DNA from: Anaerolineales bacterium | GTDB lineage: Bacteria > Chloroflexota > Anaerolineae > Anaerolineales > E44-bin32 | NCBI GenBank assembly: GCA_036397095.1 | Contig: DASWJQ010000195.1 | Location: 44,070 to 108,069, forward strand | DNA length: 64,000 nucleotides | Direction of reading: 5' to 3' | In this document: piece by piece, positions 1 through 64,000 of the stretch | Position numbering within the stretch: position 1 is the stretch's first letter | Layout: each line of letters begins with the position of its first letter | The notes under the pieces: generated by a model | Databases searched by the model: none | Seen by the model: only the letters and a program-made list of their open reading frames with translations | What the model was told of the DNA's origin: nothing | Made by a program: the position numbers and the translations under genes

Positions 1-1010
1 CCACCAGGGCGCTGGAGGCCGGCGGCCCGACCGTCGAGCACAACGGGCAGGCGCTGCTCGGTTGGCCCGATTGGATCGAGGGCCAGGTTGGGCTGACCTT
101 TGCCGTCCTGTTCGCCAGCCCTAAACGCTGGCAGATGGGTGCGTGGGATCACGTCATTTACGAGGACAGCGCCCAGGCCCACTGGCGCTACTGGGGCCAG
201 CTCGATCTGTATGAGCGGCTGGCCGACGACCACCCCGACAAGTTCCAGTTGATCACCAGCCAGACCGGCCTGGCGACGCACCTGGCCGCCTGGGAGGCGA
301 AGGCGGACCAACGCAAGTTGGGCTGGCTGCTGCTGATGGAGGGCGCCGACGGCGTGCGGGCGCCGCAGGAACTGGAAGAATGGTACGGGCGCGGCCTGCG
401 CATCGTCGGGCCGGCTTGGGACCGCACCCGCTATGCCGGCTCGTGCTACGACCCCGGCCCTTTCACCCATGAGGGCTTTGCCTTGCTCGAGGTGATGGCC
501 CAACTGGGCATGCTGCTCGATGTCAGCCACTTGTCCGACGAAGCCGCCCGCCAGGCGGTCGACCGCTACCCGGGCTCCTTGCTGGCGTCGCACGCCAACG
601 TCCGCCGGCTGGTGCCCCACAGCAGGTACCCCGAGCGCCATTTGCATGATGATGTCATTGGCGGCCTGGTCGAGCGCGATGCCGTCATCGGTGTCGTGCT
701 GGCCAACAAATTTCTCAAGGACGGCTGGCAGCCCGGCGATCCGCGTGAGCTGGTGACGATCGAGCACGTGGTTGACCACATCGACGCCATCTGCCAGCTG
801 GCCGGCGACGCCCGGCATGTGGCCCTCGGCTCGGATTTCGACGGCGGCTTTGGCCTGGATCAGGTGCCCGTGGGGCTGGACAGCATTGCCGACCTGGGCA
901 AGATCGGCCAGGCCCTGTTGGCCCGTGGCTACCAGGAAAGTGATATGCTAGGGGTCCTTGGAAACAACTGGATCCGCCTGCTGGAGCGAGCCCTACCCCC
1001 GTCGGATTGA
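1..1010 (+). CDS. Membrane dipeptidase (peptidase M19 family), 5' end cut by window edge; fold-back copy of 24849..25934
   Basis: Open in frame from position 3. Translation identical to the C-terminal 335 aa of the complete copy. Motifs HLSDEA, SHANVR, GSDFDGG. Confidence 0.85.
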   Translation, partial: TRALEAGGPTVEHNGQALLGWPDWIEGQVGLTFAVLFASPKRWQMGAWDHVIYEDSAQAHWRYWGQLDLYERLADDHPDKFQLITSQTGLATHLAAWEAKADQRKLGWLLLMEGADGVRAPQELEEWYGRGLRIVGPAWDRTRYAGSCYDPGPFTHEGFALLEVMAQLGMLLDVSHLSDEAARQAVDRYPGSLLASHANVRRLVPHSRYPERHLHDDVIGGLVERDAVIGVVLANKFLKDGWQPGDPRELVTIEHVVDHIDAICQLAGDARHVALGSDFDGGFGLDQVPVGLDSIADLGKIGQALLARGYQESDMLGVLGNNWIRLLERALPPSD

Positions 1011-1504
1011 TGCCGCTTAGCCCGCTGACTACCCGCCAATCCCGTTGGGCCCGCTATTGGATGACGCTGGCCCTGCTCGGCCTGCTGCTGTTTTTGGTCG
1101 GCGTCGAGCCGGATTTCATCGGCATGGACCGCAGCCCGGTGGTGGGCTTCGTCCAGATCGGCGTCTGGCTAGTGGGCCTGGGGCTGCTGCTGTTGAGCGG
1201 CACGCTGGCGGTGCGCGTCATCCGCAACGGCCATCCCAACAGTCTGCGGGCCGACATTGGCCTGCGCCTGGTGGCCACCGGCTACGTGCTGGCGGCGGTG
1301 GCCTCGCTGGCCGACTTCATCTCGATCGGCGCCCACCGCATGCCGTTTGTCTACTTTGGCCCGGTGCAGACGCTGGGCCTGGTGATCGGCATCGTCACCA
1401 GCCTGCTGGGGGTGGCGCTCTACTGGCCCTACAGTGCCCACCGAACCCAGCCGCAGGACGCCGGTTCCGGCGGCCCGCTGCTGGCCGGTTCGTCCGGCGA
1501 TTGA
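1010..1504 (+). CDS. Hypothetical polytopic membrane protein
   Basis: ATG at 1010 overlaps the dipeptidase stop (TGATG). About four hydrophobic helices (LALLGLLLFLVGV, IGVWLVGLGLLLL, VATGYVLAAVASL, LGLVIGIVTSLLGVAL). No family recognised. Confidence 0.5.
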   Translation: MPLSPLTTRQSRWARYWMTLALLGLLLFLVGVEPDFIGMDRSPVVGFVQIGVWLVGLGLLLLSGTLAVRVIRNGHPNSLRADIGLRLVATGYVLAAVASLADFISIGAHRMPFVYFGPVQTLGLVIGIVTSLLGVALYWPYSAHRTQPQDAGSGGPLLAGSSGD

Positions 1505-1562
1505 AATCTGAGATCGTCTGATCTAATATAGGAAGACCTCGTTCGGCCCATGTGAGGGGGAC

Positions 1563-2231
1563 ATGGCGCAAACGACACCCGATCCACCCCAAACGACACC
1601 AGCCTGGCCAAGCGCCGTCCGTTCGCGCGCTCCTCTTTATTTGCTTTTGGCGTTTTTGCTAGCCTTGCTGGCTGGCATTGCCACCTACCTGTACCTGGAA
1701 GACATCCGCCAGCGCAGCATAGCCACCACCGAGGCCATCGTAGCCTTGGTCGAGCTGCGGCCGGGAGCGGCGATCCAGGCGGAACAAATCGAGGCGCGCG
1801 CCGTGCCCCCTGGCATCCTGCCAACAGGTGCGTTGGTCACAGCAGAGCAAGTGAGCGGCCGGGTTGTGGTTAACCCGGTCGCACCCGGCGAGATCATCCT
1901 GGAGCGAGACTTGGCAGGCAGCGGTGGCGGGGGTCTTTCGGCTCGCCTACCGGACGGGCGCTGGGCAATGGTACTGCCCGCAGGTTGGCTCGTAACACCC
2001 CTGCCGGAACTGGATCGGGGTGACCGCTTGGATCTCTTGGCCTACGCCGTCAGCCAGCCCGCCGAGACGGCCGGGGTGGTCGTCGAAGCGGTCGAGATTC
2101 TGGTGGCGCCAAGCAGCGGCGGGGGCAATCAAGTCACGCTCGCCGTGACGCTGCAAGAGGCGATCGCCGTTGTCTACGCCCGGGCGAATGGGTTTCAGCT
2201 GTTGCCTCTGCTGCGACCACGAGGCGGGTGA
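1563..2231 (+). CDS. cpaB: Flp pilus assembly protein CpaB/RcpC-like
   Basis: 222 aa. N-terminal anchor LYLLLAFLLALLAGIATYLYL followed by a SAF-like region. GAGGGGG SD upstream. First gene of the Tad operon. Confidence 0.7.
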   Translation: MAQTTPDPPQTTPAWPSAVRSRAPLYLLLAFLLALLAGIATYLYLEDIRQRSIATTEAIVALVELRPGAAIQAEQIEARAVPPGILPTGALVTAEQVSGRVVVNPVAPGEIILERDLAGSGGGGLSARLPDGRWAMVLPAGWLVTPLPELDRGDRLDLLAYAVSQPAETAGVVVEAVEILVAPSSGGGNQVTLAVTLQEAIAVVYARANGFQLLPLLRPRGG

Positions 2232-2234
2232 GGG

Positions 2235-2945
2235 ATGCCCACCATCCTGCTTGTTGGCGCCAAAGGCGGTGTCGGCACGTCGATGCTGGCCGCCGGTCTG
2301 GCGCGAACGCTTGCCCGCCGGCAGCCGGTTCTGTTGGTTGATGCTGTCCGGGTTGCTGGCATCGCTGACCTGCTCCTTGATGTGCCGGTCGCACACGACT
2401 GGTCCGATCTGCTGCGGCTGGCCCCGGAGCTAACCGGCCGGCACCTGGCGGCCGTCGCCATTGAAGCCGGGCCCAACCTGCGCCTGCTGGCGGCGCCGGC
2501 TGACTGTGGTCCGTCAATGACGGGAGAACTCCTCACTTCTCTGGCCGGCCTGGGGGGGTTCGTGCTGGTTGACACCGAGCGATCGGCCATCAGACCCCAG
2601 GGAGCCCTGGCCGGGCTTGCCGACCATCTTTTGCTGGTTACGACGACCGACCCGGGTGCGCTGCGCGCTGCCCGCCGGTTGGCCGACGAATGGCCGCCGG
2701 CGGTTCGGCAGCGAGCCGGGTTGGTTGTGAACCAGTGGTCAGCAGGGACCCCGCTTACGCCAGAGCAGTTGGCGGGCGGTTGCCAGTTGCCGCTGGCGGG
2801 CGTTATTCCGGCTGCCGAGCACCTGGCGTTTAACAAAATTCACTTTGGCCAAGTGAGTGGAAGCCAGCGGACCTGGGGGCCGGCTGTCGAGGCTCTGGCC
2901 ACGCGAGCCGCTCGTGCGCTGGCGTCGGAGGCAGCCAACGCATGA
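2235..2945 (+). CDS. TadZ/CpaE-like ParA/MinD-family ATPase
   Basis: 236 aa. Deviant Walker A ILLVGAKGGVGTS at the N-terminus. Sits between cpaB and cpaF. Confidence 0.65.
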   Translation: MPTILLVGAKGGVGTSMLAAGLARTLARRQPVLLVDAVRVAGIADLLLDVPVAHDWSDLLRLAPELTGRHLAAVAIEAGPNLRLLAAPADCGPSMTGELLTSLAGLGGFVLVDTERSAIRPQGALAGLADHLLLVTTTDPGALRAARRLADEWPPAVRQRAGLVVNQWSAGTPLTPEQLAGGCQLPLAGVIPAAEHLAFNKIHFGQVSGSQRTWGPAVEALATRAARALASEAANA

Positions 2946-4156
2946 AGGATCGTCGGGAGCATTCCTCTCAAGACGACCGTCAGCCCGGTGCGGTCGAGGC
3001 CTGGCTTCACCGGACCATCATCGACCAGTTGGAAGGCGCCCTTGAGCCGGGCGATCTGGCAGCGGTGCCCGACAAACCCGCATTGGCGGCACACGCCCAC
3101 CGAATTCTCGCTCGGCGCAATCTGCTGTTGACCGAATCCGAGCTTGAAGATCTGGTCCGAACGGTGGTCGATCGCATCGACGGGCTTGGCCCATTGCAGC
3201 CATTGCTCGACGACCCTTCAATCACCGAGATCATGGTCAATGATCCCGACCATGTGTTCATCGAACGTGACGGGGTTCTTGTGCACACCGATGTGCACTT
3301 GGCCGACGACCAACATCTGTTGCACATCATCGATCGCATTGTCGGACCCATCGGCCGGCGGATTGACGAGGCCTCGCCGTTGGTCGATGCCCGCCTACCC
3401 GACGGCTCGCGCGTCAACGCCATCATCCCCCCGTTGGCGGTTGGGGGACCGGCGCTCACCATTCGCAAGTTCGGTGGCGACCCGTTTACCCTGGAGCGGC
3501 TCGTTAGCCTGGGGACGGTCAGCCAGCAGATGGCCCGCTTTCTGGACCGCTGCGTGCGGCAGCGGTTGAGCGTGATCATTTCAGGCGGGACCGGCTCAGG
3601 CAAGACCACAACGCTCAACGCCCTCAGTCTGTGCATTCCGGCCGGGGAGCGGCTCATCAGCATCGAAGATTCGGCTGAATTGCAGCTGCGCCATAGCCAT
3701 TGGATTTCGCTCGAATCCCGTCCACCAAACCTTGAAGGAGAAGGTGAAGTCAGCATCCGGCGCCTGGTGCGCAACGCCCTGCGGATGCGCCCCGACCGGA
3801 TCATCGTGGGAGAGGTTCGGGGCGAAGAAGCATTTGACATGCTGCAGGCAATGAATACTGGTCATCGCGGTTCGCTGACAACCCTGCATGCCAATTCTCC
3901 GTCGGATGCGTTAACCCGGCTCGAGTCGATGGTCTTGATGGCCGGCTTTGAAATCCCGGTCAGCGCCATTCGCCGCATGATCGGCGGCGCTGTGGATTTG
4001 ATCGTCCAACAAGACCGCCGGGCCGATGGCCGACGCGTGTTGACTTCGATCACTAGGCTGCGCAAACGCACGCCCGAGAGCCTGGAATTGGTTCCACTCT
4101 TCAGATTTGACCCCAAGCAAGGAGTCCACCAGGATTTGATGGGTGGGCTTGGATGA
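2942..4156 (+). CDS. cpaF: Tad pilus secretion ATPase CpaF/TadA
   Basis: 404 aa. Walker A GGTGSGKTT, Walker B/Asp box RPDRIIVGEVRG, His box TGHRGSLTTLHAN. ATGA overlap with the upstream gene. Confidence 0.9.
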   Translation: MKDRREHSSQDDRQPGAVEAWLHRTIIDQLEGALEPGDLAAVPDKPALAAHAHRILARRNLLLTESELEDLVRTVVDRIDGLGPLQPLLDDPSITEIMVNDPDHVFIERDGVLVHTDVHLADDQHLLHIIDRIVGPIGRRIDEASPLVDARLPDGSRVNAIIPPLAVGGPALTIRKFGGDPFTLERLVSLGTVSQQMARFLDRCVRQRLSVIISGGTGSGKTTTLNALSLCIPAGERLISIEDSAELQLRHSHWISLESRPPNLEGEGEVSIRRLVRNALRMRPDRIIVGEVRGEEAFDMLQAMNTGHRGSLTTLHANSPSDALTRLESMVLMAGFEIPVSAIRRMIGGAVDLIVQQDRRADGRRVLTSITRLRKRTPESLELVPLFRFDPKQGVHQDLMGGLG

Positions 4157-5244
4157 GGATGAGGCGTACGGCATTACGCGGGTGGGGGACCTCCAGCCTG
4201 GCATCGCTCCTGCTGATGGCAGCAGTCACGACGATTGCCTACTGGAACCGGGATCAGTTGGTGGCCTGGCACACTGCCGAGCCGCATCTGATGGTCGCCC
4301 TGGTGATTGGCGCCTTCGTGTGGCTGCTCGCCGGACTTGGATTGCTCGGTTATGAGCGATCCATCATTGGTCGGGCGTGGCGAGCAAGACTGGTGGCGCG
4401 AGCCGGCTATGCCGAGCAGGCCATGGATTCCCCTGTTCGTCGCTGGCGCCGACGAGTTGGGGATCCCCTCGAGTTCCTGACTGGCCCGCTGTTGCGCACT
4501 GCTTGGGGACGAACGAGGAGCGCCGAATGGCAGTCGGCCGGTTTCGGCGACCGAGCCTCTCGCTATTTGCTGCTCTTGGGGAGCGCGTTGGTCGTTGGAG
4601 CCCTGGTGGGGTATGCGCTGGCTGGTCCGCTACTGGGACTGGCCTTTGGCCTGACTCTGCCGCTGGCACCAGGCAGTTGGGTCAGGCGCCGGGCCATCGC
4701 AGCCGAGCGGCGCTTCGACGAGCTGTTGCCGGAGGCCCTGGATGCCATCGCCTCGGGCCTGGCTGCTGGGCTGGCATTTGAAGGAGCCGTCGGCTATGCA
4801 GCCACTGAACTACCGAAGCCAGTGGCAGCCAGGTTGGCTCAACTTGCCCGACGTCTGTCCCTGGGGATGCCCGTCGATGAAGCCCTCGATCGGTTGCTTG
4901 AAGAACAACCCGGCGAACAGTTGGCATTGATCGTAGAAGCCATCCAATTGCAGCGCAGGCTTGGTGGCAACCTCATCGAGTTGCTCAAGGAGATGGCCGG
5001 CTTGATTCGTGAGCGGATCGAGTTGGCCAAGGAAGTGCGGGCCGTAAGTGCGCAAGGGCGACTGTCGGGCAGCGTAATTGCTGGACTGGTTCCGGTGTCG
5101 GCGGGCATCCTGCTCTTGTTCAACCCGCGCTACATCGACGTGTTGTTCGAGACGTTGCTCGGACAAGTGCTCTTGGTCATTTCATTGCTATTGCTGCTTG
5201 CGGGGTGGGCAGTGATGTCCATGCTCATTCGAAGGGCGGTGTAG
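4153..5244 (+). CDS. tadB: TadB-like type II secretion system F-domain membrane protein
   Basis: 363 aa. N-terminal TM helices, a soluble T2SS-F-like helical region and a C-terminal TM pair. ATGA overlap with cpaF. Confidence 0.7.
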   Translation: MRMRRTALRGWGTSSLASLLLMAAVTTIAYWNRDQLVAWHTAEPHLMVALVIGAFVWLLAGLGLLGYERSIIGRAWRARLVARAGYAEQAMDSPVRRWRRRVGDPLEFLTGPLLRTAWGRTRSAEWQSAGFGDRASRYLLLLGSALVVGALVGYALAGPLLGLAFGLTLPLAPGSWVRRRAIAAERRFDELLPEALDAIASGLAAGLAFEGAVGYAATELPKPVAARLAQLARRLSLGMPVDEALDRLLEEQPGEQLALIVEAIQLQRRLGGNLIELLKEMAGLIRERIELAKEVRAVSAQGRLSGSVIAGLVPVSAGILLLFNPRYIDVLFETLLGQVLLVISLLLLLAGWAVMSMLIRRAV

Positions 5245-6090
5245 ATGGGCCCATTGCTCATTGGCGGCCTGGTTGGTTGCGCCTTCGGTCTGTTGGTGTA
5301 CAGCCTGATCCACCGGCTTGGCGCTCGCCGGCCACTACTCCCGAAGGCCAACTGGGGATCAAGCGCGGCCGGTTGGCTGAGACTGGTGCCCGTTCCCGGC
5401 GCTCCTGCCCGCAGATGGTCTGGGGACCAAATGGATCTGCGGCTGCGTCGGGCTGGCCTGCCCTGGCCGGCGGAAGCGTTTGTCGGGCTGCGCTGGCTGG
5501 GTTGGCTGGTGGCGTCGCTGGTTGCTCTGGCGTCCTGGCGCTTTCTTGGCCGCGGAGTCATTGCCGGGTTTTTGGGATTGCTCGTGCTGGTGTTGGGAAT
5601 CTGGGGGCCGCAACTTTGGCTGCAGGCCCGCCAAGACCGGCGAAGGCAGGAGGTCGAAGCCGACCTACCTGCCTTGCTCGACCGGCTGATCCTGTCCCTG
5701 GAGGCGGGTCTCGGATTTGAGACTGCCTTTCGCCGTGCCGCTTTTTCGTTGGATCGGGCCCTCGGCGTTGGACTACGCCGTGCTCTGTTCCGGCTGGACG
5801 CCGGTCTGACCAAGGGAGAGGTAATGGGACGTCTCACGCTCGAGCTGCCCTCAACCGATCTGCGCAGTTTCGCCGCCTCTGTCCAGCAGGCGGAACGTCT
5901 CGGAACTTCGCTGGCCAAGACCCTGCGTGTCCAAGCCCGGTTGCTGCGGGCCGAACGGCGGCGCCGGGCCCAGGAAGCCAGCCGGCGCCTGCCGGTGCTG
6001 ATCGTCTTCCCGCTGGTCCTGTTCTTCCTGCCGTCGATGCTCATCATTTATCTGGCGCCGCCATTGCTCCACTTATTCTTGGGGCGTTAG
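5245..6090 (+). CDS. tadC: TadC-like type II secretion system F-domain membrane protein
   Basis: 281 aa. Same TM/helical/TM layout as tadB. Starts one base after the tadB stop. Confidence 0.65.
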   Translation: MGPLLIGGLVGCAFGLLVYSLIHRLGARRPLLPKANWGSSAAGWLRLVPVPGAPARRWSGDQMDLRLRRAGLPWPAEAFVGLRWLGWLVASLVALASWRFLGRGVIAGFLGLLVLVLGIWGPQLWLQARQDRRRQEVEADLPALLDRLILSLEAGLGFETAFRRAAFSLDRALGVGLRRALFRLDAGLTKGEVMGRLTLELPSTDLRSFAASVQQAERLGTSLAKTLRVQARLLRAERRRRAQEASRRLPVLIVFPLVLFFLPSMLIIYLAPPLLHLFLGR

Positions 6091-6091
6091 C

Positions 6092-6529
6092 TTGAAGCAG
6101 GGAAGTCCGGCGGCCGGTGACCGGTGCGGCGGACAGGCGCTTGTCGAGTTCGCCGCCGTCCTGCCGGTCTTGCTGCTGGTGACAATCGGGCTGATCAATT
6201 TGGGCCTGCTGATGGCGGCGCAACTCGAGCTAACGCAAGCCGCCTGGGAAGGTGCCCGGGCTGGCGCCACAATTCTGAACCCGGCCGTCGGCGATGCCGA
6301 AATTCGCGGTGCCATCGACGGCTCCCTTTACCTGCTCGACCCCTCAAGGCTGGCGGTGTCGATCGAGCCCAACCAGGACGAATGGCCGCGCACCGAACCA
6401 TGGCCCGAGCCGCGCGGCCACCCGATCCGAGTGACGCTGTCCTATGACTATCCGCTGTATCTGCCGGGTACGCTGCAGGTGCAGCTGCAGGCCCGCGCCG
6501 TCAGCCGCATCGAGTACCAGAATCCATGA
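6092..6529 (+). CDS. TadE-like pseudopilin/pilus assembly protein
   Basis: 145 aa. N-terminal TadE signature GQALVEFAAVLPVLLLV. Confidence 0.7.
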   Translation: MKQGSPAAGDRCGGQALVEFAAVLPVLLLVTIGLINLGLLMAAQLELTQAAWEGARAGATILNPAVGDAEIRGAIDGSLYLLDPSRLAVSIEPNQDEWPRTEPWPEPRGHPIRVTLSYDYPLYLPGTLQVQLQARAVSRIEYQNP

Positions 6530-7101
6530 ACAACAGGGGCCAGGTGGTGGTGGTCGTGGCGATTGTCTTGATGGTCGCCTTGCTGCTCCTGGCCCTGGGA
6601 GTCGATGGCGGGCGGCTCTATTTGGCCCGAGCCGAACTGCGGCGGGGAGCGCAAGCGGCGGCCGATGCCGGTATCGGTTATGTCGCCGACGCCATGGTGA
6701 CGCTGGCTGTTCCGCGTCAAACAGAAGCGGCAGGCTTGCCACCATGCGTCCCCGACGGAGACTTCGGTGCAGACGGCGGCGTCTGTACGGCCACGCCTGA
6801 ACCGGCGGCAATCCAGCATTGGTTGTCCGACGACGACCGGGCGACGCTGGCGGGCCCTGAGGTTCAGGCGACGGCCCAGGGGATTGCGGCCAACTACGCC
6901 AACCTGAACAGCATTGTGCCGGGGGAGGCGGGGGTCGAGGCGTTGGATCTCGATTACCCCCAGCACTACGAACCCGAGGATGAGCGACTGACCTTCTCGG
7001 TGACGATCACCCGCCAGATGGTGATTCTGCTGGCCGGATTGCTCGACCGCGAATGGGTGCAGCTTCAAGTCGAAGCCCGGTCCCAAATTCCGCAGCGATG
7101 A
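6526..7101 (+). CDS. TadG-like pilus assembly protein
   Basis: 191 aa. N-terminal anchor VVVVVAIVLMVALLLLALGVDGGRLYLARAELRRGAQAAADAG typical of the TadG-type N-terminal domain. 4-nt overlap with the upstream gene. Confidence 0.55.
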   Translation: MNNRGQVVVVVAIVLMVALLLLALGVDGGRLYLARAELRRGAQAAADAGIGYVADAMVTLAVPRQTEAAGLPPCVPDGDFGADGGVCTATPEPAAIQHWLSDDDRATLAGPEVQATAQGIAANYANLNSIVPGEAGVEALDLDYPQHYEPEDERLTFSVTITRQMVILLAGLLDREWVQLQVEARSQIPQR

Positions 7102-7841
7102 CCGCGTCTACCAGGCAAGTTCTGGGTCTGGCCACCGGCATTCTGCCATTGGCGGCGTTGGCCGGAGCCGGCACATGGCTGGGTGCCCGTCTAATCACGC
7201 GGATGCCTGGCGTGCCGCCGGCGCTGCCTCTGCTGTTGGCGTGCCTGGCGTTTCTGTTGCTGTCGCTCGGTCGCAACCAGCGGGCAGGCTGGACCGTATG
7301 GGCCTTGCTCGGATTGGCGCTGGCGGTGGGCCTGGTCACCGCCACCCTGGGCCTACCGGAAGCGCCAAACATGCCGGCGACGCTTGGCCTGGCCGGCGCG
7401 CTGCTGGCAGGCGGATTGGCATTGGGCCTGAGTCGCTGGCCCGGCTGGCTGTGGGCTCGGTTGGCCGGCGGTGCGGGTCGCAGTCTGTGGCCCCGCGTTC
7501 TGTGGCTGGGGACCTGGGCCTACCTGCTGGGTTGGATCGCCGTCTGGCTGCTGGCGGCGGGACCCGGAATCCGACGGTTGTGGGCCGGCGTAGGTCTGCA
7601 GTTGTTCACCGGCCTGACCGCGCTGTGGGCCGTGGGGCTGGATGTCCACAGTGGTCCGGCCGCAGTCCGACCGCCGGAGTCCACCCGGGGAGGGTCGGAC
7701 GGAGCGCCTGCCCAGGTGGACCTTCGAGGTCAGACCGAGTCCCCCGCGACCTGGAACGCCGAGCTGGTAGGGGCGGCCGCCGATCTGTACTTGCTCGGCC
7801 TCAACCTAATGCTGGCGGCGGGGGTGCTGCTGGCGGCATGA
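7098..7841 (+). CDS. Polytopic membrane protein, last gene of the Tad operon
   Basis: Start set at the internal ATG 7098, which makes an ATGA overlap with the tadG-like stop. 247 aa with 6-7 hydrophobic helices. C-terminus DLYLLGLNLMLAAGVLL faintly resembles BI-1/YccA. Confidence 0.5.
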   Translation: MTASTRQVLGLATGILPLAALAGAGTWLGARLITRMPGVPPALPLLLACLAFLLLSLGRNQRAGWTVWALLGLALAVGLVTATLGLPEAPNMPATLGLAGALLAGGLALGLSRWPGWLWARLAGGAGRSLWPRVLWLGTWAYLLGWIAVWLLAAGPGIRRLWAGVGLQLFTGLTALWAVGLDVHSGPAAVRPPESTRGGSDGAPAQVDLRGQTESPATWNAELVGAAADLYLLGLNLMLAAGVLLAA

Positions 7842-7880
7842 CGGCTTTTCCGCAACCCCGGGGAGTCAAGTACGAAGCTT

Positions 7881-7943
7881 GACCTCCGAGGTCCACACGA
7901 GGAGGTCCAGAGTTCGACTAGCGCCGTGTGGACCTAGAAGGTC
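7881..7943. repeat. Cluster of short palindromes between convergent genes: GACCTCcGAGGTC (7881-7893), stem GGTCCACAC/GTGTGGACC (7890-7898/7927-7935), GACCTagaAGGTC (7931-7943)
   Basis: Read directly. Lies between two convergent stop codons, so a bidirectional terminator role is plausible. The 13-nt palindrome recurs at 44275 and 44324. Confidence 0.5.
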
Positions 7944-7961
7944 ACGCCGAATGCGCGCCGT

Positions 7962-9203
7962 CTAGGGTTCGGGCGTGGCGGTGCCCGTCTCGGTCGGGGT
8001 GACCGTCACCGTCGGCGAAACGGTGAAGGTCGGCGTTATCGTCAAGGTAGGCAGCGGCGGGCTGTGGTAGCGCACGACCGATTCCCCATCCCAGGTCGAC
8101 TCGAAGCCAAACACCTCGAAGAAGGTCTGCCCGGGCCTGAGCGCCAACGGCCGACCGTCCTCATCGAACAACCGCAGTGCGGAGCGCTCCGACGACCAGG
8201 TGATCGGATAGCGCCGGCCGTCGCGGAAAACCAGGCCAAAGCGCGCCGGCACGAAGCGCAGCTCGATCTCGATAATCGTGCCTTCCAGGTTCTGCAGTTT
8301 GTGGTCGGCGAACAGCACCACCAGGTTGTCGAAAGCCAACTGCTGGCCGGTCAGCCGGTCGATCTGCGGGCCAAGCTGGCCGTTGCCGTCGACCATGTCC
8401 TGCCAGCGCAGGTAGCGGCCGGAGGCGGAGTCGTAGGTCCATTGGAACTGGGCAAACAGGTTGTAAATCAACGACAGTTCGAGCCCGGGCGACCCACCGG
8501 CAGGGATGCGATGGTCGAACGATAGACCGGCGTAGCTGGCCGGCTGGGCCGGGTCGAGCGGCAGGCCGGGCAGATCGGCCAGCCGCAGCCCGGCGCTGTT
8601 GACGTCGTCCGGGTTGAGGGCGTTGACTGTCAACTGCTTGCCCAACTCGGGCAACACCTGGGCCGAAGCGGCCCGGGTGACGATCAGGCCGCCGGGGTAG
8701 AAGGCGCGGATGTCATCGAAAACGACCCGGCCCGACCGGATCGGGCCGATGACGAAGTCGTAAGGCAGGTCGGCGCCGGGGGCCAGCTCGGACAGCCGCT
8801 GCGGGTAGTCGCCGAAGTACACCGCCAGGAAGCGGGTCAACCCCTGACCGATCGAGGTCTCCCAGACGTGGTCGGCCTGCGACAGTCCGGCTTGCGGGCG
8901 GGCTGATGGCGGGAAGTTGGTGATCGACACCAGCAGCGGCGCCCGGCGGAGCAGCCTGGGGCCGATGGGGAGCCCGGTCAGCGGGTTGTAGCCGGGAAAG
9001 TAAGCCGGCCCGACCGGCCGCGGCGTGGCGCTAGGCGGCGGGGTTGGGCTCAAAGTGGCCGACGGCGACGGTTGGGCCGGCCGGGTTGCCGACGGCCGTG
9101 CCAGGCGCACGGTGGGTGTGGCAGAAGGCTGCTGGGCCGACGGCTGGCAGGCGGCCGCCAGCAGGCCCAGGGCAACGGCGAGCACGGTCCATGACTTCTT
9201 CAT
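7962..9203 (-). CDS. DUF3048 (YerB-like) lipoprotein
   Basis: 413 aa. Lipobox LLAAAC, Pro/Ser/Thr-rich linker. Core NPLTGLP...ARPQAGLSQADHVWE...GLTRFLAVYF matches my memory of the DUF3048 signature. Confidence 0.65.
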   Translation of the reverse strand: MKKSWTVLAVALGLLAAACQPSAQQPSATPTVRLARPSATRPAQPSPSATLSPTPPPSATPRPVGPAYFPGYNPLTGLPIGPRLLRRAPLLVSITNFPPSARPQAGLSQADHVWETSIGQGLTRFLAVYFGDYPQRLSELAPGADLPYDFVIGPIRSGRVVFDDIRAFYPGGLIVTRAASAQVLPELGKQLTVNALNPDDVNSAGLRLADLPGLPLDPAQPASYAGLSFDHRIPAGGSPGLELSLIYNLFAQFQWTYDSASGRYLRWQDMVDGNGQLGPQIDRLTGQQLAFDNLVVLFADHKLQNLEGTIIEIELRFVPARFGLVFRDGRRYPITWSSERSALRLFDEDGRPLALRPGQTFFEVFGFESTWDGESVVRYHSPPLPTLTITPTFTVSPTVTVTPTETGTATPEP

Positions 9204-9317
9204 CGGTCGGCGCTCATCCTACCCGCTGGCTCCGGCCGGCGAAAGACCCACCCCGGTCCTGTCCTTGGTAGAATGAACCACAATTACTGGTAGCTGGAGG
9301 GGGAAGGTAGGCAGTCG

Positions 9318-9917
9318 ATGTTCACGATTACCGAGGCCGCCCAGGAGAAGATCCTGGCGCGCATGGAAGCCGAAGGCAAAGCCGACCGCACGTTGCGCAT
9401 CCGCATCGTGGGTTGGACGGCCGACGATTACCAATACCGGTTGGAGGTTATTCCGGCCGACGCCCGCGACGAGGGGGATGTCGAGGTGAGCAACGGGCGC
9501 CTGCCGCTGCTGCTGGCCGGCGACAGCGCCGAGAAACTGAAGGGCGCCACGCTCGACTTCGTCGAGAGCGCCCAACAGCATGGCTTTTCGATCGACAACC
9601 CCAACCCGGTGTGGACCGACCCGCTCGAGCTCAAGATCCAGCGGATCCTCGATCAGAAGATCAACCCGGGCGTCGGCATGCACGGCGGCCAGGTGCGGCT
9701 GCTCAAGGCGGAAGACGGCGTGGCATATATCAGCTTTGGCGGCGGCTGTGTCGGCTGCGGCATGTCGAATGTGACGCTCAAGCAGGGCGTGGATCGCATG
9801 ATCCGTGAAGAGGTGCCCGAGATCACACAGATCGTCGACACCACTGACCACGCCAGCGGCACCAACCCCTACTACCAGCCTAGCGAAACGGCTGAGGCCG
9901 AATCGCCACTGGCGTAA
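9318..9917 (+). CDS. nfuA: NfuA-like Fe-S cluster carrier (degenerate A-type domain + Nfu domain)
   Basis: 199 aa. C-terminal Nfu motif FGGGCVGCGMSNVTLKQGV. Confidence 0.8.
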   Translation: MFTITEAAQEKILARMEAEGKADRTLRIRIVGWTADDYQYRLEVIPADARDEGDVEVSNGRLPLLLAGDSAEKLKGATLDFVESAQQHGFSIDNPNPVWTDPLELKIQRILDQKINPGVGMHGGQVRLLKAEDGVAYISFGGGCVGCGMSNVTLKQGVDRMIREEVPEITQIVDTTDHASGTNPYYQPSETAEAESPLA

Positions 9918-10097
9918 GCCACATCACCTAACCTCCAAGGCAACCCCGGCGGTTGGCTGGTACCAGACGCGCCCGAGTGCACCTTGGAAGTCGGGTCGAT
10001 CAGGGCGGTGTAGGAGTCAGCGCCCGGCCCTCTGCTGCGCGAAAAAGCCCCCTTGTTAATACTGCTGTGAATGAATGCCGAGTTTGCCGGCCTTCGC

Positions 10098-10778
10098 TCA
10101 GGCGACGGCTGCCCCAGGCTTTGGGCTGGTTGCCTTCGGCCGACGCAGGAGCAGAACGAGGCTCCATGGCAGGAACACCAGCACCAGTGGGTAGAACAAT
10201 GCCCGCTCAACCCCGCCAACCCAAGGGTAGGTAACGGCGGCCCCAGCGCCGCTTGCGACGGTCACCAGGCTTGCCAGCTGGCTGAGGCGGCGGCCAACAA
10301 GGCCGATCTGCCCGGCGCGCCACACAACGAGGGCCAGCCCCACCAGGGCCAACAGCAAGAACAATGCAAAAAGCGGTTCGAGCCCGATGCCCACGGTGGC
10401 CGGGAATGCGGTCGGCGCCGGCTCGCCGGCGGCAACCTTTGCGGCGGTTGCTGTCGTCAGTGTCGATCGACCGATGATTTCGGCTAGCCAAACGCCTGCC
10501 GCCAGGATCAGCAACACCCGGGCAGAAGCTATCGGGGAAGAGTTCACCTGCTGCATGAAGCTGGTCAATTGCCACAGCGCAGCGACCAGCATGAGAAATC
10601 CGACGGCAGTCAGCACATTGCCGAGCTGGTAAGCGGAGGGATTGTTGGCGATGGCTCGATACAGCTCAAGCGACGTCACTTGCTCGAAGGGTTCAGCAAC
10701 GATGGTGCCGGCGCAGAAGAGCAGCACGCCGATGAGCAGGACGAGTGCGGCCGAACGCGAGGGTGCACTGCCAATCAT
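10098..10778 (-). CDS. Hypothetical polytopic membrane protein
   Basis: Start set at the internal ATG (MIGSAPSRSAALVLLIG...) because an AT-rich promoter-like TACAAT/GATAAT segment lies inside the longer ORF (to 10916). 6-7 TM helices. Confidence 0.5.
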   Translation of the reverse strand: MIGSAPSRSAALVLLIGVLLFCAGTIVAEPFEQVTSLELYRAIANNPSAYQLGNVLTAVGFLMLVAALWQLTSFMQQVNSSPIASARVLLILAAGVWLAEIIGRSTLTTATAAKVAAGEPAPTAFPATVGIGLEPLFALFLLLALVGLALVVWRAGQIGLVGRRLSQLASLVTVASGAGAAVTYPWVGGVERALFYPLVLVFLPWSLVLLLRRPKATSPKPGAAVA

Positions 10779-11257
10779 GTTATCGCTCGTTTTCAGAGGA
10801 GGGACCAGCTCAGAGGCGCGGTCTATTATCCTAAGATTGTAGACCGTAATGGTCCGATTTACTGTAGTGGATTGGACCACGGGTATTTCCGGCGGCGCTT
10901 TGCCGGGGCACGGCATTTGCTGGACCTACCAACTTCCGAGGTGCACTCGACAACCACGTTGCGCCAAGCTCGCCCGAGTCCATCTCGAGGGGCGTGCTTG
11001 CTTCCGCGGTCTCATCCGCCGCATCGATGGACGCCTCCGACCTGACCCCGACAGTCCTGCGCGTAGCAGTGGTTGCCGCCGGCCCGCTGGCGCGGGCCTG
11101 AGGGCTGAGTCGAGCGGCTCTCCGCAGGGATGAGGGGTTGGCGAGGGGACCGCCATCCAGCCGCGGGCAGTGTGAAGAACGATCGCGCTTAACGGGGTTG
11201 GGGACCGATTGTTGCCCACCTTACAAGCAACCTACAGGCTCTGCGCACCCCTTCGCA

Positions 11258-11301
11258 CTAACCACAACCTAACTATAATCTAACCGTACCCTAACTCATC
11301 C
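11258..11301 (+). promoter_or_regulatory. Four tandem 11-bp units each starting CTAAC (11258, 11269, 11280, 11291) with a TATAAT hexamer (11274-11279) inside unit 2
   Basis: Read directly: CTAACCACAAC CTAACTATAAT CTAACCGTACC CTAACTCATCC, 57-100 bp upstream of the 11358 start codon. Confidence 0.6.
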
Positions 11302-11357
11302 GGGACAAACCTCCACTGTTCGGTCGGGGGCCGCCCCGGGATAACCCGAGAGGTTGG

Positions 11358-12071
11358 ATGATAGTTGGGACGGTCTTATTGCATAGGCTGATGCTGATCC
11401 TGACGTTGGTAGGACTGACGCAGGCAGCCGATCTGATTCCGGTCACCGGTGCCCCACCCGATCTTGGTCAGAGTTTTCTGACCGCTCGGGGACGGCTGGA
11501 CGACAGCGCCGTGCCCAGCCTGGCCGCCTTCCGGGCTTCCTTGCCGTCGGATGGGGGCGGCAGCTTGGCCGGGGTGCACGTCGCCGGCCGCCTGGCCCTG
11601 CGCGTGCTGGCCCAGCCGGCCGGGTCGCCGGGCTTCGTCACCGCCCAGCCAGACGCCGCCAGCCTGTTTGGCATGGCGCTGGCCTACGGCACCACCGGAT
11701 TGATCGCCCACAATTACCTGGCGGGCGAGGCCTTCCTCGACCTGGCCAGCGGCGACCGCATTGTGCTCCTGTATGCCGATGGTACTTCGCAAACCTACCA
11801 GGTGGAGTCCGTCCGCAGCTTGCAGGCGCTCTCGCCGTGGAGCCCGACTTCGCAGTTCGTCGATCTGGCGGCGCCGGGTGAATCGTTGTCGGCGGCCAGC
11901 TTATTCGGCCAGGTGTATGGCGGTGACAATCCCCTGGTGCTGCAGACCTGCCTGACGCGCGGCGATAACCCGGTCTGGGGCCGTTGGTTTGTGTTGGCCC
12001 AGCCGGCGATTGATCGCCTGGCGGCCGGCCGGCTGATCAAACTGGCCGACTTGATCCAGGAGCTCGGCTAG
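11358..12071 (+). CDS. Sortase-fold protein with non-canonical LQTC active-site motif
   Basis: 237 aa. N-terminal signal/anchor. His in LIAHNYLAGEAFLDLASGDRIVL, Cys in LVLQTCLTRGD, Arg in WGRWFVLAQP, i.e. sortase His-Cys-Arg order. Confidence 0.55.
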   Translation: MIVGTVLLHRLMLILTLVGLTQAADLIPVTGAPPDLGQSFLTARGRLDDSAVPSLAAFRASLPSDGGGSLAGVHVAGRLALRVLAQPAGSPGFVTAQPDAASLFGMALAYGTTGLIAHNYLAGEAFLDLASGDRIVLLYADGTSQTYQVESVRSLQALSPWSPTSQFVDLAAPGESLSAASLFGQVYGGDNPLVLQTCLTRGDNPVWGRWFVLAQPAIDRLAAGRLIKLADLIQELG

Positions 12072-12098
12072 CCCCGCTCCGCACGTATTCCTGGTGAT

Positions 12099-12890
12099 TC
12101 ATTCGAAGGGCAGTTCGCCACCACCCACCGCCTCGTCGGCCGGTTCGGCCACGATTAGAAGGCGATGGGTGTTGCTCTCGTACGGCCAGCAAGTCACCAG
12201 CGTTAGCCGCTCGGGGCCGCCGGGCTTAATCCATTGGGCGTTCTCCAGGCGGGTTTCGGTGGGCTCGTATTTTTCTTTGAGGATCAGCCGCCGCGTCACC
12301 AGGTAGCGGTGGACCGCTTCCGATCCAAACACGTAGATGATATCGCCTGGCTCGAGTTGGTCGAGATGGCGAAAGACTTCGCCGGCAACGTTGTGGTGGC
12401 CGTTGAGCACCGTGTTTCCCCCGGCGGCCAGGCGAGCCGTGTCCTGGTGCCAGCCGGCCGCATACATGTTCGGCGCCTGCCATTGGTACAGCCGCTGTGC
12501 GCCGATCTCGAGCATCGACAGGCCGGCGCCGACAACGGGCGCGTCCAGGCCGATAGAGGGGATCACCAGCCGCACCGGCGCCTCGCCGACGACTGCGGCC
12601 CAGCCGGCGTGCGCCGGTGCGGGGTCGGGCGGAGCCTGGATCCCTGGCTCCCTCTGCCATGCGCTGGAATCTGGCGCGGCGGCCGGGGAGTCGGCCAGCA
12701 TCGGCGCGAAACCGGCCTCCACCAGGTCGGTGACGGGGACGGCCACGGGCAGTTCCTCGGATCCGGCGCCCTGCCATCCGGCGGCTGCCCGCACAACACC
12801 CGCGCCAAGCAGGACCAAGCCAAGCGCCATCATCAGGCGTATACCCCAGGCCTGCTTGCTGCTATCGGTGAGTGTCAGGTCCAGATTCAT
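12099..12890 (-). CDS. Sortase (class D/E-like), fold-back copy
   Basis: 263 aa from ATG (MNLDLTL...). TM anchor, LVIPSIGLDAPVV, NTVLNGHHN...LEPGDIIYV, TLVTCWPY, downstream Arg. The ORF-track 508-aa ORF is a palindrome-generated fusion. Confidence 0.8.
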   Translation of the reverse strand: MNLDLTLTDSSKQAWGIRLMMALGLVLLGAGVVRAAAGWQGAGSEELPVAVPVTDLVEAGFAPMLADSPAAAPDSSAWQREPGIQAPPDPAPAHAGWAAVVGEAPVRLVIPSIGLDAPVVGAGLSMLEIGAQRLYQWQAPNMYAAGWHQDTARLAAGGNTVLNGHHNVAGEVFRHLDQLEPGDIIYVFGSEAVHRYLVTRRLILKEKYEPTETRLENAQWIKPGGPERLTLVTCWPYESNTHRLLIVAEPADEAVGGGELPFE

Positions 12891-12968
12891 AGGGGCGCTT
12901 CGCCAGCCGCCTCGAGGAGGGGCGGCCGATCGGCCGCCCCTCCTCGAGGCGGCTGGCGAAGCGCCCCT

Positions 12969-13760
12969 ATGAATCTGGACCTGACACTCACCGATAGCAG
13001 CAAGCAGGCCTGGGGTATACGCCTGATGATGGCGCTTGGCTTGGTCCTGCTTGGCGCGGGTGTTGTGCGGGCAGCCGCCGGATGGCAGGGCGCCGGATCC
13101 GAGGAACTGCCCGTGGCCGTCCCCGTCACCGACCTGGTGGAGGCCGGTTTCGCGCCGATGCTGGCCGACTCCCCGGCCGCCGCGCCAGATTCCAGCGCAT
13201 GGCAGAGGGAGCCAGGGATCCAGGCTCCGCCCGACCCCGCACCGGCGCACGCCGGCTGGGCCGCAGTCGTCGGCGAGGCGCCGGTGCGGCTGGTGATCCC
13301 CTCTATCGGCCTGGACGCGCCCGTTGTCGGCGCCGGCCTGTCGATGCTCGAGATCGGCGCACAGCGGCTGTACCAATGGCAGGCGCCGAACATGTATGCG
13401 GCCGGCTGGCACCAGGACACGGCTCGCCTGGCCGCCGGGGGAAACACGGTGCTCAACGGCCACCACAACGTTGCCGGCGAAGTCTTTCGCCATCTCGACC
13501 AACTCGAGCCAGGCGATATCATCTACGTGTTTGGATCGGAAGCGGTCCACCGCTACCTGGTGACGCGGCGGCTGATCCTCAAAGAAAAATACGAGCCCAC
13601 CGAAACCCGCCTGGAGAACGCCCAATGGATTAAGCCCGGCGGCCCCGAGCGGCTAACGCTGGTGACTTGCTGGCCGTACGAGAGCAACACCCATCGCCTT
13701 CTAATCGTGGCCGAACCGGCCGACGAGGCGGTGGGTGGTGGCGAACTGCCCTTCGAATGA
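12969..13760 (+). CDS. Sortase (class D/E-like)
   Basis: Exact mirror of 12099..12890. ATG lies 39 bp from the palindrome axis. Confidence 0.8.
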   Translation: MNLDLTLTDSSKQAWGIRLMMALGLVLLGAGVVRAAAGWQGAGSEELPVAVPVTDLVEAGFAPMLADSPAAAPDSSAWQREPGIQAPPDPAPAHAGWAAVVGEAPVRLVIPSIGLDAPVVGAGLSMLEIGAQRLYQWQAPNMYAAGWHQDTARLAAGGNTVLNGHHNVAGEVFRHLDQLEPGDIIYVFGSEAVHRYLVTRRLILKEKYEPTETRLENAQWIKPGGPERLTLVTCWPYESNTHRLLIVAEPADEAVGGGELPFE

Positions 13761-13787
13761 ATCACCAGGAATACGTGCGGAGCGGGG

Positions 13788-14501
13788 CTAGCCGAGCTCC
13801 TGGATCAAGTCGGCCAGTTTGATCAGCCGGCCGGCCGCCAGGCGATCAATCGCCGGCTGGGCCAACACAAACCAACGGCCCCAGACCGGGTTATCGCCGC
13901 GCGTCAGGCAGGTCTGCAGCACCAGGGGATTGTCACCGCCATACACCTGGCCGAATAAGCTGGCCGCCGACAACGATTCACCCGGCGCCGCCAGATCGAC
14001 GAACTGCGAAGTCGGGCTCCACGGCGAGAGCGCCTGCAAGCTGCGGACGGACTCCACCTGGTAGGTTTGCGAAGTACCATCGGCATACAGGAGCACAATG
14101 CGGTCGCCGCTGGCCAGGTCGAGGAAGGCCTCGCCCGCCAGGTAATTGTGGGCGATCAATCCGGTGGTGCCGTAGGCCAGCGCCATGCCAAACAGGCTGG
14201 CGGCGTCTGGCTGGGCGGTGACGAAGCCCGGCGACCCGGCCGGCTGGGCCAGCACGCGCAGGGCCAGGCGGCCGGCGACGTGCACCCCGGCCAAGCTGCC
14301 GCCCCCATCCGACGGCAAGGAAGCCCGGAAGGCGGCCAGGCTGGGCACGGCGCTGTCGTCCAGCCGTCCCCGAGCGGTCAGAAAACTCTGACCAAGATCG
14401 GGTGGGGCACCGGTGACCGGAATCAGATCGGCTGCCTGCGTCAGTCCTACCAACGTCAGGATCAGCATCAGCCTATGCAATAAGACCGTCCCAACTATCA
14501 T
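13788..14501 (-). CDS. Sortase-fold protein with LQTC motif
   Basis: Exact mirror of 11358..12071. Confidence 0.55.
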   Translation of the reverse strand: MIVGTVLLHRLMLILTLVGLTQAADLIPVTGAPPDLGQSFLTARGRLDDSAVPSLAAFRASLPSDGGGSLAGVHVAGRLALRVLAQPAGSPGFVTAQPDAASLFGMALAYGTTGLIAHNYLAGEAFLDLASGDRIVLLYADGTSQTYQVESVRSLQALSPWSPTSQFVDLAAPGESLSAASLFGQVYGGDNPLVLQTCLTRGDNPVWGRWFVLAQPAIDRLAAGRLIKLADLIQELG

Positions 14502-14557
14502 CCAACCTCTCGGGTTATCCCGGGGCGGCCCCCGACCGAACAGTGGAGGTTTGTCCC

Positions 14558-14601
14558 GGATGAGTTAGGGTACGGTTAGATTATAGTTAGGTTGTGGTTA
14601 G
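14558..14601 (-). promoter_or_regulatory. Four phased 11-bp CTAAC units with embedded TATAAT (mirror copy)
   Basis: Exact mirror of 11258..11301. Confidence 0.6.
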
Positions 14602-15080
14602 TGCGAAGGGGTGCGCAGAGCCTGTAGGTTGCTTGTAAGGTGGGCAACAATCGGTCCCCAACCCCGTTAAGCGCGATCGTTCTTCACACTGCCCGCGGCT
14701 GGATGGCGGTCCCCTCGCCAACCCCTCATCCCTGCGGAGAGCCGCTCGACTCAGCCCTCAGGCCCGCGCCAGCGGGCCGGCGGCAACCACTGCTACGCGC
14801 AGGACTGTCGGGGTCAGGTCGGAGGCGTCCATCGATGCGGCGGATGAGACCGCGGAAGCAAGCACGCCCCTCGAGATGGACTCGGGCGAGCTTGGCGCAA
14901 CGTGGTTGTCGAGTGCACCTCGGAAGTTGGTAGGTCCAGCAAATGCCGTGCCCCGGCAAAGCGCCGCCGGAAATACCCGTGGTCCAATCCACTACAGTAA
15001 ATCGGACCATTACGGTCTACAATCTTAGGATAATAGACCGCGCCTCTGAGCTGGTCCCTCCTCTGAAAACGAGCGATAAC

Positions 15081-15761
15081 ATGATTGGCAGTGCACCCTC
15101 GCGTTCGGCCGCACTCGTCCTGCTCATCGGCGTGCTGCTCTTCTGCGCCGGCACCATCGTTGCTGAACCCTTCGAGCAAGTGACGTCGCTTGAGCTGTAT
15201 CGAGCCATCGCCAACAATCCCTCCGCTTACCAGCTCGGCAATGTGCTGACTGCCGTCGGATTTCTCATGCTGGTCGCTGCGCTGTGGCAATTGACCAGCT
15301 TCATGCAGCAGGTGAACTCTTCCCCGATAGCTTCTGCCCGGGTGTTGCTGATCCTGGCGGCAGGCGTTTGGCTAGCCGAAATCATCGGTCGATCGACACT
15401 GACGACAGCAACCGCCGCAAAGGTTGCCGCCGGCGAGCCGGCGCCGACCGCATTCCCGGCCACCGTGGGCATCGGGCTCGAACCGCTTTTTGCATTGTTC
15501 TTGCTGTTGGCCCTGGTGGGGCTGGCCCTCGTTGTGTGGCGCGCCGGGCAGATCGGCCTTGTTGGCCGCCGCCTCAGCCAGCTGGCAAGCCTGGTGACCG
15601 TCGCAAGCGGCGCTGGGGCCGCCGTTACCTACCCTTGGGTTGGCGGGGTTGAGCGGGCATTGTTCTACCCACTGGTGCTGGTGTTCCTGCCATGGAGCCT
15701 CGTTCTGCTCCTGCGTCGGCCGAAGGCAACCAGCCCAAAGCCTGGGGCAGCCGTCGCCTGA
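15081..15761 (+). CDS. Hypothetical polytopic membrane protein
   Basis: Exact mirror of 10098..10778. Confidence 0.5.
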   Translation: MIGSAPSRSAALVLLIGVLLFCAGTIVAEPFEQVTSLELYRAIANNPSAYQLGNVLTAVGFLMLVAALWQLTSFMQQVNSSPIASARVLLILAAGVWLAEIIGRSTLTTATAAKVAAGEPAPTAFPATVGIGLEPLFALFLLLALVGLALVVWRAGQIGLVGRRLSQLASLVTVASGAGAAVTYPWVGGVERALFYPLVLVFLPWSLVLLLRRPKATSPKPGAAVA

Positions 15762-15941
15762 GCGAAGGCCGGCAAACTCGGCATTCATTCACAGCAGTAT
15801 TAACAAGGGGGCTTTTTCGCGCAGCAGAGGGCCGGGCGCTGACTCCTACACCGCCCTGATCGACCCGACTTCCAAGGTGCACTCGGGCGCGTCTGGTACC
15901 AGCCAACCGCCGGGGTTGCCTTGGAGGTTAGGTGATGTGGC

Positions 15942-16541
15942 TTACGCCAGTGGCGATTCGGCCTCAGCCGTTTCGCTAGGCTGGTAGTAGGGGTTGGTGC
16001 CGCTGGCGTGGTCAGTGGTGTCGACGATCTGTGTGATCTCGGGCACCTCTTCACGGATCATGCGATCCACGCCCTGCTTGAGCGTCACATTCGACATGCC
16101 GCAGCCGACACAGCCGCCGCCAAAGCTGATATATGCCACGCCGTCTTCCGCCTTGAGCAGCCGCACCTGGCCGCCGTGCATGCCGACGCCCGGGTTGATC
16201 TTCTGATCGAGGATCCGCTGGATCTTGAGCTCGAGCGGGTCGGTCCACACCGGGTTGGGGTTGTCGATCGAAAAGCCATGCTGTTGGGCGCTCTCGACGA
16301 AGTCGAGCGTGGCGCCCTTCAGTTTCTCGGCGCTGTCGCCGGCCAGCAGCAGCGGCAGGCGCCCGTTGCTCACCTCGACATCCCCCTCGTCGCGGGCGTC
16401 GGCCGGAATAACCTCCAACCGGTATTGGTAATCGTCGGCCGTCCAACCCACGATGCGGATGCGCAACGTGCGGTCGGCTTTGCCTTCGGCTTCCATGCGC
16501 GCCAGGATCTTCTCCTGGGCGGCCTCGGTAATCGTGAACAT
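15942..16541 (-). CDS. nfuA: NfuA-like Fe-S cluster carrier
   Basis: Exact mirror of 9318..9917. Confidence 0.8.
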   Translation of the reverse strand: MFTITEAAQEKILARMEAEGKADRTLRIRIVGWTADDYQYRLEVIPADARDEGDVEVSNGRLPLLLAGDSAEKLKGATLDFVESAQQHGFSIDNPNPVWTDPLELKIQRILDQKINPGVGMHGGQVRLLKAEDGVAYISFGGGCVGCGMSNVTLKQGVDRMIREEVPEITQIVDTTDHASGTNPYYQPSETAEAESPLA

Positions 16542-16655
16542 CGACTGCCTACCTTCCCCCTCCAGCTACCAGTAATTGTGGTTCATTCTACCAAGGACAG
16601 GACCGGGGTGGGTCTTTCGCCGGCCGGAGCCAGCGGGTAGGATGAGCGCCGACCG

Positions 16656-17897
16656 ATGAAGAAGTCATGGACCGTGCTCGCCGTTGCCCTGGGCCTGCTG
16701 GCGGCCGCCTGCCAGCCGTCGGCCCAGCAGCCTTCTGCCACACCCACCGTGCGCCTGGCACGGCCGTCGGCAACCCGGCCGGCCCAACCGTCGCCGTCGG
16801 CCACTTTGAGCCCAACCCCGCCGCCTAGCGCCACGCCGCGGCCGGTCGGGCCGGCTTACTTTCCCGGCTACAACCCGCTGACCGGGCTCCCCATCGGCCC
16901 CAGGCTGCTCCGCCGGGCGCCGCTGCTGGTGTCGATCACCAACTTCCCGCCATCAGCCCGCCCGCAAGCCGGACTGTCGCAGGCCGACCACGTCTGGGAG
17001 ACCTCGATCGGTCAGGGGTTGACCCGCTTCCTGGCGGTGTACTTCGGCGACTACCCGCAGCGGCTGTCCGAGCTGGCCCCCGGCGCCGACCTGCCTTACG
17101 ACTTCGTCATCGGCCCGATCCGGTCGGGCCGGGTCGTTTTCGATGACATCCGCGCCTTCTACCCCGGCGGCCTGATCGTCACCCGGGCCGCTTCGGCCCA
17201 GGTGTTGCCCGAGTTGGGCAAGCAGTTGACAGTCAACGCCCTCAACCCGGACGACGTCAACAGCGCCGGGCTGCGGCTGGCCGATCTGCCCGGCCTGCCG
17301 CTCGACCCGGCCCAGCCGGCCAGCTACGCCGGTCTATCGTTCGACCATCGCATCCCTGCCGGTGGGTCGCCCGGGCTCGAACTGTCGTTGATTTACAACC
17401 TGTTTGCCCAGTTCCAATGGACCTACGACTCCGCCTCCGGCCGCTACCTGCGCTGGCAGGACATGGTCGACGGCAACGGCCAGCTTGGCCCGCAGATCGA
17501 CCGGCTGACCGGCCAGCAGTTGGCTTTCGACAACCTGGTGGTGCTGTTCGCCGACCACAAACTGCAGAACCTGGAAGGCACGATTATCGAGATCGAGCTG
17601 CGCTTCGTGCCGGCGCGCTTTGGCCTGGTTTTCCGCGACGGCCGGCGCTATCCGATCACCTGGTCGTCGGAGCGCTCCGCACTGCGGTTGTTCGATGAGG
17701 ACGGTCGGCCGTTGGCGCTCAGGCCCGGGCAGACCTTCTTCGAGGTGTTTGGCTTCGAGTCGACCTGGGATGGGGAATCGGTCGTGCGCTACCACAGCCC
17801 GCCGCTGCCTACCTTGACGATAACGCCGACCTTCACCGTTTCGCCGACGGTGACGGTCACCCCGACCGAGACGGGCACCGCCACGCCCGAACCCTAG
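16656..17897 (+). CDS. DUF3048 (YerB-like) lipoprotein
   Basis: Exact mirror of 7962..9203. Confidence 0.65.
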   Translation: MKKSWTVLAVALGLLAAACQPSAQQPSATPTVRLARPSATRPAQPSPSATLSPTPPPSATPRPVGPAYFPGYNPLTGLPIGPRLLRRAPLLVSITNFPPSARPQAGLSQADHVWETSIGQGLTRFLAVYFGDYPQRLSELAPGADLPYDFVIGPIRSGRVVFDDIRAFYPGGLIVTRAASAQVLPELGKQLTVNALNPDDVNSAGLRLADLPGLPLDPAQPASYAGLSFDHRIPAGGSPGLELSLIYNLFAQFQWTYDSASGRYLRWQDMVDGNGQLGPQIDRLTGQQLAFDNLVVLFADHKLQNLEGTIIEIELRFVPARFGLVFRDGRRYPITWSSERSALRLFDEDGRPLALRPGQTFFEVFGFESTWDGESVVRYHSPPLPTLTITPTFTVSPTVTVTPTETGTATPEP

Positions 17898-17915
17898 ACG
17901 GCGCGCATTCGGCGT

Positions 17916-17978
17916 GACCTTCTAGGTCCACACGGCGCTAGTCGAACTCTGGACCTCCTCGTGTGGACCTCGGAGGTC
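17916..17978. repeat. Cluster of short palindromes incl. GACCTCgGAGGTC (mirror copy)
   Basis: Exact mirror of 7881..7943. Confidence 0.5.
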
Positions 17979-18017
17979 AAGCTTCGTACTTGACTCCCCG
18001 GGGTTGCGGAAAAGCCG

Positions 18018-18761
18018 TCATGCCGCCAGCAGCACCCCCGCCGCCAGCATTAGGTTGAGGCCGAGCAAGTACAGATCGGCGGCCGCCCCTACCAGCTCGG
18101 CGTTCCAGGTCGCGGGGGACTCGGTCTGACCTCGAAGGTCCACCTGGGCAGGCGCTCCGTCCGACCCTCCCCGGGTGGACTCCGGCGGTCGGACTGCGGC
18201 CGGACCACTGTGGACATCCAGCCCCACGGCCCACAGCGCGGTCAGGCCGGTGAACAACTGCAGACCTACGCCGGCCCACAACCGTCGGATTCCGGGTCCC
18301 GCCGCCAGCAGCCAGACGGCGATCCAACCCAGCAGGTAGGCCCAGGTCCCCAGCCACAGAACGCGGGGCCACAGACTGCGACCCGCACCGCCGGCCAACC
18401 GAGCCCACAGCCAGCCGGGCCAGCGACTCAGGCCCAATGCCAATCCGCCTGCCAGCAGCGCGCCGGCCAGGCCAAGCGTCGCCGGCATGTTTGGCGCTTC
18501 CGGTAGGCCCAGGGTGGCGGTGACCAGGCCCACCGCCAGCGCCAATCCGAGCAAGGCCCATACGGTCCAGCCTGCCCGCTGGTTGCGACCGAGCGACAGC
18601 AACAGAAACGCCAGGCACGCCAACAGCAGAGGCAGCGCCGGCGGCACGCCAGGCATCCGCGTGATTAGACGGGCACCCAGCCATGTGCCGGCTCCGGCCA
18701 ACGCCGCCAATGGCAGAATGCCGGTGGCCAGACCCAGAACTTGCCTGGTAGACGCGGTCAT
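18018..18761 (-). CDS. Polytopic membrane protein, last gene of the Tad operon
   Basis: Exact mirror of 7098..7841. Confidence 0.5.
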   Translation of the reverse strand: MTASTRQVLGLATGILPLAALAGAGTWLGARLITRMPGVPPALPLLLACLAFLLLSLGRNQRAGWTVWALLGLALAVGLVTATLGLPEAPNMPATLGLAGALLAGGLALGLSRWPGWLWARLAGGAGRSLWPRVLWLGTWAYLLGWIAVWLLAAGPGIRRLWAGVGLQLFTGLTALWAVGLDVHSGPAAVRPPESTRGGSDGAPAQVDLRGQTESPATWNAELVGAAADLYLLGLNLMLAAGVLLAA

Positions 18762-19333
18762 CGCTGCGGAATTTGGGACCGGGCTTCGACTTGAAGCTGC
18801 ACCCATTCGCGGTCGAGCAATCCGGCCAGCAGAATCACCATCTGGCGGGTGATCGTCACCGAGAAGGTCAGTCGCTCATCCTCGGGTTCGTAGTGCTGGG
18901 GGTAATCGAGATCCAACGCCTCGACCCCCGCCTCCCCCGGCACAATGCTGTTCAGGTTGGCGTAGTTGGCCGCAATCCCCTGGGCCGTCGCCTGAACCTC
19001 AGGGCCCGCCAGCGTCGCCCGGTCGTCGTCGGACAACCAATGCTGGATTGCCGCCGGTTCAGGCGTGGCCGTACAGACGCCGCCGTCTGCACCGAAGTCT
19101 CCGTCGGGGACGCATGGTGGCAAGCCTGCCGCTTCTGTTTGACGCGGAACAGCCAGCGTCACCATGGCGTCGGCGACATAACCGATACCGGCATCGGCCG
19201 CCGCTTGCGCTCCCCGCCGCAGTTCGGCTCGGGCCAAATAGAGCCGCCCGCCATCGACTCCCAGGGCCAGGAGCAGCAAGGCGACCATCAAGACAATCGC
19301 CACGACCACCACCACCTGGCCCCTGTTGTTCAT
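18758..19333 (-). CDS. TadG-like pilus assembly protein
   Basis: Exact mirror of 6526..7101. Confidence 0.55.
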   Translation of the reverse strand: MNNRGQVVVVVAIVLMVALLLLALGVDGGRLYLARAELRRGAQAAADAGIGYVADAMVTLAVPRQTEAAGLPPCVPDGDFGADGGVCTATPEPAAIQHWLSDDDRATLAGPEVQATAQGIAANYANLNSIVPGEAGVEALDLDYPQHYEPEDERLTFSVTITRQMVILLAGLLDREWVQLQVEARSQIPQR

Positions 19334-19767
19334 GGATTCTGGTACTCGATGCGGCTGACGGCGCGGGCCTGCAGCTGCACCTGCAGCGTACCCGGCAGAT
19401 ACAGCGGATAGTCATAGGACAGCGTCACTCGGATCGGGTGGCCGCGCGGCTCGGGCCATGGTTCGGTGCGCGGCCATTCGTCCTGGTTGGGCTCGATCGA
19501 CACCGCCAGCCTTGAGGGGTCGAGCAGGTAAAGGGAGCCGTCGATGGCACCGCGAATTTCGGCATCGCCGACGGCCGGGTTCAGAATTGTGGCGCCAGCC
19601 CGGGCACCTTCCCAGGCGGCTTGCGTTAGCTCGAGTTGCGCCGCCATCAGCAGGCCCAAATTGATCAGCCCGATTGTCACCAGCAGCAAGACCGGCAGGA
19701 CGGCGGCGAACTCGACAAGCGCCTGTCCGCCGCACCGGTCACCGGCCGCCGGACTTCCCTGCTTCAA
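19330..19767 (-). CDS. TadE-like protein
   Basis: Exact mirror of 6092..6529. Confidence 0.7.
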   Translation of the reverse strand: MKQGSPAAGDRCGGQALVEFAAVLPVLLLVTIGLINLGLLMAAQLELTQAAWEGARAGATILNPAVGDAEIRGAIDGSLYLLDPSRLAVSIEPNQDEWPRTEPWPEPRGHPIRVTLSYDYPLYLPGTLQVQLQARAVSRIEYQNP

Positions 19768-19768
19768 G

Positions 19769-20614
19769 CTAACGCCCCAAGAATAAGTGGAGCAATGGCG
19801 GCGCCAGATAAATGATGAGCATCGACGGCAGGAAGAACAGGACCAGCGGGAAGACGATCAGCACCGGCAGGCGCCGGCTGGCTTCCTGGGCCCGGCGCCG
19901 CCGTTCGGCCCGCAGCAACCGGGCTTGGACACGCAGGGTCTTGGCCAGCGAAGTTCCGAGACGTTCCGCCTGCTGGACAGAGGCGGCGAAACTGCGCAGA
20001 TCGGTTGAGGGCAGCTCGAGCGTGAGACGTCCCATTACCTCTCCCTTGGTCAGACCGGCGTCCAGCCGGAACAGAGCACGGCGTAGTCCAACGCCGAGGG
20101 CCCGATCCAACGAAAAAGCGGCACGGCGAAAGGCAGTCTCAAATCCGAGACCCGCCTCCAGGGACAGGATCAGCCGGTCGAGCAAGGCAGGTAGGTCGGC
20201 TTCGACCTCCTGCCTTCGCCGGTCTTGGCGGGCCTGCAGCCAAAGTTGCGGCCCCCAGATTCCCAACACCAGCACGAGCAATCCCAAAAACCCGGCAATG
20301 ACTCCGCGGCCAAGAAAGCGCCAGGACGCCAGAGCAACCAGCGACGCCACCAGCCAACCCAGCCAGCGCAGCCCGACAAACGCTTCCGCCGGCCAGGGCA
20401 GGCCAGCCCGACGCAGCCGCAGATCCATTTGGTCCCCAGACCATCTGCGGGCAGGAGCGCCGGGAACGGGCACCAGTCTCAGCCAACCGGCCGCGCTTGA
20501 TCCCCAGTTGGCCTTCGGGAGTAGTGGCCGGCGAGCGCCAAGCCGGTGGATCAGGCTGTACACCAACAGACCGAAGGCGCAACCAACCAGGCCGCCAATG
20601 AGCAATGGGCCCAT
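19769..20614 (-). CDS. tadC: TadC-like T2SS-F membrane protein
   Basis: Exact mirror of 5245..6090. Confidence 0.65.
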   Translation of the reverse strand: MGPLLIGGLVGCAFGLLVYSLIHRLGARRPLLPKANWGSSAAGWLRLVPVPGAPARRWSGDQMDLRLRRAGLPWPAEAFVGLRWLGWLVASLVALASWRFLGRGVIAGFLGLLVLVLGIWGPQLWLQARQDRRRQEVEADLPALLDRLILSLEAGLGFETAFRRAAFSLDRALGVGLRRALFRLDAGLTKGEVMGRLTLELPSTDLRSFAASVQQAERLGTSLAKTLRVQARLLRAERRRRAQEASRRLPVLIVFPLVLFFLPSMLIIYLAPPLLHLFLGR

Positions 20615-21706
20615 CTACACCGCCCTTCGAATGAGCATGGACATCACTGCCCACCCCGCAAGCAGCAATAGCAATGAAATGACCAAGAGCACTTGTCCGA
20701 GCAACGTCTCGAACAACACGTCGATGTAGCGCGGGTTGAACAAGAGCAGGATGCCCGCCGACACCGGAACCAGTCCAGCAATTACGCTGCCCGACAGTCG
20801 CCCTTGCGCACTTACGGCCCGCACTTCCTTGGCCAACTCGATCCGCTCACGAATCAAGCCGGCCATCTCCTTGAGCAACTCGATGAGGTTGCCACCAAGC
20901 CTGCGCTGCAATTGGATGGCTTCTACGATCAATGCCAACTGTTCGCCGGGTTGTTCTTCAAGCAACCGATCGAGGGCTTCATCGACGGGCATCCCCAGGG
21001 ACAGACGTCGGGCAAGTTGAGCCAACCTGGCTGCCACTGGCTTCGGTAGTTCAGTGGCTGCATAGCCGACGGCTCCTTCAAATGCCAGCCCAGCAGCCAG
21101 GCCCGAGGCGATGGCATCCAGGGCCTCCGGCAACAGCTCGTCGAAGCGCCGCTCGGCTGCGATGGCCCGGCGCCTGACCCAACTGCCTGGTGCCAGCGGC
21201 AGAGTCAGGCCAAAGGCCAGTCCCAGTAGCGGACCAGCCAGCGCATACCCCACCAGGGCTCCAACGACCAACGCGCTCCCCAAGAGCAGCAAATAGCGAG
21301 AGGCTCGGTCGCCGAAACCGGCCGACTGCCATTCGGCGCTCCTCGTTCGTCCCCAAGCAGTGCGCAACAGCGGGCCAGTCAGGAACTCGAGGGGATCCCC
21401 AACTCGTCGGCGCCAGCGACGAACAGGGGAATCCATGGCCTGCTCGGCATAGCCGGCTCGCGCCACCAGTCTTGCTCGCCACGCCCGACCAATGATGGAT
21501 CGCTCATAACCGAGCAATCCAAGTCCGGCGAGCAGCCACACGAAGGCGCCAATCACCAGGGCGACCATCAGATGCGGCTCGGCAGTGTGCCAGGCCACCA
21601 ACTGATCCCGGTTCCAGTAGGCAATCGTCGTGACTGCTGCCATCAGCAGGAGCGATGCCAGGCTGGAGGTCCCCCACCCGCGTAATGCCGTACGCCTCAT
21701 CCTCAT
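20615..21706 (-). CDS. tadB: TadB-like T2SS-F membrane protein
   Basis: Exact mirror of 4153..5244. Confidence 0.7.
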   Translation of the reverse strand: MRMRRTALRGWGTSSLASLLLMAAVTTIAYWNRDQLVAWHTAEPHLMVALVIGAFVWLLAGLGLLGYERSIIGRAWRARLVARAGYAEQAMDSPVRRWRRRVGDPLEFLTGPLLRTAWGRTRSAEWQSAGFGDRASRYLLLLGSALVVGALVGYALAGPLLGLAFGLTLPLAPGSWVRRRAIAAERRFDELLPEALDAIASGLAAGLAFEGAVGYAATELPKPVAARLAQLARRLSLGMPVDEALDRLLEEQPGEQLALIVEAIQLQRRLGGNLIELLKEMAGLIRERIELAKEVRAVSAQGRLSGSVIAGLVPVSAGILLLFNPRYIDVLFETLLGQVLLVISLLLLLAGWAVMSMLIRRAV

Positions 21707-22917
21707 CCAAGCCCACCCATCAAATCCTGGTGGACTCCTTGCTTGGGGTCAAATCTGAAGAGTGGAACCAATTCCAGGCTCTCGGGCGTGCGTTTGCGCA
21801 GCCTAGTGATCGAAGTCAACACGCGTCGGCCATCGGCCCGGCGGTCTTGTTGGACGATCAAATCCACAGCGCCGCCGATCATGCGGCGAATGGCGCTGAC
21901 CGGGATTTCAAAGCCGGCCATCAAGACCATCGACTCGAGCCGGGTTAACGCATCCGACGGAGAATTGGCATGCAGGGTTGTCAGCGAACCGCGATGACCA
22001 GTATTCATTGCCTGCAGCATGTCAAATGCTTCTTCGCCCCGAACCTCTCCCACGATGATCCGGTCGGGGCGCATCCGCAGGGCGTTGCGCACCAGGCGCC
22101 GGATGCTGACTTCACCTTCTCCTTCAAGGTTTGGTGGACGGGATTCGAGCGAAATCCAATGGCTATGGCGCAGCTGCAATTCAGCCGAATCTTCGATGCT
22201 GATGAGCCGCTCCCCGGCCGGAATGCACAGACTGAGGGCGTTGAGCGTTGTGGTCTTGCCTGAGCCGGTCCCGCCTGAAATGATCACGCTCAACCGCTGC
22301 CGCACGCAGCGGTCCAGAAAGCGGGCCATCTGCTGGCTGACCGTCCCCAGGCTAACGAGCCGCTCCAGGGTAAACGGGTCGCCACCGAACTTGCGAATGG
22401 TGAGCGCCGGTCCCCCAACCGCCAACGGGGGGATGATGGCGTTGACGCGCGAGCCGTCGGGTAGGCGGGCATCGACCAACGGCGAGGCCTCGTCAATCCG
22501 CCGGCCGATGGGTCCGACAATGCGATCGATGATGTGCAACAGATGTTGGTCGTCGGCCAAGTGCACATCGGTGTGCACAAGAACCCCGTCACGTTCGATG
22601 AACACATGGTCGGGATCATTGACCATGATCTCGGTGATTGAAGGGTCGTCGAGCAATGGCTGCAATGGGCCAAGCCCGTCGATGCGATCGACCACCGTTC
22701 GGACCAGATCTTCAAGCTCGGATTCGGTCAACAGCAGATTGCGCCGAGCGAGAATTCGGTGGGCGTGTGCCGCCAATGCGGGTTTGTCGGGCACCGCTGC
22801 CAGATCGCCCGGCTCAAGGGCGCCTTCCAACTGGTCGATGATGGTCCGGTGAAGCCAGGCCTCGACCGCACCGGGCTGACGGTCGTCTTGAGAGGAATGC
22901 TCCCGACGATCCTTCAT
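21703..22917 (-). CDS. cpaF: Tad pilus secretion ATPase CpaF/TadA
   Basis: Exact mirror of 2942..4156. Confidence 0.9.
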   Translation of the reverse strand: MKDRREHSSQDDRQPGAVEAWLHRTIIDQLEGALEPGDLAAVPDKPALAAHAHRILARRNLLLTESELEDLVRTVVDRIDGLGPLQPLLDDPSITEIMVNDPDHVFIERDGVLVHTDVHLADDQHLLHIIDRIVGPIGRRIDEASPLVDARLPDGSRVNAIIPPLAVGGPALTIRKFGGDPFTLERLVSLGTVSQQMARFLDRCVRQRLSVIISGGTGSGKTTTLNALSLCIPAGERLISIEDSAELQLRHSHWISLESRPPNLEGEGEVSIRRLVRNALRMRPDRIIVGEVRGEEAFDMLQAMNTGHRGSLTTLHANSPSDALTRLESMVLMAGFEIPVSAIRRMIGGAVDLIVQQDRRADGRRVLTSITRLRKRTPESLELVPLFRFDPKQGVHQDLMGGLG

Positions 22918-23624
22918 GCGTTGGCTGCCTCCGACGCCAGCGCACGAGCGGCTCGCGTGGCCAGAGCCTCGACAGCCGGCCCCCAGGTCCGCTGGCTTCC
23001 ACTCACTTGGCCAAAGTGAATTTTGTTAAACGCCAGGTGCTCGGCAGCCGGAATAACGCCCGCCAGCGGCAACTGGCAACCGCCCGCCAACTGCTCTGGC
23101 GTAAGCGGGGTCCCTGCTGACCACTGGTTCACAACCAACCCGGCTCGCTGCCGAACCGCCGGCGGCCATTCGTCGGCCAACCGGCGGGCAGCGCGCAGCG
23201 CACCCGGGTCGGTCGTCGTAACCAGCAAAAGATGGTCGGCAAGCCCGGCCAGGGCTCCCTGGGGTCTGATGGCCGATCGCTCGGTGTCAACCAGCACGAA
23301 CCCCCCCAGGCCGGCCAGAGAAGTGAGGAGTTCTCCCGTCATTGACGGACCACAGTCAGCCGGCGCCGCCAGCAGGCGCAGGTTGGGCCCGGCTTCAATG
23401 GCGACGGCCGCCAGGTGCCGGCCGGTTAGCTCCGGGGCCAGCCGCAGCAGATCGGACCAGTCGTGTGCGACCGGCACATCAAGGAGCAGGTCAGCGATGC
23501 CAGCAACCCGGACAGCATCAACCAACAGAACCGGCTGCCGGCGGGCAAGCGTTCGCGCCAGACCGGCGGCCAGCATCGACGTGCCGACACCGCCTTTGGC
23601 GCCAACAAGCAGGATGGTGGGCAT
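22914..23624 (-). CDS. TadZ/CpaE-like ParA/MinD-family ATPase
   Basis: Exact mirror of 2235..2945. Confidence 0.65.
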   Translation of the reverse strand: MPTILLVGAKGGVGTSMLAAGLARTLARRQPVLLVDAVRVAGIADLLLDVPVAHDWSDLLRLAPELTGRHLAAVAIEAGPNLRLLAAPADCGPSMTGELLTSLAGLGGFVLVDTERSAIRPQGALAGLADHLLLVTTTDPGALRAARRLADEWPPAVRQRAGLVVNQWSAGTPLTPEQLAGGCQLPLAGVIPAAEHLAFNKIHFGQVSGSQRTWGPAVEALATRAARALASEAANA

Positions 23625-23627
23625 CCC

Positions 23628-24296
23628 TCACCCGCCTCGTGGTCGCAGCAGAGGCAACAGCTGAAACCCATTCGCCCGGGCGTAGACAACGGCGATCGCC
23701 TCTTGCAGCGTCACGGCGAGCGTGACTTGATTGCCCCCGCCGCTGCTTGGCGCCACCAGAATCTCGACCGCTTCGACGACCACCCCGGCCGTCTCGGCGG
23801 GCTGGCTGACGGCGTAGGCCAAGAGATCCAAGCGGTCACCCCGATCCAGTTCCGGCAGGGGTGTTACGAGCCAACCTGCGGGCAGTACCATTGCCCAGCG
23901 CCCGTCCGGTAGGCGAGCCGAAAGACCCCCGCCACCGCTGCCTGCCAAGTCTCGCTCCAGGATGATCTCGCCGGGTGCGACCGGGTTAACCACAACCCGG
24001 CCGCTCACTTGCTCTGCTGTGACCAACGCACCTGTTGGCAGGATGCCAGGGGGCACGGCGCGCGCCTCGATTTGTTCCGCCTGGATCGCCGCTCCCGGCC
24101 GCAGCTCGACCAAGGCTACGATGGCCTCGGTGGTGGCTATGCTGCGCTGGCGGATGTCTTCCAGGTACAGGTAGGTGGCAATGCCAGCCAGCAAGGCTAG
24201 CAAAAACGCCAAAAGCAAATAAAGAGGAGCGCGCGAACGGACGGCGCTTGGCCAGGCTGGTGTCGTTTGGGGTGGATCGGGTGTCGTTTGCGCCAT
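23628..24296 (-). CDS. cpaB: CpaB/RcpC-like Flp pilus assembly protein
   Basis: Exact mirror of 1563..2231. Confidence 0.7.
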   Translation of the reverse strand: MAQTTPDPPQTTPAWPSAVRSRAPLYLLLAFLLALLAGIATYLYLEDIRQRSIATTEAIVALVELRPGAAIQAEQIEARAVPPGILPTGALVTAEQVSGRVVVNPVAPGEIILERDLAGSGGGGLSARLPDGRWAMVLPAGWLVTPLPELDRGDRLDLLAYAVSQPAETAGVVVEAVEILVAPSSGGGNQVTLAVTLQEAIAVVYARANGFQLLPLLRPRGG

Positions 24297-24354
24297 GTCC
24301 CCCTCACATGGGCCGAACGAGGTCTTCCTATATTAGATCAGACGATCTCAGATT

Positions 24355-24849
24355 TCAATCGCCGGACGAACCGGCCAGCAGCGGGCCGCCGGAACCGGCG
24401 TCCTGCGGCTGGGTTCGGTGGGCACTGTAGGGCCAGTAGAGCGCCACCCCCAGCAGGCTGGTGACGATGCCGATCACCAGGCCCAGCGTCTGCACCGGGC
24501 CAAAGTAGACAAACGGCATGCGGTGGGCGCCGATCGAGATGAAGTCGGCCAGCGAGGCCACCGCCGCCAGCACGTAGCCGGTGGCCACCAGGCGCAGGCC
24601 AATGTCGGCCCGCAGACTGTTGGGATGGCCGTTGCGGATGACGCGCACCGCCAGCGTGCCGCTCAACAGCAGCAGCCCCAGGCCCACTAGCCAGACGCCG
24701 ATCTGGACGAAGCCCACCACCGGGCTGCGGTCCATGCCGATGAAATCCGGCTCGACGCCGACCAAAAACAGCAGCAGGCCGAGCAGGGCCAGCGTCATCC
24801 AATAGCGGGCCCAACGGGATTGGCGGGTAGTCAGCGGGCTAAGCGGCAT
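24355..24849 (-). CDS. Hypothetical polytopic membrane protein
   Basis: Exact mirror of 1010..1504. Confidence 0.5.
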   Translation of the reverse strand: MPLSPLTTRQSRWARYWMTLALLGLLLFLVGVEPDFIGMDRSPVVGFVQIGVWLVGLGLLLLSGTLAVRVIRNGHPNSLRADIGLRLVATGYVLAAVASLADFISIGAHRMPFVYFGPVQTLGLVIGIVTSLLGVALYWPYSAHRTQPQDAGSGGPLLAGSSGD

Positions 24850-25934
24850 CAATCCGACGGGGGTAGGGCTCGCTCCAGCAGGCGGATCCAGTTGTTTCCA
24901 AGGACCCCTAGCATATCACTTTCCTGGTAGCCACGGGCCAACAGGGCCTGGCCGATCTTGCCCAGGTCGGCAATGCTGTCCAGCCCCACGGGCACCTGAT
25001 CCAGGCCAAAGCCGCCGTCGAAATCCGAGCCGAGGGCCACATGCCGGGCGTCGCCGGCCAGCTGGCAGATGGCGTCGATGTGGTCAACCACGTGCTCGAT
25101 CGTCACCAGCTCACGCGGATCGCCGGGCTGCCAGCCGTCCTTGAGAAATTTGTTGGCCAGCACGACACCGATGACGGCATCGCGCTCGACCAGGCCGCCA
25201 ATGACATCATCATGCAAATGGCGCTCGGGGTACCTGCTGTGGGGCACCAGCCGGCGGACGTTGGCGTGCGACGCCAGCAAGGAGCCCGGGTAGCGGTCGA
25301 CCGCCTGGCGGGCGGCTTCGTCGGACAAGTGGCTGACATCGAGCAGCATGCCCAGTTGGGCCATCACCTCGAGCAAGGCAAAGCCCTCATGGGTGAAAGG
25401 GCCGGGGTCGTAGCACGAGCCGGCATAGCGGGTGCGGTCCCAAGCCGGCCCGACGATGCGCAGGCCGCGCCCGTACCATTCTTCCAGTTCCTGCGGCGCC
25501 CGCACGCCGTCGGCGCCCTCCATCAGCAGCAGCCAGCCCAACTTGCGTTGGTCCGCCTTCGCCTCCCAGGCGGCCAGGTGCGTCGCCAGGCCGGTCTGGC
25601 TGGTGATCAACTGGAACTTGTCGGGGTGGTCGTCGGCCAGCCGCTCATACAGATCGAGCTGGCCCCAGTAGCGCCAGTGGGCCTGGGCGCTGTCCTCGTA
25701 AATGACGTGATCCCACGCACCCATCTGCCAGCGTTTAGGGCTGGCGAACAGGACGGCAAAGGTCAGCCCAACCTGGCCCTCGATCCAATCGGGCCAACCG
25801 AGCAGCGCCTGCCCGTTGTGCTCGACGGTCGGGCCGCCGGCCTCCAGCGCCCTGGTGGCCTCGACCGAGCGTGTGTAATCGCGGCCAAAGGTCTCAATGT
25901 TCCAGGCCAGGTCTTCGTGCCCATCCACGATCAT
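24849..25934 (-). CDS. Membrane dipeptidase (peptidase M19 family), complete copy
   Basis: 361 aa from the ATG at 25934, which forms an ATGA overlap with the upstream LLM gene stop. MIVDGHEDLAWN, HLSDEA, SHANVR, GSDFDGG. The gene crosses the right end of the palindrome at 25858. Confidence 0.85.
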   Translation of the reverse strand: MIVDGHEDLAWNIETFGRDYTRSVEATRALEAGGPTVEHNGQALLGWPDWIEGQVGLTFAVLFASPKRWQMGAWDHVIYEDSAQAHWRYWGQLDLYERLADDHPDKFQLITSQTGLATHLAAWEAKADQRKLGWLLLMEGADGVRAPQELEEWYGRGLRIVGPAWDRTRYAGSCYDPGPFTHEGFALLEVMAQLGMLLDVSHLSDEAARQAVDRYPGSLLASHANVRRLVPHSRYPERHLHDDVIGGLVERDAVIGVVLANKFLKDGWQPGDPRELVTIEHVVDHIDAICQLAGDARHVALGSDFDGGFGLDQVPVGLDSIADLGKIGQALLARGYQESDMLGVLGNNWIRLLERALPPSD

Positions 25935-26932
25935 GATTGCCACCCTGCCAGCAGCCGGCGCCAATCCTCGTCACGCTCGCCGGCCCGGAACGGCCGGTAG
26001 ATCGTCAACCGGTCGGCCAGGCCCTGATAGCGCCGGCGCAGGGCGGCGCCCAGTTCCTCGGCCGGCGCCACGACCGCCACCTGTTCCAGCATGTCGTCCG
26101 GCACCTCGGCGCCCATCGCCGCCCATTGGCCCCGACGGGCCAGCTGGCTCAAGCGTTCACCAACCGATTCCCAACCGTGAAGGGCCAACACACGCCGATA
26201 GGCCGGCGTCGAGGCATAGAAGGCGATTTGGCGCCGGACTTCGCCGGCTTCGTTTTCATCTTCAACAACGAATGCGGTCACCGACAGCGCCACCTGCGCC
26301 GGATCACGGCCGGCGGTCTCGGCGCCGGCGGCGATGGCCGGCCGCACCACCTGACGCAGGTAGTCGGCCGTGTGCAGCGGGTGGGCATGCAGCCCATCGG
26401 CCACCTCGCCGGCCAGCCGGGCCAACCCCGGGTTGACTGCCGCCAGGTAGACGGGAACGGCAGGCGAGTCAATTGGCGGCGGGCGAAAGAAGGGGGTCAT
26501 CAGGGTCAGCTTGTAGTACTGGCCGCGGAAGTCGAGCGGATCGCCATCCGACCAGCTGCGCCAGATGGCGCGCAGGGCCTCGACGAACTCGCGCTGTTGG
26601 GCCGGCGGCGACTCGGGCCAGGGCATGCCAAAGCGGCGCCGGATGTGGGCCCGCACCTGCGTGCCCAGGCCCAGAATGAAGCGGCCGGCGGAAGCGCCCG
26701 CCAGGTCCCAGGCAGTGTAGGCCACCGTCATCGGGCTGCGCGCCAGCGAAATAGCGACGGCCGTGCCCAGCGTCAACCGCTGGCTGTGCTCGGCGGCTAG
26801 GACCAGCGGCAGGAACGGGTCATGCTGAGTCTCGCTGGTCCACACACCGTCGAAGCCAAAGGCTTCGGCCTGACGGGCCAGTTCTGGGACCTGGGACAGC
26901 CTGTCCGGCACCAGGCCGGCATCAAGCAGCAT
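25931..26932 (-). CDS. Luciferase-like (LLM class) probable F420-dependent oxidoreductase
   Basis: 333 aa. N-terminus ...AEAFGFDGVWTSETQHDPF... and overall LLM TIM-barrel pattern. Family call from memory only. Confidence 0.65.
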   Translation of the reverse strand: MLLDAGLVPDRLSQVPELARQAEAFGFDGVWTSETQHDPFLPLVLAAEHSQRLTLGTAVAISLARSPMTVAYTAWDLAGASAGRFILGLGTQVRAHIRRRFGMPWPESPPAQQREFVEALRAIWRSWSDGDPLDFRGQYYKLTLMTPFFRPPPIDSPAVPVYLAAVNPGLARLAGEVADGLHAHPLHTADYLRQVVRPAIAAGAETAGRDPAQVALSVTAFVVEDENEAGEVRRQIAFYASTPAYRRVLALHGWESVGERLSQLARRGQWAAMGAEVPDDMLEQVAVVAPAEELGAALRRRYQGLADRLTIYRPFRAGERDEDWRRLLAGWQS

Positions 26933-26950
26933 GAGATCTCGTCTCGGATG

Positions 26951-27802
26951 TCAGCGGACGATGAACAGTGGGCAGCTCAGCCGGTTAGCCAGCTCGAGCA
27001 GCGCCTCGGGCGCAACGCCGGTCAGCCTGACCGGCAGTACCAGCAGACAATCCCGGTCGGCCACCGCCCGCCGCAGTTGGCGCTGCCAACCTTCGGCCGG
27101 CAGCGTTTCGAATGTGGCGGCCAGTTGGCGGGCTTGCATGGCCGCCGCCAGCTCGGCCCGCAGTTCTTCGGCGCTGGCCGGATCGGGCGCAAGCACGAAG
27201 ACATGCAGCCCGCGCTCGTGGCGCTGGGCCAGGTCGGCGGCGGCCTGCAGCGCCCGCTGGCCGAATTCCGATCCGTCGGTGACCACGCCAACCGAGCGGT
27301 TGAGACGGGCGTCAAACTGGAGCAGCATCGTCGGCCGCTGGCCCATGAGCAGCGCGGCTTGGGCCGTCGAACCCAACGCATGGCTGCCCGACCAGCCCGA
27401 CCGCCCCAGGATCACCAGATCGGCCTCATCGGCTCGCCGCAGCAGTTCGCGGGCAATGTCGCCGCGTGCCACCTCGAAGCGCCAGCGCACGCCGCGCCGG
27501 CCGGCTTGCTCGGCGATGGCGCCGCGCGCCCGGTCGGCCTGGGCCCGCAACTGGCGCTCCAAGTCCTTCAAAGCAAAGGTGCGCACCTGGGCCGTAACGT
27601 GGACCACTTCCCGGGCGAAGGGCAGCTGGGCCAGCCGCACCAGGTTCAGGTCCTCGATATACAAGCCCTCCACCTGGGCGTTCTGCTCGACCGCCAGGTT
27701 GAGGGCCGTCTCCAGCGCCGCCAGGCTGCTGGGCGAGGCGTCGATCCCCACCAGAATACGGCGGACGGTCGGGCCGTCCTGACCTACCGGCGCTTGGCTC
27801 AT
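26951..27802 (-). CDS. Tandem universal stress protein (two UspA-like domains)
   Basis: 283 aa. Two halves, each with an N-terminal (I/V)xVGxDxS-type strand (ILVGIDASPSS; VGVVTDGSEF) and a C-terminal G-x2-G(R)SG-like segment (LVILGRSGWSG). Confidence 0.65.
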   Translation of the reverse strand: MSQAPVGQDGPTVRRILVGIDASPSSLAALETALNLAVEQNAQVEGLYIEDLNLVRLAQLPFAREVVHVTAQVRTFALKDLERQLRAQADRARGAIAEQAGRRGVRWRFEVARGDIARELLRRADEADLVILGRSGWSGSHALGSTAQAALLMGQRPTMLLQFDARLNRSVGVVTDGSEFGQRALQAAADLAQRHERGLHVFVLAPDPASAEELRAELAAAMQARQLAATFETLPAEGWQRQLRRAVADRDCLLVLPVRLTGVAPEALLELANRLSCPLFIVR

Positions 27803-27804
27803 GG

Positions 27805-30291
27805 TCAGGATGGCTCGCGCCCGTCCGGGTGCAGGAAGCCCTGGCGCCGTTCGGCCAGTTGGGTGATGGCTGCTTGCACCCGGCCGTTGACGCTGTCCGC
27901 TGGGTATTCGCCATCCGCCCCGCGCTTGCCGGCCGGCAGACCGGCTAAGAGCTCGATCCCCTGGTCCACCGTCTCGACGGGATAGACATGGAACTTGCCG
28001 GCCTTGACGGCGTCGATCACGTCCTGGCGCAGCATCAGGTGCTTGACGTTGGCCGTCGGGATGAGCACGCCCTGCTCGCCGGTCAGGCCGCGTTGCTGGC
28101 AGATATCAAAGAAGCCTTCGATCTTCTCGTTGGCGCCGCCGATCGCCTGCACCTCGCCGCGCTGGTTGACCGAGCCGGTGACGGCCAGCGACTGGCGCAG
28201 CGGCAGGTCACCAATGGCCGAGAGCAGTGCGTACAGTTCGGCCGAGGAGGCGCTGTCACCTTCGATGCCGCCGTAGGTTTGCTCGAAGACCAGACTGGCC
28301 GACAACGAGAGCGGCTGCTGTTCTGCATAGCGCTCACCCAGGAAACCGGCCAGGATCATCACGCCCTTGGCGTGCAGCGGGCCTCCCAGCTCGGCCTCGC
28401 GTTCAATGTCGACGACCTCACCCGATCCCATGCGCACCCGGGCGGTGATGCGGCTTGGCCGGCCAAAGGCGAAATCGCCCAGCATCATGACCGACAAGCC
28501 GTTCACCTGGCCGACCTTCTCGCCCTTGGTGTCGATCAGGATTGTCTGGCGCAGGATCGATTCCTGCGACTTTTCGCGCAGCCGGTCGGCCCGGTGGATC
28601 TTGGCATCCAGCGCCTTCTGCACGTCGGCCGCCGTCACCATGCCGTTGCCATTGTGGCCGGCCCAATAGTCGGCCTCGCGCAACAGGTCGGTGATCAGAC
28701 GCATCTGGGTGGACAGCTTCTCCGAGTCGCCCACCATGCGGGCGCTGCGCTCGATCACGCGGCCGATGGCGTCCTTCTTGAAAGGCCGCAGCCCTTCCTT
28801 GCGAACGAGGCGCGCCAGCAGCCGGGCATAGCTGCGCTGGCTCGACCGGTCGCGGTCCATCGAGCCGTCGAAGTCGGCCATCACCTTGAACAGGGTGCCG
28901 AACTCGGGGTCGAGGGCGTCGAGCATGTAATACAGACTGCGGTCACCCACCAGCGCCAGCTTGACGTCGAGCGGGATCGGCTCGGGCTCGAGCGAAATGG
29001 TGGTGATCAGCCCGTAGGCCTGGCCCGGCGACTCGATGCGGATCTCTTGCGCATGCAAGGCACGTTTGAGGCCCTCCCAGGCATACGGCTGGAGCAGCAC
29101 CTTGCGGGCGTCGAGCAGCAGGTACCCGCCGTTGGCCCGGTGCAGTGCACCGGCCTTGATCAGGTTGAAGTCGGTCAGCAGCGCACCCATTTGCGGTACG
29201 TGCTCGACACGCCCGATCAAATTGGCATATGTCGGGTTGTCCTCGGTGATCACCGGGCCGTGCTCCGACTGACTGTGGTCGATGATCAGGTTGACCTTGT
29301 AGCGGCGGCGGGCCAATTGGCCGCGGCTGACGCCGAAGGATGTCAACATTGCCTCGCCCGACGATTGCCCGTCGCTCTCGTCTTGGGGCAGGAAATCGCG
29401 CACGTTCTCGATGATGTCGTCTTCGACCGCTTCCAGATAACCGACGACGACGGGCAGGTCCTCGTACTTGCCCTTGCGCTCTTCGATCAAACCGCCGACG
29501 GCCAGGTGGGCGATTTCTTTGTTGAGTTGACGCAGGTTTTCCTGCGCTTCCCGCTGCAAGCGCGGCAGCTGGCGCATCAGGCGCTGCAGTTCCGACTGGA
29601 GCTTGGTGACCTTGCCTTCGATTGCCTGGCGTTCTTCTTCGGACAGATCGTTGTAGGCGTCCGGTTCGACGACCTCGCCGTCCTTCACCGGGGCAAACCC
29701 CAGCCCGGACGGCGTCCGCAGCAGGGTGAAGCCTTCGGCGTCGGCCCGCTCGCGCAGCTTGTCGAGCGCCTTCTCCTGCTCGGACTGAACCTTTTCCTGG
29801 ATTTCGTGGCGTCGGTTTTGGTATTCCTCGCCCTCGAAGGCGGTCTCCAGCGCCGTCTGCACTTCTTCGACGAGGCTATCCATGTCCTTGACGAAGACCG
29901 CACCGCGCCCGGCCGGCAGCCGGATGGCATGCGGATTGTGCGGCTGCTCGAAGTTGTTGACATAGCACCAATCGTCGGGGATGGGCTTGGTTTGGGCCCG
30001 CCCAGCGAAAAAGGATTCGAGCAGTGAGTGTTTGCCGGTGCCGGGCGGACCAAGGGCGAACAGGTTGTAGCCCTCGGCATCAATCTCGACCCCAAACTCG
30101 ACGGCCTCGACGGCCCGCGGTTGGCCAAGCACGCCCTTGAAGTCTTTCAGGTCTTCGGTTGATTCGAATTTCAGGCTGTCTAGATCGACCGCCTGGTAGA
30201 GCAACTCGGGTGCCAGTGGTTCACCCGCCTTGATCCTGGGCTTGCTCCGCCGGCTGGCCGTCTTCCTGCCGCCCTTGCGTTTGGCGCTCAC
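27805..30291 (-). CDS. Lon-like AAA+ serine protease
   Basis: 828 aa, GTG start. Walker A LGPPGTGKHS. C-terminal Lon proteolytic domain with GDSASSAE (Ser) and GGANEKIEG (Lys) dyad. Confidence 0.8.
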   Translation of the reverse strand: MSAKRKGGRKTASRRSKPRIKAGEPLAPELLYQAVDLDSLKFESTEDLKDFKGVLGQPRAVEAVEFGVEIDAEGYNLFALGPPGTGKHSLLESFFAGRAQTKPIPDDWCYVNNFEQPHNPHAIRLPAGRGAVFVKDMDSLVEEVQTALETAFEGEEYQNRRHEIQEKVQSEQEKALDKLRERADAEGFTLLRTPSGLGFAPVKDGEVVEPDAYNDLSEEERQAIEGKVTKLQSELQRLMRQLPRLQREAQENLRQLNKEIAHLAVGGLIEERKGKYEDLPVVVGYLEAVEDDIIENVRDFLPQDESDGQSSGEAMLTSFGVSRGQLARRRYKVNLIIDHSQSEHGPVITEDNPTYANLIGRVEHVPQMGALLTDFNLIKAGALHRANGGYLLLDARKVLLQPYAWEGLKRALHAQEIRIESPGQAYGLITTISLEPEPIPLDVKLALVGDRSLYYMLDALDPEFGTLFKVMADFDGSMDRDRSSQRSYARLLARLVRKEGLRPFKKDAIGRVIERSARMVGDSEKLSTQMRLITDLLREADYWAGHNGNGMVTAADVQKALDAKIHRADRLREKSQESILRQTILIDTKGEKVGQVNGLSVMMLGDFAFGRPSRITARVRMGSGEVVDIEREAELGGPLHAKGVMILAGFLGERYAEQQPLSLSASLVFEQTYGGIEGDSASSAELYALLSAIGDLPLRQSLAVTGSVNQRGEVQAIGGANEKIEGFFDICQQRGLTGEQGVLIPTANVKHLMLRQDVIDAVKAGKFHVYPVETVDQGIELLAGLPAGKRGADGEYPADSVNGRVQAAITQLAERRQGFLHPDGREPS

Positions 30292-30728
30292 GAGCCGTCC
30301 TCGCCCGCGGCGGTGGGCAGTCCATCAAACTCGGCCAACGTGCGGCGCCAGCGGTCGGGCATGGCGACCGAACGGTTGTTTTGGTAGTCGTAATGAACCA
30401 TGGTTGTCACCCCCTCGGCGAAAAGTTCGCCGTCTTGTGCGGTCAAACGGTATTTGAGGTCAAAGCTCTTGGTTCCCAGCCGGCTGGCGGCCACACCCAC
30501 CCGTATGGATTGGCCGTATCCAATCGGCCGGCGGAAATCGCAGGCGGCATGGGCCAATATCACACCCAGGCTCTGCATGTCCTGGCGGTCCCACAATTCC
30601 AGGGCGCCGAAGTAAGCGGCGCGGGCCGTTTCCATGTAGGTGAAATACATGGCGTTGTTGACGTGACCCAGTGAGTCGATGTCCGCAAAGCGCACCTCGA
30701 CCTCATGCCAGAAACGGAAGTCGTCCAT
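30288..30728 (-). CDS. Hotdog-fold acyl-CoA thioesterase (4HBT/YbgC-like)
   Basis: 146 aa from ATG 30728 (alternative GTG at 30764). VRFADIDSLGHVNNAMYFTYME is the typical 4HBT N-terminal motif. Stop overlaps the Lon-like start. Confidence 0.7.
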   Translation of the reverse strand: MDDFRFWHEVEVRFADIDSLGHVNNAMYFTYMETARAAYFGALELWDRQDMQSLGVILAHAACDFRRPIGYGQSIRVGVAASRLGTKSFDLKYRLTAQDGELFAEGVTTMVHYDYQNNRSVAMPDRWRRTLAEFDGLPTAAGEDGS

Positions 30729-30736
30729 TGACTGGC

Positions 30737-31183
30737 TCAGAGCGACGGAAGCAAGGGTCTCCACCAGGGGATGGCCATCAGGATTAACAGGAAGCCGAGG
30801 GAGTAACCAATGGCTGCCCGCTTGTGGCGCTCCGCTGGGACCTCTGCCTTCTTGACCAGGCTGCTTGTGATATGGACGGCGGCCAGTGCGACGACCATCA
30901 GCGGAATATGCTCGACGGCGAAGTAGCGGATCGATTGGCTGGCGCTGATCGTCGCCGGATTCTGGAGCGCGGTTCGGATCATGGGGCTGACGGCGGCGGT
31001 GAACAACCCGACCAGGAACTGGATGTCAAAACTGATGGCAAACAGCCGGCCCGCCAGATCGTCCTGTGGCTGCCAACCGCCAGCGGCCAGCCAGCCGCGA
31101 TACGCGCGCATCAGGGCAAAGGTGCCGGCCAGCAGGACCAGCCAGCGCATGATGTTGTGTGCCCCCAGGATCCAAGGCAGCAT
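30737..31183 (-). CDS. Hypothetical membrane protein
   Basis: 148 aa from the internal ATG preceded by an AGGAG SD. Four hydrophobic helices. Confidence 0.5.
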   Translation of the reverse strand: MLPWILGAHNIMRWLVLLAGTFALMRAYRGWLAAGGWQPQDDLAGRLFAISFDIQFLVGLFTAAVSPMIRTALQNPATISASQSIRYFAVEHIPLMVVALAAVHITSSLVKKAEVPAERHKRAAIGYSLGFLLILMAIPWWRPLLPSL

Positions 31184-31476
31184 CGTTTCGCATCTCCTTA
31201 GGTGTGTGACCGATGGGCGGTGAGCCGGTTTTATTGTAACGCCTGGCCTGCACTCCACTCCACAAGCCTAACCACCATGGCGCAAAGAGGAGCCACTAGC
31301 GGCTAGCTACTGGCCTCTCACAAGGTGTGGGCTATCGTCCCCGAACTTCCGGCGTGCTCGGCAGCCCGGTCTCCTGCGCGATGCCTGTCTACTTAACTAT
31401 CAGGTAGAGGAGGTTAGTTGCCAAATGCTAGTTGCTAGACTCCAGTCGCTTACCGCTCTGCTTGAGCCTTCGTGGT

Positions 31477-31872
31477 TCAGACCTGCTGGCCCGACGCCTC
31501 GTCGGCTAACACCAGCAAGTAAGCGTTGATGGCCTCGCGGCCCGCCGGGAGCAACTGCAGCGCCGACCAATCCGTGGTGAAAGCGCTGGCGGAGTGTCGG
31601 TCGAGCAGCTGCTGAAATGGGTCGGCCGTCAGTCGTTCCCCGCCGGCCAGCCGGCCGGGCCAATAACGCGCCAGCGCCGGCCGCCAGCGAGGATAGCCGC
31701 GCTGCAGCCGCCAGCGCAACCAGCGATAGCGCAAACGGTCCCCGGGGCCGGCTGCCCCTTGGCGGTAGAGGCGGATGATGAGCGCCTCGAATCGGTCCCA
31801 CAGGCGGACCCATTCGATCAGCCTGGGATCGTTGATGTCCTGCTGTAGGTGCCGCGAGACGGGATTGGCCAT
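31477..31872 (-). CDS. Hypothetical protein
   Basis: 131 aa from MANPVSRHL. No family recognised. Start uncertain (ORF extends to 31944). Confidence 0.4.
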   Translation of the reverse strand: MANPVSRHLQQDINDPRLIEWVRLWDRFEALIIRLYRQGAAGPGDRLRYRWLRWRLQRGYPRWRPALARYWPGRLAGGERLTADPFQQLLDRHSASAFTTDWSALQLLPAGREAINAYLLVLADEASGQQV

Positions 31873-31999
31873 GTGCTTGTGAGCGCCGGAATGACGAAAC
31901 ACGCTTGGGCTGGTGATGTTTGTACTCGGGCCGCCATTCAGCAAAAGTATAATGAAGCAGCGGCATCATTCGACCCCTTGTGGCAAGGAGACTGCAATC

Positions 32000-32668
32000 A
32001 TGTCGGGACGAGCATTCTTTGGCATCCTGCTGTTGGCAATCGGAGGCGGCCTGTTGCTTGACCGGGCCGGCGTGATGGATTTCGGTCAGATCTTCGCCAC
32101 CTGGTGGCCGATGATTCTTATCCTGATCGCCGCCATTCAACTGGTGACACGGTCGGCGCCGGTCATCGGCAGCCTGATCGTGCTAGGGGTCGGCCTCGTC
32201 TTCCAGGCGATCACCCTCGAATTCCTCCCCTCGAACACCTGGAGCTACATCTGGCCCCTGGCGCTGGTGGCGATCGGCCTGTACCTGCTGTTGGCCCGCG
32301 GTCGCGGCTTCCGCCAGACGGTCAGTGATGCGGACCATGTCAATGCCTTCGTCATGTTCGGCGGGGCCAATGCGCGCAACGAATCGACCAGCTTCCTCGG
32401 GGGCAGCGTCACGGCCATTTTCGGCGGCGCCGAGGTCGATTTGCGCGGCGCCCAGCTGGCGGCCGAGGGCGGCCAACTGGATGTGACGGCCGCGTTCGGC
32501 GGCGTCGAAATCACGGTGCCTTCCGGCTGGCCCGTTCACGTCACCGGCCTGCCGATTTTCGGCGGCTGGGAGAACAAGACCCAGTTGAGCGCAGAGACCT
32601 CAGCGGTAGGGCCTGGGTTGAAGGTCAACTGTTTCGCCGCTTTTGGCGGCATCGAAGTCCACAACTAG
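32000..32668 (+). CDS. LiaF/YvqF-like cell-envelope stress membrane protein
   Basis: 222 aa from the ATG preceded by an AAGGAG SD. N-terminal TM helices, then a C-terminal beta-rich domain with repeated FGG motifs (VMFGGANA, AIFGGAEVDLRGA, AAFGGVEITVP, PIFGGWEN, AAFGGIEV). Confidence 0.6.
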   Translation: MSGRAFFGILLLAIGGGLLLDRAGVMDFGQIFATWWPMILILIAAIQLVTRSAPVIGSLIVLGVGLVFQAITLEFLPSNTWSYIWPLALVAIGLYLLLARGRGFRQTVSDADHVNAFVMFGGANARNESTSFLGGSVTAIFGGAEVDLRGAQLAAEGGQLDVTAAFGGVEITVPSGWPVHVTGLPIFGGWENKTQLSAETSAVGPGLKVNCFAAFGGIEVHN

Positions 32669-32688
32669 GTCCCACAGGAACCCCCCCA

Positions 32689-32716
32689 GGGCCCCGCAAC
32701 CCGGGGCCCTTTTTTG
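32689..32716 (+). terminator. Rho-independent terminator
   Basis: GGGCCCCG-caacc-CGGGGCCC followed by TTTTTTGTT, 21 nt after the stop at 32668. Confidence 0.8.
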
Positions 32717-32793
32717 TTGCTCATACCCTTGACAAGTCGCCCCATCCTGTCATAATTGTCATGTAATCTCTGTCGTAACCGGGGAGAAGGCAT

Positions 32794-33075
32794 ATGGGAC
32801 GGAAACCTTGGACGTTTATCACCAATCACGGGGCTGTGCTGGGGATGATCGGACAAACGTCGCAAATCACGGCCCGACTGATCGCCAGTAAGTTGGATAT
32901 CACCGAACGGACCGTGCTGCGCATCATCAAGGACCTGGAAGGCGCCGGTTACGTGAAGCGTGAGCGCTTCGGCCGCGAGAACCGTTACACGGTCAATGCC
33001 AGCCTGCCGCTGCGCCGCAGCGACCAGCACGCCGTGGAGATCGGCCAGATCCTGAAGGTGCTCAAGTTCAAGTAG
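32794..33075 (+). CDS. Small winged-helix DNA-binding protein
   Basis: 93 aa. HTH-like segment ARLIASKLDITERTVLRIIKDLEGAGYV. Confidence 0.6.
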   Translation: MGRKPWTFITNHGAVLGMIGQTSQITARLIASKLDITERTVLRIIKDLEGAGYVKRERFGRENRYTVNASLPLRRSDQHAVEIGQILKVLKFK

Positions 33076-33078
33076 GGC

Positions 33079-33201
33079 AACCACAAAGGCTCGAAGGGTA
33101 CAAAGGGGGAAAGGAGGGGGCACGAAGGCTGGGATCGATGTAAGGGAAACCCCCTTTGGGATCCTTGATCTGGACTTGGTGTCCTTGGTGTCTTTGTGGT
33201 T
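33079..33201 (+). repeat. CACRAAG-heptad hairpin element, copy 1
   Basis: AACCACAAAGGCTCGAAGGGTACAAAGGGGG...CACGAAGG // GGACTTGGTGTCCTTGGTGTCTTTGTGGTT. Intergenic, starts 4 nt after a stop codon. Confidence 0.75.
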
Positions 33202-33350
33202 AGCAACCGGAACATTTGGGATGAAAACAACGTCTACCCGTCGAGGCCGGGGAGGGTCCCCGGCCGCCATTCTTCAACCTGCTGAGTAGCAAGCCACCCC
33301 CCGGGTTTCACCCGGCTGGCGGCCAATCTACTCAGCTCGAGGGCCTATCG

Positions 33351-35768
33351 ATGATCGTTCGCGAGTTGTACCCGGCGCGCGGCCAATTGCTGGCCGCGCT
33401 CGTCATCGCCGTTTCGCTGTTGCTTGGAAGCTGTGCGCCCGGCGGCCTGGCCCCAACGGCCACGCCCACCGACACGCCTCCACAGGGCATCATCGCCGGC
33501 CGCTTATGGTCCGACCGCTGTGACTCAGACGGCCGTGGATGCCAGTTGGTCGATGGGGAGCTGCTGCCGGATGGGGTCGAAGATCCGACCGAGCCCGGCT
33601 TGGAAGGCGTGATGGTGCAGATCGGCCAGGGGCAGTGCCCCAGCATCGGCTTCACCGAGGCCACCACCAGCGCCAATGGCACCTATCTGGTGCAGGGCCT
33701 GCAGGCTGGGACCTATTGCATCTCGGTCGACCCGGGGCTGACCGGCAACGGCGTTGTCTTGGGCGACGCGCCCTGGACCCACCCCTCTTTTGGCATGGGC
33801 ATCAGCCGAATCACGGTCACCCTGCGCGAAAGCAATGAAACAAGGCTGGTTAACTTCGGGCGGGCTTCGGCCGCCATCGTGCCCACCGCCAGCCCGACAT
33901 CGACCGAGCCCGCCCCGGCCCCGACCAGCGCCGGCCCCCAGGCCTGCCTCGACCGGGCGACCTTCGTCGCCGATGTCAGCGTGCCGGACTCAACGCATTT
34001 CGACGCCAACCGCAGCTTTGACAAGACCTGGCGTCTGCGCAACAACGGCAGTTGCACCTGGACGACTGGCTACAACCTGGTCTTTGTCAGCGGCAGCAGC
34101 CTGAGCGGAGCCGCTGCCAGGACGCTGCCGCGCAATGTGGCGCCCGGCGAGACCGTCGATCTGACCATCCGCCTCAAAGCCCCGGCCGACACCGGGCTGT
34201 ACCGCGGTTACTGGATGCTGCGCAACAGCAGCGGTGTGCTGTTTGGGCTGGGCGACAACGCCAACGCACCCTTTTGGGTCCAGATCATCGTTGGCCCCCT
34301 GGGCACAACCACCACCGGCACCTGGCGCGGCGAGTACTTCGCCCGGCGCGATCTGAAGGGCACGGCCGGCTTCGTGCGCAATGACCCGGTCATCGCCTTC
34401 AACTGGGGCTCGCAATCGCCAGGCTCGCCGCTCGGCGCCGACGATTTCTCGGTGCGCTGGACGGGCAAGGGCCAGTTCGACCAGGGCAGCTACCGCTTCC
34501 GGGTTCAGGTGGATGACGGCGCCCGCCTGTGGGTCGACGATCAGTTGATCATCGACTCATGGCGCGACGGCAGCTACCGCGAGCTGACGGCCGATGTGCC
34601 GCTGGCGCGCGGCAATCACGACATCCGCCTCGAATTCTACGAGCGGGCCGGCGCCGCCCGCATCCAGCTGAGCTGGACCAAGGTCAGTTCGCCCTCCTTC
34701 TCCGACTGGAAGGGTGAATACTGGGCCAACCGCAAACTGAGCGGGGCGCCGGTGTTGATCCGCAACGATAACGCCGTCGACTTCAACTGGGGCCGCGGTG
34801 CACCGGCCGTCGGTGTGCCGCGCGACGAGTTCTCGGCGCGCTGGACACGCAAGGTCGAGTTCAGCCAGGGCACCTACCGCTTCACGGCCAGCAGTGACGA
34901 TGGCTTGCGCGTCTATGTCAGCGACCAGCTGATCATCGACGAATGGCATGACGACAGCGCCAGCCAGACCTACACCGCCGAGGTCGTGCTAAGCGGCAGC
35001 CGAACCGTCAAGATCGAATACTACGAGCGGTCCGGCGGCGCACAGGTGCACGTCGCCTGGGCTAAGGTCGGCCAGACGGCCACGGCGACGGTCACACCGA
35101 CCGATACGCCGACTATGACCGCCACCAGCGGACCGCCGCCGACCGAACCGGCCGAAACGGCCACGCCAACGGCAACCGCCACGGAGATTGTGCCGCCGAC
35201 GGATACCCCGGTTCCGACAGAAACGCCGACGCCGACCGAGCCGCCGCCAGCGACCAACACGCCGCAGCCGCAGCCGCAGGTCGCCTACAGCTTCGGCCAG
35301 GAGGCCTGCCAGGCGGACTGGCGCAACGAGGCCGGCGCTCTGCCGTGCCCCGGAAACCCCGGCGACACCGACGGGGCCGTCTACACGCTGAACGCCCCTA
35401 ACACCGAGGCCGGGGCGGCCGATGGCCAGCTCGGTCTGGTAACCGAACCCGAAGCTTCCGCCGTAGGCTACATCCAGGGGGCCTATCCGGCCTTCCAGCT
35501 AGCCGCTGGCGACCACTTCAGGGCGACGGTCGGCTGCCTGGCCGGCGCCGCCTCTTGTGACGTCGAGTTCCAACTGCACGTGCGGATCGATGGCAACACG
35601 ACCAGCCTGGGCACCTGGCACCAGGTCCACGATGGCGACCTGCAAGCGATCGATCTCGACATGAGCGCCTACGCCGGTCAAAGCGTGGCCTTCGTCCTGT
35701 CGGTCCATGCCAACGGTTCCCCGGCGGGCAACGGGGCGGTCTGGCTCGCCCCGCGCATCCTGAGATAA
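33351..35768 (+). CDS. Large surface lipoprotein: SdrD-B/Cna-like fold, NBR1-like Ig domain, two PA14 domains, Pro/Thr linker, C-terminal domain of unknown type
   Basis: 805 aa. Lipobox LLLGSC. Two PA14-like repeats (WRGEYF...FSVRWTG...IRLEFYERAGAARIQLSW and WKGEYW...FSARWTR...VKIEYYERSGGAQVHVAW). PT-rich linker near 35.08-35.28 kb. Confidence 0.75.
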   Translation: MIVRELYPARGQLLAALVIAVSLLLGSCAPGGLAPTATPTDTPPQGIIAGRLWSDRCDSDGRGCQLVDGELLPDGVEDPTEPGLEGVMVQIGQGQCPSIGFTEATTSANGTYLVQGLQAGTYCISVDPGLTGNGVVLGDAPWTHPSFGMGISRITVTLRESNETRLVNFGRASAAIVPTASPTSTEPAPAPTSAGPQACLDRATFVADVSVPDSTHFDANRSFDKTWRLRNNGSCTWTTGYNLVFVSGSSLSGAAARTLPRNVAPGETVDLTIRLKAPADTGLYRGYWMLRNSSGVLFGLGDNANAPFWVQIIVGPLGTTTTGTWRGEYFARRDLKGTAGFVRNDPVIAFNWGSQSPGSPLGADDFSVRWTGKGQFDQGSYRFRVQVDDGARLWVDDQLIIDSWRDGSYRELTADVPLARGNHDIRLEFYERAGAARIQLSWTKVSSPSFSDWKGEYWANRKLSGAPVLIRNDNAVDFNWGRGAPAVGVPRDEFSARWTRKVEFSQGTYRFTASSDDGLRVYVSDQLIIDEWHDDSASQTYTAEVVLSGSRTVKIEYYERSGGAQVHVAWAKVGQTATATVTPTDTPTMTATSGPPPTEPAETATPTATATEIVPPTDTPVPTETPTPTEPPPATNTPQPQPQVAYSFGQEACQADWRNEAGALPCPGNPGDTDGAVYTLNAPNTEAGAADGQLGLVTEPEASAVGYIQGAYPAFQLAAGDHFRATVGCLAGAASCDVEFQLHVRIDGNTTSLGTWHQVHDGDLQAIDLDMSAYAGQSVAFVLSVHANGSPAGNGAVWLAPRILR

Positions 35769-35773
35769 GGCTC

Positions 35774-35909
35774 ATAACACAAAGACTCAAAGTTCACGAA
35801 GGTTTGCCGAGCACATAAAGAGAGGGTCTCAAGTGAGACCCTCTTCATTTCCCTTAAACAGATGTCCTTTGTGAACCTTTGTCTTTGTGTCTTGGTGTCT
35901 TCGCGTTAT
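35774..35909 (+). repeat. CACRAAG-heptad hairpin element, copy 2 (encloses a perfect terminator hairpin)
   Basis: ATAACACAAAGACTCAAAGTTCACGAAGG ... GTCCTTTGTGAACCTTTGTCTTTGTGTCTTGGTGTCTTCGCGTTAT. Lies between convergent genes. Confidence 0.75.
35821..35850. terminator. Perfect 10-bp GC-rich stem-loop AGAGGGTCTC-aagt-GAGACCCTCT followed by TCATTT
   Basis: Read directly. Sits in the loop of hairpin-element copy 2, between the stops at 35768(+) and 35915(-). Confidence 0.6.
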
Positions 35910-35914
35910 CAATC

Positions 35915-36256
35915 TTATTGAATACGGGCGCCAAGTTCGACCTGGGCATCCGGTTGCAGCAACCGCATCGACCCGTCGGGGTTCACCGCCGCCAGCACCA
36001 ACACCTCCGAACGATGGTTGGCAATCTGTTTGGGTGGAAAATTCGTAACGGCCACTACCAGCCGCTCGATCAGCTCATCGCGGGGGTACAGCGCGGCGAT
36101 CGCCGCCGACGATTGGCGCACCCCGAGCCTGGGACCAAAGTCGATAGTCAGCAAGTACGACGGATTGTGGGCCTCGGGAAACTCGTCTACTGTCAGCACC
36201 CGCCCGACGTGCATCTCGACTTTGTCGAAGTCATCCCAATTGATCTTGTGTCCCAA
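35915..36256 (-). CDS. csaA: CsaA-type tRNA-binding-domain chaperone
   Basis: 113 aa from TTG preceded by GGAGG at 7 nt. KINWDDFDKVEMHVGRVLTVDEFPEA...LLTIDFG...VVAVTNFPPKQIAN matches the CsaA/EMAP fold pattern. The ORF-track ATG at 36292 lies inside repeat copy 3. Confidence 0.7.
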   Translation of the reverse strand: MGHKINWDDFDKVEMHVGRVLTVDEFPEAHNPSYLLTIDFGPRLGVRQSSAAIAALYPRDELIERLVVAVTNFPPKQIANHRSEVLVLAAVNPDGSMRLLQPDAQVELGARIQ

Positions 36257-36269
36257 GGTTGGACCTCCT

Positions 36270-36391
36270 AACCACGAAGGCTCAAAGTGCACGAAAGGGT
36301 AAGTGGATCCACAAAGATTGGTGCCGATGACGTGAAATCACCCTTTCTGATCCCTCCTGGTCACCTTAGTGCCCTTTGAGTCGTTGTGGTT
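36270..36391 (+). repeat. CACRAAG-heptad hairpin element, copy 3
   Basis: AACCACGAAGGCTCAAAGTGCACGAAAGGG ... GGTCACCTTAGTGCCCTTTGAGTCGTTGTGGTT. The right tip abuts the stop codon (36391-36393) of the next gene. Confidence 0.75.
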
Positions 36392-37089
36392 CACCCCTTC
36401 AGACTGGCCACTACCTCGACCGGTTCCCACGCTACCGCCCCGTCGGCCTCGACCGTCAGTTCGATCCGCACGATCCGTTTCCAGGGACCGGCCTCGAAAG
36501 CCAGGAAAGACAGCGTCCCGCCGGCCTCGCCCAGAATGGCCAGCGGGTCGAACGCGACCGGACGCGCGACCCGCACCAGGTTCTTGGCTTCACGCCGCAG
36601 CACGGCGTCGAAGGCATGCCGCACGACCAAGGGCTCGATCGCCAGCCAGGCCGCTTCGCGTTCGGGCGCTTTGGTCGCCCACAGTTCGTTGAGGAAGAAG
36701 GCATATTCGGCCAGCCCCTCGGCGCTGTGCTCGTAGGCGAGATGGCGATAAAGCGTTTCGATCTCGATCATGTGCAAACTGCCGCCTCGCTTCTCGGCGG
36801 CTAGTCGGTCGGGCGGGATGGCGCGCAGGGCTGGTGGGGGCTCAGTTGGGCTGCCGGGTTGGCTCAAGCGGGCAAAGGGCCAAATCCAGCGCATGTCACC
36901 GCGGCGCATGGGCAAATAGTCAAGCTCATAACCACGCTGCAAACTGACTTTGCGGAATAGGCGGAGCAAGTGAGAAACGTCGTCGGGCCGATGATAGCGG
37001 TTCCAGCTCTGGCGGAAGCGGCCAACCGCCGTCAGAGTCTGATCGAGACGATACCCCGGAACCCGCTCTTCCTTGGCTGGCTGGACCAT
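36391..37089 (-). CDS. Hypothetical protein (232 aa), bracketed by repeat copies 3 and 4
   Basis: Long ORF with no overlapping competitor of similar quality. No family recognised. Confidence 0.5.
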   Translation of the reverse strand: MVQPAKEERVPGYRLDQTLTAVGRFRQSWNRYHRPDDVSHLLRLFRKVSLQRGYELDYLPMRRGDMRWIWPFARLSQPGSPTEPPPALRAIPPDRLAAEKRGGSLHMIEIETLYRHLAYEHSAEGLAEYAFFLNELWATKAPEREAAWLAIEPLVVRHAFDAVLRREAKNLVRVARPVAFDPLAILGEAGGTLSFLAFEAGPWKRIVRIELTVEADGAVAWEPVEVVASLKG

Positions 37090-37117
37090 GCGTAGGCCCT
37101 ACTCGGTGAAGCGCGCT

Positions 37118-37238
37118 AACCACGAAGTCTCAAAGGACACGAAGGTGAACCCTAGGGTCACAAAGGGACACTTCCCCTCAGCGAAACCAGTCTTTGTGAA
37201 CCTTGCTAGCTCTTGGTGTCCTTCGTATCTTGGTGGTT
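37118..37238 (+). repeat. CACRAAG-heptad hairpin element, copy 4
   Basis: AACCACGAAGTCTCAAAGGACACGAAGGTGAACCCTAGGGTCACAAAGGGA ... GTCTTTGTGAACCTTGCTAGCTCTTGGTGTCCTTCGTATCTTGGTGGTT. Confidence 0.8.
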
Positions 37239-37255
37239 GCCCCGCTGCGTGTGAG

Positions 37256-37298
37256 CCACCAAGACTCTAAGGGCACAAAGGGGTTGATATCCTATCGG
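37256..37298 (+). repeat. CACRAAG-heptad hairpin element, copy 5, left half (interrupted by IS3-family element)
   Basis: CCACCAAGACTCTAAGGGCACAAAGGGG...; the complementary arm resumes at 38632. Confidence 0.7.
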
Positions 37299-37345
37299 TG
37301 GTGCACCCCAATTCTTGGACAGTTATTGTGGTGGACTTTGTGGTG

Positions 37346-38245
37346 CTACGGCCATGGCTGCAGCGTCGCGATATAGATTACCGGTGCTTTGTTCCCAATC
37401 GCTGAGTGTCTTCGTTCGTTGTTATGGTACGCCATCCTTTCCGCAACCACCGCCTGCAGCTCCGCCAGCGAACGGGCGTCTAGCAGCAGTGAGCGATTTT
37501 CGCTCTTGAACCGACTGTTGAAACCCTCCATCTCGGGATTGTCCCGCGCTCCGTGCAGCGCGTAGGAGATGCGGACCCGATCCTTCAGAAGGAGCTGTGA
37601 GGTCCAGCCATAACCTGTGAACACCGGATCCCGGTCATGATGGACAACGAGCCTTTCCGGCGACACACCATATGCCTGTAGTGTTTCCGTCGCCCGAGTC
37701 CAGGCTTGCAGCGCCAGTTCGGTCACCGCACGCTCCCCGACGGCCCAGCCCAAGACCAACTTTGTCGCATGATCGATGATGGGCATCAGTTGGGCCTTTC
37801 GCCGCCCGTTCGCATAGCGGAGCTCGGTGAAGTCCGTGTAGAGCACCTGAAGCGGTCCGATCTGACCCATGCCAGCTACCAGGTTCACCCGATCACCGGC
37901 AATGGCAATCACATGCCGGATCCCGCTCGGTTTCGGGGAACGGGTTCCCCGCATCAAGGGCAGGTCCCACGCTCGGTGCAGTCGCTGGACCACCTTGTGA
38001 TTGACCGTTCGCTCGACGAGTTCCTGCAGTTCGTCTTTCGTGCGCCGGTAGCCGTATTCGGGATGCTTGCGGGCGATGCTCTCCAGCGGCTCCCGTAGAT
38101 CGCGATGCTTGTCCGTGTAGCTGACCTTATCTTGCTGATGGTAGTACCAGGTCGAGCGGGGCAGCCCCAAGGCAGCCAGAACGGCCGGCAGGCCGAAGTC
38201 GCCCCTGGCTTGAGATGCCAGCTGCACCTTGACCTCCGTGGTCAT
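37346..38245 (-). CDS. IS3-family transposase OrfB (DDE integrase core)
   Basis: 299 aa. rve-type catalytic core (YTDFTE..., HHDRDPVFTG..., ...ENRSLL). Frame stays open upstream of the ATG into orfA. Confidence 0.9.
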   Translation of the reverse strand: MTTEVKVQLASQARGDFGLPAVLAALGLPRSTWYYHQQDKVSYTDKHRDLREPLESIARKHPEYGYRRTKDELQELVERTVNHKVVQRLHRAWDLPLMRGTRSPKPSGIRHVIAIAGDRVNLVAGMGQIGPLQVLYTDFTELRYANGRRKAQLMPIIDHATKLVLGWAVGERAVTELALQAWTRATETLQAYGVSPERLVVHHDRDPVFTGYGWTSQLLLKDRVRISYALHGARDNPEMEGFNSRFKSENRSLLLDARSLAELQAVVAERMAYHNNERRHSAIGNKAPVIYIATLQPWP

Positions 38246-38526
38246 CCGTCCTGGCTCAAGAAGTTTTTTAGCAGCGCGATCTCTACTTCCTTCTTTCCCA
38301 GCAAGCGTTCCAGGTCCGCGATGCGCCGTTCATACTCCCGGGCTGTGCTGTCCTGGCGGAAAATATCCTCGCCTCGCTCGATGAGCTGTCGCTTCCAGAG
38401 CAAAACAGAGTTGGGGTGGACCTGATAATGTTTGGCGATCTGCTCAATTGTCTTTTCGCCGGTCAAGGCATCAAGAACTGCCTTCAACTTGATGTCCGGC
38501 GGGTAGGGCTTTGTGCTCTTGGCCAT
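38242..38526 (-). CDS. IS3-family transposase OrfA (HTH + leucine zipper)
   Basis: 94 aa from MAKSTKPYPPDIKLKAV...; pattern typical of the IS3/IS911 OrfA N-terminus. Confidence 0.85.
   Translation of the reverse strand: MAKSTKPYPPDIKLKAVLDALTGEKTIEQIAKHYQVHPNSVLLWKRQLIERGEDIFRQDSTAREYERRIADLERLLGKKEVEIALLKNFLSQDG
38263..38269 (-). promoter_or_regulatory. Candidate programmed -1 ribosomal frameshift heptamer A_AAA_AAC near the end of orfA
   Basis: orfA reads ct-A AAA AAC in zero frame (X_XXY_YYZ). The -1 frame continues ...KKLLEPGRMTTEV into orfB without a stop. Confidence 0.6.
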
Positions 38527-38631
38527 GGCGTGTGCCTCCTTCGTGGCCCAGCCATGCCCGTAGCGTACAACATGTTCGGATTGACTAAGATCCACAAAGT
38601 GCCTGGGTCCAACTTTTGGGGGTCAGCACCA

Positions 38632-38692
38632 TCAGCGAATTCATCCCTTTGTGAACCCAAATGCCCCTTGGTGACCTTGGTGCCTTGGTGGT
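38632..38692 (+). repeat. CACRAAG-heptad hairpin element, copy 5, right half
   Basis: ...CCCTTTGTGAACCCAAATGCCCCTTGGTGACCTTGGTGCCTTGGTGGTT. The tip abuts the lipA stop (38692-38694). Confidence 0.7.
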
Positions 38693-39633
38693 TATCCCCC
38701 GTATAGCTCCTTATGCACCCGGCTCAACGCCCGGACTTGTTTCTCCGCATGGTACGACGAGCGGACCAGGGGCCCGCTTTCCACCCATCGGAAGCCGATT
38801 TGCAGGCCAAAGGTGCGCAACGCATCGAATTCTTCCGGCGTGTAGTAGCGCTCGATTGGCAGATGCTTCTTTGACGGCTGCAGATATTGACCGATCGTCA
38901 AGATGTCGACCCCCCACGAGCGCAGGTCGCGCATGGTTTCCTGAACCTCGTCGAAGGTCTCCCCCAGCCCAACCATGATGCCCGACTTGGTCAGGACGTC
39001 CGGATCCAGTTCCTTGGCATTGCGCAGCGTGGCTTCAGCCCATTGGTAGCGGTCTTGCGGCTGCACTTTGCGGAACAGCCGGCGCACCGTCTCAACATTG
39101 TGATTGAGGATTTCGGGACGGGCCTTCATCACAATGCGCAGTGCTTCGATCGACCCCTTGAAATCGGGGATGAGCACTTCAATCGAGCAGCCCGGCTGCA
39201 GCTGGCGTATGCGCCGTATTACCATGGCAAAGATCGGCGCGCCGCCGTCCGCCCGCTCGTCGCGGTTCACACTGGTAATGACAGCGTGACGCAGGTCCAT
39301 CGCCTGGACCGAGCGGGCAACGCGCTCCGGTTCGAGCCAGTCGAGTGCACCGGGCCGGCCGGTCTTAATGTCGCAGAAACCGCACGACCGAGTGCAGGTG
39401 TCGCCCATCAGCAGGAAGGTGGCGGTGCCGGCGCCCCAGCACTCGCCGATGTTGGGGCAGCGGGCCTCCTCGCAAACGGTATGCAAGGCCTTGGACCGCA
39501 TCATGTCGCGCAGCCATTCGTAGGTCTCGCCGGCCGGTGCCCGCACCTTTATCCACGCAGGCCGGCGCTGCGGTCGGTCGGGTGCGATCTGAATGTCGCT
39601 TTCCGAGATCAGGTTCGAAGCCACGCTACTCAC
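38692..39633 (-). CDS. lipA: Lipoyl synthase
   Basis: 313 aa. Radical-SAM CxxxCxxC ([10 protein letters not shown]) plus N-terminal auxiliary cluster cysteines ([12 protein letters not shown]). Confidence 0.95.
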
Positions 39634-39697
39634 CTTAGATCAATCAGCCACAATCAGCTTCATTCTATCAGCCAGCCTCGCCACGGTTTGAACCCCT

Positions 39698-39818
39698 AAC
39701 CACGAAGTCTCTAAGGACACAAAGGGGTAAGGGGTACACAAAGATTGGTTTCTATCATGGAACTCCCCCTTTGTGACCCCGCTTTTTCTCACTTCGTGTC
39801 CTTCGCGTCTTGGTGGTT
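39698..39818 (+). repeat. CACRAAG-heptad hairpin element, copy 6
   Basis: AACCACGAAGTCTCTAAGGACACAAAGGGGTAAGGGGTACACAAAG ... CCCCCTTTGTGACCCCGCTTTTTCTCACTTCGTGTCCTTCGCGTCTTGGTGGTT. The right tip abuts the stop at 39818-39820. Confidence 0.8.
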
Positions 39819-40747
39819 CACTCACGTAACAACTCGACGCGGCGGAAATCACCCATATCGCGGATAGTCACATCGAGCGATTCCCCCTCGCGCCAATAGC
39901 TGAGCACCACGGCCCCGCTGGACCGGTCTTCTTCGACCAACGTCTGCCAGCCCGCCTGCGGCAGTTGCTGGCGGAAGTGGGCGGAAAGCGCCTCCAGACT
40001 CATCCCAGATTCGAAGGCGACAACGCCGGGCAGGATCACCAGCCGCTGCCGGTCGGCGGGCAAGGGGAGATCGGGCTCGCAGCCCGTGATCGGCTCGATC
40101 GCTTGCGGGCCGAGCTCGATCACCTGATAGCTGCCCGTCAGCCTGCCGTAACCGGCTTCGAAGAAGGGATCCCAGCCCTCGGCTGCCAGGTCGTAGCGCA
40201 GCACGGCCTCGAAGTCCGGTTGGTGCCACAAGCTTACGGTTACGTCCTGCCAACCGTCCAATTCCGCCTGGATCATGACGAAGTGGATCGTGTTCCAGCC
40301 GGCAACCTGCTCCTGGCCGAGGCTGACCAGCGGCTCACGAAAATCGTCAACCGGCAGGACGTCATCCGGCGCCAGGAACTTGACGCTCACATCCAGGTCA
40401 CTTGGATACTGCAGACAGCCCTCGTTGGTGCCCGGCCCGATCATTCGGCTGACCTGCCCATCACTGACCAGGCGCACGTCGCCCGGGTTGCGGGCGCCTT
40501 CGACGCCTTCGATGTGCAGGCTGCGCTCGAGCAGTTGGTCGGAGACACGGGTCGTCACACGATAGAACCAGCTTTGGTCTCCATCGAACTGCAGCCGGAA
40601 CTCAGCCTGATGAGACCCCAGAATGCTGCTGTCCAACCCGCGGTATGCCAGCGGCGGCGCCAGCGTTGGTGTTCCGCCGCCAACTGCCGGCAGCGTGCAG
40701 GCCGCCAGCACCAGTGCAACCAGCAGGATCCAAAGGGCCCGCTTCAC
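39818..40747 (-). CDS. Hypothetical lipoprotein
   Basis: 309 aa from GTG preceded by GGGAGAGG. Signal + lipobox VKRALWILLVALVLAAC. No family recognised. The ORF-track start at 40843 is less likely. Confidence 0.5.
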   Translation of the reverse strand: MKRALWILLVALVLAACTLPAVGGGTPTLAPPLAYRGLDSSILGSHQAEFRLQFDGDQSWFYRVTTRVSDQLLERSLHIEGVEGARNPGDVRLVSDGQVSRMIGPGTNEGCLQYPSDLDVSVKFLAPDDVLPVDDFREPLVSLGQEQVAGWNTIHFVMIQAELDGWQDVTVSLWHQPDFEAVLRYDLAAEGWDPFFEAGYGRLTGSYQVIELGPQAIEPITGCEPDLPLPADRQRLVILPGVVAFESGMSLEALSAHFRQQLPQAGWQTLVEEDRSSGAVVLSYWREGESLDVTIRDMGDFRRVELLRE

Positions 40748-40949
40748 ACAGCCTCTCCCGCACACATTGTTACCAACATACCCGCGTTTGGCGGCCCGGC
40801 ATAGGGCGCTAGGACCAACCTCCCAGCCTCCGGACTGTAACAAACTCCCCCCAATTTCGAATATCTACCTGCCGGCTCACAGCAAAGAGCCGTAGGTTAC
40901 TGATTGCTTCCGGGCGTGAAATCACGCTTGGTACAAACGGAGGGAAACG

Positions 40950-41954
40950 ATGAAACTCAGGAAAACCGGACTGACTCTGCTCACCGTGGCCGTGTTCAGC
41001 CTGGCGGCCTTCTCCGGCGCTATTGCCCAAGAGGGCGAGCCGCCGGCGGCCTGCAGCGGCGACAATGTCGCCGGTACGGTAGTCGCAGTGGATGAGGCCA
41101 GCCAGACGATCACCGTCGAATTGTCGGACGGCACAATGTGCACCGTCCAATTGAGCGCTGGCTACGACCACCCGATCACTTCGCTGCTTGGCACCTACTT
41201 CAATGACATGAGTGCCGAATCACTGGCCGAGGCCCTGGCAGCGCTGCAAGTCAGCCTTGTCTGTCCTGAGGGCGAGGCTTGCAGCCTGGCCGAGGCTGGC
41301 GACGACACCGTCAGCGGCCGAGTGGTGGGCGTCACGGAGGTCGGTGAGGGTCAGTATGAAGTCGAGATTGTGTACAGCAACGCCGAGGGCACGGAAACCA
41401 GCGTGGTGATCCTGGTCGAGGACGCGGCGCAGGCTGCCGCCTGGATGGAGGCGCTGGCCGGGCTCAACGTCGAGTGGATGCTCCGGCTGGGTGATGACGC
41501 CGTGTTCGTGGTTGATGCCGGCGATCAAATCGCCGCGCTCCACGAGGACGGAATGGGGTTTGGCGTGATCGTCAAGCTGATGGCTATGGCCGACGCCGCC
41601 GCCGAGGCTTGCCTGGCAGGTGCTCCTGAAGGACTGGAAGAAGGAGCAGCCGACCCGTGTGCGGTTAGCTTGGAGAGCCTAGTGGCCGCCTTCCAAGGCG
41701 GGACGGGCCTGGGGCAGCTGTTCCAGGAGTTTGGCAAACCCGCTTTGCTCGGCGTGGGCCACATTCGCCAGTTGCTGAATGGCAAGGATCCCGGACCACC
41801 GCCCAACGCCTGCGGTTACTGGTCCAAGCATGGCGACCCCTACGGGACCTGCGGCGGCGCCGAGACCGGTGAGCCGGCCGGGCCGTCAAACAATGGCAAC
41901 GGCCGCGGCAAGCCCCCGTGGGCCGGCCAGCCCGGCGGCCCGCAAGGCGACTAA
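40950..41954 (+). CDS. Hypothetical secreted protein
   Basis: 334 aa. Signal peptide MKLRKTGLTLLTVAVFSLAAFSGAIAQ. Acidic/Ala-rich body and Gly/Pro-rich C-terminus. Confidence 0.5.
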   Translation: MKLRKTGLTLLTVAVFSLAAFSGAIAQEGEPPAACSGDNVAGTVVAVDEASQTITVELSDGTMCTVQLSAGYDHPITSLLGTYFNDMSAESLAEALAALQVSLVCPEGEACSLAEAGDDTVSGRVVGVTEVGEGQYEVEIVYSNAEGTETSVVILVEDAAQAAAWMEALAGLNVEWMLRLGDDAVFVVDAGDQIAALHEDGMGFGVIVKLMAMADAAAEACLAGAPEGLEEGAADPCAVSLESLVAAFQGGTGLGQLFQEFGKPALLGVGHIRQLLNGKDPGPPPNACGYWSKHGDPYGTCGGAETGEPAGPSNNGNGRGKPPWAGQPGGPQGD

Positions 41955-41977
41955 CATACAAGAAGACTAGCTTTCCC

Positions 41978-42009
41978 AAAGGCCGCCCTCCGGGGCGGCC
42001 TTTCTTTTG
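41978..42009 (+). terminator. Rho-independent terminator
   Basis: AAAGGCCGCCC-tccg-GGGCGGCCTTT followed by CTTTTGG, 24 nt after the stop. Confidence 0.8.
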
Positions 42010-42244
42010 GCAAGTGGGCACTCCGCAGACACGAAACGAGCCTGCGGGACCCATTTCTTTCTGATACTTGGGACGGATGTCACCATGGGCACGGGATGCT
42101 TAGCGCTTGGTTCTGGCCCTTGATTCCGCCTATGCTGTGCTTCAATATATACATGCACAGATTTGCACGTTGCAGACCACTCCGGTTGCGCCGGGCGTTT
42201 GGGTCTGCTCGGCGGTCTCTGCAGCCAGGCCCCAGGAGCCTAGT

Positions 42245-43579
42245 ATGAGCAGCCAAAGCCTGACCATGCCCGACACCCGCCAGGAGAGCCCCATGCCGAG
42301 CGACACACTCACGATCACCGACAACCGAACCGGGAAAACCTTCGAAGTGCCGATCGAGCACGACACCATACCGGCCATGAGTTTGCGTCAGATCAAGTTG
42401 AAGGACGAAGACTTTGGCATGATGTCATACGACCCGGCCTACAAGAACACGGCCTCGACTCGCAGCACGATCACGTTTATCGACGGAGATCTGGGCATTC
42501 TGCGCTATCGCGGCTACCCGATCCAGCAGTTGGCCGAGAACAGCTCCTTCCTTGAGGTTGCCTACCTGATCATGTGGGGCGAGCTGCCCAACCAGCAGCA
42601 GCTTGATGATTGGATTGATGAAATCACGCACCACACCTTCTTGCACGAAAACTTACGGGTGCTGATGGAGTCGTTCCGCTACGACGCCAATCCGATGGGC
42701 CAGTTCGTCAGCTCGGTGGCAGCCTTGTCGACTTTTTACGCCGAGGCGTATGACGTACTCGATCCAGAGGCCCGCCGGCGCCAGATTGTGCGCTTGATCG
42801 CCAAGGTGCCGACGATCGCCGCCTTTTCCTATCGCCACAGCCGGGGTCTGCCTTTCGTCTACCCCGACAACGACCTGAGCTACGCCGGCAACTTCCTGAG
42901 CATGATGTACAAGATGTCGGAGGCCAAGTACCAGCCCGATCCGGTAATCGAACGAGCGCTTGATCTGCTGTTCGTGCTGCACGCCGACCACGAGCAAAAC
43001 TGCTCGACCAGCACCATGCGGGCCATCGGCTCCAGCCAGGCCGACCCCTACAGTTCGCTGGCCGGGGCCGCTGCCGCCTTAAGCGGACCCCTTCACGGTG
43101 GCGCCAACGCTGCCGTCCTGCGCATGCTCAATGAGATTGGCGACGCCAAGCGGGTCCCCGAGTATGTAGAGAAGGTCAAGAAAGGCGAGTTCCGCCTGAT
43201 GGGCTTCGGCCATCGCGTCTACAAGAATTACGACCCGCGGGCCGCCATCATCAAACAGGCGGCCGACGAAGTCTTCGAGGTTACCGGCCGCAGCCCGCTG
43301 CTGGACATCGCCGTGGCGTTGGAAAAGACAGCCCTCGAAGACGACTACTTCGTCTCGCGCAAGCTGTATCCCAATGTCGACTTCTACTCGGGGATCATCT
43401 ACCAGGCGCTGGGCATTCCCACAGAGATGTTCCCGGTGATGTTCGCCATTGGCCGGACCGCCGGCTGGTTGGCGCAGTGGCAGGAGATGCTGGAGGACCC
43501 GGAGCAAAAGATTGCCCGGCCGCGCCAGGTATACCTCGGCGCCGACGAGCGGGATTACACGCCGATCAAGAAGCGCTGA
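42245..43579 (+). CDS. gltA: Citrate synthase
   Basis: 444 aa from the ATG preceded by AGGAG. Conserved LHADHEQNCSTS and GFGHRVYKNYDPRA motifs. Confidence 0.92.
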   Translation: MSSQSLTMPDTRQESPMPSDTLTITDNRTGKTFEVPIEHDTIPAMSLRQIKLKDEDFGMMSYDPAYKNTASTRSTITFIDGDLGILRYRGYPIQQLAENSSFLEVAYLIMWGELPNQQQLDDWIDEITHHTFLHENLRVLMESFRYDANPMGQFVSSVAALSTFYAEAYDVLDPEARRRQIVRLIAKVPTIAAFSYRHSRGLPFVYPDNDLSYAGNFLSMMYKMSEAKYQPDPVIERALDLLFVLHADHEQNCSTSTMRAIGSSQADPYSSLAGAAAALSGPLHGGANAAVLRMLNEIGDAKRVPEYVEKVKKGEFRLMGFGHRVYKNYDPRAAIIKQAADEVFEVTGRSPLLDIAVALEKTALEDDYFVSRKLYPNVDFYSGIIYQALGIPTEMFPVMFAIGRTAGWLAQWQEMLEDPEQKIARPRQVYLGADERDYTPIKKR

Positions 43580-43603
43580 CGGTTCAACTCCAGGGAAAAA
43601 CGC

Positions 43604-43638
43604 AACCCGGCATCCGTGTGGATGCCGGGTTTGTGTTG
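43604..43638. terminator. Bidirectional Rho-independent terminator
   Basis: AACCCGGCATC-cgtgtg-GATGCCGGGTT with TGTGTTG on + and a T5 run on - (reverse complement of GGGAAAAACGC). Lies between convergent gltA and 43658..44215. Confidence 0.75.
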
Positions 43639-43657
43639 CTGGGCGTTGTCGTTGCGG

Positions 43658-44215
43658 CTATTGCTCCAGGGTAATCTGGATGCCGATGCCGACCTCGCTG
43701 GCCAGGATGGTGACATAGCCGGACGAATCGGCGCTGCTGATATTGAGAGTCACCTGTTCCCCGACCGGAGTGGTCAGGTTGTCCTGGGAATCGATAGTCC
43801 AGCCACCGGCCGGCAGGCTTTCTTCGAAAGCAGCGACTGCCTCTTCCCAGGTTCCTTGGTATTCAAGGATGGCGTTGACTGTGTTATCCAGCTCGTAGTC
43901 CGAGCTGATGGTCATACTCTCTGGAAGGGGGAACTCGGCCGGAAAGGCGCCCGTTCCCAGGCCTTCATCGAGCCCTTCCAGGATCATTCCTTCCAGGTCG
44001 TCCAGTTCCAAGTCGCCTGAGTCCTCCGGCGTCGGCGTGGCAGCCGAAGAGCCGTCATCCCCGTCCGAGGCAGGCGCCTCTCCTTCCGAACCGCCGAACA
44101 GCGTGCTACAGGCCAGCGAGGCCAAGACCAACGCCGCCAACGTCAAAAATAGTGATCGTCTCACCTGAGGTCTCCTTCTCCGTCCCGGACTGAGAGCCGG
44201 GCACCGCCGCAACAA
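43658..44215 (-). CDS. Hypothetical acidic lipoprotein
   Basis: 185 aa ORF. Lipobox LVLASLAC. True start probably internal. Confidence 0.5.
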   Translation of the reverse strand: MLRRCPALSPGRRRRPQVRRSLFLTLAALVLASLACSTLFGGSEGEAPASDGDDGSSAATPTPEDSGDLELDDLEGMILEGLDEGLGTGAFPAEFPLPESMTISSDYELDNTVNAILEYQGTWEEAVAAFEESLPAGGWTIDSQDNLTTPVGEQVTLNISSADSSGYVTILASEVGIGIQITLEQ

Positions 44216-44274
44216 TGATAGCCGTCATTCTAGGCCTCTCGCCGGGCGACGGCAAGGAGATCCACCAATGTATG

Positions 44275-44336
44275 GACCTCGGAGGTCTACCGATCAGCCG
44301 TCGGGGCGGCGGAGCCTCATATCGACCTCGGAGGTC
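44275..44336. repeat. Two direct copies of the 13-nt palindrome GACCTCGGAGGTC (44275-44287, 44324-44336)
   Basis: Read directly. Both are preceded by ATAT-like context. Same motif (central C) occurs at 7881 and 17966. Confidence 0.7.
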
Positions 44337-44547
44337 AGCTGCACCTGTGTCATTGTGAGTCGTGGCCGAACACACATTCAACACGTAGGGGCGAAGCGCG
44401 ATGCGCCCCTACCACGGACCGTCACTGACAAGGAGCCCCCGGATCCGACAGGCGATCACCACAAGACTCCGTAGATACTATGCAGGGCTGGGGCTGGAAA
44501 GGAGGGGCCGCTGCGTATAAGCTCCAGGAAACCCTTTTAGCAAAGGA

Positions 44548-45702
44548 GTGGAGCCATGCATACGGCAGCGACCCACGTACAGTCTACACCGGATCGGGCC
44601 CTTTTTTCTCGCCTTCGAATTGAGCGAAGCTCACTGGAAGCTCGTGTTCTCGACCGGGATCGGGCAATCGCCAAGACAGCGGGTCATCTCAGCCCGGGAT
44701 TTGAGCGCTTTGGAGCGGGAGATCCGGCTGGCAAAGCAGCGGTTCAAGATTGCGGCAGAGGCGCCGGTTTTCAGCTGTTACGAAGCGGGACGCGATGGAT
44801 TCTGGCTGCACCGCCATCTGGCCTCCAGGGGAATAGAGAACCTGGTGGTGGATTCCTCCAGCATCGAAGTGCCGCGGCGTCACCGGCGACGCAAAACCGA
44901 TCAAATGGACCTGGCCAAACTGATGAAGCTGCTGCTGCGGCATCACGCAGGAGAACGAAAGGTATGGAGTGTGGTTCATGTCCCTGGGGAGGACGATGAA
45001 GACCGGCGCCAGCTGCACCGTGAGCTGGCCACCTTGCGAAAGGGGCGAACAGCACACATCAACCGGATCAAAGGCCTGCTGGCTGCACAGGGCGTGCGGC
45101 TTGCGGTCGGCAAGAACTTCCTCAAAGAAATGGGAGGGGCCCGTACCTGGCGAGGCGAGCCGCTGCCGCCATTTCTGCAGGCCAGGCTCAAGCGGGAGTA
45201 CCAACGCAAGCTGTCCGTTGAAGGCCAGATCGAAGAGATTGAAGCCGAGCGCCTGGCTATCCTGCGCCAGTCAGAAGACCCTTGGGTCCAGATGGCGCGG
45301 GATCTGATGCGGCTGAAGTCGGTCGGCGTCAACAGCGGCTGGACGTTCGTGATGGAGTTCTTCAGCTGGCGCAAGTTCAACAACGCTCGCGAGGTCGGAG
45401 CCCTGGCTGGCGTCACCCCAACCCCCTACCAGAGGGGGGACATGGTCCACGAACTGGGGATGAGCAAGGCCGGCAACGTCTACGTGCGGGCGCTGCTGAT
45501 CCAGATCGCCTGGGCCTGGCTGCGCTACCGGCCGGACAGTGAGCTGAGCCAGTGGTATGCGGAACGCTTTGGTCAGGGTGGCAGCCGGCTGCGCCGCGTG
45601 GCCATCGTGGCGCTGGCACGCAAGCTGTTGATCGCCTTCTGGCGCTACCTGGAGCACGGCGAGATTCCCGCCGGCGCCCAGCTCATGCCGCTATCCCTCT
45701 AG
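44548..45702 (+). CDS. IS110-family transposase (DEDD/RuvC-like + Transposase_20)
   Basis: 384 aa. FLAFELSEAHWKLVF..., SCYEAGRDGFWLHRHL, VVDSSSIEV..RRRKTD, and a C-terminal SKAGN.YVR block, typical of the family from memory. Start ambiguous (see findings). Confidence 0.85.
   Translation: MEPCIRQRPTYSLHRIGPFFLAFELSEAHWKLVFSTGIGQSPRQRVISARDLSALEREIRLAKQRFKIAAEAPVFSCYEAGRDGFWLHRHLASRGIENLVVDSSSIEVPRRHRRRKTDQMDLAKLMKLLLRHHAGERKVWSVVHVPGEDDEDRRQLHRELATLRKGRTAHINRIKGLLAAQGVRLAVGKNFLKEMGGARTWRGEPLPPFLQARLKREYQRKLSVEGQIEEIEAERLAILRQSEDPWVQMARDLMRLKSVGVNSGWTFVMEFFSWRKFNNAREVGALAGVTPTPYQRGDMVHELGMSKAGNVYVRALLIQIAWAWLRYRPDSELSQWYAERFGQGGSRLRRVAIVALARKLLIAFWRYLEHGEIPAGAQLMPLSL
44548..45702 (+). mobile_element. 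IS110-family element; coordinates are only the minimum extent (transposase gene), ends not resolvable
   Basis: The family lacks classical terminal inverted repeats. Non-coding flanks 44337-44547 and 45703-46091 may belong to it. Confidence 0.5.
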
Positions 45703-46091
45703 ACCCCGACGACCAGACCATGGGTGAGCGGCCCGACGTGCCCCTGGGTCTTCTCGAAGACCGTTCCGTAGATGGAGGCCGCTCGCCCGCCATGACCGTT
45801 TGTGCGGCTTTGGCGAACGCAGAATTGGGTGTCTGGCGAAACCCGGCCAGCACGGCTGGAAGGTTGTCCGAGACGAACGAGCTTGGACGGTAGATCAGTC
45901 GCCTAAAGAGCCGAACACCGGGGCCCAACGAAGGAGAAAGAGAGCTGAGCTTCTTCACCAGTGGCCGCTTCCAGCAGGCCGCAGACCAGTCGCGCAACGT
46001 CCCCGTGCCCTTGACAAATTCGCCCTCATGGAAGGGGCACGATAGTTCGTGCCCCTACGGTGGATCGCGTTGCGTGAAGGTCTTGAGCTCG

Positions 46092-46262
46092 CTAAGATTG
46101 CCCCGATTGCGCCGCCAGCGCTCCCTGGTAGGCCTTCCATCCAGGACACCAGCCCGTGTGCCATTTCCACAGCCGGGCCAACAAACCGGTCGGGTTCTTC
46201 TCGGCCCTGGCTCGCAATGGACACGTAGCGCACGGGAAATCGGACGGCTTGACGGCTGTCAT
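46092..46262 (-). CDS. Small Cys-containing protein (56 aa), below the ORF-track length cutoff
   Basis: My translation: MTAVKPSDFPCATCPLRARAEKNPTGLLARLWKWHTGWCPGWKAYQGALAAQSGQS. GAGGG 9 nt upstream of the ATG. Lies immediately downstream of tatA on the same strand. Confidence 0.5.
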   Translation of the reverse strand: MTAVKPSDFPCATCPLRARAEKNPTGLLARLWKWHTGWCPGWKAYQGALAAQSGQS

Positions 46263-46305
46263 GCTCTTGCCCTCATTCCTGGGTTATCAGCCGGGCGACC
46301 AGCCT

Positions 46306-46494
46306 TCAGGAAGCCTCTGGCGCCTCGCTGCTTTCTTCGGTCTCTTCCTTCGGATCGTCCTGCAGGCCACGGCGGAAGGCACGGATCCCCTGCCCCATCT
46401 CGCCGGCGACTTTTCCAATGCGGCCAACGCCGAACAGCAGAACCAAGATCAACAGCAGAATAATCAGTTCTGGCGGTCCCAACCTAAGCATCAC
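46306..46494 (-). CDS. tatA: Twin-arginine translocase subunit TatA/E
   Basis: 62 aa. LGPPELIILLLILVLLFGVGRIGKVAGEMGQGIRAFRRG is the canonical TatA TM + amphipathic helix. Confidence 0.85.
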   Translation of the reverse strand: MMLRLGPPELIILLLILVLLFGVGRIGKVAGEMGQGIRAFRRGLQDDPKEETEESSEAPEAS

Positions 46495-46559
46495 AACCTC
46501 CTGGACGGCACATCGCCGCCGCGCGAATGAGTCTCATTGATCGCTGGGTCCACCGGCAT

Positions 46560-47594
46560 TCAGGCTGGATCCCAGTTGAAGCCACTTGATACATGCACCT
46601 GCTGGTCTTTGCCCACCATCAGGGCATCTACACCTGGCAGCGTGTCAACCAGCGCCAGTCCCTGGGCCGGACCCAAGACCAGGAGCGACGTGCTCAAGGC
46701 GTCGGCGTCCATCGCGGTCGGCGCCAGCACGGTGGCACTGGCCAGCTCGGCCGGTGAAACGCCCTGACGCGGATCGATGATATGGTGATTGGCATAGTCT
46801 TGGCTGAAGGTGTTCATGTAGTCGCCGGAAGTGGCCATCGCCTTCTGGGCCAAGCGAGCGACCCCGACCCAAGGATGGTCGGCGCCGGCACGGGGGTCCC
46901 GAATCCCGATTTGCCAGTCCCCGTCCACCCGCCGGCCGCTCATCAGGTCGCCACCGACTTCCACCAAAATCTGGTCGAATCCCCAGCTTCGCAGGCTGTC
47001 TGCTCCCTGGTCGATGACGTAGCCCTTGGCAATGCCGTCCAGGGTCAGGGCCATCCCTGGCTTGGTCAGGCGCAGCGCGGCCCCCTCCACCTGGAGGTTG
47101 TGGTAGTCGACCAGCGAGGTCAAGCTCGCTCGCTCGCCGGCGGTCAGCGACTTGCCTGCTTCGGCTGCTTGACGATAGGCAGCCAACACCGGCTCAACGC
47201 TGATGTCAAAAGCGCCACCCGTCAACTGGCTGTGCAGGACCGCCCGCTCAACAACCGCGACCAGCGCCGCGTCGGCCTGGGCCAGATAACCCGTCCGGTT
47301 GAGTTGGGACAACTGGCTGCTTGGCAGGTAGCGGCTCAGCACCGATTCGAGGCGCTGCATGGCGTCGAAGGTGGCGGCCAACGCCCGTTCACCCAGATCG
47401 CGATCCTTGGTAAGCAAGGTCAAATTGGCGACCGACCCCATCAGCAACCGCGTTTCTTCGACACGCGCCGGGGACGAACCGTCCAGCAGGGCGCGTGCCG
47501 CCCAGGCGGTCGCGCCGATCCCGGCTGCCGCCGCCGTGATCCGGATAAAACCGCGCCGGCTGATTCGTTTGTCTGTCACCGTCGTGCTTCCCAC
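46560..47594 (-). CDS. apbE: FAD:protein FMN transferase (ApbE family), Tat-exported
   Basis: 344 aa. Tat signal SRRGFIRITAAAAGIGATAWA. ApbE motifs LDGIAKGY and MATSGDY...HHIIDPRQG. Confidence 0.85.
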   Translation of the reverse strand: MGSTTVTDKRISRRGFIRITAAAAGIGATAWAARALLDGSSPARVEETRLLMGSVANLTLLTKDRDLGERALAATFDAMQRLESVLSRYLPSSQLSQLNRTGYLAQADAALVAVVERAVLHSQLTGGAFDISVEPVLAAYRQAAEAGKSLTAGERASLTSLVDYHNLQVEGAALRLTKPGMALTLDGIAKGYVIDQGADSLRSWGFDQILVEVGGDLMSGRRVDGDWQIGIRDPRAGADHPWVGVARLAQKAMATSGDYMNTFSQDYANHHIIDPRQGVSPAELASATVLAPTAMDADALSTSLLVLGPAQGLALVDTLPGVDALMVGKDQQVHVSSGFNWDPA

Positions 47595-47635
47595 AGCTCT
47601 CTCCTTACCGTCCCGACCGTTGAGTCGGAGGATTG

Positions 47636-47944
47636 TTAGTTGTCCGACGTCGGCCCGCGATCCATCGCTTCCGTGGCAAAGGGGGTGACGGTAGATGTCG
47701 GCTCCTGATGGCCCTCATCATGCTGCGCCGGTGCAAAGGATGGGGTGAAATCCGGCGGCAATGTCGGCAGCGGGGCCGACTTGGTAGCGGTCGGCATCAC
47801 GATGCTGACCTGGTAAGGCTGCTGCGTACCAAGGGCACCTCGCTGTGGTTCCGAGCTCTCGGCCAGCGCCGACTGGATCGTCCCGCCTATCAACACCAAA
47901 CACACGGCAATGAAAACCAGCAGCAGTATCTCCTTTACCTTCAT
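47636..47944 (-). CDS. Small signal-anchored Pro-rich protein
   Basis: 102 aa. N-terminal anchor ILLLVFIAVCLVLIGG. ATGA overlap with the stop of the rdhC-like gene. Confidence 0.45.
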   Translation of the reverse strand: MKVKEILLLVFIAVCLVLIGGTIQSALAESSEPQRGALGTQQPYQVSIVMPTATKSAPLPTLPPDFTPSFAPAQHDEGHQEPTSTVTPFATEAMDRGPTSDN

Positions 47945-49155
47945 GAACGCACCTTCTTGATGGTGGTATCTACAATGCGCCGGCCCTCTCCGATGTAGTC
48001 AACAATGGGGTCGATTGGACACAGGTAGTTGCAGAATGGCCGAAGCACAACCAGCGACGTCAACATGATGATCGCCAACAAGATCCACTGGGCGGTCCCA
48101 CCGGTGAAATCGAACAGGGTGCCAAATGGTTCGTAGCTGGCGGGTCCCGGCTGGCGCAGGGCCAGGCCAAGCAAGATGGCGCTCAAGGCCAGACCGCGCT
48201 GCAGCCACTGCAGCCGGCTGTGCCACTGGCGCGGCCGGAACAGTTTGGCCCCGCCGATTTTGCCCAACCCTTCTTGAACGGCGCCAAAGGGGCAGAACCA
48301 GGAGCAGTACGGATTCTTGCCCTGGGCCGTCGTCACGAACAGGAGACCGCCCAGCAGCAAGAACCAGTACAAATTGGAATGCCAGTCGGGCCAATAGCCC
48401 GACAGCAGGGAGATGAAGTGGGCGACAGTCAGCGGCTTGTTGTACAGAAAGCCAATGCCAATCACACCGCCAACCAGAGTCAACCGGCGGATCCACTTCT
48501 TGGCCTGCGGTTGGCGTGACCGGTGACCGAAGTAGGCGACGATGTATAGCGCCAGCAGCAACGCCTCGGGCGCACCAAACTGAATCGGCTCGACCGCGGC
48601 CGGGACTCGGGCCCCGATCGGCCCGGCGGCCAGGGCTCGCGCCTGTTCACGCACGGCGCGGGCGACAGCTTCTGAGCTGATGGTGGCGCCGGTTACCGCA
48701 TCGATATCCTGACCGAGCCGCAGCTCATTCGTGTAGTCCATGCCCAGGAACTGGCGGAAGAAGTCGGCCTCGAGCAAGCGGCGGAAGAAGCCGGGTGTTT
48801 CGCGGTGCTCAATGATCTCAACCCCGATGATGGCGCCGTCGGCATTGACGCCGACCAGCACCTCGATGGGTCCGGCATAGCCGGTCGCCGTTCCGGTGCC
48901 GGCATAGCCGATCAGCTGACCGGAGGTAGGGTTGCCCTGCTCGGCATAGCCGAAAAAGACGTCCCCGCGCTGTTCGATATGCGTGGCACCGGGCAACACA
49001 TTCGAAACGCTGGGGGCGATGTCGCTGCCGGCCTGCAGGTAGCCGAAGAGCCAGGCGGTCAGCAGGGCCACGCCTGCCACGATTGTCACGATCGTCTGGG
49101 TGCGTTTGTCTTTACGCCGGGCCCGGGGCCGCGCCGCCTGGCTCGCTGCCAGCAT
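47941..49155 (-). CDS. RdhC/NosR/NapH-like membrane flavoprotein (periplasmic FMN-binding domain + polytopic domain with two CX3CP motifs)
   Basis: 404 aa from the internal ATG. FMN_bind region with flavinylation-type motif DAVTGATIS. Membrane part with CSWFCPFG and CNYLCPID. No C-terminal ferredoxin domain. Confidence 0.7.
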   Translation of the reverse strand: MLAASQAARPRARRKDKRTQTIVTIVAGVALLTAWLFGYLQAGSDIAPSVSNVLPGATHIEQRGDVFFGYAEQGNPTSGQLIGYAGTGTATGYAGPIEVLVGVNADGAIIGVEIIEHRETPGFFRRLLEADFFRQFLGMDYTNELRLGQDIDAVTGATISSEAVARAVREQARALAAGPIGARVPAAVEPIQFGAPEALLLALYIVAYFGHRSRQPQAKKWIRRLTLVGGVIGIGFLYNKPLTVAHFISLLSGYWPDWHSNLYWFLLLGGLLFVTTAQGKNPYCSWFCPFGAVQEGLGKIGGAKLFRPRQWHSRLQWLQRGLALSAILLGLALRQPGPASYEPFGTLFDFTGGTAQWILLAIIMLTSLVVLRPFCNYLCPIDPIVDYIGEGRRIVDTTIKKVRS

Positions 49156-49232
49156 GTCTTTCGTTACCGTCACACCCCTACCTCGTTCAACCGCCTCTGC
49201 CACGTGAATTCCGGCCTCCCAATCCGATTCGA

Positions 49233-49466
49233 TCAGCGCTTGACGCCGCAAGTAGCGCAGCCACCTGCTGCCGTCGGCACGCAAGTGCCGCAACCGCCGC
49301 CGGCCAACGCCCGGCCGCTGCCAAATGCAGTGAACGTCGACATGACACGCGAAGTCTGATGGCCGGTGCACTGCGGACACGTCGCCCGAGACTCACGGTC
49401 GGCCATCGAACGCTGCAGCTCAAAGGTCACCCTGCAGTCCGGGCAAAAGTACTCGTAAATCGGCAT
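49233..49466 (-). CDS. FmdB-family zinc-ribbon protein
   Basis: 77 aa. MPIYEYFCPDCRVTFE...CPQCTG, then a Gly/Cys-rich tail. Confidence 0.7.
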   Translation of the reverse strand: MPIYEYFCPDCRVTFELQRSMADRESRATCPQCTGHQTSRVMSTFTAFGSGRALAGGGCGTCVPTAAGGCATCGVKR

Positions 49467-49638
49467 TGGCTACCTCGCTTGCCACCAAGGGTGCCTAGGG
49501 TCGGCCCGCTCGTGGGCTACCGGCTAGTACACGGCCGGGCGCCCAGCGTCATCAAGATAATCGTCCCGCCAACGTTCCATTAGTGCCGAAAATCACCATT
49601 CGGCTGGTCAGCTTGCCTCTCCAGACAGGTAAGCACCG

Positions 49639-50982
49639 CTACAGATCGGGCGCCAATTCGCCGATAAGTTGGCGCGCTCGCTCAGCCATGTCCTGCTGCC
49701 CAACCCGCTTGTAAAGCTCGGCTGCCATCCCGGCCGCCTGCCGCGCCAGCTCATCCTCGCCCAAATCCCGGTAGGTCAGCGCCAGCAGCACCTGCTGCTC
49801 AGCAACGATCTCGGGCTCATGCTCGGCTTCGAGTTTTTCGACGGCTAGCTCCCCGTAGCGGCGAGCCGCTTCCATTTGGCCTTGCTCGGCATACAGTGCA
49901 CCCAGTCGGCCCAGCGCCACCGTCATGCTGCGCGGGTTGTTTTGTTCCCGCGCCTCTTCGAGGGCTTCTTGGTAGGCCGCCTCACACTCGTCGAAGCGGC
50001 CGAGGTCGAAGTACAGTCGTCCCAACTGCATCATCAGCACCAGCTTCTTCATCCGGGGCCCGCGGCGCCGGACGTAGTCGAGTGACTCATGGAGCAGGAT
50101 GAGTGCTTCGTCATGGCGCCCCAGGTTGAGCAGCGCGGTAATCGCGTTCTCCCGCTGGATGGCGGCTTCGACGTGATCGCCGCGGCGCTCTGCCAGGCGC
50201 CGGGCCATTTGGCAGTGTTCGAGGTAATCCTCCAGCCGGCCGAGGCCGAGATCCACCTCGAGCAGTTCGCGCAGCACGTCCCACTGGCGCATTTCATCGC
50301 CGGCCGCCTGTGCCTGCGAGAACGCCGACTGCAGGTTGGCAGCCCCCGCTTCGTATTGACCCTGCCTCAACTGTGACTGAGCCAGACCCAACCGCAAGCG
50401 GACGATTTCCGCCGGTTCTGCCTCGGCGCCCCGTCCGTCAAGCGCCTGGACGAAGGCGGCCTGCGCCTTTTCATCCTGCCCGCCGGCCAGGAACAGCTCG
50501 CCCTTGTGCGCCAGCAGCCGGGCTTGGCCGGCACCGTCGGTCCGCTCGACCCCGGCCAGCAGTTCGTCGAGGGCAGTCTCGGCCTCGGGCAAGCGACCTA
50601 GCTCGCCGAGCGCCTTCGCCCGCACTAACTGAACGTCTTCCACCAATGCCGGCATGTTCTGCCTGGCGTTCTCAAGCGCCCGGTCGTAGCAAGTGAGGCC
50701 ATCCTGGCGCCGTTCGATGCGCGTCAACAGAGTCCCTTTTTGCATCAAATGTTTGACCGCCGCAGCGTGGTCGCCGGCCTGCTCGGCCTCGGCTACGGAC
50801 CGGTCCAGGGCAGCGATGGCGTTCTCCAGGCGGGCTTGCTCTTCTTCCAGCGCAGCTAGGTCGGCAAGGGCCGCCTGGCGCTCATACGGGTTGTTCTGGC
50901 GTTCGGCCGCCGCCAGCCGCTCGTGGGCGGCCTGTACGCGCATGCCTTGCTGCACCAGATCATTCAAAAGTTCAGCGTCCAT
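49639..50982 (-). CDS. Tetratricopeptide-repeat protein
   Basis: 447 aa. Repeated 34-aa helical A/L/E-rich units throughout. Confidence 0.65.
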   Translation of the reverse strand: MDAELLNDLVQQGMRVQAAHERLAAAERQNNPYERQAALADLAALEEEQARLENAIAALDRSVAEAEQAGDHAAAVKHLMQKGTLLTRIERRQDGLTCYDRALENARQNMPALVEDVQLVRAKALGELGRLPEAETALDELLAGVERTDGAGQARLLAHKGELFLAGGQDEKAQAAFVQALDGRGAEAEPAEIVRLRLGLAQSQLRQGQYEAGAANLQSAFSQAQAAGDEMRQWDVLRELLEVDLGLGRLEDYLEHCQMARRLAERRGDHVEAAIQRENAITALLNLGRHDEALILLHESLDYVRRRGPRMKKLVLMMQLGRLYFDLGRFDECEAAYQEALEEAREQNNPRSMTVALGRLGALYAEQGQMEAARRYGELAVEKLEAEHEPEIVAEQQVLLALTYRDLGEDELARQAAGMAAELYKRVGQQDMAERARQLIGELAPDL

Positions 50983-51021
50983 CGACTCTCTCCCGATACT
51001 TCAACGCCCAACCGCCACCGG

Positions 51022-51681
51022 TCAGACCTCGATCTCCTCGTTACCCAACATGCCGGCCTTGTAAGCCAATTCAACCAACTCGGCCCGATGCTCCAGATCG
51101 AGTTTCTGCATCAGGCGCGAACGGTACGTGTCCACCGTCTTGCCGCTGATGGCCAGCATGTTGCCAATTTCACGGCTGCTGTAGCCGCGGGCGGTCCAGC
51201 GCATGACCTCGCGCTCGCGGTCCGATAGCGTGCTCAAGAGCACCTGCGCGTTGCCGGCCGTGCGGATCGACCGCACCAGGACCGTCGTCGCCGATGGGTG
51301 CAAGTAGGCTTTGCCGCTGTTGACGGTGCGAATTGCCCGCAGTAAATCGGTGTGCGCCGACGACTTGGGCACATAGCCATCGGCGCCGGACTCGAGCGCC
51401 TTGGTCACGATCTCGTTGCCCTTGTGCATCGACAGCACAATCACACCAATGTCAGGGTGGTCCTGCCGGATGCAGCGGATGGCATCGAATGCCGTCATAC
51501 CAGGCATGCCCAAATCCATCACGACAATGTCGGGGGATGCCGCCGGCACGAGCTGCAGCGCTTCGTCGGCCGTCTCTGCCTGTCCCACAACCTGGATGTC
51601 GTCCTGCTCCTCAAGCAAGGCGCATAGGCCGGCGCGCAATACGGCATGGTCGTCGACCAGCAGCACTTTGATGGACGTCAT
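51022..51681 (-). CDS. NarL/FixJ-type response regulator (REC + LuxR HTH)
   Basis: 219 aa. VLLVDDH...DIVVMDLGMPGM receiver. C-terminal LSDREREVMRWTARGYSSREIGNMLAISGKTVDTYRSRLMQKL. Confidence 0.9.
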   Translation of the reverse strand: MTSIKVLLVDDHAVLRAGLCALLEEQDDIQVVGQAETADEALQLVPAASPDIVVMDLGMPGMTAFDAIRCIRQDHPDIGVIVLSMHKGNEIVTKALESGADGYVPKSSAHTDLLRAIRTVNSGKAYLHPSATTVLVRSIRTAGNAQVLLSTLSDREREVMRWTARGYSSREIGNMLAISGKTVDTYRSRLMQKLDLEHRAELVELAYKAGMLGNEEIEV

Positions 51682-53408
51682 GCCGTCACCTCCATGCGCG
51701 GGATGCGCACTGTCAAATGCGTCCCCTGGCCCGGCCCCGTCCGAACTACGAAGCTGCCGCCCAGCCGTTCGGCTCGCTCCTGGATGCTGGCCAGGCCGAT
51801 GTGGGCGACGCCTTCCACAACCAGATGATCGGGGTCAAAGCCGGTCCCGTCATCTTCAATCTCCAGCAGCAGTTCGTCGTCCAGCAATTGGACCGACAGG
51901 CTGGTTTGTTGGGCGCACGCGTGGCGGGCGATATTGGTCAGGGCCTCTTGCGCAATGCGGTAGAGCGTGATTTCCAGGGTTGGATCGAGCCGCTCACCGT
52001 CCAGGTTTGAGTCAAATACGACCAGCATTCCATTCTGGCCGAGCATGTCGGTTAGCAAGTTGCGCAGAGTGGGTCCCAAACCCAACTGCTCCAGATCTGG
52101 AGGCCGGAGTAAGTGTGACAGGCTGCGGATGTGCTCGATGGCATCCGAAAGTTCGACACACAGATCCGAGATGCCGGCCTGAAGGACGCTGATGTCGTCC
52201 TTGGCCGAAAGCGACGTCAGGCGCAACAGCACACTGGTCAATTCCTGACCGGCGCCGTCGTGCAGCTCGCTTGAGATTACGGCGCGCTCATCCTCTTGGG
52301 CCGTGACCAGCGAGTGCAGCAAGGCCTCCATGCCGGCCTCCTTGTCGCGCAGGTCGGCATGCAGCCGGGCGTTGGCCACCGCCTCCGAGACCTGAACCCC
52401 CAGGGCGCCGATCAGTTCAATTTCCTCGTCGCGCGCCGGGGCCTCCTTGGACCACAACAGGTTGAGGACCCCAAGATCGCGGCCCCGGGCCCGCAGCGGG
52501 ATAGACAGGTGTGGTGGATGATCGCCCCCTGGTTGAGCTGCGGCCAGTGCCAGCCGTTTGCATTCCCGCTGCACGGGCTCGTTCCATTCACCCTCTTCTA
52601 GCAGGGCACGCTGACAACCACAGAAAGCGTCCGGCGACGACCACGGTTCGGCCTCGACGACGCCCGGCGGCGCCACGGCACAGGCCAAGTAGAAGCGGCC
52701 GCTCTCGGGATCGGTCAGGTAGATCCAACCGCTCTCCAGGCCGGTGACATCCAGCGTGCTGTTGAGGGCGGCCTCCAGCACAATGGCCAGATCGAGCCCA
52801 CGGCCAACTGAATCTGACACATGACAGACAGCGCCCAATCGCCGGTTGCTGCGTTCCAATTCACGCTGGCTGTTGACCAGTTCATCGACCATCCGGTTGA
52901 AAGCCTCGGCCACCTGCCCGATTTCATCGCCGGAATAGACCGGGGCGCGTTCATCCAGGTCCCCCCCCCGAACCAGGTCGGCCACCCGCTTGAGTTCGAG
53001 AATGGGGGTGGTCAACAAGAGCATCAACGCCGAGGTGAGAAAGAGCGAAAGGCCAGCCGCCAGGACCGTGACCACAAGCACCGATCGGCCACCGGCTTGC
53101 ATGGCCATGGCAACGCGTTCCGAATCGAGCAACCACGAGAGCCAATCGCTGAGCGAACCGCGCACCCAGAAGTTGACGGCAATTCCGAAAATGAGCACGG
53201 GCAGCAGGACCATGCCGCCGATCTTGACCCTAACCGGCACGCCCAACGCCCATGACTGGATGCCCCGCGGCGCTCGGCGGATCCGAGCAATCCACCAGGC
53301 GCGTACATGCCGTTGTGGAAGCAATCGCACGGATTTTCCTTTCGGGGAATTCCCTACAGACGGCATGCTTTCAGTATCTTTGGGCGCACCCGCGACGATT
53401 AGTGACAT
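51678..53408 (-). CDS. Sensor histidine kinase (TM-HAMP-GAF-HisKA_3-HATPase)
   Basis: 576 aa ORF. H-box SSELHDGAGQELT, N/G boxes near the C-terminus. Overlaps the RR start by 4 nt. N-terminal start uncertain. Confidence 0.8.
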   Translation of the reverse strand: MSLIVAGAPKDTESMPSVGNSPKGKSVRLLPQRHVRAWWIARIRRAPRGIQSWALGVPVRVKIGGMVLLPVLIFGIAVNFWVRGSLSDWLSWLLDSERVAMAMQAGGRSVLVVTVLAAGLSLFLTSALMLLLTTPILELKRVADLVRGGDLDERAPVYSGDEIGQVAEAFNRMVDELVNSQRELERSNRRLGAVCHVSDSVGRGLDLAIVLEAALNSTLDVTGLESGWIYLTDPESGRFYLACAVAPPGVVEAEPWSSPDAFCGCQRALLEEGEWNEPVQRECKRLALAAAQPGGDHPPHLSIPLRARGRDLGVLNLLWSKEAPARDEEIELIGALGVQVSEAVANARLHADLRDKEAGMEALLHSLVTAQEDERAVISSELHDGAGQELTSVLLRLTSLSAKDDISVLQAGISDLCVELSDAIEHIRSLSHLLRPPDLEQLGLGPTLRNLLTDMLGQNGMLVVFDSNLDGERLDPTLEITLYRIAQEALTNIARHACAQQTSLSVQLLDDELLLEIEDDGTGFDPDHLVVEGVAHIGLASIQERAERLGGSFVVRTGPGQGTHLTVRIPRMEVTA

Positions 53409-53455
53409 GCATCACTAAGTGGGCGGCGCTTCGGTACCTTTTGTCCGTACAGCGA

Positions 53456-53481
53456 GCGGCCCGGGGTTTCCCCCGGGCCGC
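53456..53481 (-). terminator. 11-bp perfect GC stem-loop GCGGCCCGGGG-tttc-CCCCGGGCCGC downstream of rdhB-1
   Basis: Read directly, 30 nt after the stop at 53511. No clear U-tract on the minus strand, so function is uncertain. Confidence 0.4.
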
Positions 53482-53510
53482 GTTCGGTTCGTTTCGATCG
53501 CTGGCGCCGG

Positions 53511-53735
53511 TCAGGCGCTCAGGATTCGGCGGCGGACGAAGTAGACAATCGCACCGCCCAGCAGCAGGATGATCCCCACCACCCACAGGATGCTGGCGAC
53601 GCGGGGCTCAAGTTCGGCACTGCTGGCCATGGCGTTTTGCAGGGTGAAGACCACCGCAAACGCCCAGGCGATCCAGGCCAGCCACTCGTACCACGGGCGG
53701 CGAGCGACTTCGAGTTTGTAGGTTTTGTCAGTCAT
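53511..53735 (-). CDS. rdhB: Putative RdhB-type membrane anchor (pair 1)
   Basis: 74 aa from ATG 53735, 2 nt after the rdhA-1 stop, with GGAGG inside the rdhA 3' end. Two TM helices with an acidic loop AELE. Confidence 0.5.
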   Translation of the reverse strand: MTDKTYKLEVARRPWYEWLAWIAWAFAVVFTLQNAMASSAELEPRVASILWVVGIILLLGGAIVYFVRRRILSA

Positions 53736-53737
53736 TG

Positions 53738-55135
53738 TTAGGCCTCCGATACCGGCCGGGTGCTGTCGACGCCCAGCTCGGGCAGATCCAGGTACCACCA
53801 CTCTTCGTTGTCCTTCTGGGCGCCGTAGCCGAAGGCGTCATCCATGCTGCGGAAGAAGCCGTCCATGGCGGGCACGGTGGCAATCCCAGCCTTGACCCAG
53901 CTGTGCACCCATGCCTGGTCCTTCTTGGCGAACGGGCACACGGCGAAGCAGATGCCGCAGTTGGTGGCGGCGCCTTCGCGCCAGTAGGTCATGCACTTGA
54001 CGGCGTCGTCGAACCAGGCCTTATGGCCCGGATTGTTGAACCCACCGACGATGTCCCAGGTTGGTTCGGTCTCAAAGCTCAGGGCACCACTCGGGCAAGC
54101 TTCCGCGCACTTCTTGCAGTGCTTGCAGAACTCGAGGATGCCGGCGTTGATTGGCTTGTCGGTGGCGACCGGCAGGTCGGTCAGCATCTTGAAGACGCGC
54201 ACCATCGGGCCAAACTCGGGCGAGATCAGCCGATTGAAGCGCGATAGTTCTCCCAGGCCCGCCATGATGCCGAGCGCCGGCGAGATCGCCAAGGCGTTGG
54301 TGCTTGACTCGCCGAGCGCCTGATAGCCCAGGCCCCGCAGGAACTCCTGCGTCGAGTTCTGGATCTGGCGGCCGCGCAAGTAGGTGAGGCCCGTCGTCTG
54401 TGAGGCCAGCATGGTCGGGGCACGCTTGAGCGTCTCCTCCGACATCTGGACCAGGTAGAGGATGACGTACTTGCACTTGTTGGGGATGTAGCGGGCCTCT
54501 TCGGTCTCGGAGGCGACTTGCTCATCGGTGAAGATGAGTTCCTTGCCATCCGGATCGTGCGAGTAGATCAGCTTCCGAGTGTTGTCGTCCAGCTCCAGGA
54601 AGGCAACCCGGGCGGCGCCGTAGTGGCGCATGGCGGCGCGGATGATGCGGGAAGCGTCCTCCGGCGAGCCGGTCCACTTGGGCACACCGCGATCTTCAGG
54701 CGTATCGGTCTCCTGCGGACCCATGAAACTCATACCCAGCCGCTGATCCTGGCCGGCGTCGAGCGCGTAATCCTTGAGTGTGTAGCCCGGCACGTTGTTT
54801 CTGATGCGCTCTGAGGTCAGTTCCCTTTGGACCAGACCCAGCGCTTCCGCTCGATCCTCGCCGACGTAGCTGGCGAAACCCGGGCCGCGCACGGTGCCGG
54901 TGCGTTCGTTGTAGCGCTCGACCTTGGACCAGTCGACCTCCGTGGTCGGCTCATCGACGGTCTTGACCCACCAGGCTCGCTGGGGCCGTCCGGCCGGATC
55001 GGTGAACTTCTTGGCACCGTAGGCCGTCTTCTTGCCCGTGCCGGCCAGCTTGGGAGCCGCCAGCCCGGCGCCAGCCCCGAGACCTGCCAAACGCAGGAAG
55101 TCTCGGCGACTGACACGTGTCTCTGTTTCACTCAT
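53738..55135 (-). CDS. rdhA: Reductive dehalogenase homologue RdhA-1
   Basis: 465 aa. AAGGAGG SD. Tat signal SRRDFLRLAGLGAGAG. C-terminal CKHCKKCAEACP (CX2CX2CX3CP) and C...CGICFAVCP (CX2CX3CP). Confidence 0.85.
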   Translation of the reverse strand: MSETETRVSRRDFLRLAGLGAGAGLAAPKLAGTGKKTAYGAKKFTDPAGRPQRAWWVKTVDEPTTEVDWSKVERYNERTGTVRGPGFASYVGEDRAEALGLVQRELTSERIRNNVPGYTLKDYALDAGQDQRLGMSFMGPQETDTPEDRGVPKWTGSPEDASRIIRAAMRHYGAARVAFLELDDNTRKLIYSHDPDGKELIFTDEQVASETEEARYIPNKCKYVILYLVQMSEETLKRAPTMLASQTTGLTYLRGRQIQNSTQEFLRGLGYQALGESSTNALAISPALGIMAGLGELSRFNRLISPEFGPMVRVFKMLTDLPVATDKPINAGILEFCKHCKKCAEACPSGALSFETEPTWDIVGGFNNPGHKAWFDDAVKCMTYWREGAATNCGICFAVCPFAKKDQAWVHSWVKAGIATVPAMDGFFRSMDDAFGYGAQKDNEEWWYLDLPELGVDSTRPVSEA

Positions 55136-55653
55136 GGAAATCCTCCTTGCCGCCGGCGGCCGGAGCCCTGCTCCCGCGCCGGTCGGTCAGATTTAGTTAC
55201 ATGCTAGAAGTTATGCGGATAGGCGACTATCAGGAAGAGTCCTCCAAGTTGTAGGGGGTTTCCCCACAGCTTGCCCAGCAACCGGCCAGCGTCTAGGCCG
55301 TAATCCTTGTGCTTGACCCCTCGCAGTGCCCCGGAGGGAGCGCTCGACGGTTCGTGACACGACTCCGCAGGTCGGCCCACCAACGAAGTTGGTCTGACGG
55401 GCAAATCAGGGCCGATCGCGCGCAAATCTATTGGGCGGCTCTTAGCGGCGCTTTTCCCCTACAAGTTGTCTAGATTCTCCCGACGAAGGTGAAAGGCTAG
55501 TTTGACTACACTGATGCCAGCCATTGTGAGAAATGGCGCAAGATGGGCTTGATTGACCCTTTTCAGTGAAGGAGGAGACGGCGTACAACGCAGCAGCCTG
55601 GGCCCTTCGCCAAGGGCCCCATCCAGATGGTTCCGCCGCCACATCAAGTCATC

Positions 55654-57210
55654 ATGAGGAAAGGAAAGCAAACCGTGGCAGATTCAAAAGTCTCGAGACG
55701 AGACTTCATCAAAGGGCTGGGCGCCGCCGGCGCCGTGGCTTCGGTAGCCGCAGTTTTCACCGAAGCTTCGGCCGCCGCCAAGGCCCCCAGCGCCTACGCC
55801 GGCTGGGAGAACCGCCGGGGTACGGAATACTTTGATCGAAGTCGATTCGAAGTCGCCAAGCCCGAGAGCTACCAGGTTGTCGGTACCCTCAAGCGCCGTG
55901 ACACACGCGTTTACGATTCGCGCGCCCGCCTCGGCGGGCACCAGCGCGGCGAGGACGCCGTCACCAAGTACGACGCCGGCGACCCGTTCTGGGCCGACTA
56001 CTATGCCAAGAATCCGGCCGACGGCGATGGATTGCCGCAACCGGACACTGACCGCATGCTGCGTGATGAGTGGTACCCACCGCAGCAGGCCATCGTCGAA
56101 GCCGGCGCCGAGCGCCGGACCGAGTTCGCCACCACCGGCGAGGGCTTCCTGGCCGCCGCCTGGTCGATCGCCTACCAGGACTTCTCCTACCCGCGGCCGA
56201 GCTCCCCGCCTGAAGAGGCGGACTGGGAGGAAGTCAGCACAGTGCGCGGTGAGTTCAAATCGCCCGAGCTGGCCTCCAAGTTCATCAAGGGGATCGCAGC
56301 CAATTTCGGGGCGACTCTGTGCCGCATCACCGAAGCCCAACCGGCCTGGTTCTATGCCAATGGCCTGCGCGGCGTCGAAGAGGATGTGGCCATCGGGGAC
56401 GAATTCGAAATCCGGCCGTGGTGGAAGTACGCCATCGTCGTCACCCGGCCGATGGAGTTCGACGCCCTGGGCGCCGATCCGAACTTCGGCAACTCGTACT
56501 CGGGCTACAACCCCAGCACCTATGTGGCGACCCACGTCGCCCGCAGCATCAAGGCGCTGGGCTATCCTTCTCGCGTCGAGGCCCCGATGGCCGGCTACGA
56601 AATGTTCGTCGTGCCGTTCGCCGTCGACGCCGGCTTTGGCGAGCTGGCCCGCACCTGTAACTGCGTGTCACCCGATATGGGCGGCAATTTCCGCCAGTCC
56701 GTCGTGCTGACCAACCTGCCGCTGGCCATGGACAAGCCGATCAACGCCGGCGTTGCCGACTTCTGCAAGAAGTGCAAGATCTGCTCGGAGTACTGCTGGA
56801 CCGGCTCGATCTCGATGGACGACGAGCCCAACTGGGAAGAGGCCGGCGTGCTGCGCTGGGACGTCAACGGCTTCACCTGCAGCATGGGCTGGAACCAGGT
56901 CTCCGGCGGCGACAGTTATCCCGAGAACGCACCGGGTGGCGGCCTGCGCGGCTGCCGCGCCTGCATCTCGGTTTGCCCGTGGTACCGCCGCACCAATTGG
57001 CTGCACAACAGTGTGCGCTCGTTCGTGGCCAACGACCCGACCGGTCTGGCCGACGACTTCTCGCTTCAGTTTGAGCGGGCGGTCTACGAACGACGCGATC
57101 CGTCCCTGTGGCTGGCGCCGGAGATGAAGGGCGTGCACGACGAGCCGGATTGGCTCCGCACGGCCGACTTCATCAAGAGCTTCAGCGACACACCGCTAGG
57201 GGAGGCATAA
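55654..57210 (+). CDS. rdhA: Reductive dehalogenase homologue RdhA-2
   Basis: About 518 aa (ATG 55654; alternatives 55627 or GTG 55675). Tat signal SRRDFIKGLGAAGA. CKKCKICSEYCW and CRACISVCPW Fe-S motifs. Confidence 0.85.
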   Translation: MRKGKQTVADSKVSRRDFIKGLGAAGAVASVAAVFTEASAAAKAPSAYAGWENRRGTEYFDRSRFEVAKPESYQVVGTLKRRDTRVYDSRARLGGHQRGEDAVTKYDAGDPFWADYYAKNPADGDGLPQPDTDRMLRDEWYPPQQAIVEAGAERRTEFATTGEGFLAAAWSIAYQDFSYPRPSSPPEEADWEEVSTVRGEFKSPELASKFIKGIAANFGATLCRITEAQPAWFYANGLRGVEEDVAIGDEFEIRPWWKYAIVVTRPMEFDALGADPNFGNSYSGYNPSTYVATHVARSIKALGYPSRVEAPMAGYEMFVVPFAVDAGFGELARTCNCVSPDMGGNFRQSVVLTNLPLAMDKPINAGVADFCKKCKICSEYCWTGSISMDDEPNWEEAGVLRWDVNGFTCSMGWNQVSGGDSYPENAPGGGLRGCRACISVCPWYRRTNWLHNSVRSFVANDPTGLADDFSLQFERAVYERRDPSLWLAPEMKGVHDEPDWLRTADFIKSFSDTPLGEA

Positions 57211-57211
57211 C

Positions 57212-57478
57212 ATGACCGCAGGTTTGATCGCCGGCATCGGCCTGACCCTGGCCTTCGTCGGTTTCTACGCATGGGCCCAGGACAAGGGCTGGACCATCAA
57301 GTGGTGGCAGTGGACACTGCTCATCCTGGCGTCCGGCCTATTGTTGCTGGGCGTCGGCGCACTGGGCACCTCGCTAGCCGAGGGCACGGCCGCCGCCGGC
57401 TGGCTGCTGTTCGGCATGGCGGCCCTCGTGGCCGTGGTCATGGGCTTCGCCGCCCTGCGTCCAGTGCGAGCAAGCTAA
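57212..57478 (+). CDS. rdhB: Putative RdhB-type membrane anchor (pair 2)
   Basis: 88 aa, starts 1 nt after the rdhA-2 stop. Three TM helices. The loop motif SLAEGT is shared with pair 3 (LLAEGA). Confidence 0.6.
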   Translation: MTAGLIAGIGLTLAFVGFYAWAQDKGWTIKWWQWTLLILASGLLLLGVGALGTSLAEGTAAAGWLLFGMAALVAVVMGFAALRPVRAS

Positions 57479-57515
57479 CCGACCAACCGCAAGACGACCC
57501 TCCATCTGGAACCAG

Positions 57516-57550
57516 AGACCCGGGCGCCTCACGCGCCCGGGTCTTGCTTT
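57516..57550 (+). terminator. Rho-independent terminator after rdhAB-2
   Basis: AGACCCGGGCG-cctcacg-CGCCCGGGTCT followed by TGCTTTCGG. Confidence 0.7.
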
Positions 57551-57629
57551 CGGCCCTGCCAGCGCGTGCCATTTGTCACTCGGAAGCGGAGGGCCCGTCA
57601 GCTAGACTGCCCACCAGAGGTATCAATCA

Positions 57630-59252
57630 ATGGCCAAATGGATCCTGAACAGCAGCCGTGCCCAGAAGGCGCTTAGCCGGGGAACATCGATCCTGCGCAG
57701 CGCCGTTGCCCCGACCTTGGGGCCGATCGGCCGTACAGTCCTGATGGACCGCCGTTGGGCCGGCACCAGCGTGGTCAGCGATGGCTTCACGATCAACCGC
57801 GAGCTGGAGCTGTGGGATCCGTTCGCCGATATGGCCATCCGCTTCCTGGAAGACGCCTCCGAGAAAGTACGATCGGCCTGCGGCGATGGCACCACCACAA
57901 CCGTCTTGCTGGCCGAGGCGCTTATTCGGGCCTGCCAGCCGCTGCTCGCCAGTGGCGCCGACCCGATGGCCCTGAGCCGTGCGCTGGCCCGCGGCGCTGC
58001 CTTGGCCGTTGACGAACTACGGGACATGTCTTGCCCTGTGGCGGACGCCGGCCAATTGGCGGCGGTGGCCAGCCTGGCGGCCAAGGATGCAGAGCTAGGA
58101 AGGGTTGTCGGAGAATTGGTGTGGGACCTCGGGGCCGATGGCGCATTTCTGGCGCTCGAATCCCAGGGGCGAACGGTCGAGCATGAAGTCATCGAAGGGT
58201 TCCGTTTTGACCGCGGCGCCATCAGTCCGGCCTTCCTCACCGATCCGGTCAAGGTCGAAGCCGTCTTGGAGAACCCTTACCTGCTGTTGACCGCTGAAAA
58301 GCTCGAGCGGGTTGACGATATCCTGCCGGCCTTGGAGCGCATTCTGCCCGAGGCCCATACGCTGGTGGTGGTCGCCCAAGATGTGACCGGCGAGGCATTG
58401 GCCGGCCTGGCGATGAACAAGGAGCGCGGCAACTTGGAGGTGCTGGCGGTCAAAGCGCCTGGGCTGGGTGGCCGCATGGAAGAGCAACTTGAGGAGTTGG
58501 CAGCGGCGACCGGCGCGACCGTGCTGCCGAATTATGAAACGGGTCGTACGTTGGCCGGCATCACGATCGAGGATTTGGGCCGCGCCGACCGGGTTGTTGC
58601 CAACCGACAAATGACGACGGTGTTTGGCGGGAGGGCCGACCCCAAGCGCGTCGCTGAGCGAATGGCCATTCTGCGAAATGGTGCCGCCGAGGCGCAGACC
58701 GACAAGTACCGGCGTGAATTAACCGAGCGCATTGGCGCCATCCTCGGCAAGACCGCCGTCCTTAAAGTAGGTGGTCTCAGCCAGTTGGAAGTCAAAGAGA
58801 AGGTGGTTCGCGTTCGCAACGCGGTGGCGGCGGCCCAAGCGGCTCTGCGGGGCGGACTGCTGCCCGGCGGCGGCGCCGCCCTTGCGCGGGTTGGGCTGGC
58901 CGTTGGCTCGGCCCCGGCCGCCGATGACCTGACCCGCATTGGCTTTCGGGCCGTCCAGCGGGCGCTCGAGGCGCCCCTGCTCAGCCTGGCGCGCAATGCA
59001 GGTGAGCACGGCCCGCTGGTGCTGGCGGCCGTGCGGCAGGCGCCGGCCGGCAGCACCTATGATGCGTTGACCGGCCAGGTTGGCCCTGCCTCAGAATCAG
59101 GGATCCTCGATCCAATGGAAATGGTGGTTGCTGCCCTGCAGCGGTCCGTGAGCGTGGCGGCAGCCCTGCTGACGGTGGACACGGTCATTGTCTCTCCACC
59201 GGAGCCTGGTGTGGCCGACGAACGACCGGACGTCAGCGCACGTTACGAGTAG
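57630..59252 (+). CDS. Divergent GroEL/Cpn60 paralogue, no GroES partner
   Basis: 540 aa. LGPIGRTV, CGDGTTTTVLLA, LLPGGGAAL. No GGM tail. The residue aligned to E. coli D398 is Asn (codon 58818-58820). No groES and no CIRCE-like operator upstream. Confidence 0.85.
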   Translation: MAKWILNSSRAQKALSRGTSILRSAVAPTLGPIGRTVLMDRRWAGTSVVSDGFTINRELELWDPFADMAIRFLEDASEKVRSACGDGTTTTVLLAEALIRACQPLLASGADPMALSRALARGAALAVDELRDMSCPVADAGQLAAVASLAAKDAELGRVVGELVWDLGADGAFLALESQGRTVEHEVIEGFRFDRGAISPAFLTDPVKVEAVLENPYLLLTAEKLERVDDILPALERILPEAHTLVVVAQDVTGEALAGLAMNKERGNLEVLAVKAPGLGGRMEEQLEELAAATGATVLPNYETGRTLAGITIEDLGRADRVVANRQMTTVFGGRADPKRVAERMAILRNGAAEAQTDKYRRELTERIGAILGKTAVLKVGGLSQLEVKEKVVRVRNAVAAAQAALRGGLLPGGGAALARVGLAVGSAPAADDLTRIGFRAVQRALEAPLLSLARNAGEHGPLVLAAVRQAPAGSTYDALTGQVGPASESGILDPMEMVVAALQRSVSVAAALLTVDTVIVSPPEPGVADERPDVSARYE

Positions 59253-59294
59253 GTGATCTGACCACAGACGGCAGACGGCGGACGGCAAGATCGG

Positions 59295-59374
59295 TAACAC
59301 GAAGTCACAAAGAAACGGAAAGACAAAGACACGAAGGAGATCATAGGCAATTGAGTCTTCGTGTCTTTGTGTTA
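59295..59374 (+). repeat. CACRAAG-heptad hairpin element, copy 7 (short form)
   Basis: TAACACGAAGTCACAAAGAAACGGAAAGACAAAGACACGAAGG ... GTCTTCGTGTCTTTGTGTTA. Lies between convergent genes. Confidence 0.7.
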
Positions 59375-59404
59375 TCTGCTCTTGCTGGAAGCTGAGGGCT
59401 GTAC

Positions 59405-59593
59405 CTAGTCGCTCAAGACGGCCAGCAGCACCAGACCGCTCTCTGCTTCCATCGCTTTGAGCACTTGCAGGTCCTCATCGCTCAGTTCAGCGACCACTGC
59501 CACCGGTTCGTAGGCGACCACCGTGGCGCCCACCTGGGATTCGAGTTCTTGCAGCTTGCTTAGCTGATTGGGGTTCAACGAGGCGAACTTCAT
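59405..59593 (-). CDS. Small acidic hypothetical protein (62 aa)
   Basis: AAGGAG SD 8 nt upstream of the ATG. Lies downstream of rdhA-3 on the same strand. No family recognised. Confidence 0.5.
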   Translation of the reverse strand: MKFASLNPNQLSKLQELESQVGATVVAYEPVAVVAELSDEDLQVLKAMEAESGLVLLAVLSD

Positions 59594-59649
59594 TGGGGAT
59601 CTCCTTCTCCCGGAACCAATGACTTCATCCTACCATCCGCCAGAAGCGA

Positions 59650-59686
59650 ACTTCCGGGAAGTCCGTAGTTCGGACTTCCCGGAAGT
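59650..59686. repeat. Perfect 16-bp hairpin = two 13-nt palindromes ACTTCCsGGAAGT (59650-59662, 59674-59686)
   Basis: ACTTCCGGGAAGTCCG-tagtt-CGGACTTCCCGGAAGT, 27 nt downstream of the rdhA-3 stop. Confidence 0.8.
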
Positions 59687-59712
59687 AGCTTCTTCTTCAG
59701 AACTCGGCAGGA

Positions 59713-61131
59713 TCAGGCGTTCTTGATGTGGATGAAGTTGTCCTTCTTCCAGTATTCGCGCGAGTCCTCTTCGGTCGCATACTGACTGGCATCATCCAGC
59801 GCCAAGATGGCTTGATCCGCTGCGCCGCTGCGCATGCCAATAAGTGATCGAGTGGCGTCGTGCAGCCAACCTTCAGGCTTATTGAAAGGGCAAACTCGAA
59901 TGCAGTTGTGGCAGCTCATGCCGCTGGTAGACCAGACCATGTGGCAGGCCACGACGTCTACCGGCCACTTGTACACGCCCGGGTTGTTGGAGATATTGCG
60001 GGCATCATAGGTTCGCTGATTTTGACCTTTGATGATCCCACCCGCCGGGCAGGTATCGGCGCATTTGCCGCAAATCTCGCAGAACTCTGTGGCGCCGAAC
60101 GAGATCGGGCTGTCCGGCGTCAAGGGCATATCCGTAATGACCTTGCCCAATCGGACGCGAGGGCCGTACTTAGGCGTGATCAACATGCCGTTGCGGCCAA
60201 GTTCACCCAACCCCGCATCCACGGCAATCGGAATGCTCAATCCAGTACAGTTGCCGCTTGGGATGGCATGATAGCCCATGCCTCGGATGAATTCCGCCAG
60301 GCTGGCAGCAGTGAAGGCCGTCTTGGAGTAGCCATTGCCCGTGGCCGCGTTGGCTGGACCACCGATCGGATACTGGTATCCGTCGTAGTCCATCTCAAAC
60401 GCCATCGAGATGACGTACTTCATCGAGCGCGGGATGACCAGGGTCTTGTCCGCACGCTCCTCAGGGACATCGACATCCTCGAACAGGATCGGGGCCACGA
60501 TATTCGGCGGATCACTGTAGCCCTTTGTATCGCGATGGGAGTAAATCCACCGTTCATCAAGTTCGGCAATGCCGGCCATCGAGGCGCCATAGAACAGCGC
60601 CGCCTTCTTGACGATATCGGTCACTTCGCGCGGTGTGTAGCCGGCCATATCCCACGGGCCCATTTCGGTCAAGCGGGCACGCGACAGAAAAGACCCGGGC
60701 AAAGGCTGCCAGGAGTACAGACCACCATTGGATCCGCCGACCGCACCTGCACCGTTTCCTTGAACAGTAGCCACCGTCCAGGAAGCTGTGTAGAAGGCGT
60801 AATCCATCCGATTGAAGCCGGGATCATTGGCCATGATGTGATCGAGGGGGACCTTGGCATAGGGTGCCTCGGCATCGACGATCTCTTTATCCCATACGGC
60901 CCGGCTGAATACCTCGTTGTGTTGGTTAAACCTCCGGTAGATCGAATCGTCGACTTGGTAGGGCGGATCGGCTGCAGCGTGACGCCTGATCAGGAAACCA
61001 CCGAAGGCCTCCGACGTCACTAGCTCATCGGACCCGATCCGACCGATCACTGTAACAGCCGGCAGTGTCATGCCAGCCAAACCGAGCGATTTGACGAAAT
61101 CGCGGCGAGTTAGATCCTTCGTGGTAGACAT
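59713..61131 (-). CDS. rdhA: Reductive dehalogenase homologue RdhA-3
   Basis: 472 aa. GGGAGG SD. Tat signal TRRDFVKSLGLAGMTL. CEICGKCADTCP and CHNCIRVCPF motifs. Confidence 0.85.
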   Translation of the reverse strand: MSTTKDLTRRDFVKSLGLAGMTLPAVTVIGRIGSDELVTSEAFGGFLIRRHAAADPPYQVDDSIYRRFNQHNEVFSRAVWDKEIVDAEAPYAKVPLDHIMANDPGFNRMDYAFYTASWTVATVQGNGAGAVGGSNGGLYSWQPLPGSFLSRARLTEMGPWDMAGYTPREVTDIVKKAALFYGASMAGIAELDERWIYSHRDTKGYSDPPNIVAPILFEDVDVPEERADKTLVIPRSMKYVISMAFEMDYDGYQYPIGGPANAATGNGYSKTAFTAASLAEFIRGMGYHAIPSGNCTGLSIPIAVDAGLGELGRNGMLITPKYGPRVRLGKVITDMPLTPDSPISFGATEFCEICGKCADTCPAGGIIKGQNQRTYDARNISNNPGVYKWPVDVVACHMVWSTSGMSCHNCIRVCPFNKPEGWLHDATRSLIGMRSGAADQAILALDDASQYATEEDSREYWKKDNFIHIKNA

Positions 61132-61142
61132 TTAATACCTCC

Positions 61143-61430
61143 CTACGCCGCAGCCGTGACTGGCTTGGCGAAAACATAGCGGCCGAGCAGCACGCCCCAG
61201 ATGACGGCGATCAGGCCGAGCAGGATGCCCGACACGAGCGCCGCCTGGGGCGCACCTTCGGCCAGCAGGGTTGCGACGACTTCGATCACGAACACGCCGA
61301 ACAGCAGGCCGAGCACAGTCAGGACCCAGGCCCAGACCGGGACGACCAGCCGGCGGCGCCGCGCCAGGTCGAACAGCCCGAGCAGGGCTGCCGTCGCCAG
61401 CGCTCCGATGAGCAAATGCACGAGTAACAC
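61143..61430 (-). CDS. rdhB: Putative RdhB-type membrane anchor (pair 3, upstream of rdhA-3)
   Basis: 95 aa. GTG start with GGAGG 7 nt upstream. Three TM helices. Loop LLAEGA. Confidence 0.6.
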   Translation of the reverse strand: MLLVHLLIGALATAALLGLFDLARRRRLVVPVWAWVLTVLGLLFGVFVIEVVATLLAEGAPQAALVSGILLGLIAVIWGVLLGRYVFAKPVTAAA

Positions 61431-61688
61431 GGTGGCCTCCTTCGAAAGCCGATAGCTTGCATCCGGTATTAGTTCCGGATTTCACAAGTGCCCCTATTGT
61501 CCCATGTTCTGGCCGAAATTCTTGTCCGCAACTGGCGTACAAAAACCATGACATTCATCACCAACCGAGAATCAAGCCGGGCGGCAGTATGGCCGCCCAG
61601 TTTGTGCTGGAGTATTCAACCGGTCGTCTTCTGGGGTGCAATTGCCTGACAGCCTGCGTGGAGGATCGTGCATGCGCAGACAAACCGG

Positions 61689-61729
61689 CCTTCCCGGAAG
61701 TCCAGCTTCGGGACTTCCGGGAAGTCCGA
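61689..61729. repeat. Second copy of the ACTTCCsGGAAGT palindrome pair (14-bp hairpin CTTCCCGGAAGTCC-agcttcg-GGACTTCCGGGAAG)
   Basis: 61714-61729 is identical to 59650-59665 (ACTTCCGGGAAGTCCG). Lies between the cobU stop and the rdhB-3 promoter region. Confidence 0.8.
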
Positions 61730-61769
61730 TCTTCGGTGTCGGTAGCCTGGGATCTAGCTCGGCGATGGG

Positions 61770-62330
61770 CTAGGCAGACCGCTCGCCCTTCAACCACATG
61801 GGCAAGCCAGCCACCAGCAGCACCACTTCGTCGGCGGCCGCCGCCAGCCGCTGGTTTGCCCGACCCAGGGCGTCGCGGTAGGCCCGGCCCAGGGGATAGG
61901 CCGGCACCAAACCCTGGCCGACTTCGTTTGACACGACCAGCCAATCGGCGTCCGACTCGCCGGCCAACGCCACCAGGTCCGCGATTTCTTGCAGCAATTC
62001 GGATTCAGCCCGCTGGTGCGCGGCCGGATCATCGACGTCGCCGGCGGCAAACAGGTTGTTGGCTAGCAACGTCAGACAGTCGAGTAACAGGGTGTCGTAG
62101 ACGCCATCGGCGGCGGCGATCGCCGCTGCCAGCGCGGTCGGCGCCTCCAGGGTCCGCCAGGCCGCCGGCCGCTTGGCTTGGTGGGCGGCAATGCGAGCCG
62201 CCATCTCGTCGTCAAGCGCCTGGGCGGTGGCCACGTACAGCACGCTGGCTGCGCCGGCGGCACGCGCCTCGGCGTAACTGCTCTTGCCGCTGCGGGCCCC
62301 TCCCAGGATCAGCGTCAGCCGGCCGGCCAT
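61770..62330 (-). CDS. cobU: Adenosylcobinamide kinase / adenosylcobinamide-phosphate guanylyltransferase
   Basis: 186 aa. P-loop [15 protein letters not shown]. Confidence 0.85.
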
Positions 62331-63076
62331 GGCACCCCCGCCGCCTGCAGCGCCCCGACCGAGCTCTCAAAGTCGGCCTGGCCAAAAACCTCCAGCGTGA
62401 GAACACCTTGGTAGTCATGATCCAGCAGCGGCCGCAGCACCCGGGCAAGCTCCTTCGAATCGGCGTGGCTCAGCGATTGGTGGTCGCGGCTGCCCAGCCC
62501 GTGCAAGTGGATAACCCGCGCCCGCGCCAGGTGGCGCTCGAGGAATGGAACCGGGTCGTGCCCATCGACCCACAGATGGCCAATGTCCAGGCAGCGGCTA
62601 ACCGGCACCCGTTCAAGCACCGGGTCAATGAAATCCAGCGGGTATCCTTCCAGATTCTCGACGGCCAGCAATTCGGGGGCCCCCGCCCAGGCGGCGGTCA
62701 GCTCCAGCGAGCAGGCGGCCTGGTCGATCCAAGCTTCGTAATCCGTCATGTGCTTGCCTTCAAGATGCAGCACATAAGCCCATGGTGCCAGCGCTTTGGT
62801 GCGCTCGATCACCCGTTGGGCCTTCTCCAACGAGGCGTGACCGGTCGAGCCATCGTCCCCCATGCGCAGGTCGAGCGGCAAGTGAACCGTGTAGCTTAGG
62901 TCGTGCTCTGACGCCAACGCCGCCAGTTCGCCAACCACGGCTGTCGACGGCAGGTTGTTCTGACCGTCGTCAACTTCGAACAGGACCAACTCAACGTCGT
63001 CGACACGCGGCGCCAGGTACTGCACGTTGGGCAGGATGTCGGCCGGCAAGATGTAGGATGTGGTTCCCAGGCGCAC
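62315..63076 (-). CDS. Xylose-isomerase-like TIM-barrel (AP endonuclease 2 family) protein, candidate CbiR-type cobamide remodelling enzyme
   Basis: 253 aa from GTG 63076 (GGGGAGG upstream, after the cobS stop). The longer ORF-track start overlaps cobS. Family call from general pattern and its position between cobS and cobU. Confidence 0.45.
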
Positions 63077-63081
63077 CGGGG

Positions 63082-63804
63082 TCAGCCTCCCCAGCGCAGG
63101 GAAAAGCCCACCAGCACAGCAACCTCCACCAGCTCGATCGAGGCGCCCAACACATCCCCCGTTTGACCCCCGAGCCGGGCCATCGCCAGCCGGCCAAGGA
63201 GCCAAGTGGTCGACAGCCCCAGCACGAGCGCGACCACTCCCTGCCACCCCAGCCAGGCACAGGCAGCCAGCAACGGCAGCCCCCACAGCAGGCTAGGCCA
63301 GCCGAGTTCGGCGTGCAGCCGACCACCAAGACCCCCGTCCCTGGCTGGTTTGGCCCGGGCCAACAGCAGCACGGTCCAGCGGGCAATCGTCGGCGCCAGC
63401 AGCAGCCCGGTGCTGGCCGCCAAGGAGCCGATCGCCAGGGTTTTGACCAGCAGGACCAGGATCAAACTGGCGACACCAAAAGCGCCAACATGCACATCCG
63501 ACAGGATTTCAAGCCGGCGGGCGGGCGTGGCCGAGGCCAACAGCCCATCCCCGCAATCGGCCACCCCGTCCAGGTGCAAGCCGCCGGTCAGCCCGACCCA
63601 CAGCGCAAGGGTCAGCCCCGCCGTCAGCGCGGCCGGCACAACTATTCCCAACAGCCCGTGCGCCGCCCATAGACACAGGCCGAGGGCCAGCCCGACCGCC
63701 GGATACCAGATCGCCGCCCGGCCCAGTTGGCCCGGCTCGAGTTCGCCCTTGGGCCGGACCGGCAGGATCGTCAGGAAGCCAAGCGCCCAGCGCAGCCCGG
63801 TCAC
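63082..63804 (-). CDS. cobS: Adenosylcobinamide-GDP ribazoletransferase (cobalamin synthase)
   Basis: 240 aa polytopic. [17 protein letters not shown]-terminus and the [10 protein letters not shown] motif. Confidence 0.85.
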
Positions 63805-64000
63805 GCCTTGTCGCTCACCCCGGCCGATTCGAAGGTGGCCATCTCGCGCAGCACGCGGGCGGCCGCTTCGATGGTGTGCATTGCCAGCGCAGCGCCGGTC
63901 CCCTCGCCCAGACGCAGATCGAGCTTGAACAACGGCACCAGACCCAGGTTCTCAAGGATGACTCGATGGCCGATTTCAACCGACTGATGCGAAGCGATCA
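63801..64000 (-). CDS. cobT: Nicotinate-nucleotide--dimethylbenzimidazole phosphoribosyltransferase, C-terminal fragment (runs off window)
   Basis: My translation of the minus strand ends ...[47 protein letters not shown] overlap with the cobS start. Confidence 0.8.

Follow-up and report, generated by a model that had tools for sequence, protein, structure and literature searches.

The first 25,858 positions of the DNA analysed here (64,000 nucleotides from an Anaerolineales bacterium, hereafter the window) form one giant palindrome, which is very probably a technical fold-back and not a structure of the organism's genome. The symmetry of its two arms is perfect, contigs from 12 samples carry the locus in its native order, and the centre of the giant palindrome coincides exactly with that of a short native palindrome, termed P. 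From these observations we infer the technical nature of the event and the route by which it was made.

Geometry and gene content of the palindrome

Direct comparison across the window revealed that base x is complementary to base 25859-x for x = 1 to 12929, with 0 mismatches in 12,929 pairs. Chance plays no role in such a run of consecutive complementary pairs. The exact palindrome extends from 1 to 25858 and holds neither spacer nor adapter sequence, and there are zero N bases in the window. The symmetry centre lies between 12929 and 12930, reading GGGGCGGCCGA on its left and TCGGCCGCCCC on its right (innermost bases CGGCCGA and TCGGCCG); the halves are exact reverse complements with zero divergence, as expected of a fold-back artefact. 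The inverted-repeat search of positions 25859-64000 found no other inverted repeat of at least 40 bp. The features discussed below are the following.

1-12929, no strand: left arm, reverse-complementary to 12930-25858 without mismatch; most likely a spurious mirror copy
12099-12890, minus strand: mirror copy of the sortase gene, in the left arm
12916-12943, no strand: P, native perfect palindrome of 28 bp, GGAGGGGCGGCCGA left and TCGGCCGCCCCTCC right of its centre; putative fold-back nucleation site
12930-25858, no strand: right arm, native chromosome, collinear with independent contigs (99.2-99.8% identity to L001-L027)
12969-13760, plus strand: sortase gene, 263 aa, first gene right of the centre (PF04203 Sortase; sortase_fam)
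18018-24296, minus strand: Tad/Cpa pilus cluster (Pfam families taken from identical proteins of native contigs)
24849-25934, minus strand: Peptidase_M19 dipeptidase gene (PF01244), spanning the boundary between 25858 and 25859

The original prediction of a 25.9-kb perfect palindrome without spacer is thus borne out, and the coordinates agree with its description of a left arm that leaves the window and a right arm that runs into unique sequence at 25859. Because the left arm is cut off at window position 1, the arm length is a lower bound (at least 12,929 bp). The right arm goes on past 25859 inside the M19 dipeptidase gene; its apparent end between 25858 and 25859 is fixed only by the window start, native contigs being collinear there. 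Indeed, contigs L011, L012, L014, L016, L020, and L023-L027 cross this boundary uninterrupted.

Fifteen genes had been reported as mirrored, which matches the 14 complete genes plus the truncated dipeptidase found in each arm. The complete genes encode a sortase, a sortase_YLP-like protein, a membrane protein, an NfuA-like protein, a DUF3048 protein, and the products of 9 Tad/Cpa-cluster genes. Members of this cluster include Tad, TadE, two T2SSF proteins (TadB/C), T2SSE (CpaF/TadA), a ParA/CbiA-like protein, and SAF/CpaB. It is single-copy in native contigs and appears doubled in the window only because of the mirror copy. A protein identical to the sortase was found on 16 public contigs.

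The locus in independent assemblies

The locus is carried at 99.2-99.8% identity by 12 contigs from 12 samples (4 ENA MEGAHIT assemblies and 8 JGI metagenomes), and the mirror copy by none of them (0/12). These contigs come from samples other than the window's and represent conspecific populations or strains, 0.2-0.8% divergent. In 12/12 the order across the centre is A-P-B, where B is the sequence of the right arm and A a flank unrelated to the window, so that the breakpoint is crossed without inversion. All of them extend into A, by 1.6-10 kb, and the contiguous stretch around P comprises up to 10 kb of A and 12 kb of B. Outward from P, the A flank holds the gene for a CLIPPER-domain, LIPVTG-anchored surface protein, followed by a response regulator; it is these two genes that the native contigs of the 12 samples carry at the position of the left arm. 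Succinate dehydrogenase is also encoded on the A side, while the B side comprises the Tad pilus, LonC, lipoyl synthase, citrate synthase, and GroEL. Moving left from the centre, the window matches the native contigs for 14-15 nt and departs from them exactly at the outer edge of P. The window itself is devoid of A-flank sequence, which fits a contig that merely terminates or folds at P. A search with a 62-nt pattern matching the native or the fold-back form returned 2 JGI metagenome contigs, both native on the left; an exact DNA scan of species-representative genomes gave 0 matches, and the junction-specific 58-mer was absent from viral contigs. Exact-protein look-ups returned no match for GroEL or for the dipeptidase, which starts with TTG, and for the sortase, TadA, and LonC they returned only related contigs of at most 57 kb at 99.2-99.8% identity. 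A protein-guided scan of representative genomes with the sortase gave no relative, and GroEL homologues assign the organism only broadly to Chloroflexota, the best named match being Anaerolineales at 55% identity. A fold-back chimera, which the original prediction had ranked first, is therefore supported, since 12 conspecific assemblies show A-P-B and no mirror copy. The strain of the window also differs structurally from its relatives by an IS insertion at 37297-38630.

The same contigs bear on a heritable inverted duplication, in which replication, primed by a fold-back or switching template at P, would have added an inverted duplicate of at least 12.9 kb of B, giving A-...-B'-P-B (B' being the mirror copy) with a second junction left of the window. 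Zero divergence would suit a very recent event, and this strain differs from its relatives elsewhere too, by the IS insertion. Identical arms would, however, also result if one set of reads had supplied the consensus of both, the duplication is present in 0/12 related contigs, and both the second junction and A-flank sequence are absent within the window. Bacteria cleave long perfect palindromes through SbcCD or lose them by deletion. One of at least 25.9 kb without spacer would be expected to be lethal or quickly deleted (SbcCD, replication slippage), and for a bacterial chromosome to carry it stably would be exceptional. A known signature of nucleation in vivo is a short inverted repeat at the point of symmetry (PMC10766183; Tanaka et al. 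2002 via PMC12870357), and a junction of this kind, which marks genuine fold-back duplications as well, speaks to that extent against an artefact; being common to both models, it does not discriminate between them. In-vivo palindromes share with the present one a large size and a centre formed by a short inverted repeat of native origin (Tanaka et al. 2002; ODIRA, PMC10766183), but they were described in eukaryotes under selection and are backed by copy number and independent junction reads, whereas here 12 related populations lack the palindrome. A heritable duplication is thus considered very unlikely.

A replicon end at the centre had also been proposed, either as a hairpin telomere or replicated-telomere junction with P as the protelomerase target, or as an artificially circularised replicon that carries terminal inverted repeats. 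A read that turns round a hairpin end would have exactly the form B'-P-B, and the size (28-30 bp) and perfect dyad symmetry of P resemble protelomerase target sites; those of TelA, ResT, and TelN are comparable to P in both respects. As in the hairpin telomeres of Borrelia (ResT), Agrobacterium (TelA), and phage N15 (TelN), a perfect repeat without spacer is centred on a short dyad. Unlike those, the site is internal, contiguous in relatives, and flanked by housekeeping genes, and the window shows no protelomerase. If P were a chromosomal hairpin telomere, the A-P-B junction should not exist and no molecule should join different flanks, yet 12 conspecific contigs join A and B. Both flanks consist of ordinary chromosomal genes with housekeeping surroundings, and P sits, like a terminator, between the gene of a probable sortase substrate and that of its sortase. 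Neither protelomerase (TelN/TelK/ResT/TelA) nor terminal-protein families were detected among the ORFs of the ~51 kb of unique sequence and ~10 kb of flank, which cover part of the genome, and we know of no linear replicons in Chloroflexota. As for terminal inverted repeats, they would be separated by the whole replicon body, but on this side the arms abut without any unique body, and in relatives the point where they meet is an internal position between two genes. Contiguity at P in close relatives and the ordinary chromosomal genes on both flanks speak against a hairpin telomere, and the proposal of a replicon end, in either form, is contradicted for this species. We regard it as extremely unlikely.

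The native palindrome P and candidate routes to the probable fold-back

P measures 28 bp, or 30 bp (12915-12944) in strains with A replacing G at the outer left position. Its arms are 14 or 15 nt long in 12/12 native contigs, where its centre is identical to that of the giant palindrome. In these contigs it is located ~12 nt past the stop codon of the CLIPPER-domain gene and before the sortase gene. It is GC-rich, with a free energy of -19.1 kcal/mol as a DNA hairpin. Among the spacerless palindromes of the unique 51 kb it ranks first in length, the runner-up having arms of 7 nt. Terminator prediction called no canonical intrinsic terminator at P because a T tract is absent, and the label "terminator-like" is all that applies. 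Rfam and tRNA scans of the window returned no matches, and therefore no RNA gene or known structured element is assigned to the centre. The junction thus lies on a short self-complementary sequence able to prime snap-back or to form a palindromic k-mer. Given that the two centres are shared, that divergence from the native contigs begins only at the outer edge of P, and that P is the longest palindrome of its kind, the fold-back was most probably nucleated by this native hairpin.

On this reconstruction, the true chromosome would read A (response regulator, CLIPPER-domain LIPVTG protein), P, and B (sortase, Tad cluster, dipeptidase). A B strand ending in or near P would fold back on itself and its complement would then be copied or read, giving B'-P-B with P perfectly restored and no spacer. 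Two routes can be envisaged. In the first, a fold-back molecule or read, the 3' end would snap back at P and then be elongated, either in phi29/MDA amplification or in end-repair; or a long-read sequencer may have passed round the turn of a fragment whose strands were natively linked by a hairpin. The assembler would then have extended a contig end using the fold-back read. In our rough estimate this route takes somewhat more than half of the weight, although, if a single read is responsible, that read must span at least 25.9 kb with arms of at least 12.9 kb. In the second, a graph traversal to which we give about a third of the weight, the centre of P would act at a k+1 of 28-30 or less as a self-reverse-complementary edge ("inverted loop"). 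With the A branch missing or pruned, an assembler of the SPAdes or MEGAHIT type could push through and emit a palindromic unitig. Such an outcome requires a k of ~29 or less in addition to loss of the A branch, and is not the default.

Both routes have described counterparts. Fold-back reads from ONT and PacBio sequencing are near-perfect palindromes without intervening sequence that tangle assemblies (Heinz, Meyerson & Li 2026, PMC12870357), and palindromes from whole-genome amplification lead to inverted duplications in assemblies (Pacasus, PMC6218980). These artefacts resemble the present case in their near-perfect self-complementarity, in the lack of middle sequence, and in the coverage of the locus by other molecules without a breakpoint, and they likewise yield false inverted duplications in assemblies. 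By contrast, both papers describe reads, whereas here an assembled consensus with arms of at least 12.9 kb is concerned, and their available portions report no coincidence comparable to that of the present junction, which falls exactly on a native 28-30-bp palindrome. More than 85% of MDA chimeras are inverted, with priming at complementary segments of 2-21 nt (Lasken & Stockwell 2007, PMC1855051). In these phi29 products a displaced 3' end primes on a short complementary stretch of its own molecule, a role that the 14-15-nt arm of P could play here. They usually show an intervening deletion and an asymmetric junction; here nothing is deleted, because the switch would have occurred at a spacerless palindrome. 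With regard to graph traversal, lonely inverted loops give rise to palindromic unitigs, which SPAdes and MEGAHIT emit whole and unsplit (Rahman & Medvedev 2022, PMC9528984). There, a k-mer with a self-reverse-complementary (k-1)-suffix sends the walk back on the opposite strand, and P supplies such k-mers at a k+1 of 28-30 or less. This model demands an absent or pruned A continuation and a small k (21 or 29), and a pure unitig palindrome should have equal arms, whereas here the left arm leaves the window. Exactly mirrored palindromic contigs have been removed as artefacts from single-cell genomes (10.1101/2023.06.06.543983).

The position of the centre also helps to sort the ways in which a chimera could arise. 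Missed SMRTbell adapters and ligation of random ends would place junctions at arbitrary fragment ends, with a chance of ~1/51,000 of hitting the centre of P. Of the mechanisms suggested in the original prediction, a missed adapter and random head-to-head ligation are thus disfavoured, in favour of hairpin-nucleated snap-back or template switching or of graph traversal through a palindromic k-mer. A special case is the tail-to-tail joining of B fragments cut at GATC or PvuI-type sites, which would regenerate a perfect palindrome. The central tetranucleotide is indeed GATC, the centre falling between GA and TC inside CGATCG, and self-complementary overhangs join head-to-head. However, the unique 51 kb contains 348 GATC sites, leaving a chance of ~1/348 for the one that centres P. 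Restriction-digest libraries are, moreover, unusual for metagenome assemblies, and this origin appears highly improbable.

A central position on P is equally compatible with real but non-heritable molecules. Here the chromosome would have broken at P in some cells or in the extracted DNA, and the B-side end would have been covalently closed by a hairpin, e.g. by cruciform resolution or by break resection and snap-back, and sequenced as B'-P-B; the palindrome would then stand for a DNA species that physically existed, and not for the structure of the genome. Yeast provides documented cases of hairpin-capped linear intermediates formed at short inverted repeats (PMC10766183). A GC-rich palindrome of 28-30 bp is nonetheless short for cruciform extrusion, and nothing in the sequence separates such molecules from an in-vitro snap-back. 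We judge them improbable, and the consequence for annotation would be the same, with the left arm discarded. Overall, little credence is given to a genuine fold-back at P in this uncultured Chloroflexota strain, whether it took the form of a heritable inverted duplication without spacer, at least 25.9 kb in size, or of abundant hairpin-capped chromosome fragments; it would imply an unusual tolerance of giant perfect palindromes, e.g. through a lack of SbcCD-type processing.

Consequences for annotation

The value of the technical fold-back reading lies chiefly in quality control. Bases 1-12929 should be removed, and the Tad operon, both sortase genes, and 12 other genes should be counted as single-copy, so that the earlier advice to discard this interval and halve gene copy numbers stands. 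If it were kept, the artefact would make the genome bin look more duplicated and more contaminated than it is and create a spurious divergent promoter arrangement. Comparison with the native contigs identifies the true upstream neighbour of the sortase as the gene for the CLIPPER-domain LIPVTG-anchored surface protein, and not its own mirror image; this protein is probably the sortase's substrate. More generally, native spacerless palindromes of ~30 bp are predictable sites of fold-back contigs, and comparing independent assemblies quickly settles such cases without reads.

Extent and gene content of the palindrome

Window positions 1–25858 form a perfect palindrome. A direct base-by-base test, in which base x is complementary to base 25859-x for x = 1–12929, returned 0 mismatches, bearing out the original prediction of an exact, spacerless 25.9-kb structure. 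The centre, 12929|12930, reads …GGAGGGGCGGCCGA|TCGGCCGCCCCTCC…, and a spacer is absent. The arm length of 12,929 bp is only a minimum because the left arm is cut by the window start, and 25858, where the right arm seems to end, merely mirrors position 1. Each arm carries 14 complete genes and part of a dipeptidase gene, in line with the fifteen genes per arm, Tad cluster included, that had been predicted (coordinates are those of the right-arm copies):

12969–13760, +, sortase, in each arm
13788–14501, -, sortase_YLP-like protein, in each arm
One each per arm: membrane protein, NfuA-like Fe-S protein, and DUF3048 protein
Nine genes per arm: Tad/Cpa cluster
24849–25934, -, Peptidase_M19 dipeptidase, containing the apparent right-arm end at 25858

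The GC content is even over the whole window (~0.60–0.70), and no further inverted repeats of at least 40 bp were found in 25859–64000.

Native order of the locus in independent metagenomes

Exact protein look-ups, made with the sortase and TadA/CpaF ATPase sequences, retrieved contigs of the same locus (L001–L027) from public metagenomes. Their identity to the window is 99.2–99.8%, and they therefore represent the same species. The palindrome centre is covered by 12 contigs from 12 samples, four being ENA MEGAHIT assemblies (ERZ27256803, -807, -989, and -991) and eight JGI metagenomes (3300037755, -714, -470, -704, -762, -692, 3300030606, and 3300030620). A mirror image left of the sortase gene is absent from all 12. 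The left neighbour of the sortase is, in every one of them, a CLIPPER/DUF7927-domain protein of 440–451 aa, preceded by a response regulator and then by other, unrelated genes, among them succinate dehydrogenase in L003. This left flank, hereafter A, reaches 9,961 nt in L003, and the sortase-side flank, B, reaches 12,350 nt in L022; A-flank sequence was sought across the whole window and does not occur there. At the other end, L011, L012, L014, L016, L020, and L023–L027 cross 25858|25859 without interruption, so the right arm is the native copy, and its predicted continuation into unique sequence within the dipeptidase gene holds, the contigs being collinear across this point.

The native order is thus A|P|B, P being a short palindrome at the centre, and the window presents B'|P|B, with B' the mirrored arm. 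The 12 contigs with native order and no mirror copy support a fold-back chimera, the reading originally put first. The palindrome is perfectly symmetrical and has no spacer, its breakpoint is missing from independent data, and its junction is self-complementary; in every testable respect it conforms to a fold-back or palindromic-contig artefact, and it does not constitute a new class of biological element. The earlier advice to discard window 1–12929 and to halve gene copy numbers is upheld. From 12916 on, the genuine left-hand neighbour is the CLIPPER-domain gene, as L001–L010 show:

L001 4330–5685, CLIPPER/DUF7927 surface protein gene, Thr/Pro-rich, native left neighbour of window 12916

The same contigs bear on a hairpin telomere, or circularised terminal repeats, at the centre, which had been advanced as a second possibility. 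To our knowledge, no chromosomal hairpin telomere would be found with A and B joined across P, yet this join is present in 12 conspecific contigs, and the key testable expectation fails. Both flanks are ordinary chromosome: flank B carries LonC, Usp, a luciferase-like oxidoreductase, lipoyl synthase, citrate synthase, GroEL, a histidine kinase, and reductive-dehalogenase-like genes, and flank A carries succinate dehydrogenase and peptidase M3. No protelomerase or terminal-protein families were detected, a weak negative among the ORFs of only ~60 kb. This second reading is extremely improbable.

The CLIPPER-domain protein ends in …LLIPVTG…, followed by a hydrophobic stretch (TM segment) and a charged tail. 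This LPXTG-like sorting signal makes the native neighbour the probable substrate of the adjoining sortase. The sortase_YLP-type protein (13788–14501, -) also has LIPVTG, directly after its N-terminal hydrophobic segment (…AADLIPVTGAPP…); it is odd for a putative sortase to bear the sorting motif of the neighbouring substrate.

A short native palindrome and the probable origin of the fold-back

The native sequence around P reads …TAGTCGCAAACGAC[G/A]GGAGGGGCGGCCGA|TCGGCCGCCCCTCCTCGAGGCGGCTGGCGAAGCGCCCCTATG…. P is perfect, spacerless, and 28–30 bp long, with arms of 14 nt in G strains and 15 nt in A strains, and its centre coincides exactly with that of the 25.9-kb palindrome. The window is native through all of P and diverges only at its outer left edge, BLAST alignments to native contigs ending at 12916/12915. 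P lies ~12 nt past the CLIPPER-domain stop codon and 25 nt upstream of the sortase start, and as single-stranded DNA it forms a 12-bp stem closed by a 4-nt GATC loop (-19.1 kcal/mol). It resembles a GC-rich terminator hairpin; a consensus scan called no canonical terminator at P because P has no T tract. Across the window's 51 kb of unique sequence there is no other spacerless palindrome with arms >7 nt, and a randomly placed junction would match the centre of P with a chance of ~1/51,000. The fold-back therefore had P as its nucleation site, which refines the chimera reading as first proposed.

A central short inverted repeat is likewise a hallmark of in vivo palindrome formation (PMC10766183; Tanaka et al. 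2002, as cited in PMC12870357), and would fit a genuine heritable inverted duplication in this strain. The duplication is missing from 12 related populations, its second junction is not visible in the window, and its arms are identical to the last base, as results when the same reads enter a consensus twice. Long perfect palindromes in bacteria are subject to SbcCD cleavage and slippage, and a spacerless one of at least 25.9 kb is expected to be unstable. Such a duplication is highly improbable. Physically real but non-heritable hairpin-capped fragments, broken at P, are very unlikely, and their consequence for annotation would be identical to that of an artefact; the residual reading of a genuine fold-back event has an equally slim chance.

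As to how the artefact arose, an undetected SMRTbell adapter is disfavoured, since arbitrary fragment-end joins rarely match the centre of P, and the same coincidence disfavours a nanopore read that continues from the template into the complement where a fragment ends, as well as blunt head-to-head ligation. Missed adapters and head-to-head ligation, both included in the original prediction, are thus set aside, and an MDA-type inverted chimera is kept. The palindrome centre is GA|TC, so self-complementary restriction ends could conceivably have been ligated there, but the unique part holds 348 GATC sites, among which this one would have been picked at ~1/348.

Two technical routes remain. By route (a), a 3' end terminating in P would snap back and be extended or, in a variant, a displaced strand would re-prime on the complementary arm of P (template switching). 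This is documented behaviour of phi29 in MDA, where inverted forms make up >85% of chimeras and priming is mostly at 2–21-nt complementary segments (PMC1855051). Amplification-derived palindromic long reads lead to inverted duplications in assemblies (PMC6218980). PMC12870357 describes near-perfect palindromic fold-back reads without intervening sequence in unamplified ONT and PacBio libraries too, with other reads at the same loci lacking the breakpoint, and notes that fold-back reads can tangle assembly graphs.

Route (b) is graph traversal. For k+1 ≤28–30, the central (k+1)-mer of P is its own reverse complement, an "inverted loop" as defined by Rahman & Medvedev (PMC9528984); an assembler k of 21 or 29 would permit it. 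Such a loop is "lonely" when its true continuation is missing or pruned, and SPAdes and MEGAHIT then emit the palindromic unitig whole (PMC9528984). Strain variation just left of P, namely the G/A polymorphism at its edge and different gene content 2–3 kb upstream, could promote loss of the A branch by pruning. Exactly mirrored palindromic contigs in single-cell genome sets have been discarded as artefacts (10.1101/2023.06.06.543983). The window runs unbroken through two IS elements:

37297–38630, insertion sequence of 1,334 bp; transposase ORF 37346–38245, -, rve/HTH_21 (IS3-like)
44548–45702, +, IS110/IS116/IS902-family transposase (PF02371)

A single contig passing through both hints at long-read data and, weakly, at route (a).

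Strain variation and other genes of the window

The A flank varies among conspecific populations 2–6 kb left of P (L001–L006). A group of fragmented zinc-ADH genes lies upstream of the response regulator in L001, L002, and L004, and L003, L005, and L006 carry an 88-aa gene; L003 also has GerE-type regulator and trypsin-like protease genes, and the CLIPPER-domain protein measures either 451 or 440 aa. These differences are strain-level structural variation adjoining the fold-back site. L001 also carries an intergenic insertion of ~141 bp (10760–10902), absent from the window (site 17961–17978); its neighbours are the DUF3048 gene and the Tad cluster. An 18-bp direct repeat, GTGTGGACCTCGGAGGTC, borders the insertion, which also holds a perfect palindrome of 24 bp (GGGGCGCATGGC|CATGCGCCCC region) and may represent a small element, either mobile or derived by slippage.

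The IS at 37297–38630 has the PA14-domain gene region on one side and lipoyl synthase on the other; its target duplication is 3 bp long (ATC), and its terminal inverted repeats, of ~22 bp, are imperfect. It is missing from L023, L024, and L025, which are collinear apart from it, and is therefore a strain-specific insertion.

The source organism is an uncultured member of the Chloroflexota; the best named GroEL match is from Anaerolineales at 55% identity, and no species representative was found in a GTDB scan. GroEL is flanked by reductive-dehalogenase-family/4Fe-4S genes:

53738–55135, -, reductive-dehalogenase-family gene (PF13486 and 4Fe-4S domains)
55627–57210, +, TAT-signal 4Fe-4S protein without PF13486, between the two reductive-dehalogenase-family genes
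57630–59252, GroEL
59713–61131, -, reductive-dehalogenase-family gene (PF13486 and 4Fe-4S domains)

The reductive-dehalogenase-family genes adjoin a GAF/HAMP histidine kinase, and their 64% GC Chloroflexota genome is only distant kin of Dehalococcoidia. Two further ORFs lie between lipoyl synthase and citrate synthase:

39818–40843, -, ORF of ~335–340 aa
40950–41954, +, ORF of ~335–340 aa

Neither has a Pfam or NCBIfam match, even with the cut-off relaxed to E<=1. In L023–L025, too, their positions hold called genes, of 309 and 334 aa, and the two are therefore conserved hypothetical genes.

Follow-up and report, generated by a model that had tools for sequence, protein, structure and literature searches.

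In the respiratory reductive dehalogenase PceA, Tyr246 and Arg305 have catalytic roles, and the EXE motif of the RdhB membrane proteins has been tied to proton handling (PMC10624902). The associated membrane flavoprotein PceC has an FMN-threonine motif, two CX3CP motifs and six helices (PMC5928378); it is about 50-fold scarcer than PceA and missing from many organohalide respirers (PMC10624902), and the role of such RdhC proteins in electron transfer is disputed. The presence of rdhA in Anaerolineae is already known, with reports from Anaerolineales or Anaerolineae in 2016 and 2025 (PMC4959059, PMC12660952).

The locus described here comes from an NCBI metagenome-assembled genome deposited under the name Anaerolineales bacterium; "the window" is the whole stretch of 64,000 nucleotides that was analysed. 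A preliminary description had taken the complete dehalogenation toolkit as its notable point, which falls away given the published rdhA genes and the reductive dehalogenase names that NCBI already attaches to the RdhA genes of this cluster. Judged from its genes, the locus is a genuine respiratory-type reductive dehalogenase gene cluster of an uncultured member of the Anaerolineales (Chloroflexota), with the following features.

44548..45702, + strand: IS110-family transposase (PF02371 Transposase_20, 54.6 bits; DEDD_Tnp_IS110 weak)
46306..46494, − strand: TatA (PF02416, 42 bits; cut-off 21)
46560..47594, − strand: ApbE flavin transferase (PF02424, 223.8 bits), with its own Tat motif SRRGFIR
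47636..47944, − strand: 102-aa protein, one N-terminal TM helix and a Pro/Thr-rich tail
47941..49173, − strand: RdhC, PceC/NosR-like membrane flavoprotein (FMN_bind 68.7 bits, Fer4_5 52.8 bits)
49233..49466, − strand: FmdB-type zinc-ribbon protein, 77 aa (PF09723, 49.4 bits)
49639..50982, − strand: soluble TPR protein, 447 aa (TPR_12, 77 bits)
51022..51681, − strand: NarL/LuxR-type response regulator (Response_reg 92 bits, GerE 66.5 bits)
51678..53408, − strand: membrane histidine kinase, 2 TM, HAMP-GAF-HisKA_3-HATPase domains
53511..53735, − strand: RdhB1 (PF27193 VcrB), 74 aa, 2 TM, ELE (EXE) motif
53738..55135, − strand: RdhA1 (TIGR02486, 288.5 bits)
55225..55268, − strand: conserved 44-nt putative promoter/operator element of rdhA1, TGTgGGGAAAc-N21-cTTCCTGATAg
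55654..57210, + strand: RdhA2 (TIGR02486, 146.4 bits)
57212..57478, + strand: RdhB2 (PF27193), 88 aa, 3 TM, one conserved Glu
57630..59252, + strand: divergent GroEL paralogue (Cpn60, 192.9 bits)
59405..59593, − strand: acidic ORF, 62 aa, called as a gene in three compared loci (L001-L003)
59650..59686, − strand: strong hairpin 27 nt downstream of the rdhA3 stop (stem of 16 bp, −40.3 kcal/mol, z −8.5)
59713..61131, − strand: RdhA3 (TIGR02486, 246.8 bits)
61143..61430, − strand: RdhB3 (PF27193), 95 aa, 3 TM, upstream of RdhA3
61686..61728, − strand: near-identical hairpin 42 nt downstream of the cobU stop (−38.1 kcal/mol, z −5.5)
61770..62330, − strand: CobU, cobinamide kinase/guanylyltransferase (PF02283, 189 bits)
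62315..63076, − strand: CbiR, cobamide-remodelling phosphodiesterase (NF041277, 288 bits; cut-off 105)
63082..63804, − strand: CobS, cobalamin 5'-phosphate synthase (PF02654, 163.7 bits)
63801..64000, − strand: 3' end of cobT (from the L001 and L094 gene tables)

The three RdhA genes lie exactly where the preliminary description had put them, and all of its accessory set (RdhC, ApbE, TatA, two-component system, TPR protein, GroEL, cobamide genes) is present by domain matches. It had omitted the zinc-ribbon gene, the 102-aa ORF and the 62-aa ORF; neither of these two ORFs has a family match.

The contig as deposited contains a fold-back artefact: bases 1 to 25,858 of the window read as a perfect palindrome, and the NCBI accessions therefore show two mirror-image copies of the cluster annotated on a single contig of 113,996 nt. 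An objection might be that the cluster is itself an assembly chimera. We consider this vanishingly improbable, since the palindrome centre (12929|12930) stands 33 kb away, and the genes recur in unchanged order, with an identical RdhA1 and a single copy of the cluster each time, in six independent assemblies from ENA, JGI and Logan, found among 23 RdhA1-bearing contigs examined. Three of the six span the whole cluster. Its recurrence in these independent assemblies means that it is not an assembly artefact.

As the preliminary description had noted, each RdhA has a Tat signal and a double Fe-S motif, adjoins a small membrane protein of 2-3 TM helices, and is clearly divergent from the other two (25-34% pairwise identity). 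Distinct substrates, which it read from this divergence, and respiration itself are conjectural. The Tat motifs are SRRDFLR in RdhA1 and SRRDFIK in RdhA2, both with HMM support, and TRRDFVK in RdhA3, recognized by eye only. In the alignment the two 4Fe-4S motifs, with eight Cys in total, are invariant, as are the equivalents of PceA Tyr246 and Arg305, which are also invariant across the RdhA2 clade; the Tyr/Arg pair and eight Fe-S cysteines of PceA are thus common to all three proteins. RdhA1 and RdhA3 score above the NCBIfam TIGR02486 cut-off of 160.35 bits and RdhA2 below it. The three small proteins all match PF27193 (VcrB/RdhB) in precomputed tables and share one invariant Glu, which in RdhB2 and RdhB3 is the single Glu kept from the EXE motif. 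Pairs 1 and 2 are ordered A-B and pair 3 B-A, and rdhA1 and rdhA2 diverge from a 518-bp spacer (55136-55653), in agreement with the roughly 0.5 kb first described. Tat signal and RdhB anchor together give the cluster a respiratory-type architecture.

RdhA1 belongs to a large clade kept throughout the Anaerolineae, in at least 80 species genomes. There are 845 homologues at E<=1e-10, the best 120 of which are 64-100% identical, and its AF2 model (pLDDT 79) aligns to PceA 4ur3_A with a TM score of 0.71. In these species the gene sits in a syntenic operon with RdhB1, the two-component pair, RdhC and ApbE, frequently joined by the TPR protein. In 58 of 63 loci the kinase and regulator genes precede rdhA1, with the regulator orthologue directly upstream; RdhB is found in 64 of 73, RdhC in 56 of 67, and ApbE downstream of RdhC in 47 of 62. 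Here the kinase and regulator lie downstream of rdhAB, whereas the canonical order has them upstream, and they have probably been relocated in this lineage.

RdhC matches PceC in the features listed above: it has a DAVTGAT flavinylation motif and two CX3CP motifs, and its FMN domain is placed between the first and second of six hydrophobic helices. TatA follows ApbE also in L087 and L090, and a small ORF fills the slot of the 102-aa ORF in L087, L088, L090, L092 and L097. An FmdB-type zinc-ribbon gene is likewise near RdhA genes in L055, L062, L063, L074, L081-L086 and L088. The TPR protein, in which a hydrophobic-segment scan found no TM segment, is 27% identical (E 2e-14) to a 443-aa protein in the same slot of L087 and possibly acts as an RdhA maturation or assembly factor. 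RdhC also has a TPR protein next to it in L090 and at 24 of 48 RdhA1 loci.

The motif of the 44-nt element recurs upstream of rdhA1 orthologues. A position weight matrix built from 28 other species gave a single match in the window, at 16.8 bits; shuffled sequences scored 1.3 at most. Co-occurrence makes the response regulator a candidate for binding this site.

At least one RdhA, with RdhA1 (spread across the class) and the divergent RdhA2 as the prime candidates, might instead reduce a non-halogenated substrate, using the cobamide/Fe-S scaffold in a QueG-like manner. RdhA1 is unusually conserved between orders (50-81% identity in the Anaerolineae syntenic loci) and has a dedicated sensor system, a pattern that would fit a common natural substrate; RdhA2 falls under the reductive dehalogenase cut-off, has a distinct N-terminal 200 residues, and in the alignment does not keep the PceA Asn272 equivalent that RdhA1 retains. 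We nevertheless think this very unlikely: the catalytic Tyr and Arg are invariant, QueG gives much poorer matches, and no non-dehalogenating RdhA of the Tat/RdhB type is known.

RdhA2 belongs to a rare, deep-branching clade: it has only 20 word-index homologues, and a comparison with 1.84 billion cluster representatives gave just 35 at E<=1e-30. It has no Pfam Dehalogenase match at E <= 0.01, and its best PDB matches are PceA and NpRdhA. Its score under the cut-off, the loss of Asn272, a Trp where Pro would follow the first Fe-S motif, and a low-confidence model (pLDDT 61) weigh against the dehalogenation reading preferred below. The accompanying GroEL paralogue scores 427.8 bits to TIGR02348, below the equivalog cut-off of 582.1, and lacks a GGM tail; no groES-sized gene was called on either flank. 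The RdhA2-RdhB2-GroEL trio recurs in L088, L096 and L097, and is present in all four contexts of the RdhA2 subclade.

RdhA3 shares about 43% identity with the core of S. multivorans PceA and scores 220.7 bits against 4uqu, and its homologues, 50-73% identical, are mostly from Chloroflexota. The B-A order is kept in L090-L093. Matching hairpins bracket rdhB3A3: their motif ACTTCCSGGAAGT has only four occurrences in the window, which form the pairs at 59650-59686 and 61686-61728. In L096, GroEL abuts cobU with rdhB3A3 missing between them. The cobamide operon runs on past the window (L001, L094), beginning with a cobalamin riboswitch (RF00174, 63.9 bits, L094:4317-4470), and the gene order btuFCD-cobQ/cbiA-like-cobT-cobS-cbiR-cobU corresponds to cobamide uptake, salvage and remodelling. 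The cbiR gene had earlier been described as xylose-isomerase-like.

The preliminary description regarded the whole region as an island, and the 18 kb could be read as a recently acquired mobile unit for organohalide respiration. An IS110 gene does sit at the left, although just outside the region delimited earlier (its location is identical in L001-L003), and 37346-38245 holds an IS3-type integrase gene. The rearranged kinase and regulator and the hairpin-bracketed cassette absent from L096 point the same way, as does the absence of RdhA2-RdhB2-GroEL and rdhB3A3 from the nearest relatives, L007 (the closest) and L008, and from all 48 RdhA1 loci of other species, where GroEL is likewise absent. 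Recent acquisition of the whole is nonetheless quite unlikely. The core module is syntenic in the 80 or more species noted above, the RdhA1 tree roughly tracks taxonomy, and the operator is conserved; GC is 0.60-0.68 both within and outside the region, with no anomaly found, and neither a tRNA nor an integrase was found at its two boundaries. The lipA gene, near the operon here, is also within about 5 kb of it in L058. The proposed island thus divides in two: by gene content the core is an operon common to many Anaerolineae rather than a freshly acquired island, and only RdhA2-RdhB2-GroEL and rdhB3A3 appear as variable add-ons.

A further reading is that these are true dehalogenases working without energy conservation, in detoxification, co-metabolism or halide/carbon scavenging by a facultative heterotroph. 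The high-GC host is a generalist, with the citrate synthase, lipoyl synthase (LipA) and F420-type enzyme first described, here an F420-dependent LLM oxidoreductase; RdhA1 orthologues occur in lineages known from aerated activated sludge (e.g. Ca. Leptofilum, Promineifilaceae), and RdhB2 and RdhB3 are missing the full EXE motif. Known catabolic RdhAs, however, are cytoplasmic fusions without Tat signal or RdhB, and respiratory PceAs outscore the catabolic NpRdhA for all three proteins. Tat export, RdhB anchor and RdhC/ApbE also make up a respiratory layout (PMC10624902, PMC5928378), and we regard this reading as unlikely.

Our preferred explanation, to which we assign a probability of about 0.62, is a locus of three layers serving dehalogenation. 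The ancestral layer would be the core of rdhA1-rdhB1 together with the kinase, regulator, TPR protein, RdhC, small membrane ORF, ApbE and TatA genes; the lineage-specific rdhA2-rdhB2-groEL, transcribed divergently from rdhA1, would form a second, and the hairpin-bracketed rdhB3-rdhA3 cassette at the 3' end of the riboswitch-controlled cobamide operon a third. From knowledge of the family we infer the following steps. Cobamide and two [4Fe-4S] clusters would be loaded into each RdhA in the cytoplasm, with folding aided by the GroEL paralogue and perhaps also by the TPR protein; Tat would then export the folded RdhA, which would dock on its own RdhB at the outer side of the membrane. Menaquinol would supply electrons to the distal Fe-S cluster where RdhA and RdhB meet, on the model of the PceA2B2 complex (the window shows no genes for menaquinone synthesis or for electron-donating enzymes). 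Tat-exported ApbE would covalently flavinylate RdhC, which may support or feed the electron step. The cobamide would reduce the carbon-halogen bond, the conserved Tyr donating the proton with stabilisation from the conserved Arg, and the kinase would detect a signal upon which the regulator switches on rdhA1 through the inverted-repeat element. Dehalogenation in the manner of PceAB(C), quinol-dependent, membrane-anchored and cobamide-dependent, is the likeliest mechanism of this locus.

Three RdhA-type (reductive dehalogenase) reading frames lie at the positions given in the preliminary description, and the ORF listing and translation bear out the Tat motif and the two Fe-S motifs that it assigned to each. 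The small hydrophobic protein said to adjoin every RdhA is there too; all three (RdhB1 to RdhB3) match PF27193 (VcrB/RdhB), a membership resting on matches in precomputed tables. The described gene order likewise stands, with pairs 1 and 2 running A-B and diverging from a 518-bp spacer, and pair 3 running B-A. Every accessory gene that had been named was recovered (RdhC, ApbE, TatA, the two-component system, the TPR protein, GroEL and the cobamide genes); a Zn-ribbon gene and two small ORFs had been overlooked.

Features of the rdh cluster (positions in the window)
46306-46494, minus strand: TatA
46560-47594, minus strand: ApbE, PF02424 at 223.8 bits, N-terminal Tat motif SRRGFIR
47636-47944: 102-aa membrane ORF
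47941-49173, minus strand: RdhC, with FMN_bind and Fer4_5 domains
49233-49466: Zn-ribbon protein
51022-51681, minus strand: LuxR-type response regulator (RR)
51678-53408, minus strand: HAMP-GAF-HisKA_3 histidine kinase (HK)
53511-53735, minus strand: RdhB1, 74 aa, 2 TM, PF27193
53738-55135, minus strand: RdhA1
55654-57210, plus strand: RdhA2
57212-57478, plus strand: RdhB2, 88 aa, 3 TM, PF27193
59405-59593: 62-aa ORF (orf62)
59713-61131, minus strand: RdhA3
61143-61430, minus strand: RdhB3, 95 aa, 3 TM, PF27193

RdhA2, RdhA3 and GroEL have exact counterparts at NCBI, entered under 'MAG TPA: Anaerolineales bacterium', where they appear on one 113,996-nt contig as mirrored pairs of accessions (HEX9798420/422/424 and HEX9798513/515/517). 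Positions 1-25858 of the window form a perfect palindrome of two arms, 1-12929 and 12930-25858, that complement each other at 100% and meet without a spacer. From this palindrome and the mirrored accessions we conclude that the deposited contig is a fold-back assembly artefact (twice 56,998 nt), with its genes, the cluster included, annotated two times in the MAG. The rdh cluster can nonetheless be trusted: an identical RdhA1 is found in six independent assemblies (ENA, JGI and Logan), each of which has these genes once and in this order, and three of them cover the cluster in full. Genes unrelated to the cluster include an F420-dependent LLM oxidoreductase (25931-26932, minus strand; TIGR03617, 424 bits), a LonB-like 828-aa protein (27805-30291, minus strand) and an 805-aa PA14-domain protein (33351-35768, plus strand). 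Four further ORFs of 185-341 aa with coding-like GC3, at 36391-37089 (minus), 39818-40843 (minus), 40950-41954 (plus) and 43658-44215 (minus), had no NCBIfam match, and the last three were clearly negative against Pfam too.

All three RdhAs belong to the reductive dehalogenase family, with a caveat for RdhA2. Against TIGR02486, the reductive dehalogenase model of NCBIfam (cut-off 160.35 bits), RdhA1 scored 288.5 bits and RdhA3 246.8 bits, both above the cut-off, and Pfam Dehalogenase (PF13486) gave these two 137 and 43.7 bits. RdhA2 reached 146.4 bits with TIGR02486, below the cut-off and over model positions 88-308 only, and had no Pfam Dehalogenase match at E<=0.01; NCBI names it 'reductive dehalogenase domain-containing protein'. 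The mutual identity of the three is 25-34%, in agreement with the earlier statement that they are clearly divergent. Their N-terminal twin-arginine motifs are SRRDFLR (RdhA1), SRRDFIK (RdhA2) and TRRDFVK (RdhA3); the Tat signals of RdhA1 and RdhA2 passed the cut-off of TIGR01409 or PF10518, and the RdhA3 motif was recognized by eye only.

The eight Cys residues of the two [4Fe-4S] motifs are invariant in both of our RdhA alignments, A3 and A5. In A3, an alignment of 17 sequences that sets the three RdhAs and the RdhA2 clade beside the core of S. multivorans PceA, the equivalents of PceA Tyr246 and Arg305 (S. multivorans numbering) are invariant in all 17, RdhA2 clade included; these are the proton-transfer Tyr and its stabilising Arg (PMC10624902). 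The Asn272 equivalent is kept in RdhA1 and RdhA3 and replaced in the RdhA2 clade. The first Fe-S motif of RdhA2 is CxxCxxCxxxCW versus the usual ending in CP, and its clade has Trp or Gln after this motif and an insert of about 13 residues before the second. We know of no simple corrinoid-binding sequence motif in RdhAs, where binding is base-off. Among the anchors, the EXE di-glutamate motif reads ELE in RdhB1 and AEG in both RdhB2 and RdhB3, which retain the first Glu only; this first Glu is invariant in the RdhB alignment, A6.

The AlphaFold model of RdhA1 (pLDDT 79, pTM 0.81) matched PceA 4ur3_A with TM 0.71/0.72 and E 1.9e-26, followed by D. hafniense PceA (8Q4H), NpRdhA and then, far behind, QueG. 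The RdhA2 model is weak (pLDDT 61); its top PDB matches, PceA and NpRdhA, had E of about 1e-13 with TM only 0.37-0.44, and its sole significant matches were the same proteins as for RdhA1. Since this model is too weak for residue-level statements, we used the multiple alignment instead. An objection raised in the preliminary description itself is that the RdhAs might cluster with non-respiratory families. With PDB chains as the reference sequences, RdhA1, RdhA2 and RdhA3 scored 184.6, 71.8 and 220.7 bits against the respiratory PceAs (RdhA3 against 4uqu) and 111.6, 56.7 and 90.9 bits against the catabolic NpRdhA. As far as these chains can tell, clustering with non-respiratory families is therefore not observed: PceA scores exceed NpRdhA scores for all three.

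The preliminary description had called the whole region from 46092 to 64000 an island. RdhA1 belongs to a very large and tight clade, with 845 homologues at E<=1e-10, of which the best 120 listed are 64-100% identical; those members that carry a name belong to Anaerolineales, Caldilineaceae, Ardenticatenaceae and similar groups. With the RdhA1 alignment as query, scanning one genome per GTDB species found 185 relatives. The best 80 of these are 50-81% identical and nearly all from Anaerolineae MAGs, and the few others among the 80 are on short contigs and probably mis-binned. The genome-contig scan with RdhA2 alone as query found no relative. When the window proteins were compared by tblastn with the 80 loci, a canonical operon emerged around the RdhA1 orthologues, all on one strand, in the order HK-RR-RdhA-RdhB-RdhC-ApbE(-TPR).

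Neighbours of RdhA1 orthologues (denominators are the loci with enough flank, out of 80)
HK and RR, upstream: 58/63 loci
RdhB, downstream: 64/73 loci
RdhC, downstream: 56/67 loci
ApbE, downstream: 47/62 loci
TPR protein, downstream: 24/48 loci
GroEL, beside: 0/48 loci

In a neighbour-joining tree the RdhA1 orthologues group by submitter taxonomy. GC is flat over the window, the window scan found no tRNA, and IS110 lies on one side of the cluster only. The synteny, the taxonomy-like tree, the flat GC and the lack of a tRNA together lead us to conclude that the RdhA1 module is a conserved operon of the class Anaerolineae, not a recent island. The term island thus does not hold for the cluster as a whole, whose GC is unremarkable and whose core is found in at least 80 species; it suits only two sub-modules, RdhA2-RdhB2-GroEL and rdhB3A3. 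In the window lineage and in one related locus (L088) the kinase and regulator are shifted downstream of rdhAB. An IS3-type rve integrase (37346-38245, minus strand) and the IS110 transposase (44548-45702, plus strand) flank a lipA-citrate synthase segment left of the cluster, and these two insertion-sequence genes may be linked to the local HK/RR rearrangement. The IS110-family gene had been noted before and is present, but it lies just outside the range then assigned to the island.

The operon occurs also in abundant activated-sludge and soil filaments. The full HK-RR-rdhA-rdhB-rdhC-apbE-TPR arrangement is found in 'Ca. Leptofilum proximum' (L013, JADJXK010000001.1) and in other activated-sludge filament MAGs; a survey of wastewater Chloroflexota confined its rdh screening to its Dehalococcoidia MAGs (PMC10746286).

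K-mer counts over the 400 nt preceding the RdhA1 orthologues brought out an inverted repeat made of TGTCAGGAAAA, a gap of about 21 nt and TTTTCCCGATACCG, with a TAnAnT box about 18 nt further on. The right half occurs in 39 of 73 loci and both halves, in a fixed 32-nt register, in 28; the element is seen upstream of orthologues in loci L008-L066. A PWM built solely from those 28 other species gave a single match in the window (16.8 bits versus a maximum of 1.3 in shuffles):

55225-55268, minus strand: 44-nt element, 90-133 nt upstream of the rdhA1 ATG

It is a candidate operator for the LuxR-type regulator encoded in the cluster, and would overlap the -35 region. On the rdhA2 side, positions 55456-55488 (plus strand) resemble the right part of this element (CCCCTACAAG...TTCTCCCGAC) and are conserved with L088. 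This look-alike scored 2.2 bits by PWM, which is not significant against a shuffle mean maximum of 4.5, and as a second operator it is a lead only. In the divergent spacer, scans for sigma-70 promoters and for terminators were negative.

The two variable modules behave differently from the core. RdhA2 is rare: a word-indexed search gave 20 homologues, and HMMER, run exhaustively over 1.84 billion representatives, gave only 35 at E<=1e-30, of which about 15 align from end to end, the distinctive N-terminal 200 residues included. The RdhA2-RdhB2-GroEL trio is present in every context of the close subclade that has enough flank (L088, L096 and L097; 58-74% identity). The more distant relatives L087, L089 and L090 are without GroEL and have RdhB and RdhC, and two of them additionally have the TPR protein, the small ORF, ApbE and TatA. 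In L007, which holds the nearest RdhA1 relative (81%), DtxR-FeoAB and BtuFCD lie upstream where the window has RdhA2-GroEL. A dtxR-type iron repressor and feoAB are directly beside rdh clusters in three unrelated Anaerolineae loci (L007:6736-9663, L090:2357-5502 and L091:409-3554), and the iron demand of the Fe-S enzymes may be the reason.

The gene beside RdhB2 had been described as a GroEL paralogue, and we agree, since it scored 427.8 bits against the housekeeping equivalog TIGR02348 (cut-off 582.1) and passed only the broad subfamily model NF009487, its C-terminus is without the GGM tail, and neither flank has a called gene of groES size.

RdhA3 falls in a populated Chloroflexota clade, in which the order is always B-A. 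In L096, GroEL directly abuts cobU-cbiR-cobS-cobT, and the window has orf62-rdhA3-rdhB3 in between. The rdhB3A3 pair is bracketed by two near-identical hairpins with 16-bp stems, each just 3' of a stop codon and each formed by one pair of ACTTCCSGGAAGT palindromes:

59650-59686: hairpin 3' of rdhA3, -40.3 kcal/mol
61686-61728: hairpin 3' of cobU, -38.1 kcal/mol

We considered the ACTTCCSGGAAGT pairs as operator sites and rejected this because they stand directly 3' of stop codons and fold into such stable hairpins (-38 and -40 kcal/mol). Nor is the hairpin a pre-existing insertion site, being absent at the GroEL/cobU junction of L096. We read the hairpins as a shared terminator or REP-like sequences, marking a cassette-like indel of rdhB3A3. 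The combination of the three RdhA clades recurs, since MAG CFX15 carries members of all of them (L014 and L090).

Among the accessory proteins, which include a soluble TPR protein, RdhC has a predicted flavinylation motif, DAVTGAT, two CX3CP motifs (CSWFCP and CNYLCP) and, on the Kyte-Doolittle scale, six hydrophobic helices, the first two of which enclose the FMN domain in the predicted topology. These features match the description of PceC/RdhC (PMC5928378), a protein with six TM helices, two CX3CP motifs and an extracytoplasmic FMN domain in which a Thr is flavinylated.

Cobamide supply is encoded on the right. CbiR scored 288.1 bits against NF041277 (cobamide remodelling phosphodiesterase; cut-off 105) and sits between cobS and cobU; cobT and btuFCD lie past the right end. 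An Rfam scan of the whole window found nothing. On L094, a contig that extends further to the right, a cobalamin riboswitch (RF00174, 63.9 bits) lies at L094:4317-4470, about 6 kb past the right end of the window; 3' of it, at L094:4579-10004 (about 0-6.5 kb right of the window), are btuF-btuC-btuD, a CobQ/CbiA-type amidotransferase gene and cobT. These join the in-window cobS-cbiR-cobU, and the resulting operon, co-directional with rdhB3A3, is one of uptake, salvage and remodelling, not of de novo synthesis.

From work on model systems, RdhA would be loaded with its cofactors in the cytoplasm, exported by Tat and docked on RdhB at the membrane's outer face; menaquinol would be oxidised at the RdhA/RdhB interface, with electrons passing through the two [4Fe-4S] clusters to the cobamide (PMC10624902, PMC5928378). 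RdhC, flavinylated by ApbE, would assist in a manner still debated even in model organisms, and GroEL, possibly also the TPR protein, would act as folding helpers (PMC10624902, PMC5928378). The catalytic and cofactor residues, the anchors, the flavoprotein, the flavin transferase, TatA, HK and RR, the candidate operator and the cobamide genes are all present here.

By analogy, the system would work in the manner of PceAB(C) and Cpr in Firmicutes, unlike the quinone-independent complex of Dehalococcoides. The first, PceABCT of Desulfitobacterium hafniense / Dehalobacter restrictus (PDB 8Q4H), is a menaquinol:organohalide oxidoreductase. It shares with our cluster a Tat-exported cobamide/2x[4Fe-4S] RdhA with the catalytic Tyr and Arg, a small RdhB anchor, an RdhC with FMN-threonine motif, two CX3CP motifs and six helices, and ApbE/Ftp needed for flavinylation. 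Both have a dedicated folding helper; here the putative helpers are the TPR protein and the GroEL paralogue, and a homologue of the trigger factor PceT is absent. The host phylum differs, a constitutive transposon promoter contrasts with our two-component system, RdhB1 has only 2 TM, RdhB2 and RdhB3 have one Glu of EXE, and structural alignments give no more than about 20-24% identity to the PceA of D. hafniense. The cprTKZEBACD cluster of Desulfitobacterium dehalogenans, reportedly described by Smidt et al. in 2000, resembles ours in its B-A order (compare rdhB3A3), in CprC, which is an RdhC, and in the GroEL-type cprD and cprE inside an rdh cluster. Its regulator is CprK (CRP/FNR type), whereas ours are a kinase and a LuxR-type regulator, and our GroEL, likened to CprD/CprE by type, is tied to the A-B ordered RdhA2 and not to the B-A pair. 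Both cprC and cprD are mentioned in PMC5928378, which also lists Chloroflexi RdhC sequences.

Dehalococcoides and Dehalogenimonas, of the same phylum, also have rdhAB pairs, several divergent paralogues per genome, dependence on cobamide salvage and remodelling, and two-component (or MarR) regulators adjacent to rdhAB. They respire organohalides obligately, have low-to-mid GC and carry rdhAB in islands of high plasticity; their respiratory complex works independently of quinones, and CbiZ carries out their cobamide remodelling. Our cluster differs in its RdhC/ApbE module, its CbiR, its generalist host and its conserved core operon. RdhC further resembles NosR (of N2O respiration) and NapH, with partial NCBIfam matches to both, in its predicted extracytoplasmic FMN_bind domain and ApbE flavinylation and in its CX3CP motifs; it has 410 aa versus about 700 aa in NosR, and its partner is RdhA, not NosZ. 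The CbiR family, to which our protein is a strong equivalog match, includes CbiR of Akkermansia muciniphila; here the gene, of predicted activity, is between cobS and cobU and near cobT and btuFCD and, unlike in Akkermansia, it belongs to a Chloroflexota genome, where it points the same way as an rdhBA pair immediately downstream.

The rdh cluster alone changes little: the NCBI annotation is already rdh, and rdhA has already been reported in Anaerolineales/Anaerolineae (PMC4959059, 2016; PMC12660952, 2025), where, as here, it occurs in non-Dehalococcoidia Chloroflexota and Anaerolineae are proposed as facultative organohalide respirers. Ninety-five per cent of marine RDases are without both Tat and RdhB (PMC12660952), whereas all three RdhAs here have both. 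In the published Anaerolineae rdhA literature that we searched, we did not see the HK-RR-rdhA-rdhB-rdhC-apbE-TPR operon described, nor its candidate operator; relative to that literature, the class-wide operon, this element and the RdhA2-GroEL trio add modestly.

The most far-reaching interpretation is a tentative one, to which we would give roughly three chances in ten. The HK-RR-rdhA1-rdhB1-rdhC-apbE-TPR operon with its 44-nt operator would be an old, largely vertical respiratory module of Anaerolineae, serving a common natural organohalide or other natural electron acceptor, and the RdhA2 clade linked to GroEL, whose active-site Asn is altered and whose N-terminal domain is novel, would form a new RdhA subfamily of distinct function. 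The conserved operon is a defined and testable system for the share of RdhC and ApbE in electron transfer and for the natural substrates of non-Dehalococcoidia dehalogenases. The RdhA2-RdhB2-GroEL trio would be a natural example of a chaperonin dedicated to a hard-to-express class of enzymes, and the CbiR operon ties cobamide remodelling to dehalogenases outside Dehalococcoides. The RdhA1 clade is conserved together with RdhB, RdhC, ApbE, HK/RR and the candidate operator in many Anaerolineae, which are among the commonest bacteria of soils, sediments and wastewater plants; if the far-reaching interpretation is true, this class would form a large guild of overlooked facultative organohalide respirers that depend on quinone and RdhC.

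Follow-up and report, generated by a model that had tools for sequence, protein, structure and literature searches.

A divergent GroEL paralogue with asparagine at the catalytic Asp398 position is linked to one reductive dehalogenase gene pair in Anaerolineales and is probably its slow, single-client helper

Introduction

GroEL-type genes are already known from the reductive dehalogenase (rdh) clusters of Firmicutes, as CprD/CprE or RdhD/RdhE. RdhD and RdhE are predicted chaperones in the cprTKZEBACD cluster (PMC3306737), and in Desulfitobacterium cprC is co-transcribed with cprD (PMC5928378). Their role in maturing RdhA, which is Tat-exported and carries corrinoid and Fe-S cofactors, has been predicted and never proven (PMC3306737, PMC5928378, PMC9888536). 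Other GroEL paralogues, such as M. tuberculosis Cpn60.1 with its His-rich tail, M. xanthus GroEL2 and the extra copies of rhizobia and cyanobacteria, have no adjacent groES and a C-terminus that is not Gly-Met, and it is presumed that these non-canonical forms each act on a specialised set of clients (PMC5904260, PMC11978752, PMC5406781). The E. coli mutant GroEL D398A binds ATP and GroES normally, has ~3% of the steady-state ATPase, and its substrate is still encapsulated and folded (PMC3326522).

Here we describe groEL*, a GroEL homologue encoded inside an rdh cluster of an Anaerolineales bacterium, in a window of 64 kb (the whole stretch of DNA that was analysed). In this setting it resembles RdhD/RdhE of the Desulfitobacterium/Dehalobacter clusters (cprTKZEBACD, rdhZECD), yet it differs from them in phylum (Chloroflexota, not Firmicutes), in gene order (A-B-GroEL versus B-A-C-D and Z-E), in having one GroEL gene and not two, and in that rdhT, rdhK and rdhZ are missing from its loci. 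Like E. coli D398A it is altered at catalytic position 398 with the remaining nucleotide pocket intact; unlike the laboratory mutant, the change is natural, to Asn and not to Ala, long fixed in evolution, and joined by others in the apical face, hinge 2, cavity wall and tail. It shares the missing groES and the non-Gly-Met C-terminus with Cpn60.1, GroEL2 and similar paralogues, but loss of D398 is not described for these, the ER(L/P)DMSAKYE tail is found in none of them, and none belongs to a fixed three-gene module beside one candidate client. The role that we propose, holding an adjacent-encoded Tat redox enzyme until its cofactors are inserted, is that of the REMPs (TorD/NarJ) and of RdhT/PceT. 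REMPs are small, ATP-independent and all-helical and RdhT is a trigger-factor homologue, whereas groEL* encodes a 540-aa ATP-binding chaperonin of different fold and mechanism. Our main reading, to which we give a probability of roughly 0.55, is that GroEL* serves as a group I chaperonin dedicated to one client, pre-RdhA*, the product of the adjacent rdhA* gene, and that its ATPase timer is slowed.

Results and Discussion

The groEL* gene lies in an organohalide-respiration island that comprises three rdhAB pairs, an rdhC-like gene and apbE, whose features were assigned from Pfam and NCBIfam matches (Table 1). Its exact protein is NCBI HEX9798422.1 / HEX9798515.1 ('MAG TPA: chaperonin GroEL [Anaerolineales bacterium]'), labelled plain 'chaperonin GroEL' by both NCBI and JGI, and it is a full-length homologue of E. 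coli GroEL at 36% identity. Pfam Cpn60_TCP1 (PF00118) matches residues 22-522 (E=1.2e-56), and PDB GroELs match residues ~5-530 at E=1e-100 to 1e-111 (HMMER). Against the NCBIfam GroEL equivalog TIGR02348 the protein reaches 427.8 bits, under the cut-off of 582.1, and it passes only two less stringent models of GroEL subfamilies, PRK12849 (454 vs 352) and PRK00013 (436 vs 397). Its AlphaFold2 model (pLDDT 91.4, pTM 0.85) has the full three-domain architecture and superposes on GroES-bound GroEL subunits with TM 0.80-0.82. As modelled, groEL* encodes a full-length, well-folding GroEL homologue whose nucleotide-binding site is intact. A Shine-Dalgarno-like AGAGG can be read directly at 57616..57620 (+), 9 nt 5' of the ATG.

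Table 1. Coordinates of the module, of sites within it and of the flanking island genes in the window.
Feature	Position	Strand	Description
ApbE flavin transferase	46560-47594	-	upstream island
RdhC-like FMN_bind/Fer4_5 membrane protein	47941-49380	-	upstream island
TPR protein	49639-50982	-	upstream island
GerE response regulator	51022-51681	-	upstream island
HAMP-GAF-HisKA_3 kinase	51678-53408	-	upstream island
rdhB1/rdhA1	53511-55135	-	upstream island; whole part spans 46560..55135
rdhA*	55675..57210	+	511 aa from GTG 55675; longest ORF from ATG 55627
rdhB*	57212..57478	+	88-aa membrane anchor (VcrB family); begins 1 nt past rdhA* stop
GC-rich hairpin with U-rich tail	57515..57553	+	13-bp stem 57515-57545; terminator/attenuator-like
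TTGTCAC motif (GTGACAA on other strand)	57573..57579	+	candidate regulator site or -35-like element
groEL*	57630..59252	+	ATG start; 540 aa; divergent group I chaperonin paralogue
Codon AAC, Asn397 of groEL*	58818..58820	+	E. coli catalytic Asp398 position
C-terminal motif ERPDVSARYE	59220..59249	+	in place of Gly-Met tail
rdhB3-rdhA3	59713-61430	-	downstream island; whole part spans 59713..63804
CobU	61770-62330	-	downstream island
AP_endonuc_2/TIM-barrel protein	62315-63286	-	downstream island
CobS	63082-63804	-	downstream island

The GroEL equatorial motifs that an earlier note on this DNA had recognised are all present on alignment to E. coli GroEL, as TLGP (30-33), GDGTTT (86-91; D87, T89-91) and GGG (414-416), together with D52 and D495. 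The same note had placed an Asn at the position of catalytic D398, and three independent alignments (HMMER against PDB GroELs, MAFFT against the E. coli GroEL of NC_000913, and multiple alignments) agree with it; the segment KEKVVRVRNAV lies opposite the E. coli residues spanning E397/D398, and this pair becomes R396/N397. Multiple alignment places no Asp at the catalytic position and Asn throughout the clade, with N in 16/16 clade members vs D in 105 of the 106 other GroELs retrieved; D is likewise found in 116 of 117 Dehalococcoidia-type GroELs, and when P0124 is added to the 16 aligned sequences all 17 crown members carry N398. In these alignments the clade-wide D398N is far beyond chance. 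The nucleotide motifs are kept in 16/16 members down to 45% identity, with minor T/S and G/A variation, and this conservation of the pocket apart from D398 argues for continued selection on ATP binding. Slow ATP hydrolysis by GroEL* is a reasonable inference by analogy with E. coli D398A. With D52 intact, Asn at 398 could leave more activity than Ala, and a literature search for a characterised D398N GroEL found nothing. D398N is not peculiar to groEL*; six unrelated divergent GroEL paralogue lineages share it.

The protein ends in PGVADERPDVSARYE, without Gly-Met repeats, as had been noticed. The clade consensus of this 10-residue tail is ER[L/P]D[M/V]SA[K/R][Y/F]E; the motif is conserved in all 17 crown members and kept down to 39-45% identity, with D534 and A537 invariant, and residues 534-540 are predicted to be disordered (AlphaFold2 pLDDT <50). 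A G/M-rich tail is present in 90 of the 106 comparison GroELs. On the apical face F204, L234, L237 and L259 are retained and Y199A, Y203A, V263A and V264M are changed; Y203 is lost in 15 of 16 clade members, and V264M and loss of the hinge residue Gly375 are found in all 17 crown members (16/16 in the main alignment). Of the inter-ring residues, R452 is replaced by L and E461 by H in groEL*, and across the clade these two, as well as R197, R13 and E409, are variable, which makes a classic double-ring cycle uncertain. A charge change is consistent in the clade at three cavity positions only (D283G, D361Y, E363R); the overall charge of the clade proteins spans -3 to -31 with no clade-wide trend, so that the idea of charge matching between cavity and client has just these three positions to build on.

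Given so many altered residues, is GroEL* still an ATP-driven machine? It might be a (nearly) ATP-independent static holdase or scaffold, possibly a single ring or lower oligomer like the M. tuberculosis Cpn60s, and may in addition keep pre-RdhA*, or just its Tat signal, close to the membrane complex of RdhB, RdhC and Tat, taking the role of RdhT of Firmicutes. The loss of D398 and Gly375 (the latter in 16/16), the loss of K34, R13 and E409 in most members, and the variable R197-E386 and R452/E461 contacts all fit such a protein; no rdhT-like gene was seen in any locus examined, and lower-oligomer paralogues with non-GGM tails are known (PMC5904260, PMC10952152). We nevertheless regard a static holdase as unlikely, given that TLGP, D52, GDGTT(T/S), GGG and D495 are strictly conserved across 45%-identical members, that the three-domain architecture is modelled at high confidence, and that D398A GroEL still encapsulates (PMC3326522).

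The order in which these changes arose can be read from a tree that unites the N398 crown as one monophyletic group (100%) and places beside it, as its sister (93%), the rdh-linked protein of locus L017, which retains D398. L017 is near-canonical, at 62-67% identity to Dehalococcoidia-type GroELs, and the whole clade roots within these. L017 and the crown share D283G, S358T, D361Y, E363R and the tail; none of 117 canonical relatives of L017 does. By its sequence relationships, groEL* is shown to have arisen from a Dehalococcoidia-type housekeeping GroEL, with a new conserved C-terminal tail and the loss of three acidic cavity-wall residues as the first step on the tree. D398N is on this tree a single later event, never reverted, and is grouped with the other later crown changes shown by the alignments, namely loss of Y199/Y203, T261G, V264M, loss of Gly375 and a relaxation of several allosteric and inter-ring residues. 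Since the linkage to rdh genes, the tail and the cavity changes are all present in L017, which keeps D398, D398N came after the linkage, and the rdh role predates it. Slow hydrolysis is thus not required for that role, as L017 presumably does the same job with D398, and the weight that the earlier note gave to D398N as the core of the function has to be reduced accordingly. Because the clade roots within Dehalococcoidia-type GroELs, with L017 62-67% identical to them, its recruitment to rdh genes looks independent of that of CprD/CprE, from which gene order and phylum also set it apart.

The adjacent rdhA* encodes an atypical reductive dehalogenase catalytic subunit whose N-terminal ~240 aa are divergent and which carries two Fe-S motifs and a Tat signal (SRRDFIKGLGAAG). 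It matches Pfam TAT_signal and Fer4, scores 146 bits against TIGR02486 RDH, below the cut-off of 160, and its profile matches PceA 4UQU at E=1e-25 over residues 239-457. The protein is 100% identical to NCBI HEX9798424.1, likewise called at 511 aa, and its orthologues (511-513 aa) are 58-74% identical. With 56.5 kDa and a net charge of ~-18 it is more acidic than the two ordinary RdhAs of the island (-6 and -9). RdhB* orthologues are annotated PF27193 VcrB.

A question remains, is the vicinity of groEL* and these two genes more than a coincidence? The module rdhA* (511 aa)-rdhB (88 aa)-GC hairpin-groEL* occurs in 11/11 informative loci whose proteins are down to 42% identical (full module in the window, L002, L003, L005, L007, L008, L010 and L017; rdhB with a partial rdhA in L006 and L009), with L014/L015 and L018-21 as population replicates. 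Two JGI contigs reproduce the gene order, as do four ENA contigs shown of 16 with RdhA* protein; a metagenome scan with an RdhA* profile gave two contigs of the same population, which served as an assembly check. The nearest outgroup RdhA (44% identity) lies in the order tatA-rdhA-rdhB without a GroEL. An RdhA-dedicated chaperonin, considered plausible from the single sequence, is thereby strengthened. The clade is very small, ~18 lineages, all metagenomic, with the named ones Anaerolineales, and the RdhA* family is as small, with ~9 clusters at 58% identity or more; RdhA* was found in only 1 of 185,579 species genomes, on one 4.3-kb Anaerolineales MAG contig. A search of 1.84 billion representatives gave only 3 single-domain clade representatives above the canonical plateau. 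The high-scoring P0121-P0127 were rejected as clade members, being tandem or fused GroELs whose scores are summed over two domains. RdhA* and GroEL* divergences correlate (Spearman 0.61), and GroEL* evolves faster, with a mean identity of 54% vs 67% for RdhA* and 62% for RdhB*; the pair L005-L010 is incongruent (RdhA* 82% vs GroEL* 51% identity). The faster evolution and the incongruent pairs could reflect a relaxed constraint or a shuffling of modules, and not a tight co-adaptation. At strain level, a dN/dS comparison of the window with L014/L015 was uninformative, with 2-5 synonymous vs 2-4 non-synonymous differences in groEL*.

It could then be argued that groEL* is just another copy of the housekeeping or stress GroEL and lies beside rdh genes by accident, its D398N and tail being drift, or that the gene is decaying. 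The plain annotation, the faster evolution than its neighbours, the frequency of duplicate and stand-alone groELs and the presence of D398N in unrelated paralogues would all agree with this. Against it stand intact ORFs in ~18 lineages, 73 invariant columns in the clade alignment, an invariant N397 and a conserved tail; 11/11 loci share one gene order, and the association ends sharply at the boundary of the RdhA* clade. The score is below the equivalog cut-off, no CIRCE-type operator is found in the 64-kb window at up to 3 mismatches, as had been claimed, and the GGM tail, which housekeeping copies always keep, is missing (PMC11978752). Synteny and conservation have already largely refuted this explanation, which we consider very improbable.

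In multi-chaperonin bacteria one GGM-tailed paralogue is always kept (PMC11978752), and from this rule a housekeeping, Gly-Met-tailed groESL is expected elsewhere in the genome of groEL*. No second GroEL was found within the 64-kb window. No groES lies nearby, as stated previously (best tblastn E=2.8 in the 64-kb window), and neither the window nor any of 20 related loci contains a GroES-like ORF. The earlier suggestion that GroEL* is independent of a co-chaperonin is not supported; stand-alone groEL genes are common (834/5,658), M. xanthus groEL2 has a strict need for a distant groES (PMC5406781), and the GroES-binding groove of GroEL* is partly retained (L234, L237, L259, N265, R268).

Is RdhA* the client, or another component of the island? 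RdhC-like, ApbE and two-component genes recur beside the module in relatives, CobU/CobS also lie directly 3' of groEL* in L005, and collinear contigs extend the downstream island with CobT, a CbiA-type amidase and a FecCD/ABC (corrinoid-type) transporter. GroEL* might thus serve the polytopic RdhC-like flavoprotein and its flavinylation by ApbE, the insertion of RdhB, or corrinoid handling by CobU/CobS/CobT and the transporter, all of which genes except rdhB recur near it without a fixed place. The deep-branching L006 and P0015 contig have rdhC-orf-apbE directly behind groEL* on the same strand, an arrangement that mirrors the co-transcription of cprC and cprD in Desulfitobacterium (PMC5928378). 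By contrast to these two, groEL* and the rdhC-like gene are apart or on opposite strands in the window and in most crown loci. The sole invariable neighbour is rdhA*-rdhB, whereas RdhC, ApbE and Cob genes shift in position or strand or are off the contig. The association follows the RdhA* subfamily, and RdhC and ApbE sit in many rdh clusters devoid of GroEL; the second rdhAB pairs of L002 and of the window are ordinary rdh clusters with RdhC/ApbE and without a GroEL of their own. Membrane proteins, moreover, are poor clients of the GroEL cavity. A client other than RdhA* is for us distinctly improbable. Docking of the conserved acidic C-terminus onto the island TPR protein, by analogy to the EEVD-TPR binding of Hsp70/Hsp90, was rejected as unsupported, as the TPR gene is absent from the loci of relatives. 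A 62-aa ORF beside groEL* at 59405-59593 (-) is conserved within the same population only, and is unrelated to a 62-aa gene of L017.

We return to the dedicated, slow chaperonin for pre-RdhA*. GroEL* is probably a slow, single-client helper that matures RdhA*, and we propose it as a functional analogue of RdhD/RdhE of Firmicutes, serving one RdhA*/RdhB* pair that is unusually conserved. The ~56-kDa Tat-precursor of RdhA* would be bound or encapsulated by GroEL* while still in the cytoplasm, where its corrinoid and two [4Fe-4S] clusters would have to be inserted ahead of export by Tat. Genes for the salvage and uptake of corrinoid are present in the island. ATP binding would still drive the conformational switch, with hydrolysis slow, like that of E. 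coli D398A; with the timer of encapsulation, ATP hydrolysis, slowed in this way, the client would be held much longer. The long hold would allow cofactor insertion and avert premature export or aggregation, and the altered cavity wall and tail may be tuned to the acidic client. GroES, if used, would be supplied by the canonical groESL elsewhere in the genome. More tentatively, GroEL* may be trap-like, its ATP-bound cage closed on pre-RdhA* as a long-lived chamber for corrinoid and Fe-S maturation that gates hand-over to Tat, with the conserved disordered tail and the de-acidified wall specific for client or cofactor; D398N would then be a recurrent route, taken independently in at least six other lineages, from housekeeping to slow single-client chaperonins, and we hold this extended form to be possible but doubtful.

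Functional reductive dehalogenases are notoriously difficult to make heterologously, because corrinoid and Fe-S insertion is needed before Tat export. A chaperonin genetically tied to one RdhA is therefore an obvious candidate co-expression factor. The clade also constitutes a natural experiment, with a candidate client, an intermediate that retains D398 (L017) and a crown in which the hydrolysis timer, the GroES/substrate face, hinge 2, the cavity charges and the tail are changed, and it makes the tuning of dwell time and cavity chemistry to a substrate, a long-standing question, testable. From the recurrence of D398N one may suspect that slow GroELs form a general class which has gone unrecognised under the plain annotation 'chaperonin GroEL'.

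How groEL* is expressed relative to its neighbours may depend on the spacer that follows rdhB*, in which a terminator had been claimed. A hairpin followed by UUGCUUUC is indeed there, folding at -33.5 kcal/mol over a 61-nt stretch, and all of 9/9 aligned spacers have it in the corresponding position, 6 of its 12 pairs showing compensatory changes; L017 has it as well. A strict terminator scan did not call the spacer hairpin, with T at just 4 of 8 tail bases. The promoter of its own that groEL* had been given was not recovered, a sigma-70 scan of the rdhB*-groEL* spacer finding none. Since there is no sigma-70-like promoter in the spacer and the L017 hairpin ends ~25 nt 5' of the groEL start codon, an own promoter is no likelier than read-through or attenuation. 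The hairpin would lower the groEL*:rdhAB transcript ratio, via partial termination or stabilisation of the upstream mRNA. The TTGTCAC/TGACA motif has no canonical -10 at 16-18 nt; it lies ~25 nt 3' of the hairpin and is kept in most crown-clade spacers (consensus ...TGACA.TC.GCC).

An RdhA-linked GroEL with asparagine at the catalytic position

The product of groEL*, the divergent GroEL paralogue gene of the window, is a full-length Cpn60/GroEL homologue (Pfam PF00118 over residues 22-522, E=1.2e-56). With the NCBIfam GroEL equivalog it reaches 428 bits, under the cut-off of 582, and it passes looser GroEL subfamily models only. An almost gapless pairwise alignment to E. coli GroEL (groL of NC_000913; 36% identity) places R396/N397 opposite E397/D398, and the register of N397 is the same in HMMER alignments to solved GroELs. 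The earlier note, written from sequence alone, had reported Asn at the catalytic D398, intact equatorial motifs and a missing Gly-Met tail, and all three readings hold. TLGP, D52, GDGTTT, GGG and D495 are kept, the C-terminus is ...ERPDVSARYE, not (GGM)n, and in a 122-sequence alignment position 398 (E. coli numbering, used hereafter) is Asn in 16/16 clade members, none with Asp, and Asp in 105 of the 106 others. The AlphaFold2 model (101-sequence alignment; pLDDT 91.4, pTM 0.85) is disordered only in the final seven residues and matches GroES-bound GroEL subunits with TM 0.80-0.82. No second GroEL was found in the window.

Homologue searching gave a sharp break: 15 protein clusters have 45-99% identity to the query, and identity then levels off at about 40%, where the canonical Chloroflexota GroELs lie. 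The family is very rare: when the clade profile was run exhaustively with HMMER against 1.84 billion representatives, no more than three single-domain representatives of the clade scored higher than the canonical plateau (P0008, P0014 and P0124, a new deep member). All clade members keep the C-terminal motif ER(L/P)D(M/V)SA(K/R)(Y/F)E. Further changes affect Y199 (lost in 13/16), Y203 (lost in 15/16) and V264 (V264M, 16/16; others 0), which belong to the apical substrate/GroES-binding face, and Gly375 (lost in 16/16; others 1/106), which makes up hinge 2 together with G192. D283G (14/16), D361Y (15/16) and E363R (14/16), each absent from the others, alter acidic residues of the closed cavity lining. 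T261G (16/16; others 0) also marks the clade. R13Q (12/16) and loss of E409 (15/16) and K34 (14/16) recur too; R13, R197-E386 and E409-R501 are allosteric contacts, and R452 and E461 inter-ring contacts.

D398N is not unique to this clade. Of the 128 single-domain representatives that score best with the clade profile, seven carry Asn at this position, and six of these (P0173, P0182, P0201, P0211, P0240, P0262) are unrelated, divergent GroEL-like lineages with at most 35% identity to the window protein. One of the six, a paralogue of the gut bacterium Agathobaculum desmolans (WP_281693384.1), has Glu at D52 as well. The named unrelated proteins are all annotated plainly as chaperonin GroEL, and our literature search found no mention of GroEL D398N. 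Four proteins of about 830-1080 aa (P0121, P0122, P0125, P0126) carry two tandem GroEL-like units, which may reflect true chaperonin fusions or be a product of gene calling; in P0122 unit one has Thr-Asn at 397/398 and unit two keeps Asp.

Coordinates of the features (window positions unless a locus is named)
Feature	Position	Strand	Remark
groEL* ORF	57630..59252	+	540 aa
Asn397 codon, AAC	58818-58820		
rdhA*	55627/55675-57210		start most likely GTG 55675 (511 aa), from orthologue comparison and the NCBI call
RdhA* N-terminal half	55675-56400		
Hairpin stem, 13 bp	57515-57545		window spacer; folding
TGACA/TGTCA-type motif	57573-57579		
Organohalide-respiration island	46.5-63.8 kb		
IS110-family transposase (Transposase_20)	44548-45702	+	left edge of island
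Small ORF, window equivalent	between 47594 and 47941		between RdhC-like gene and apbE
Small ORF, related loci	L002 1428-1688; L003 2487-2735; L006 3286-3579; L018 1962-2270		between RdhC-like gene and apbE
Palindrome	1-25858		arms 1-12929 and 12930-25858

The rdhA*-rdhB*-groEL* module

We compared the loci (contigs, L numbers) encoding clade members and relatives of RdhA*. Wherever upstream DNA is present, groEL* lies directly 3' of a VcrB-type rdhB (88-90 aa) on the same strand, itself preceded by a gene for a 511-513-aa Tat/Fe-S protein orthologous to rdhA*. The module is full in L002, L003, L005, L007, L008, L010 and L017, has a partial rdhA in L006 and L009, and keeps its order in 11/11 informative loci, the window counted. 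The specificity holds from the RdhA* side also: at >=58% identity this family counts just about 9 clusters, its 58% member (L017) has the chaperonin, and the next relative (44%, L016) reads tatA-rdhA-rdhB and then an unrelated gene, without GroEL. The proposal of an rdh-dedicated GroEL thus gains support. RdhA* occurs in only 1 of 185,579 species-representative genomes, an Anaerolineales MAG. That GroEL* is a drifting redundant copy is hardly credible, as conservation and synteny argue against it.

Judged by its profile match to PceA (4UQU, E=1e-25, residues 239-457), RdhA* is a genuine reductive-dehalogenase homologue, scoring 146 bits on TIGR02486 (cut-off 160) with about 240 divergent N-terminal residues. 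This N-terminal half is highly conserved among orthologues and unrecognised by the Pfam Dehalogenase model and PDB RdhA sequences; some orthologues carry the JGI annotation epoxyqueuosine reductase. Mean pairwise identity is 67% for RdhA*, 62% for RdhB* and 54% for GroEL*, RdhA* being more conserved than its chaperonin, and RdhA* and GroEL* divergences correlate (Spearman 0.61). L005 and L010 share 82% (RdhA*), 83% (RdhB*) and only 51% (GroEL*), and the window and L005 share 64% (RdhA*) and 69% (GroEL*); such incongruence points to exchange among modules by recombination or to strongly unequal rates.

In 9/9 aligned rdhB-groEL* spacers (137-193 nt) the same position is taken by a GC-rich hairpin with a T-rich stretch behind it. 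The hairpin arms vary among loci yet remain complementary, with compensatory changes at 6/12 consensus pairs. We accept this conserved hairpin, which the earlier note read as a terminator, as terminator/attenuator-like. The promoter of its own then attributed to groEL* is not a necessary inference, given that no sigma-70-like promoter was detected in the spacer and that the L017 hairpin ends about 25 nt upstream of the start codon. About 25 nt past the hairpin, most crown loci, among them the window and, at the same position, L002, L003, L005, L008, L009 and L010, share a TGACA/TGTCA-type motif without a canonical -10 at sigma-70 spacing, to which the GerE-type response regulator of the island might bind.

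The reported lack of groES and of a CIRCE-type operator was borne out across the 64-kb window (best tblastn E=2.8 with E. coli GroES; no CIRCE consensus match at <=3 mismatches), and none of the related loci has a GroES-like gene. Co-chaperonin independence does not follow: of all groEL genes, 14.7% are stand-alone, and the groEL2 of M. xanthus depends strictly on a distant groES (PMC5406781), so a missing neighbour cannot show it. Since multi-chaperonin bacteria always retain one Gly-Met-tailed copy (PMC11978752), this genome should carry a canonical groESL at some other site.

A proposed slow-cycling maturation chaperonin

E. coli GroEL D398A binds ATP normally with about 3% ATPase, and still binds GroES and encapsulates and folds substrate; the same paper describes cis-ring hydrolysis as the timer permitting release (PMC3326522). 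Given that the rest of the nucleotide pocket is strictly conserved, GroEL* most likely still binds ATP and hydrolyses it slowly, which would let its client dwell for longer. That the same protein is a holdase or scaffold which does not cycle is unlikely.

The only invariant neighbours of GroEL* are RdhA* and RdhB*; the RdhC-like FMN_bind/Fer4_5 protein, a small ORF, ApbE, a HisKA_3/GerE two-component pair and CobU/CobS recur nearby at variable positions, and service to another island client, such as RdhC, is quite improbable. The proposed client, pre-RdhA*, bears a Tat signal and would have to be loaded with a corrinoid and two Fe-S clusters ahead of export. Its 56.5 kDa fits within the GroEL cavity limit of roughly 60 kDa, and its net charge (-18, against -6 and -9 for the island's two ordinary RdhAs) is at least compatible with a cavity that has lost three acidic residues per subunit. 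Together, conserved pocket, sole invariant neighbours and client size, cofactors and charge favour a client-dedicated, slow-cycling maturation chaperonin (probability about 0.55).

As the earlier note correctly stated, GroEL-type genes within rdh clusters were known already; they date back to the description of the Desulfitobacterium cpr cluster (cprD/cprE, now rdhD/rdhE), and their products are still just "predicted to be molecular chaperones" (PMC3306737; PMC9888536; PMC5928378). Also known are GroEL paralogues that stand alone, are specialised and end in a tail other than GGM (PMC5904260). The Chloroflexota clade is distinct and apparently of independent origin; new here are this clade, its strict one-client synteny, the clade-wide natural swap of the catalytic Asp, the conserved new tail and an extant intermediate form. 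The system, though conceptually anticipated, is mechanistically attractive and directly testable, its role being a prediction.

That intermediate, the L017 chaperonin, occupies the same slot of the module. It has the clade-type tail (GEKLDLSAKYD) and D283G, S358T, D361Y and E363R, keeps D398, Y199, Y203, V264 and G375, and shares 62-67% identity with ordinary Dehalococcoidia GroELs (Dehalococcoides, Dehalogenimonas); neither the tail nor the four substitutions occur in any of 117 such relatives. In a neighbour-joining tree (60 bootstraps) the N398 proteins are monophyletic (100%) with L017 as sister (93%). These data give an order of events: a duplicate of a Dehalococcoidia-type housekeeping GroEL was recruited behind rdhA*B* and then gained the new tail and a cavity wall of lower acidity; the catalytic Asp was lost later, once only, along with the apical-face and hinge-2 changes, after which evolution was faster and without reversion.

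Assembly and island

The window begins with a perfect palindrome, its arms 100% complementary without spacer, and the deposited contig (113,996 bp) carries GroEL* twice (HEX9798422.1/HEX9798515.1, exact sequence, "MAG TPA: chaperonin GroEL [Anaerolineales bacterium]") and RdhA* twice (HEX9798424/HEX9798513), placed symmetrically; the whole public contig thus appears to be a fold-back assembly artefact. The gene arrangement is not, since two JGI contigs match the window collinearly, at 99.4-99.8% identity, and four ENA contigs, of 16 encoding the RdhA* protein, have the same order.

The island holds ApbE, the RdhC-like protein, a TPR protein, sensor kinase and regulator, rdhA1B1, rdhA*B*-groEL*, rdhB3A3 and CobU/CobS, and extends in collinear contigs to CobT, a CbiA-type enzyme and an ABC transporter. 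The small ORF (82-102 aa, no Pfam match) is consistently placed, and the RdhC-like gene often has a Zn_ribbon_8 gene (77-81 aa) immediately upstream. The IS110-family transposase gene at the island's edge also bounds the collinear ENA contigs, which suggests that the island may be mobile.
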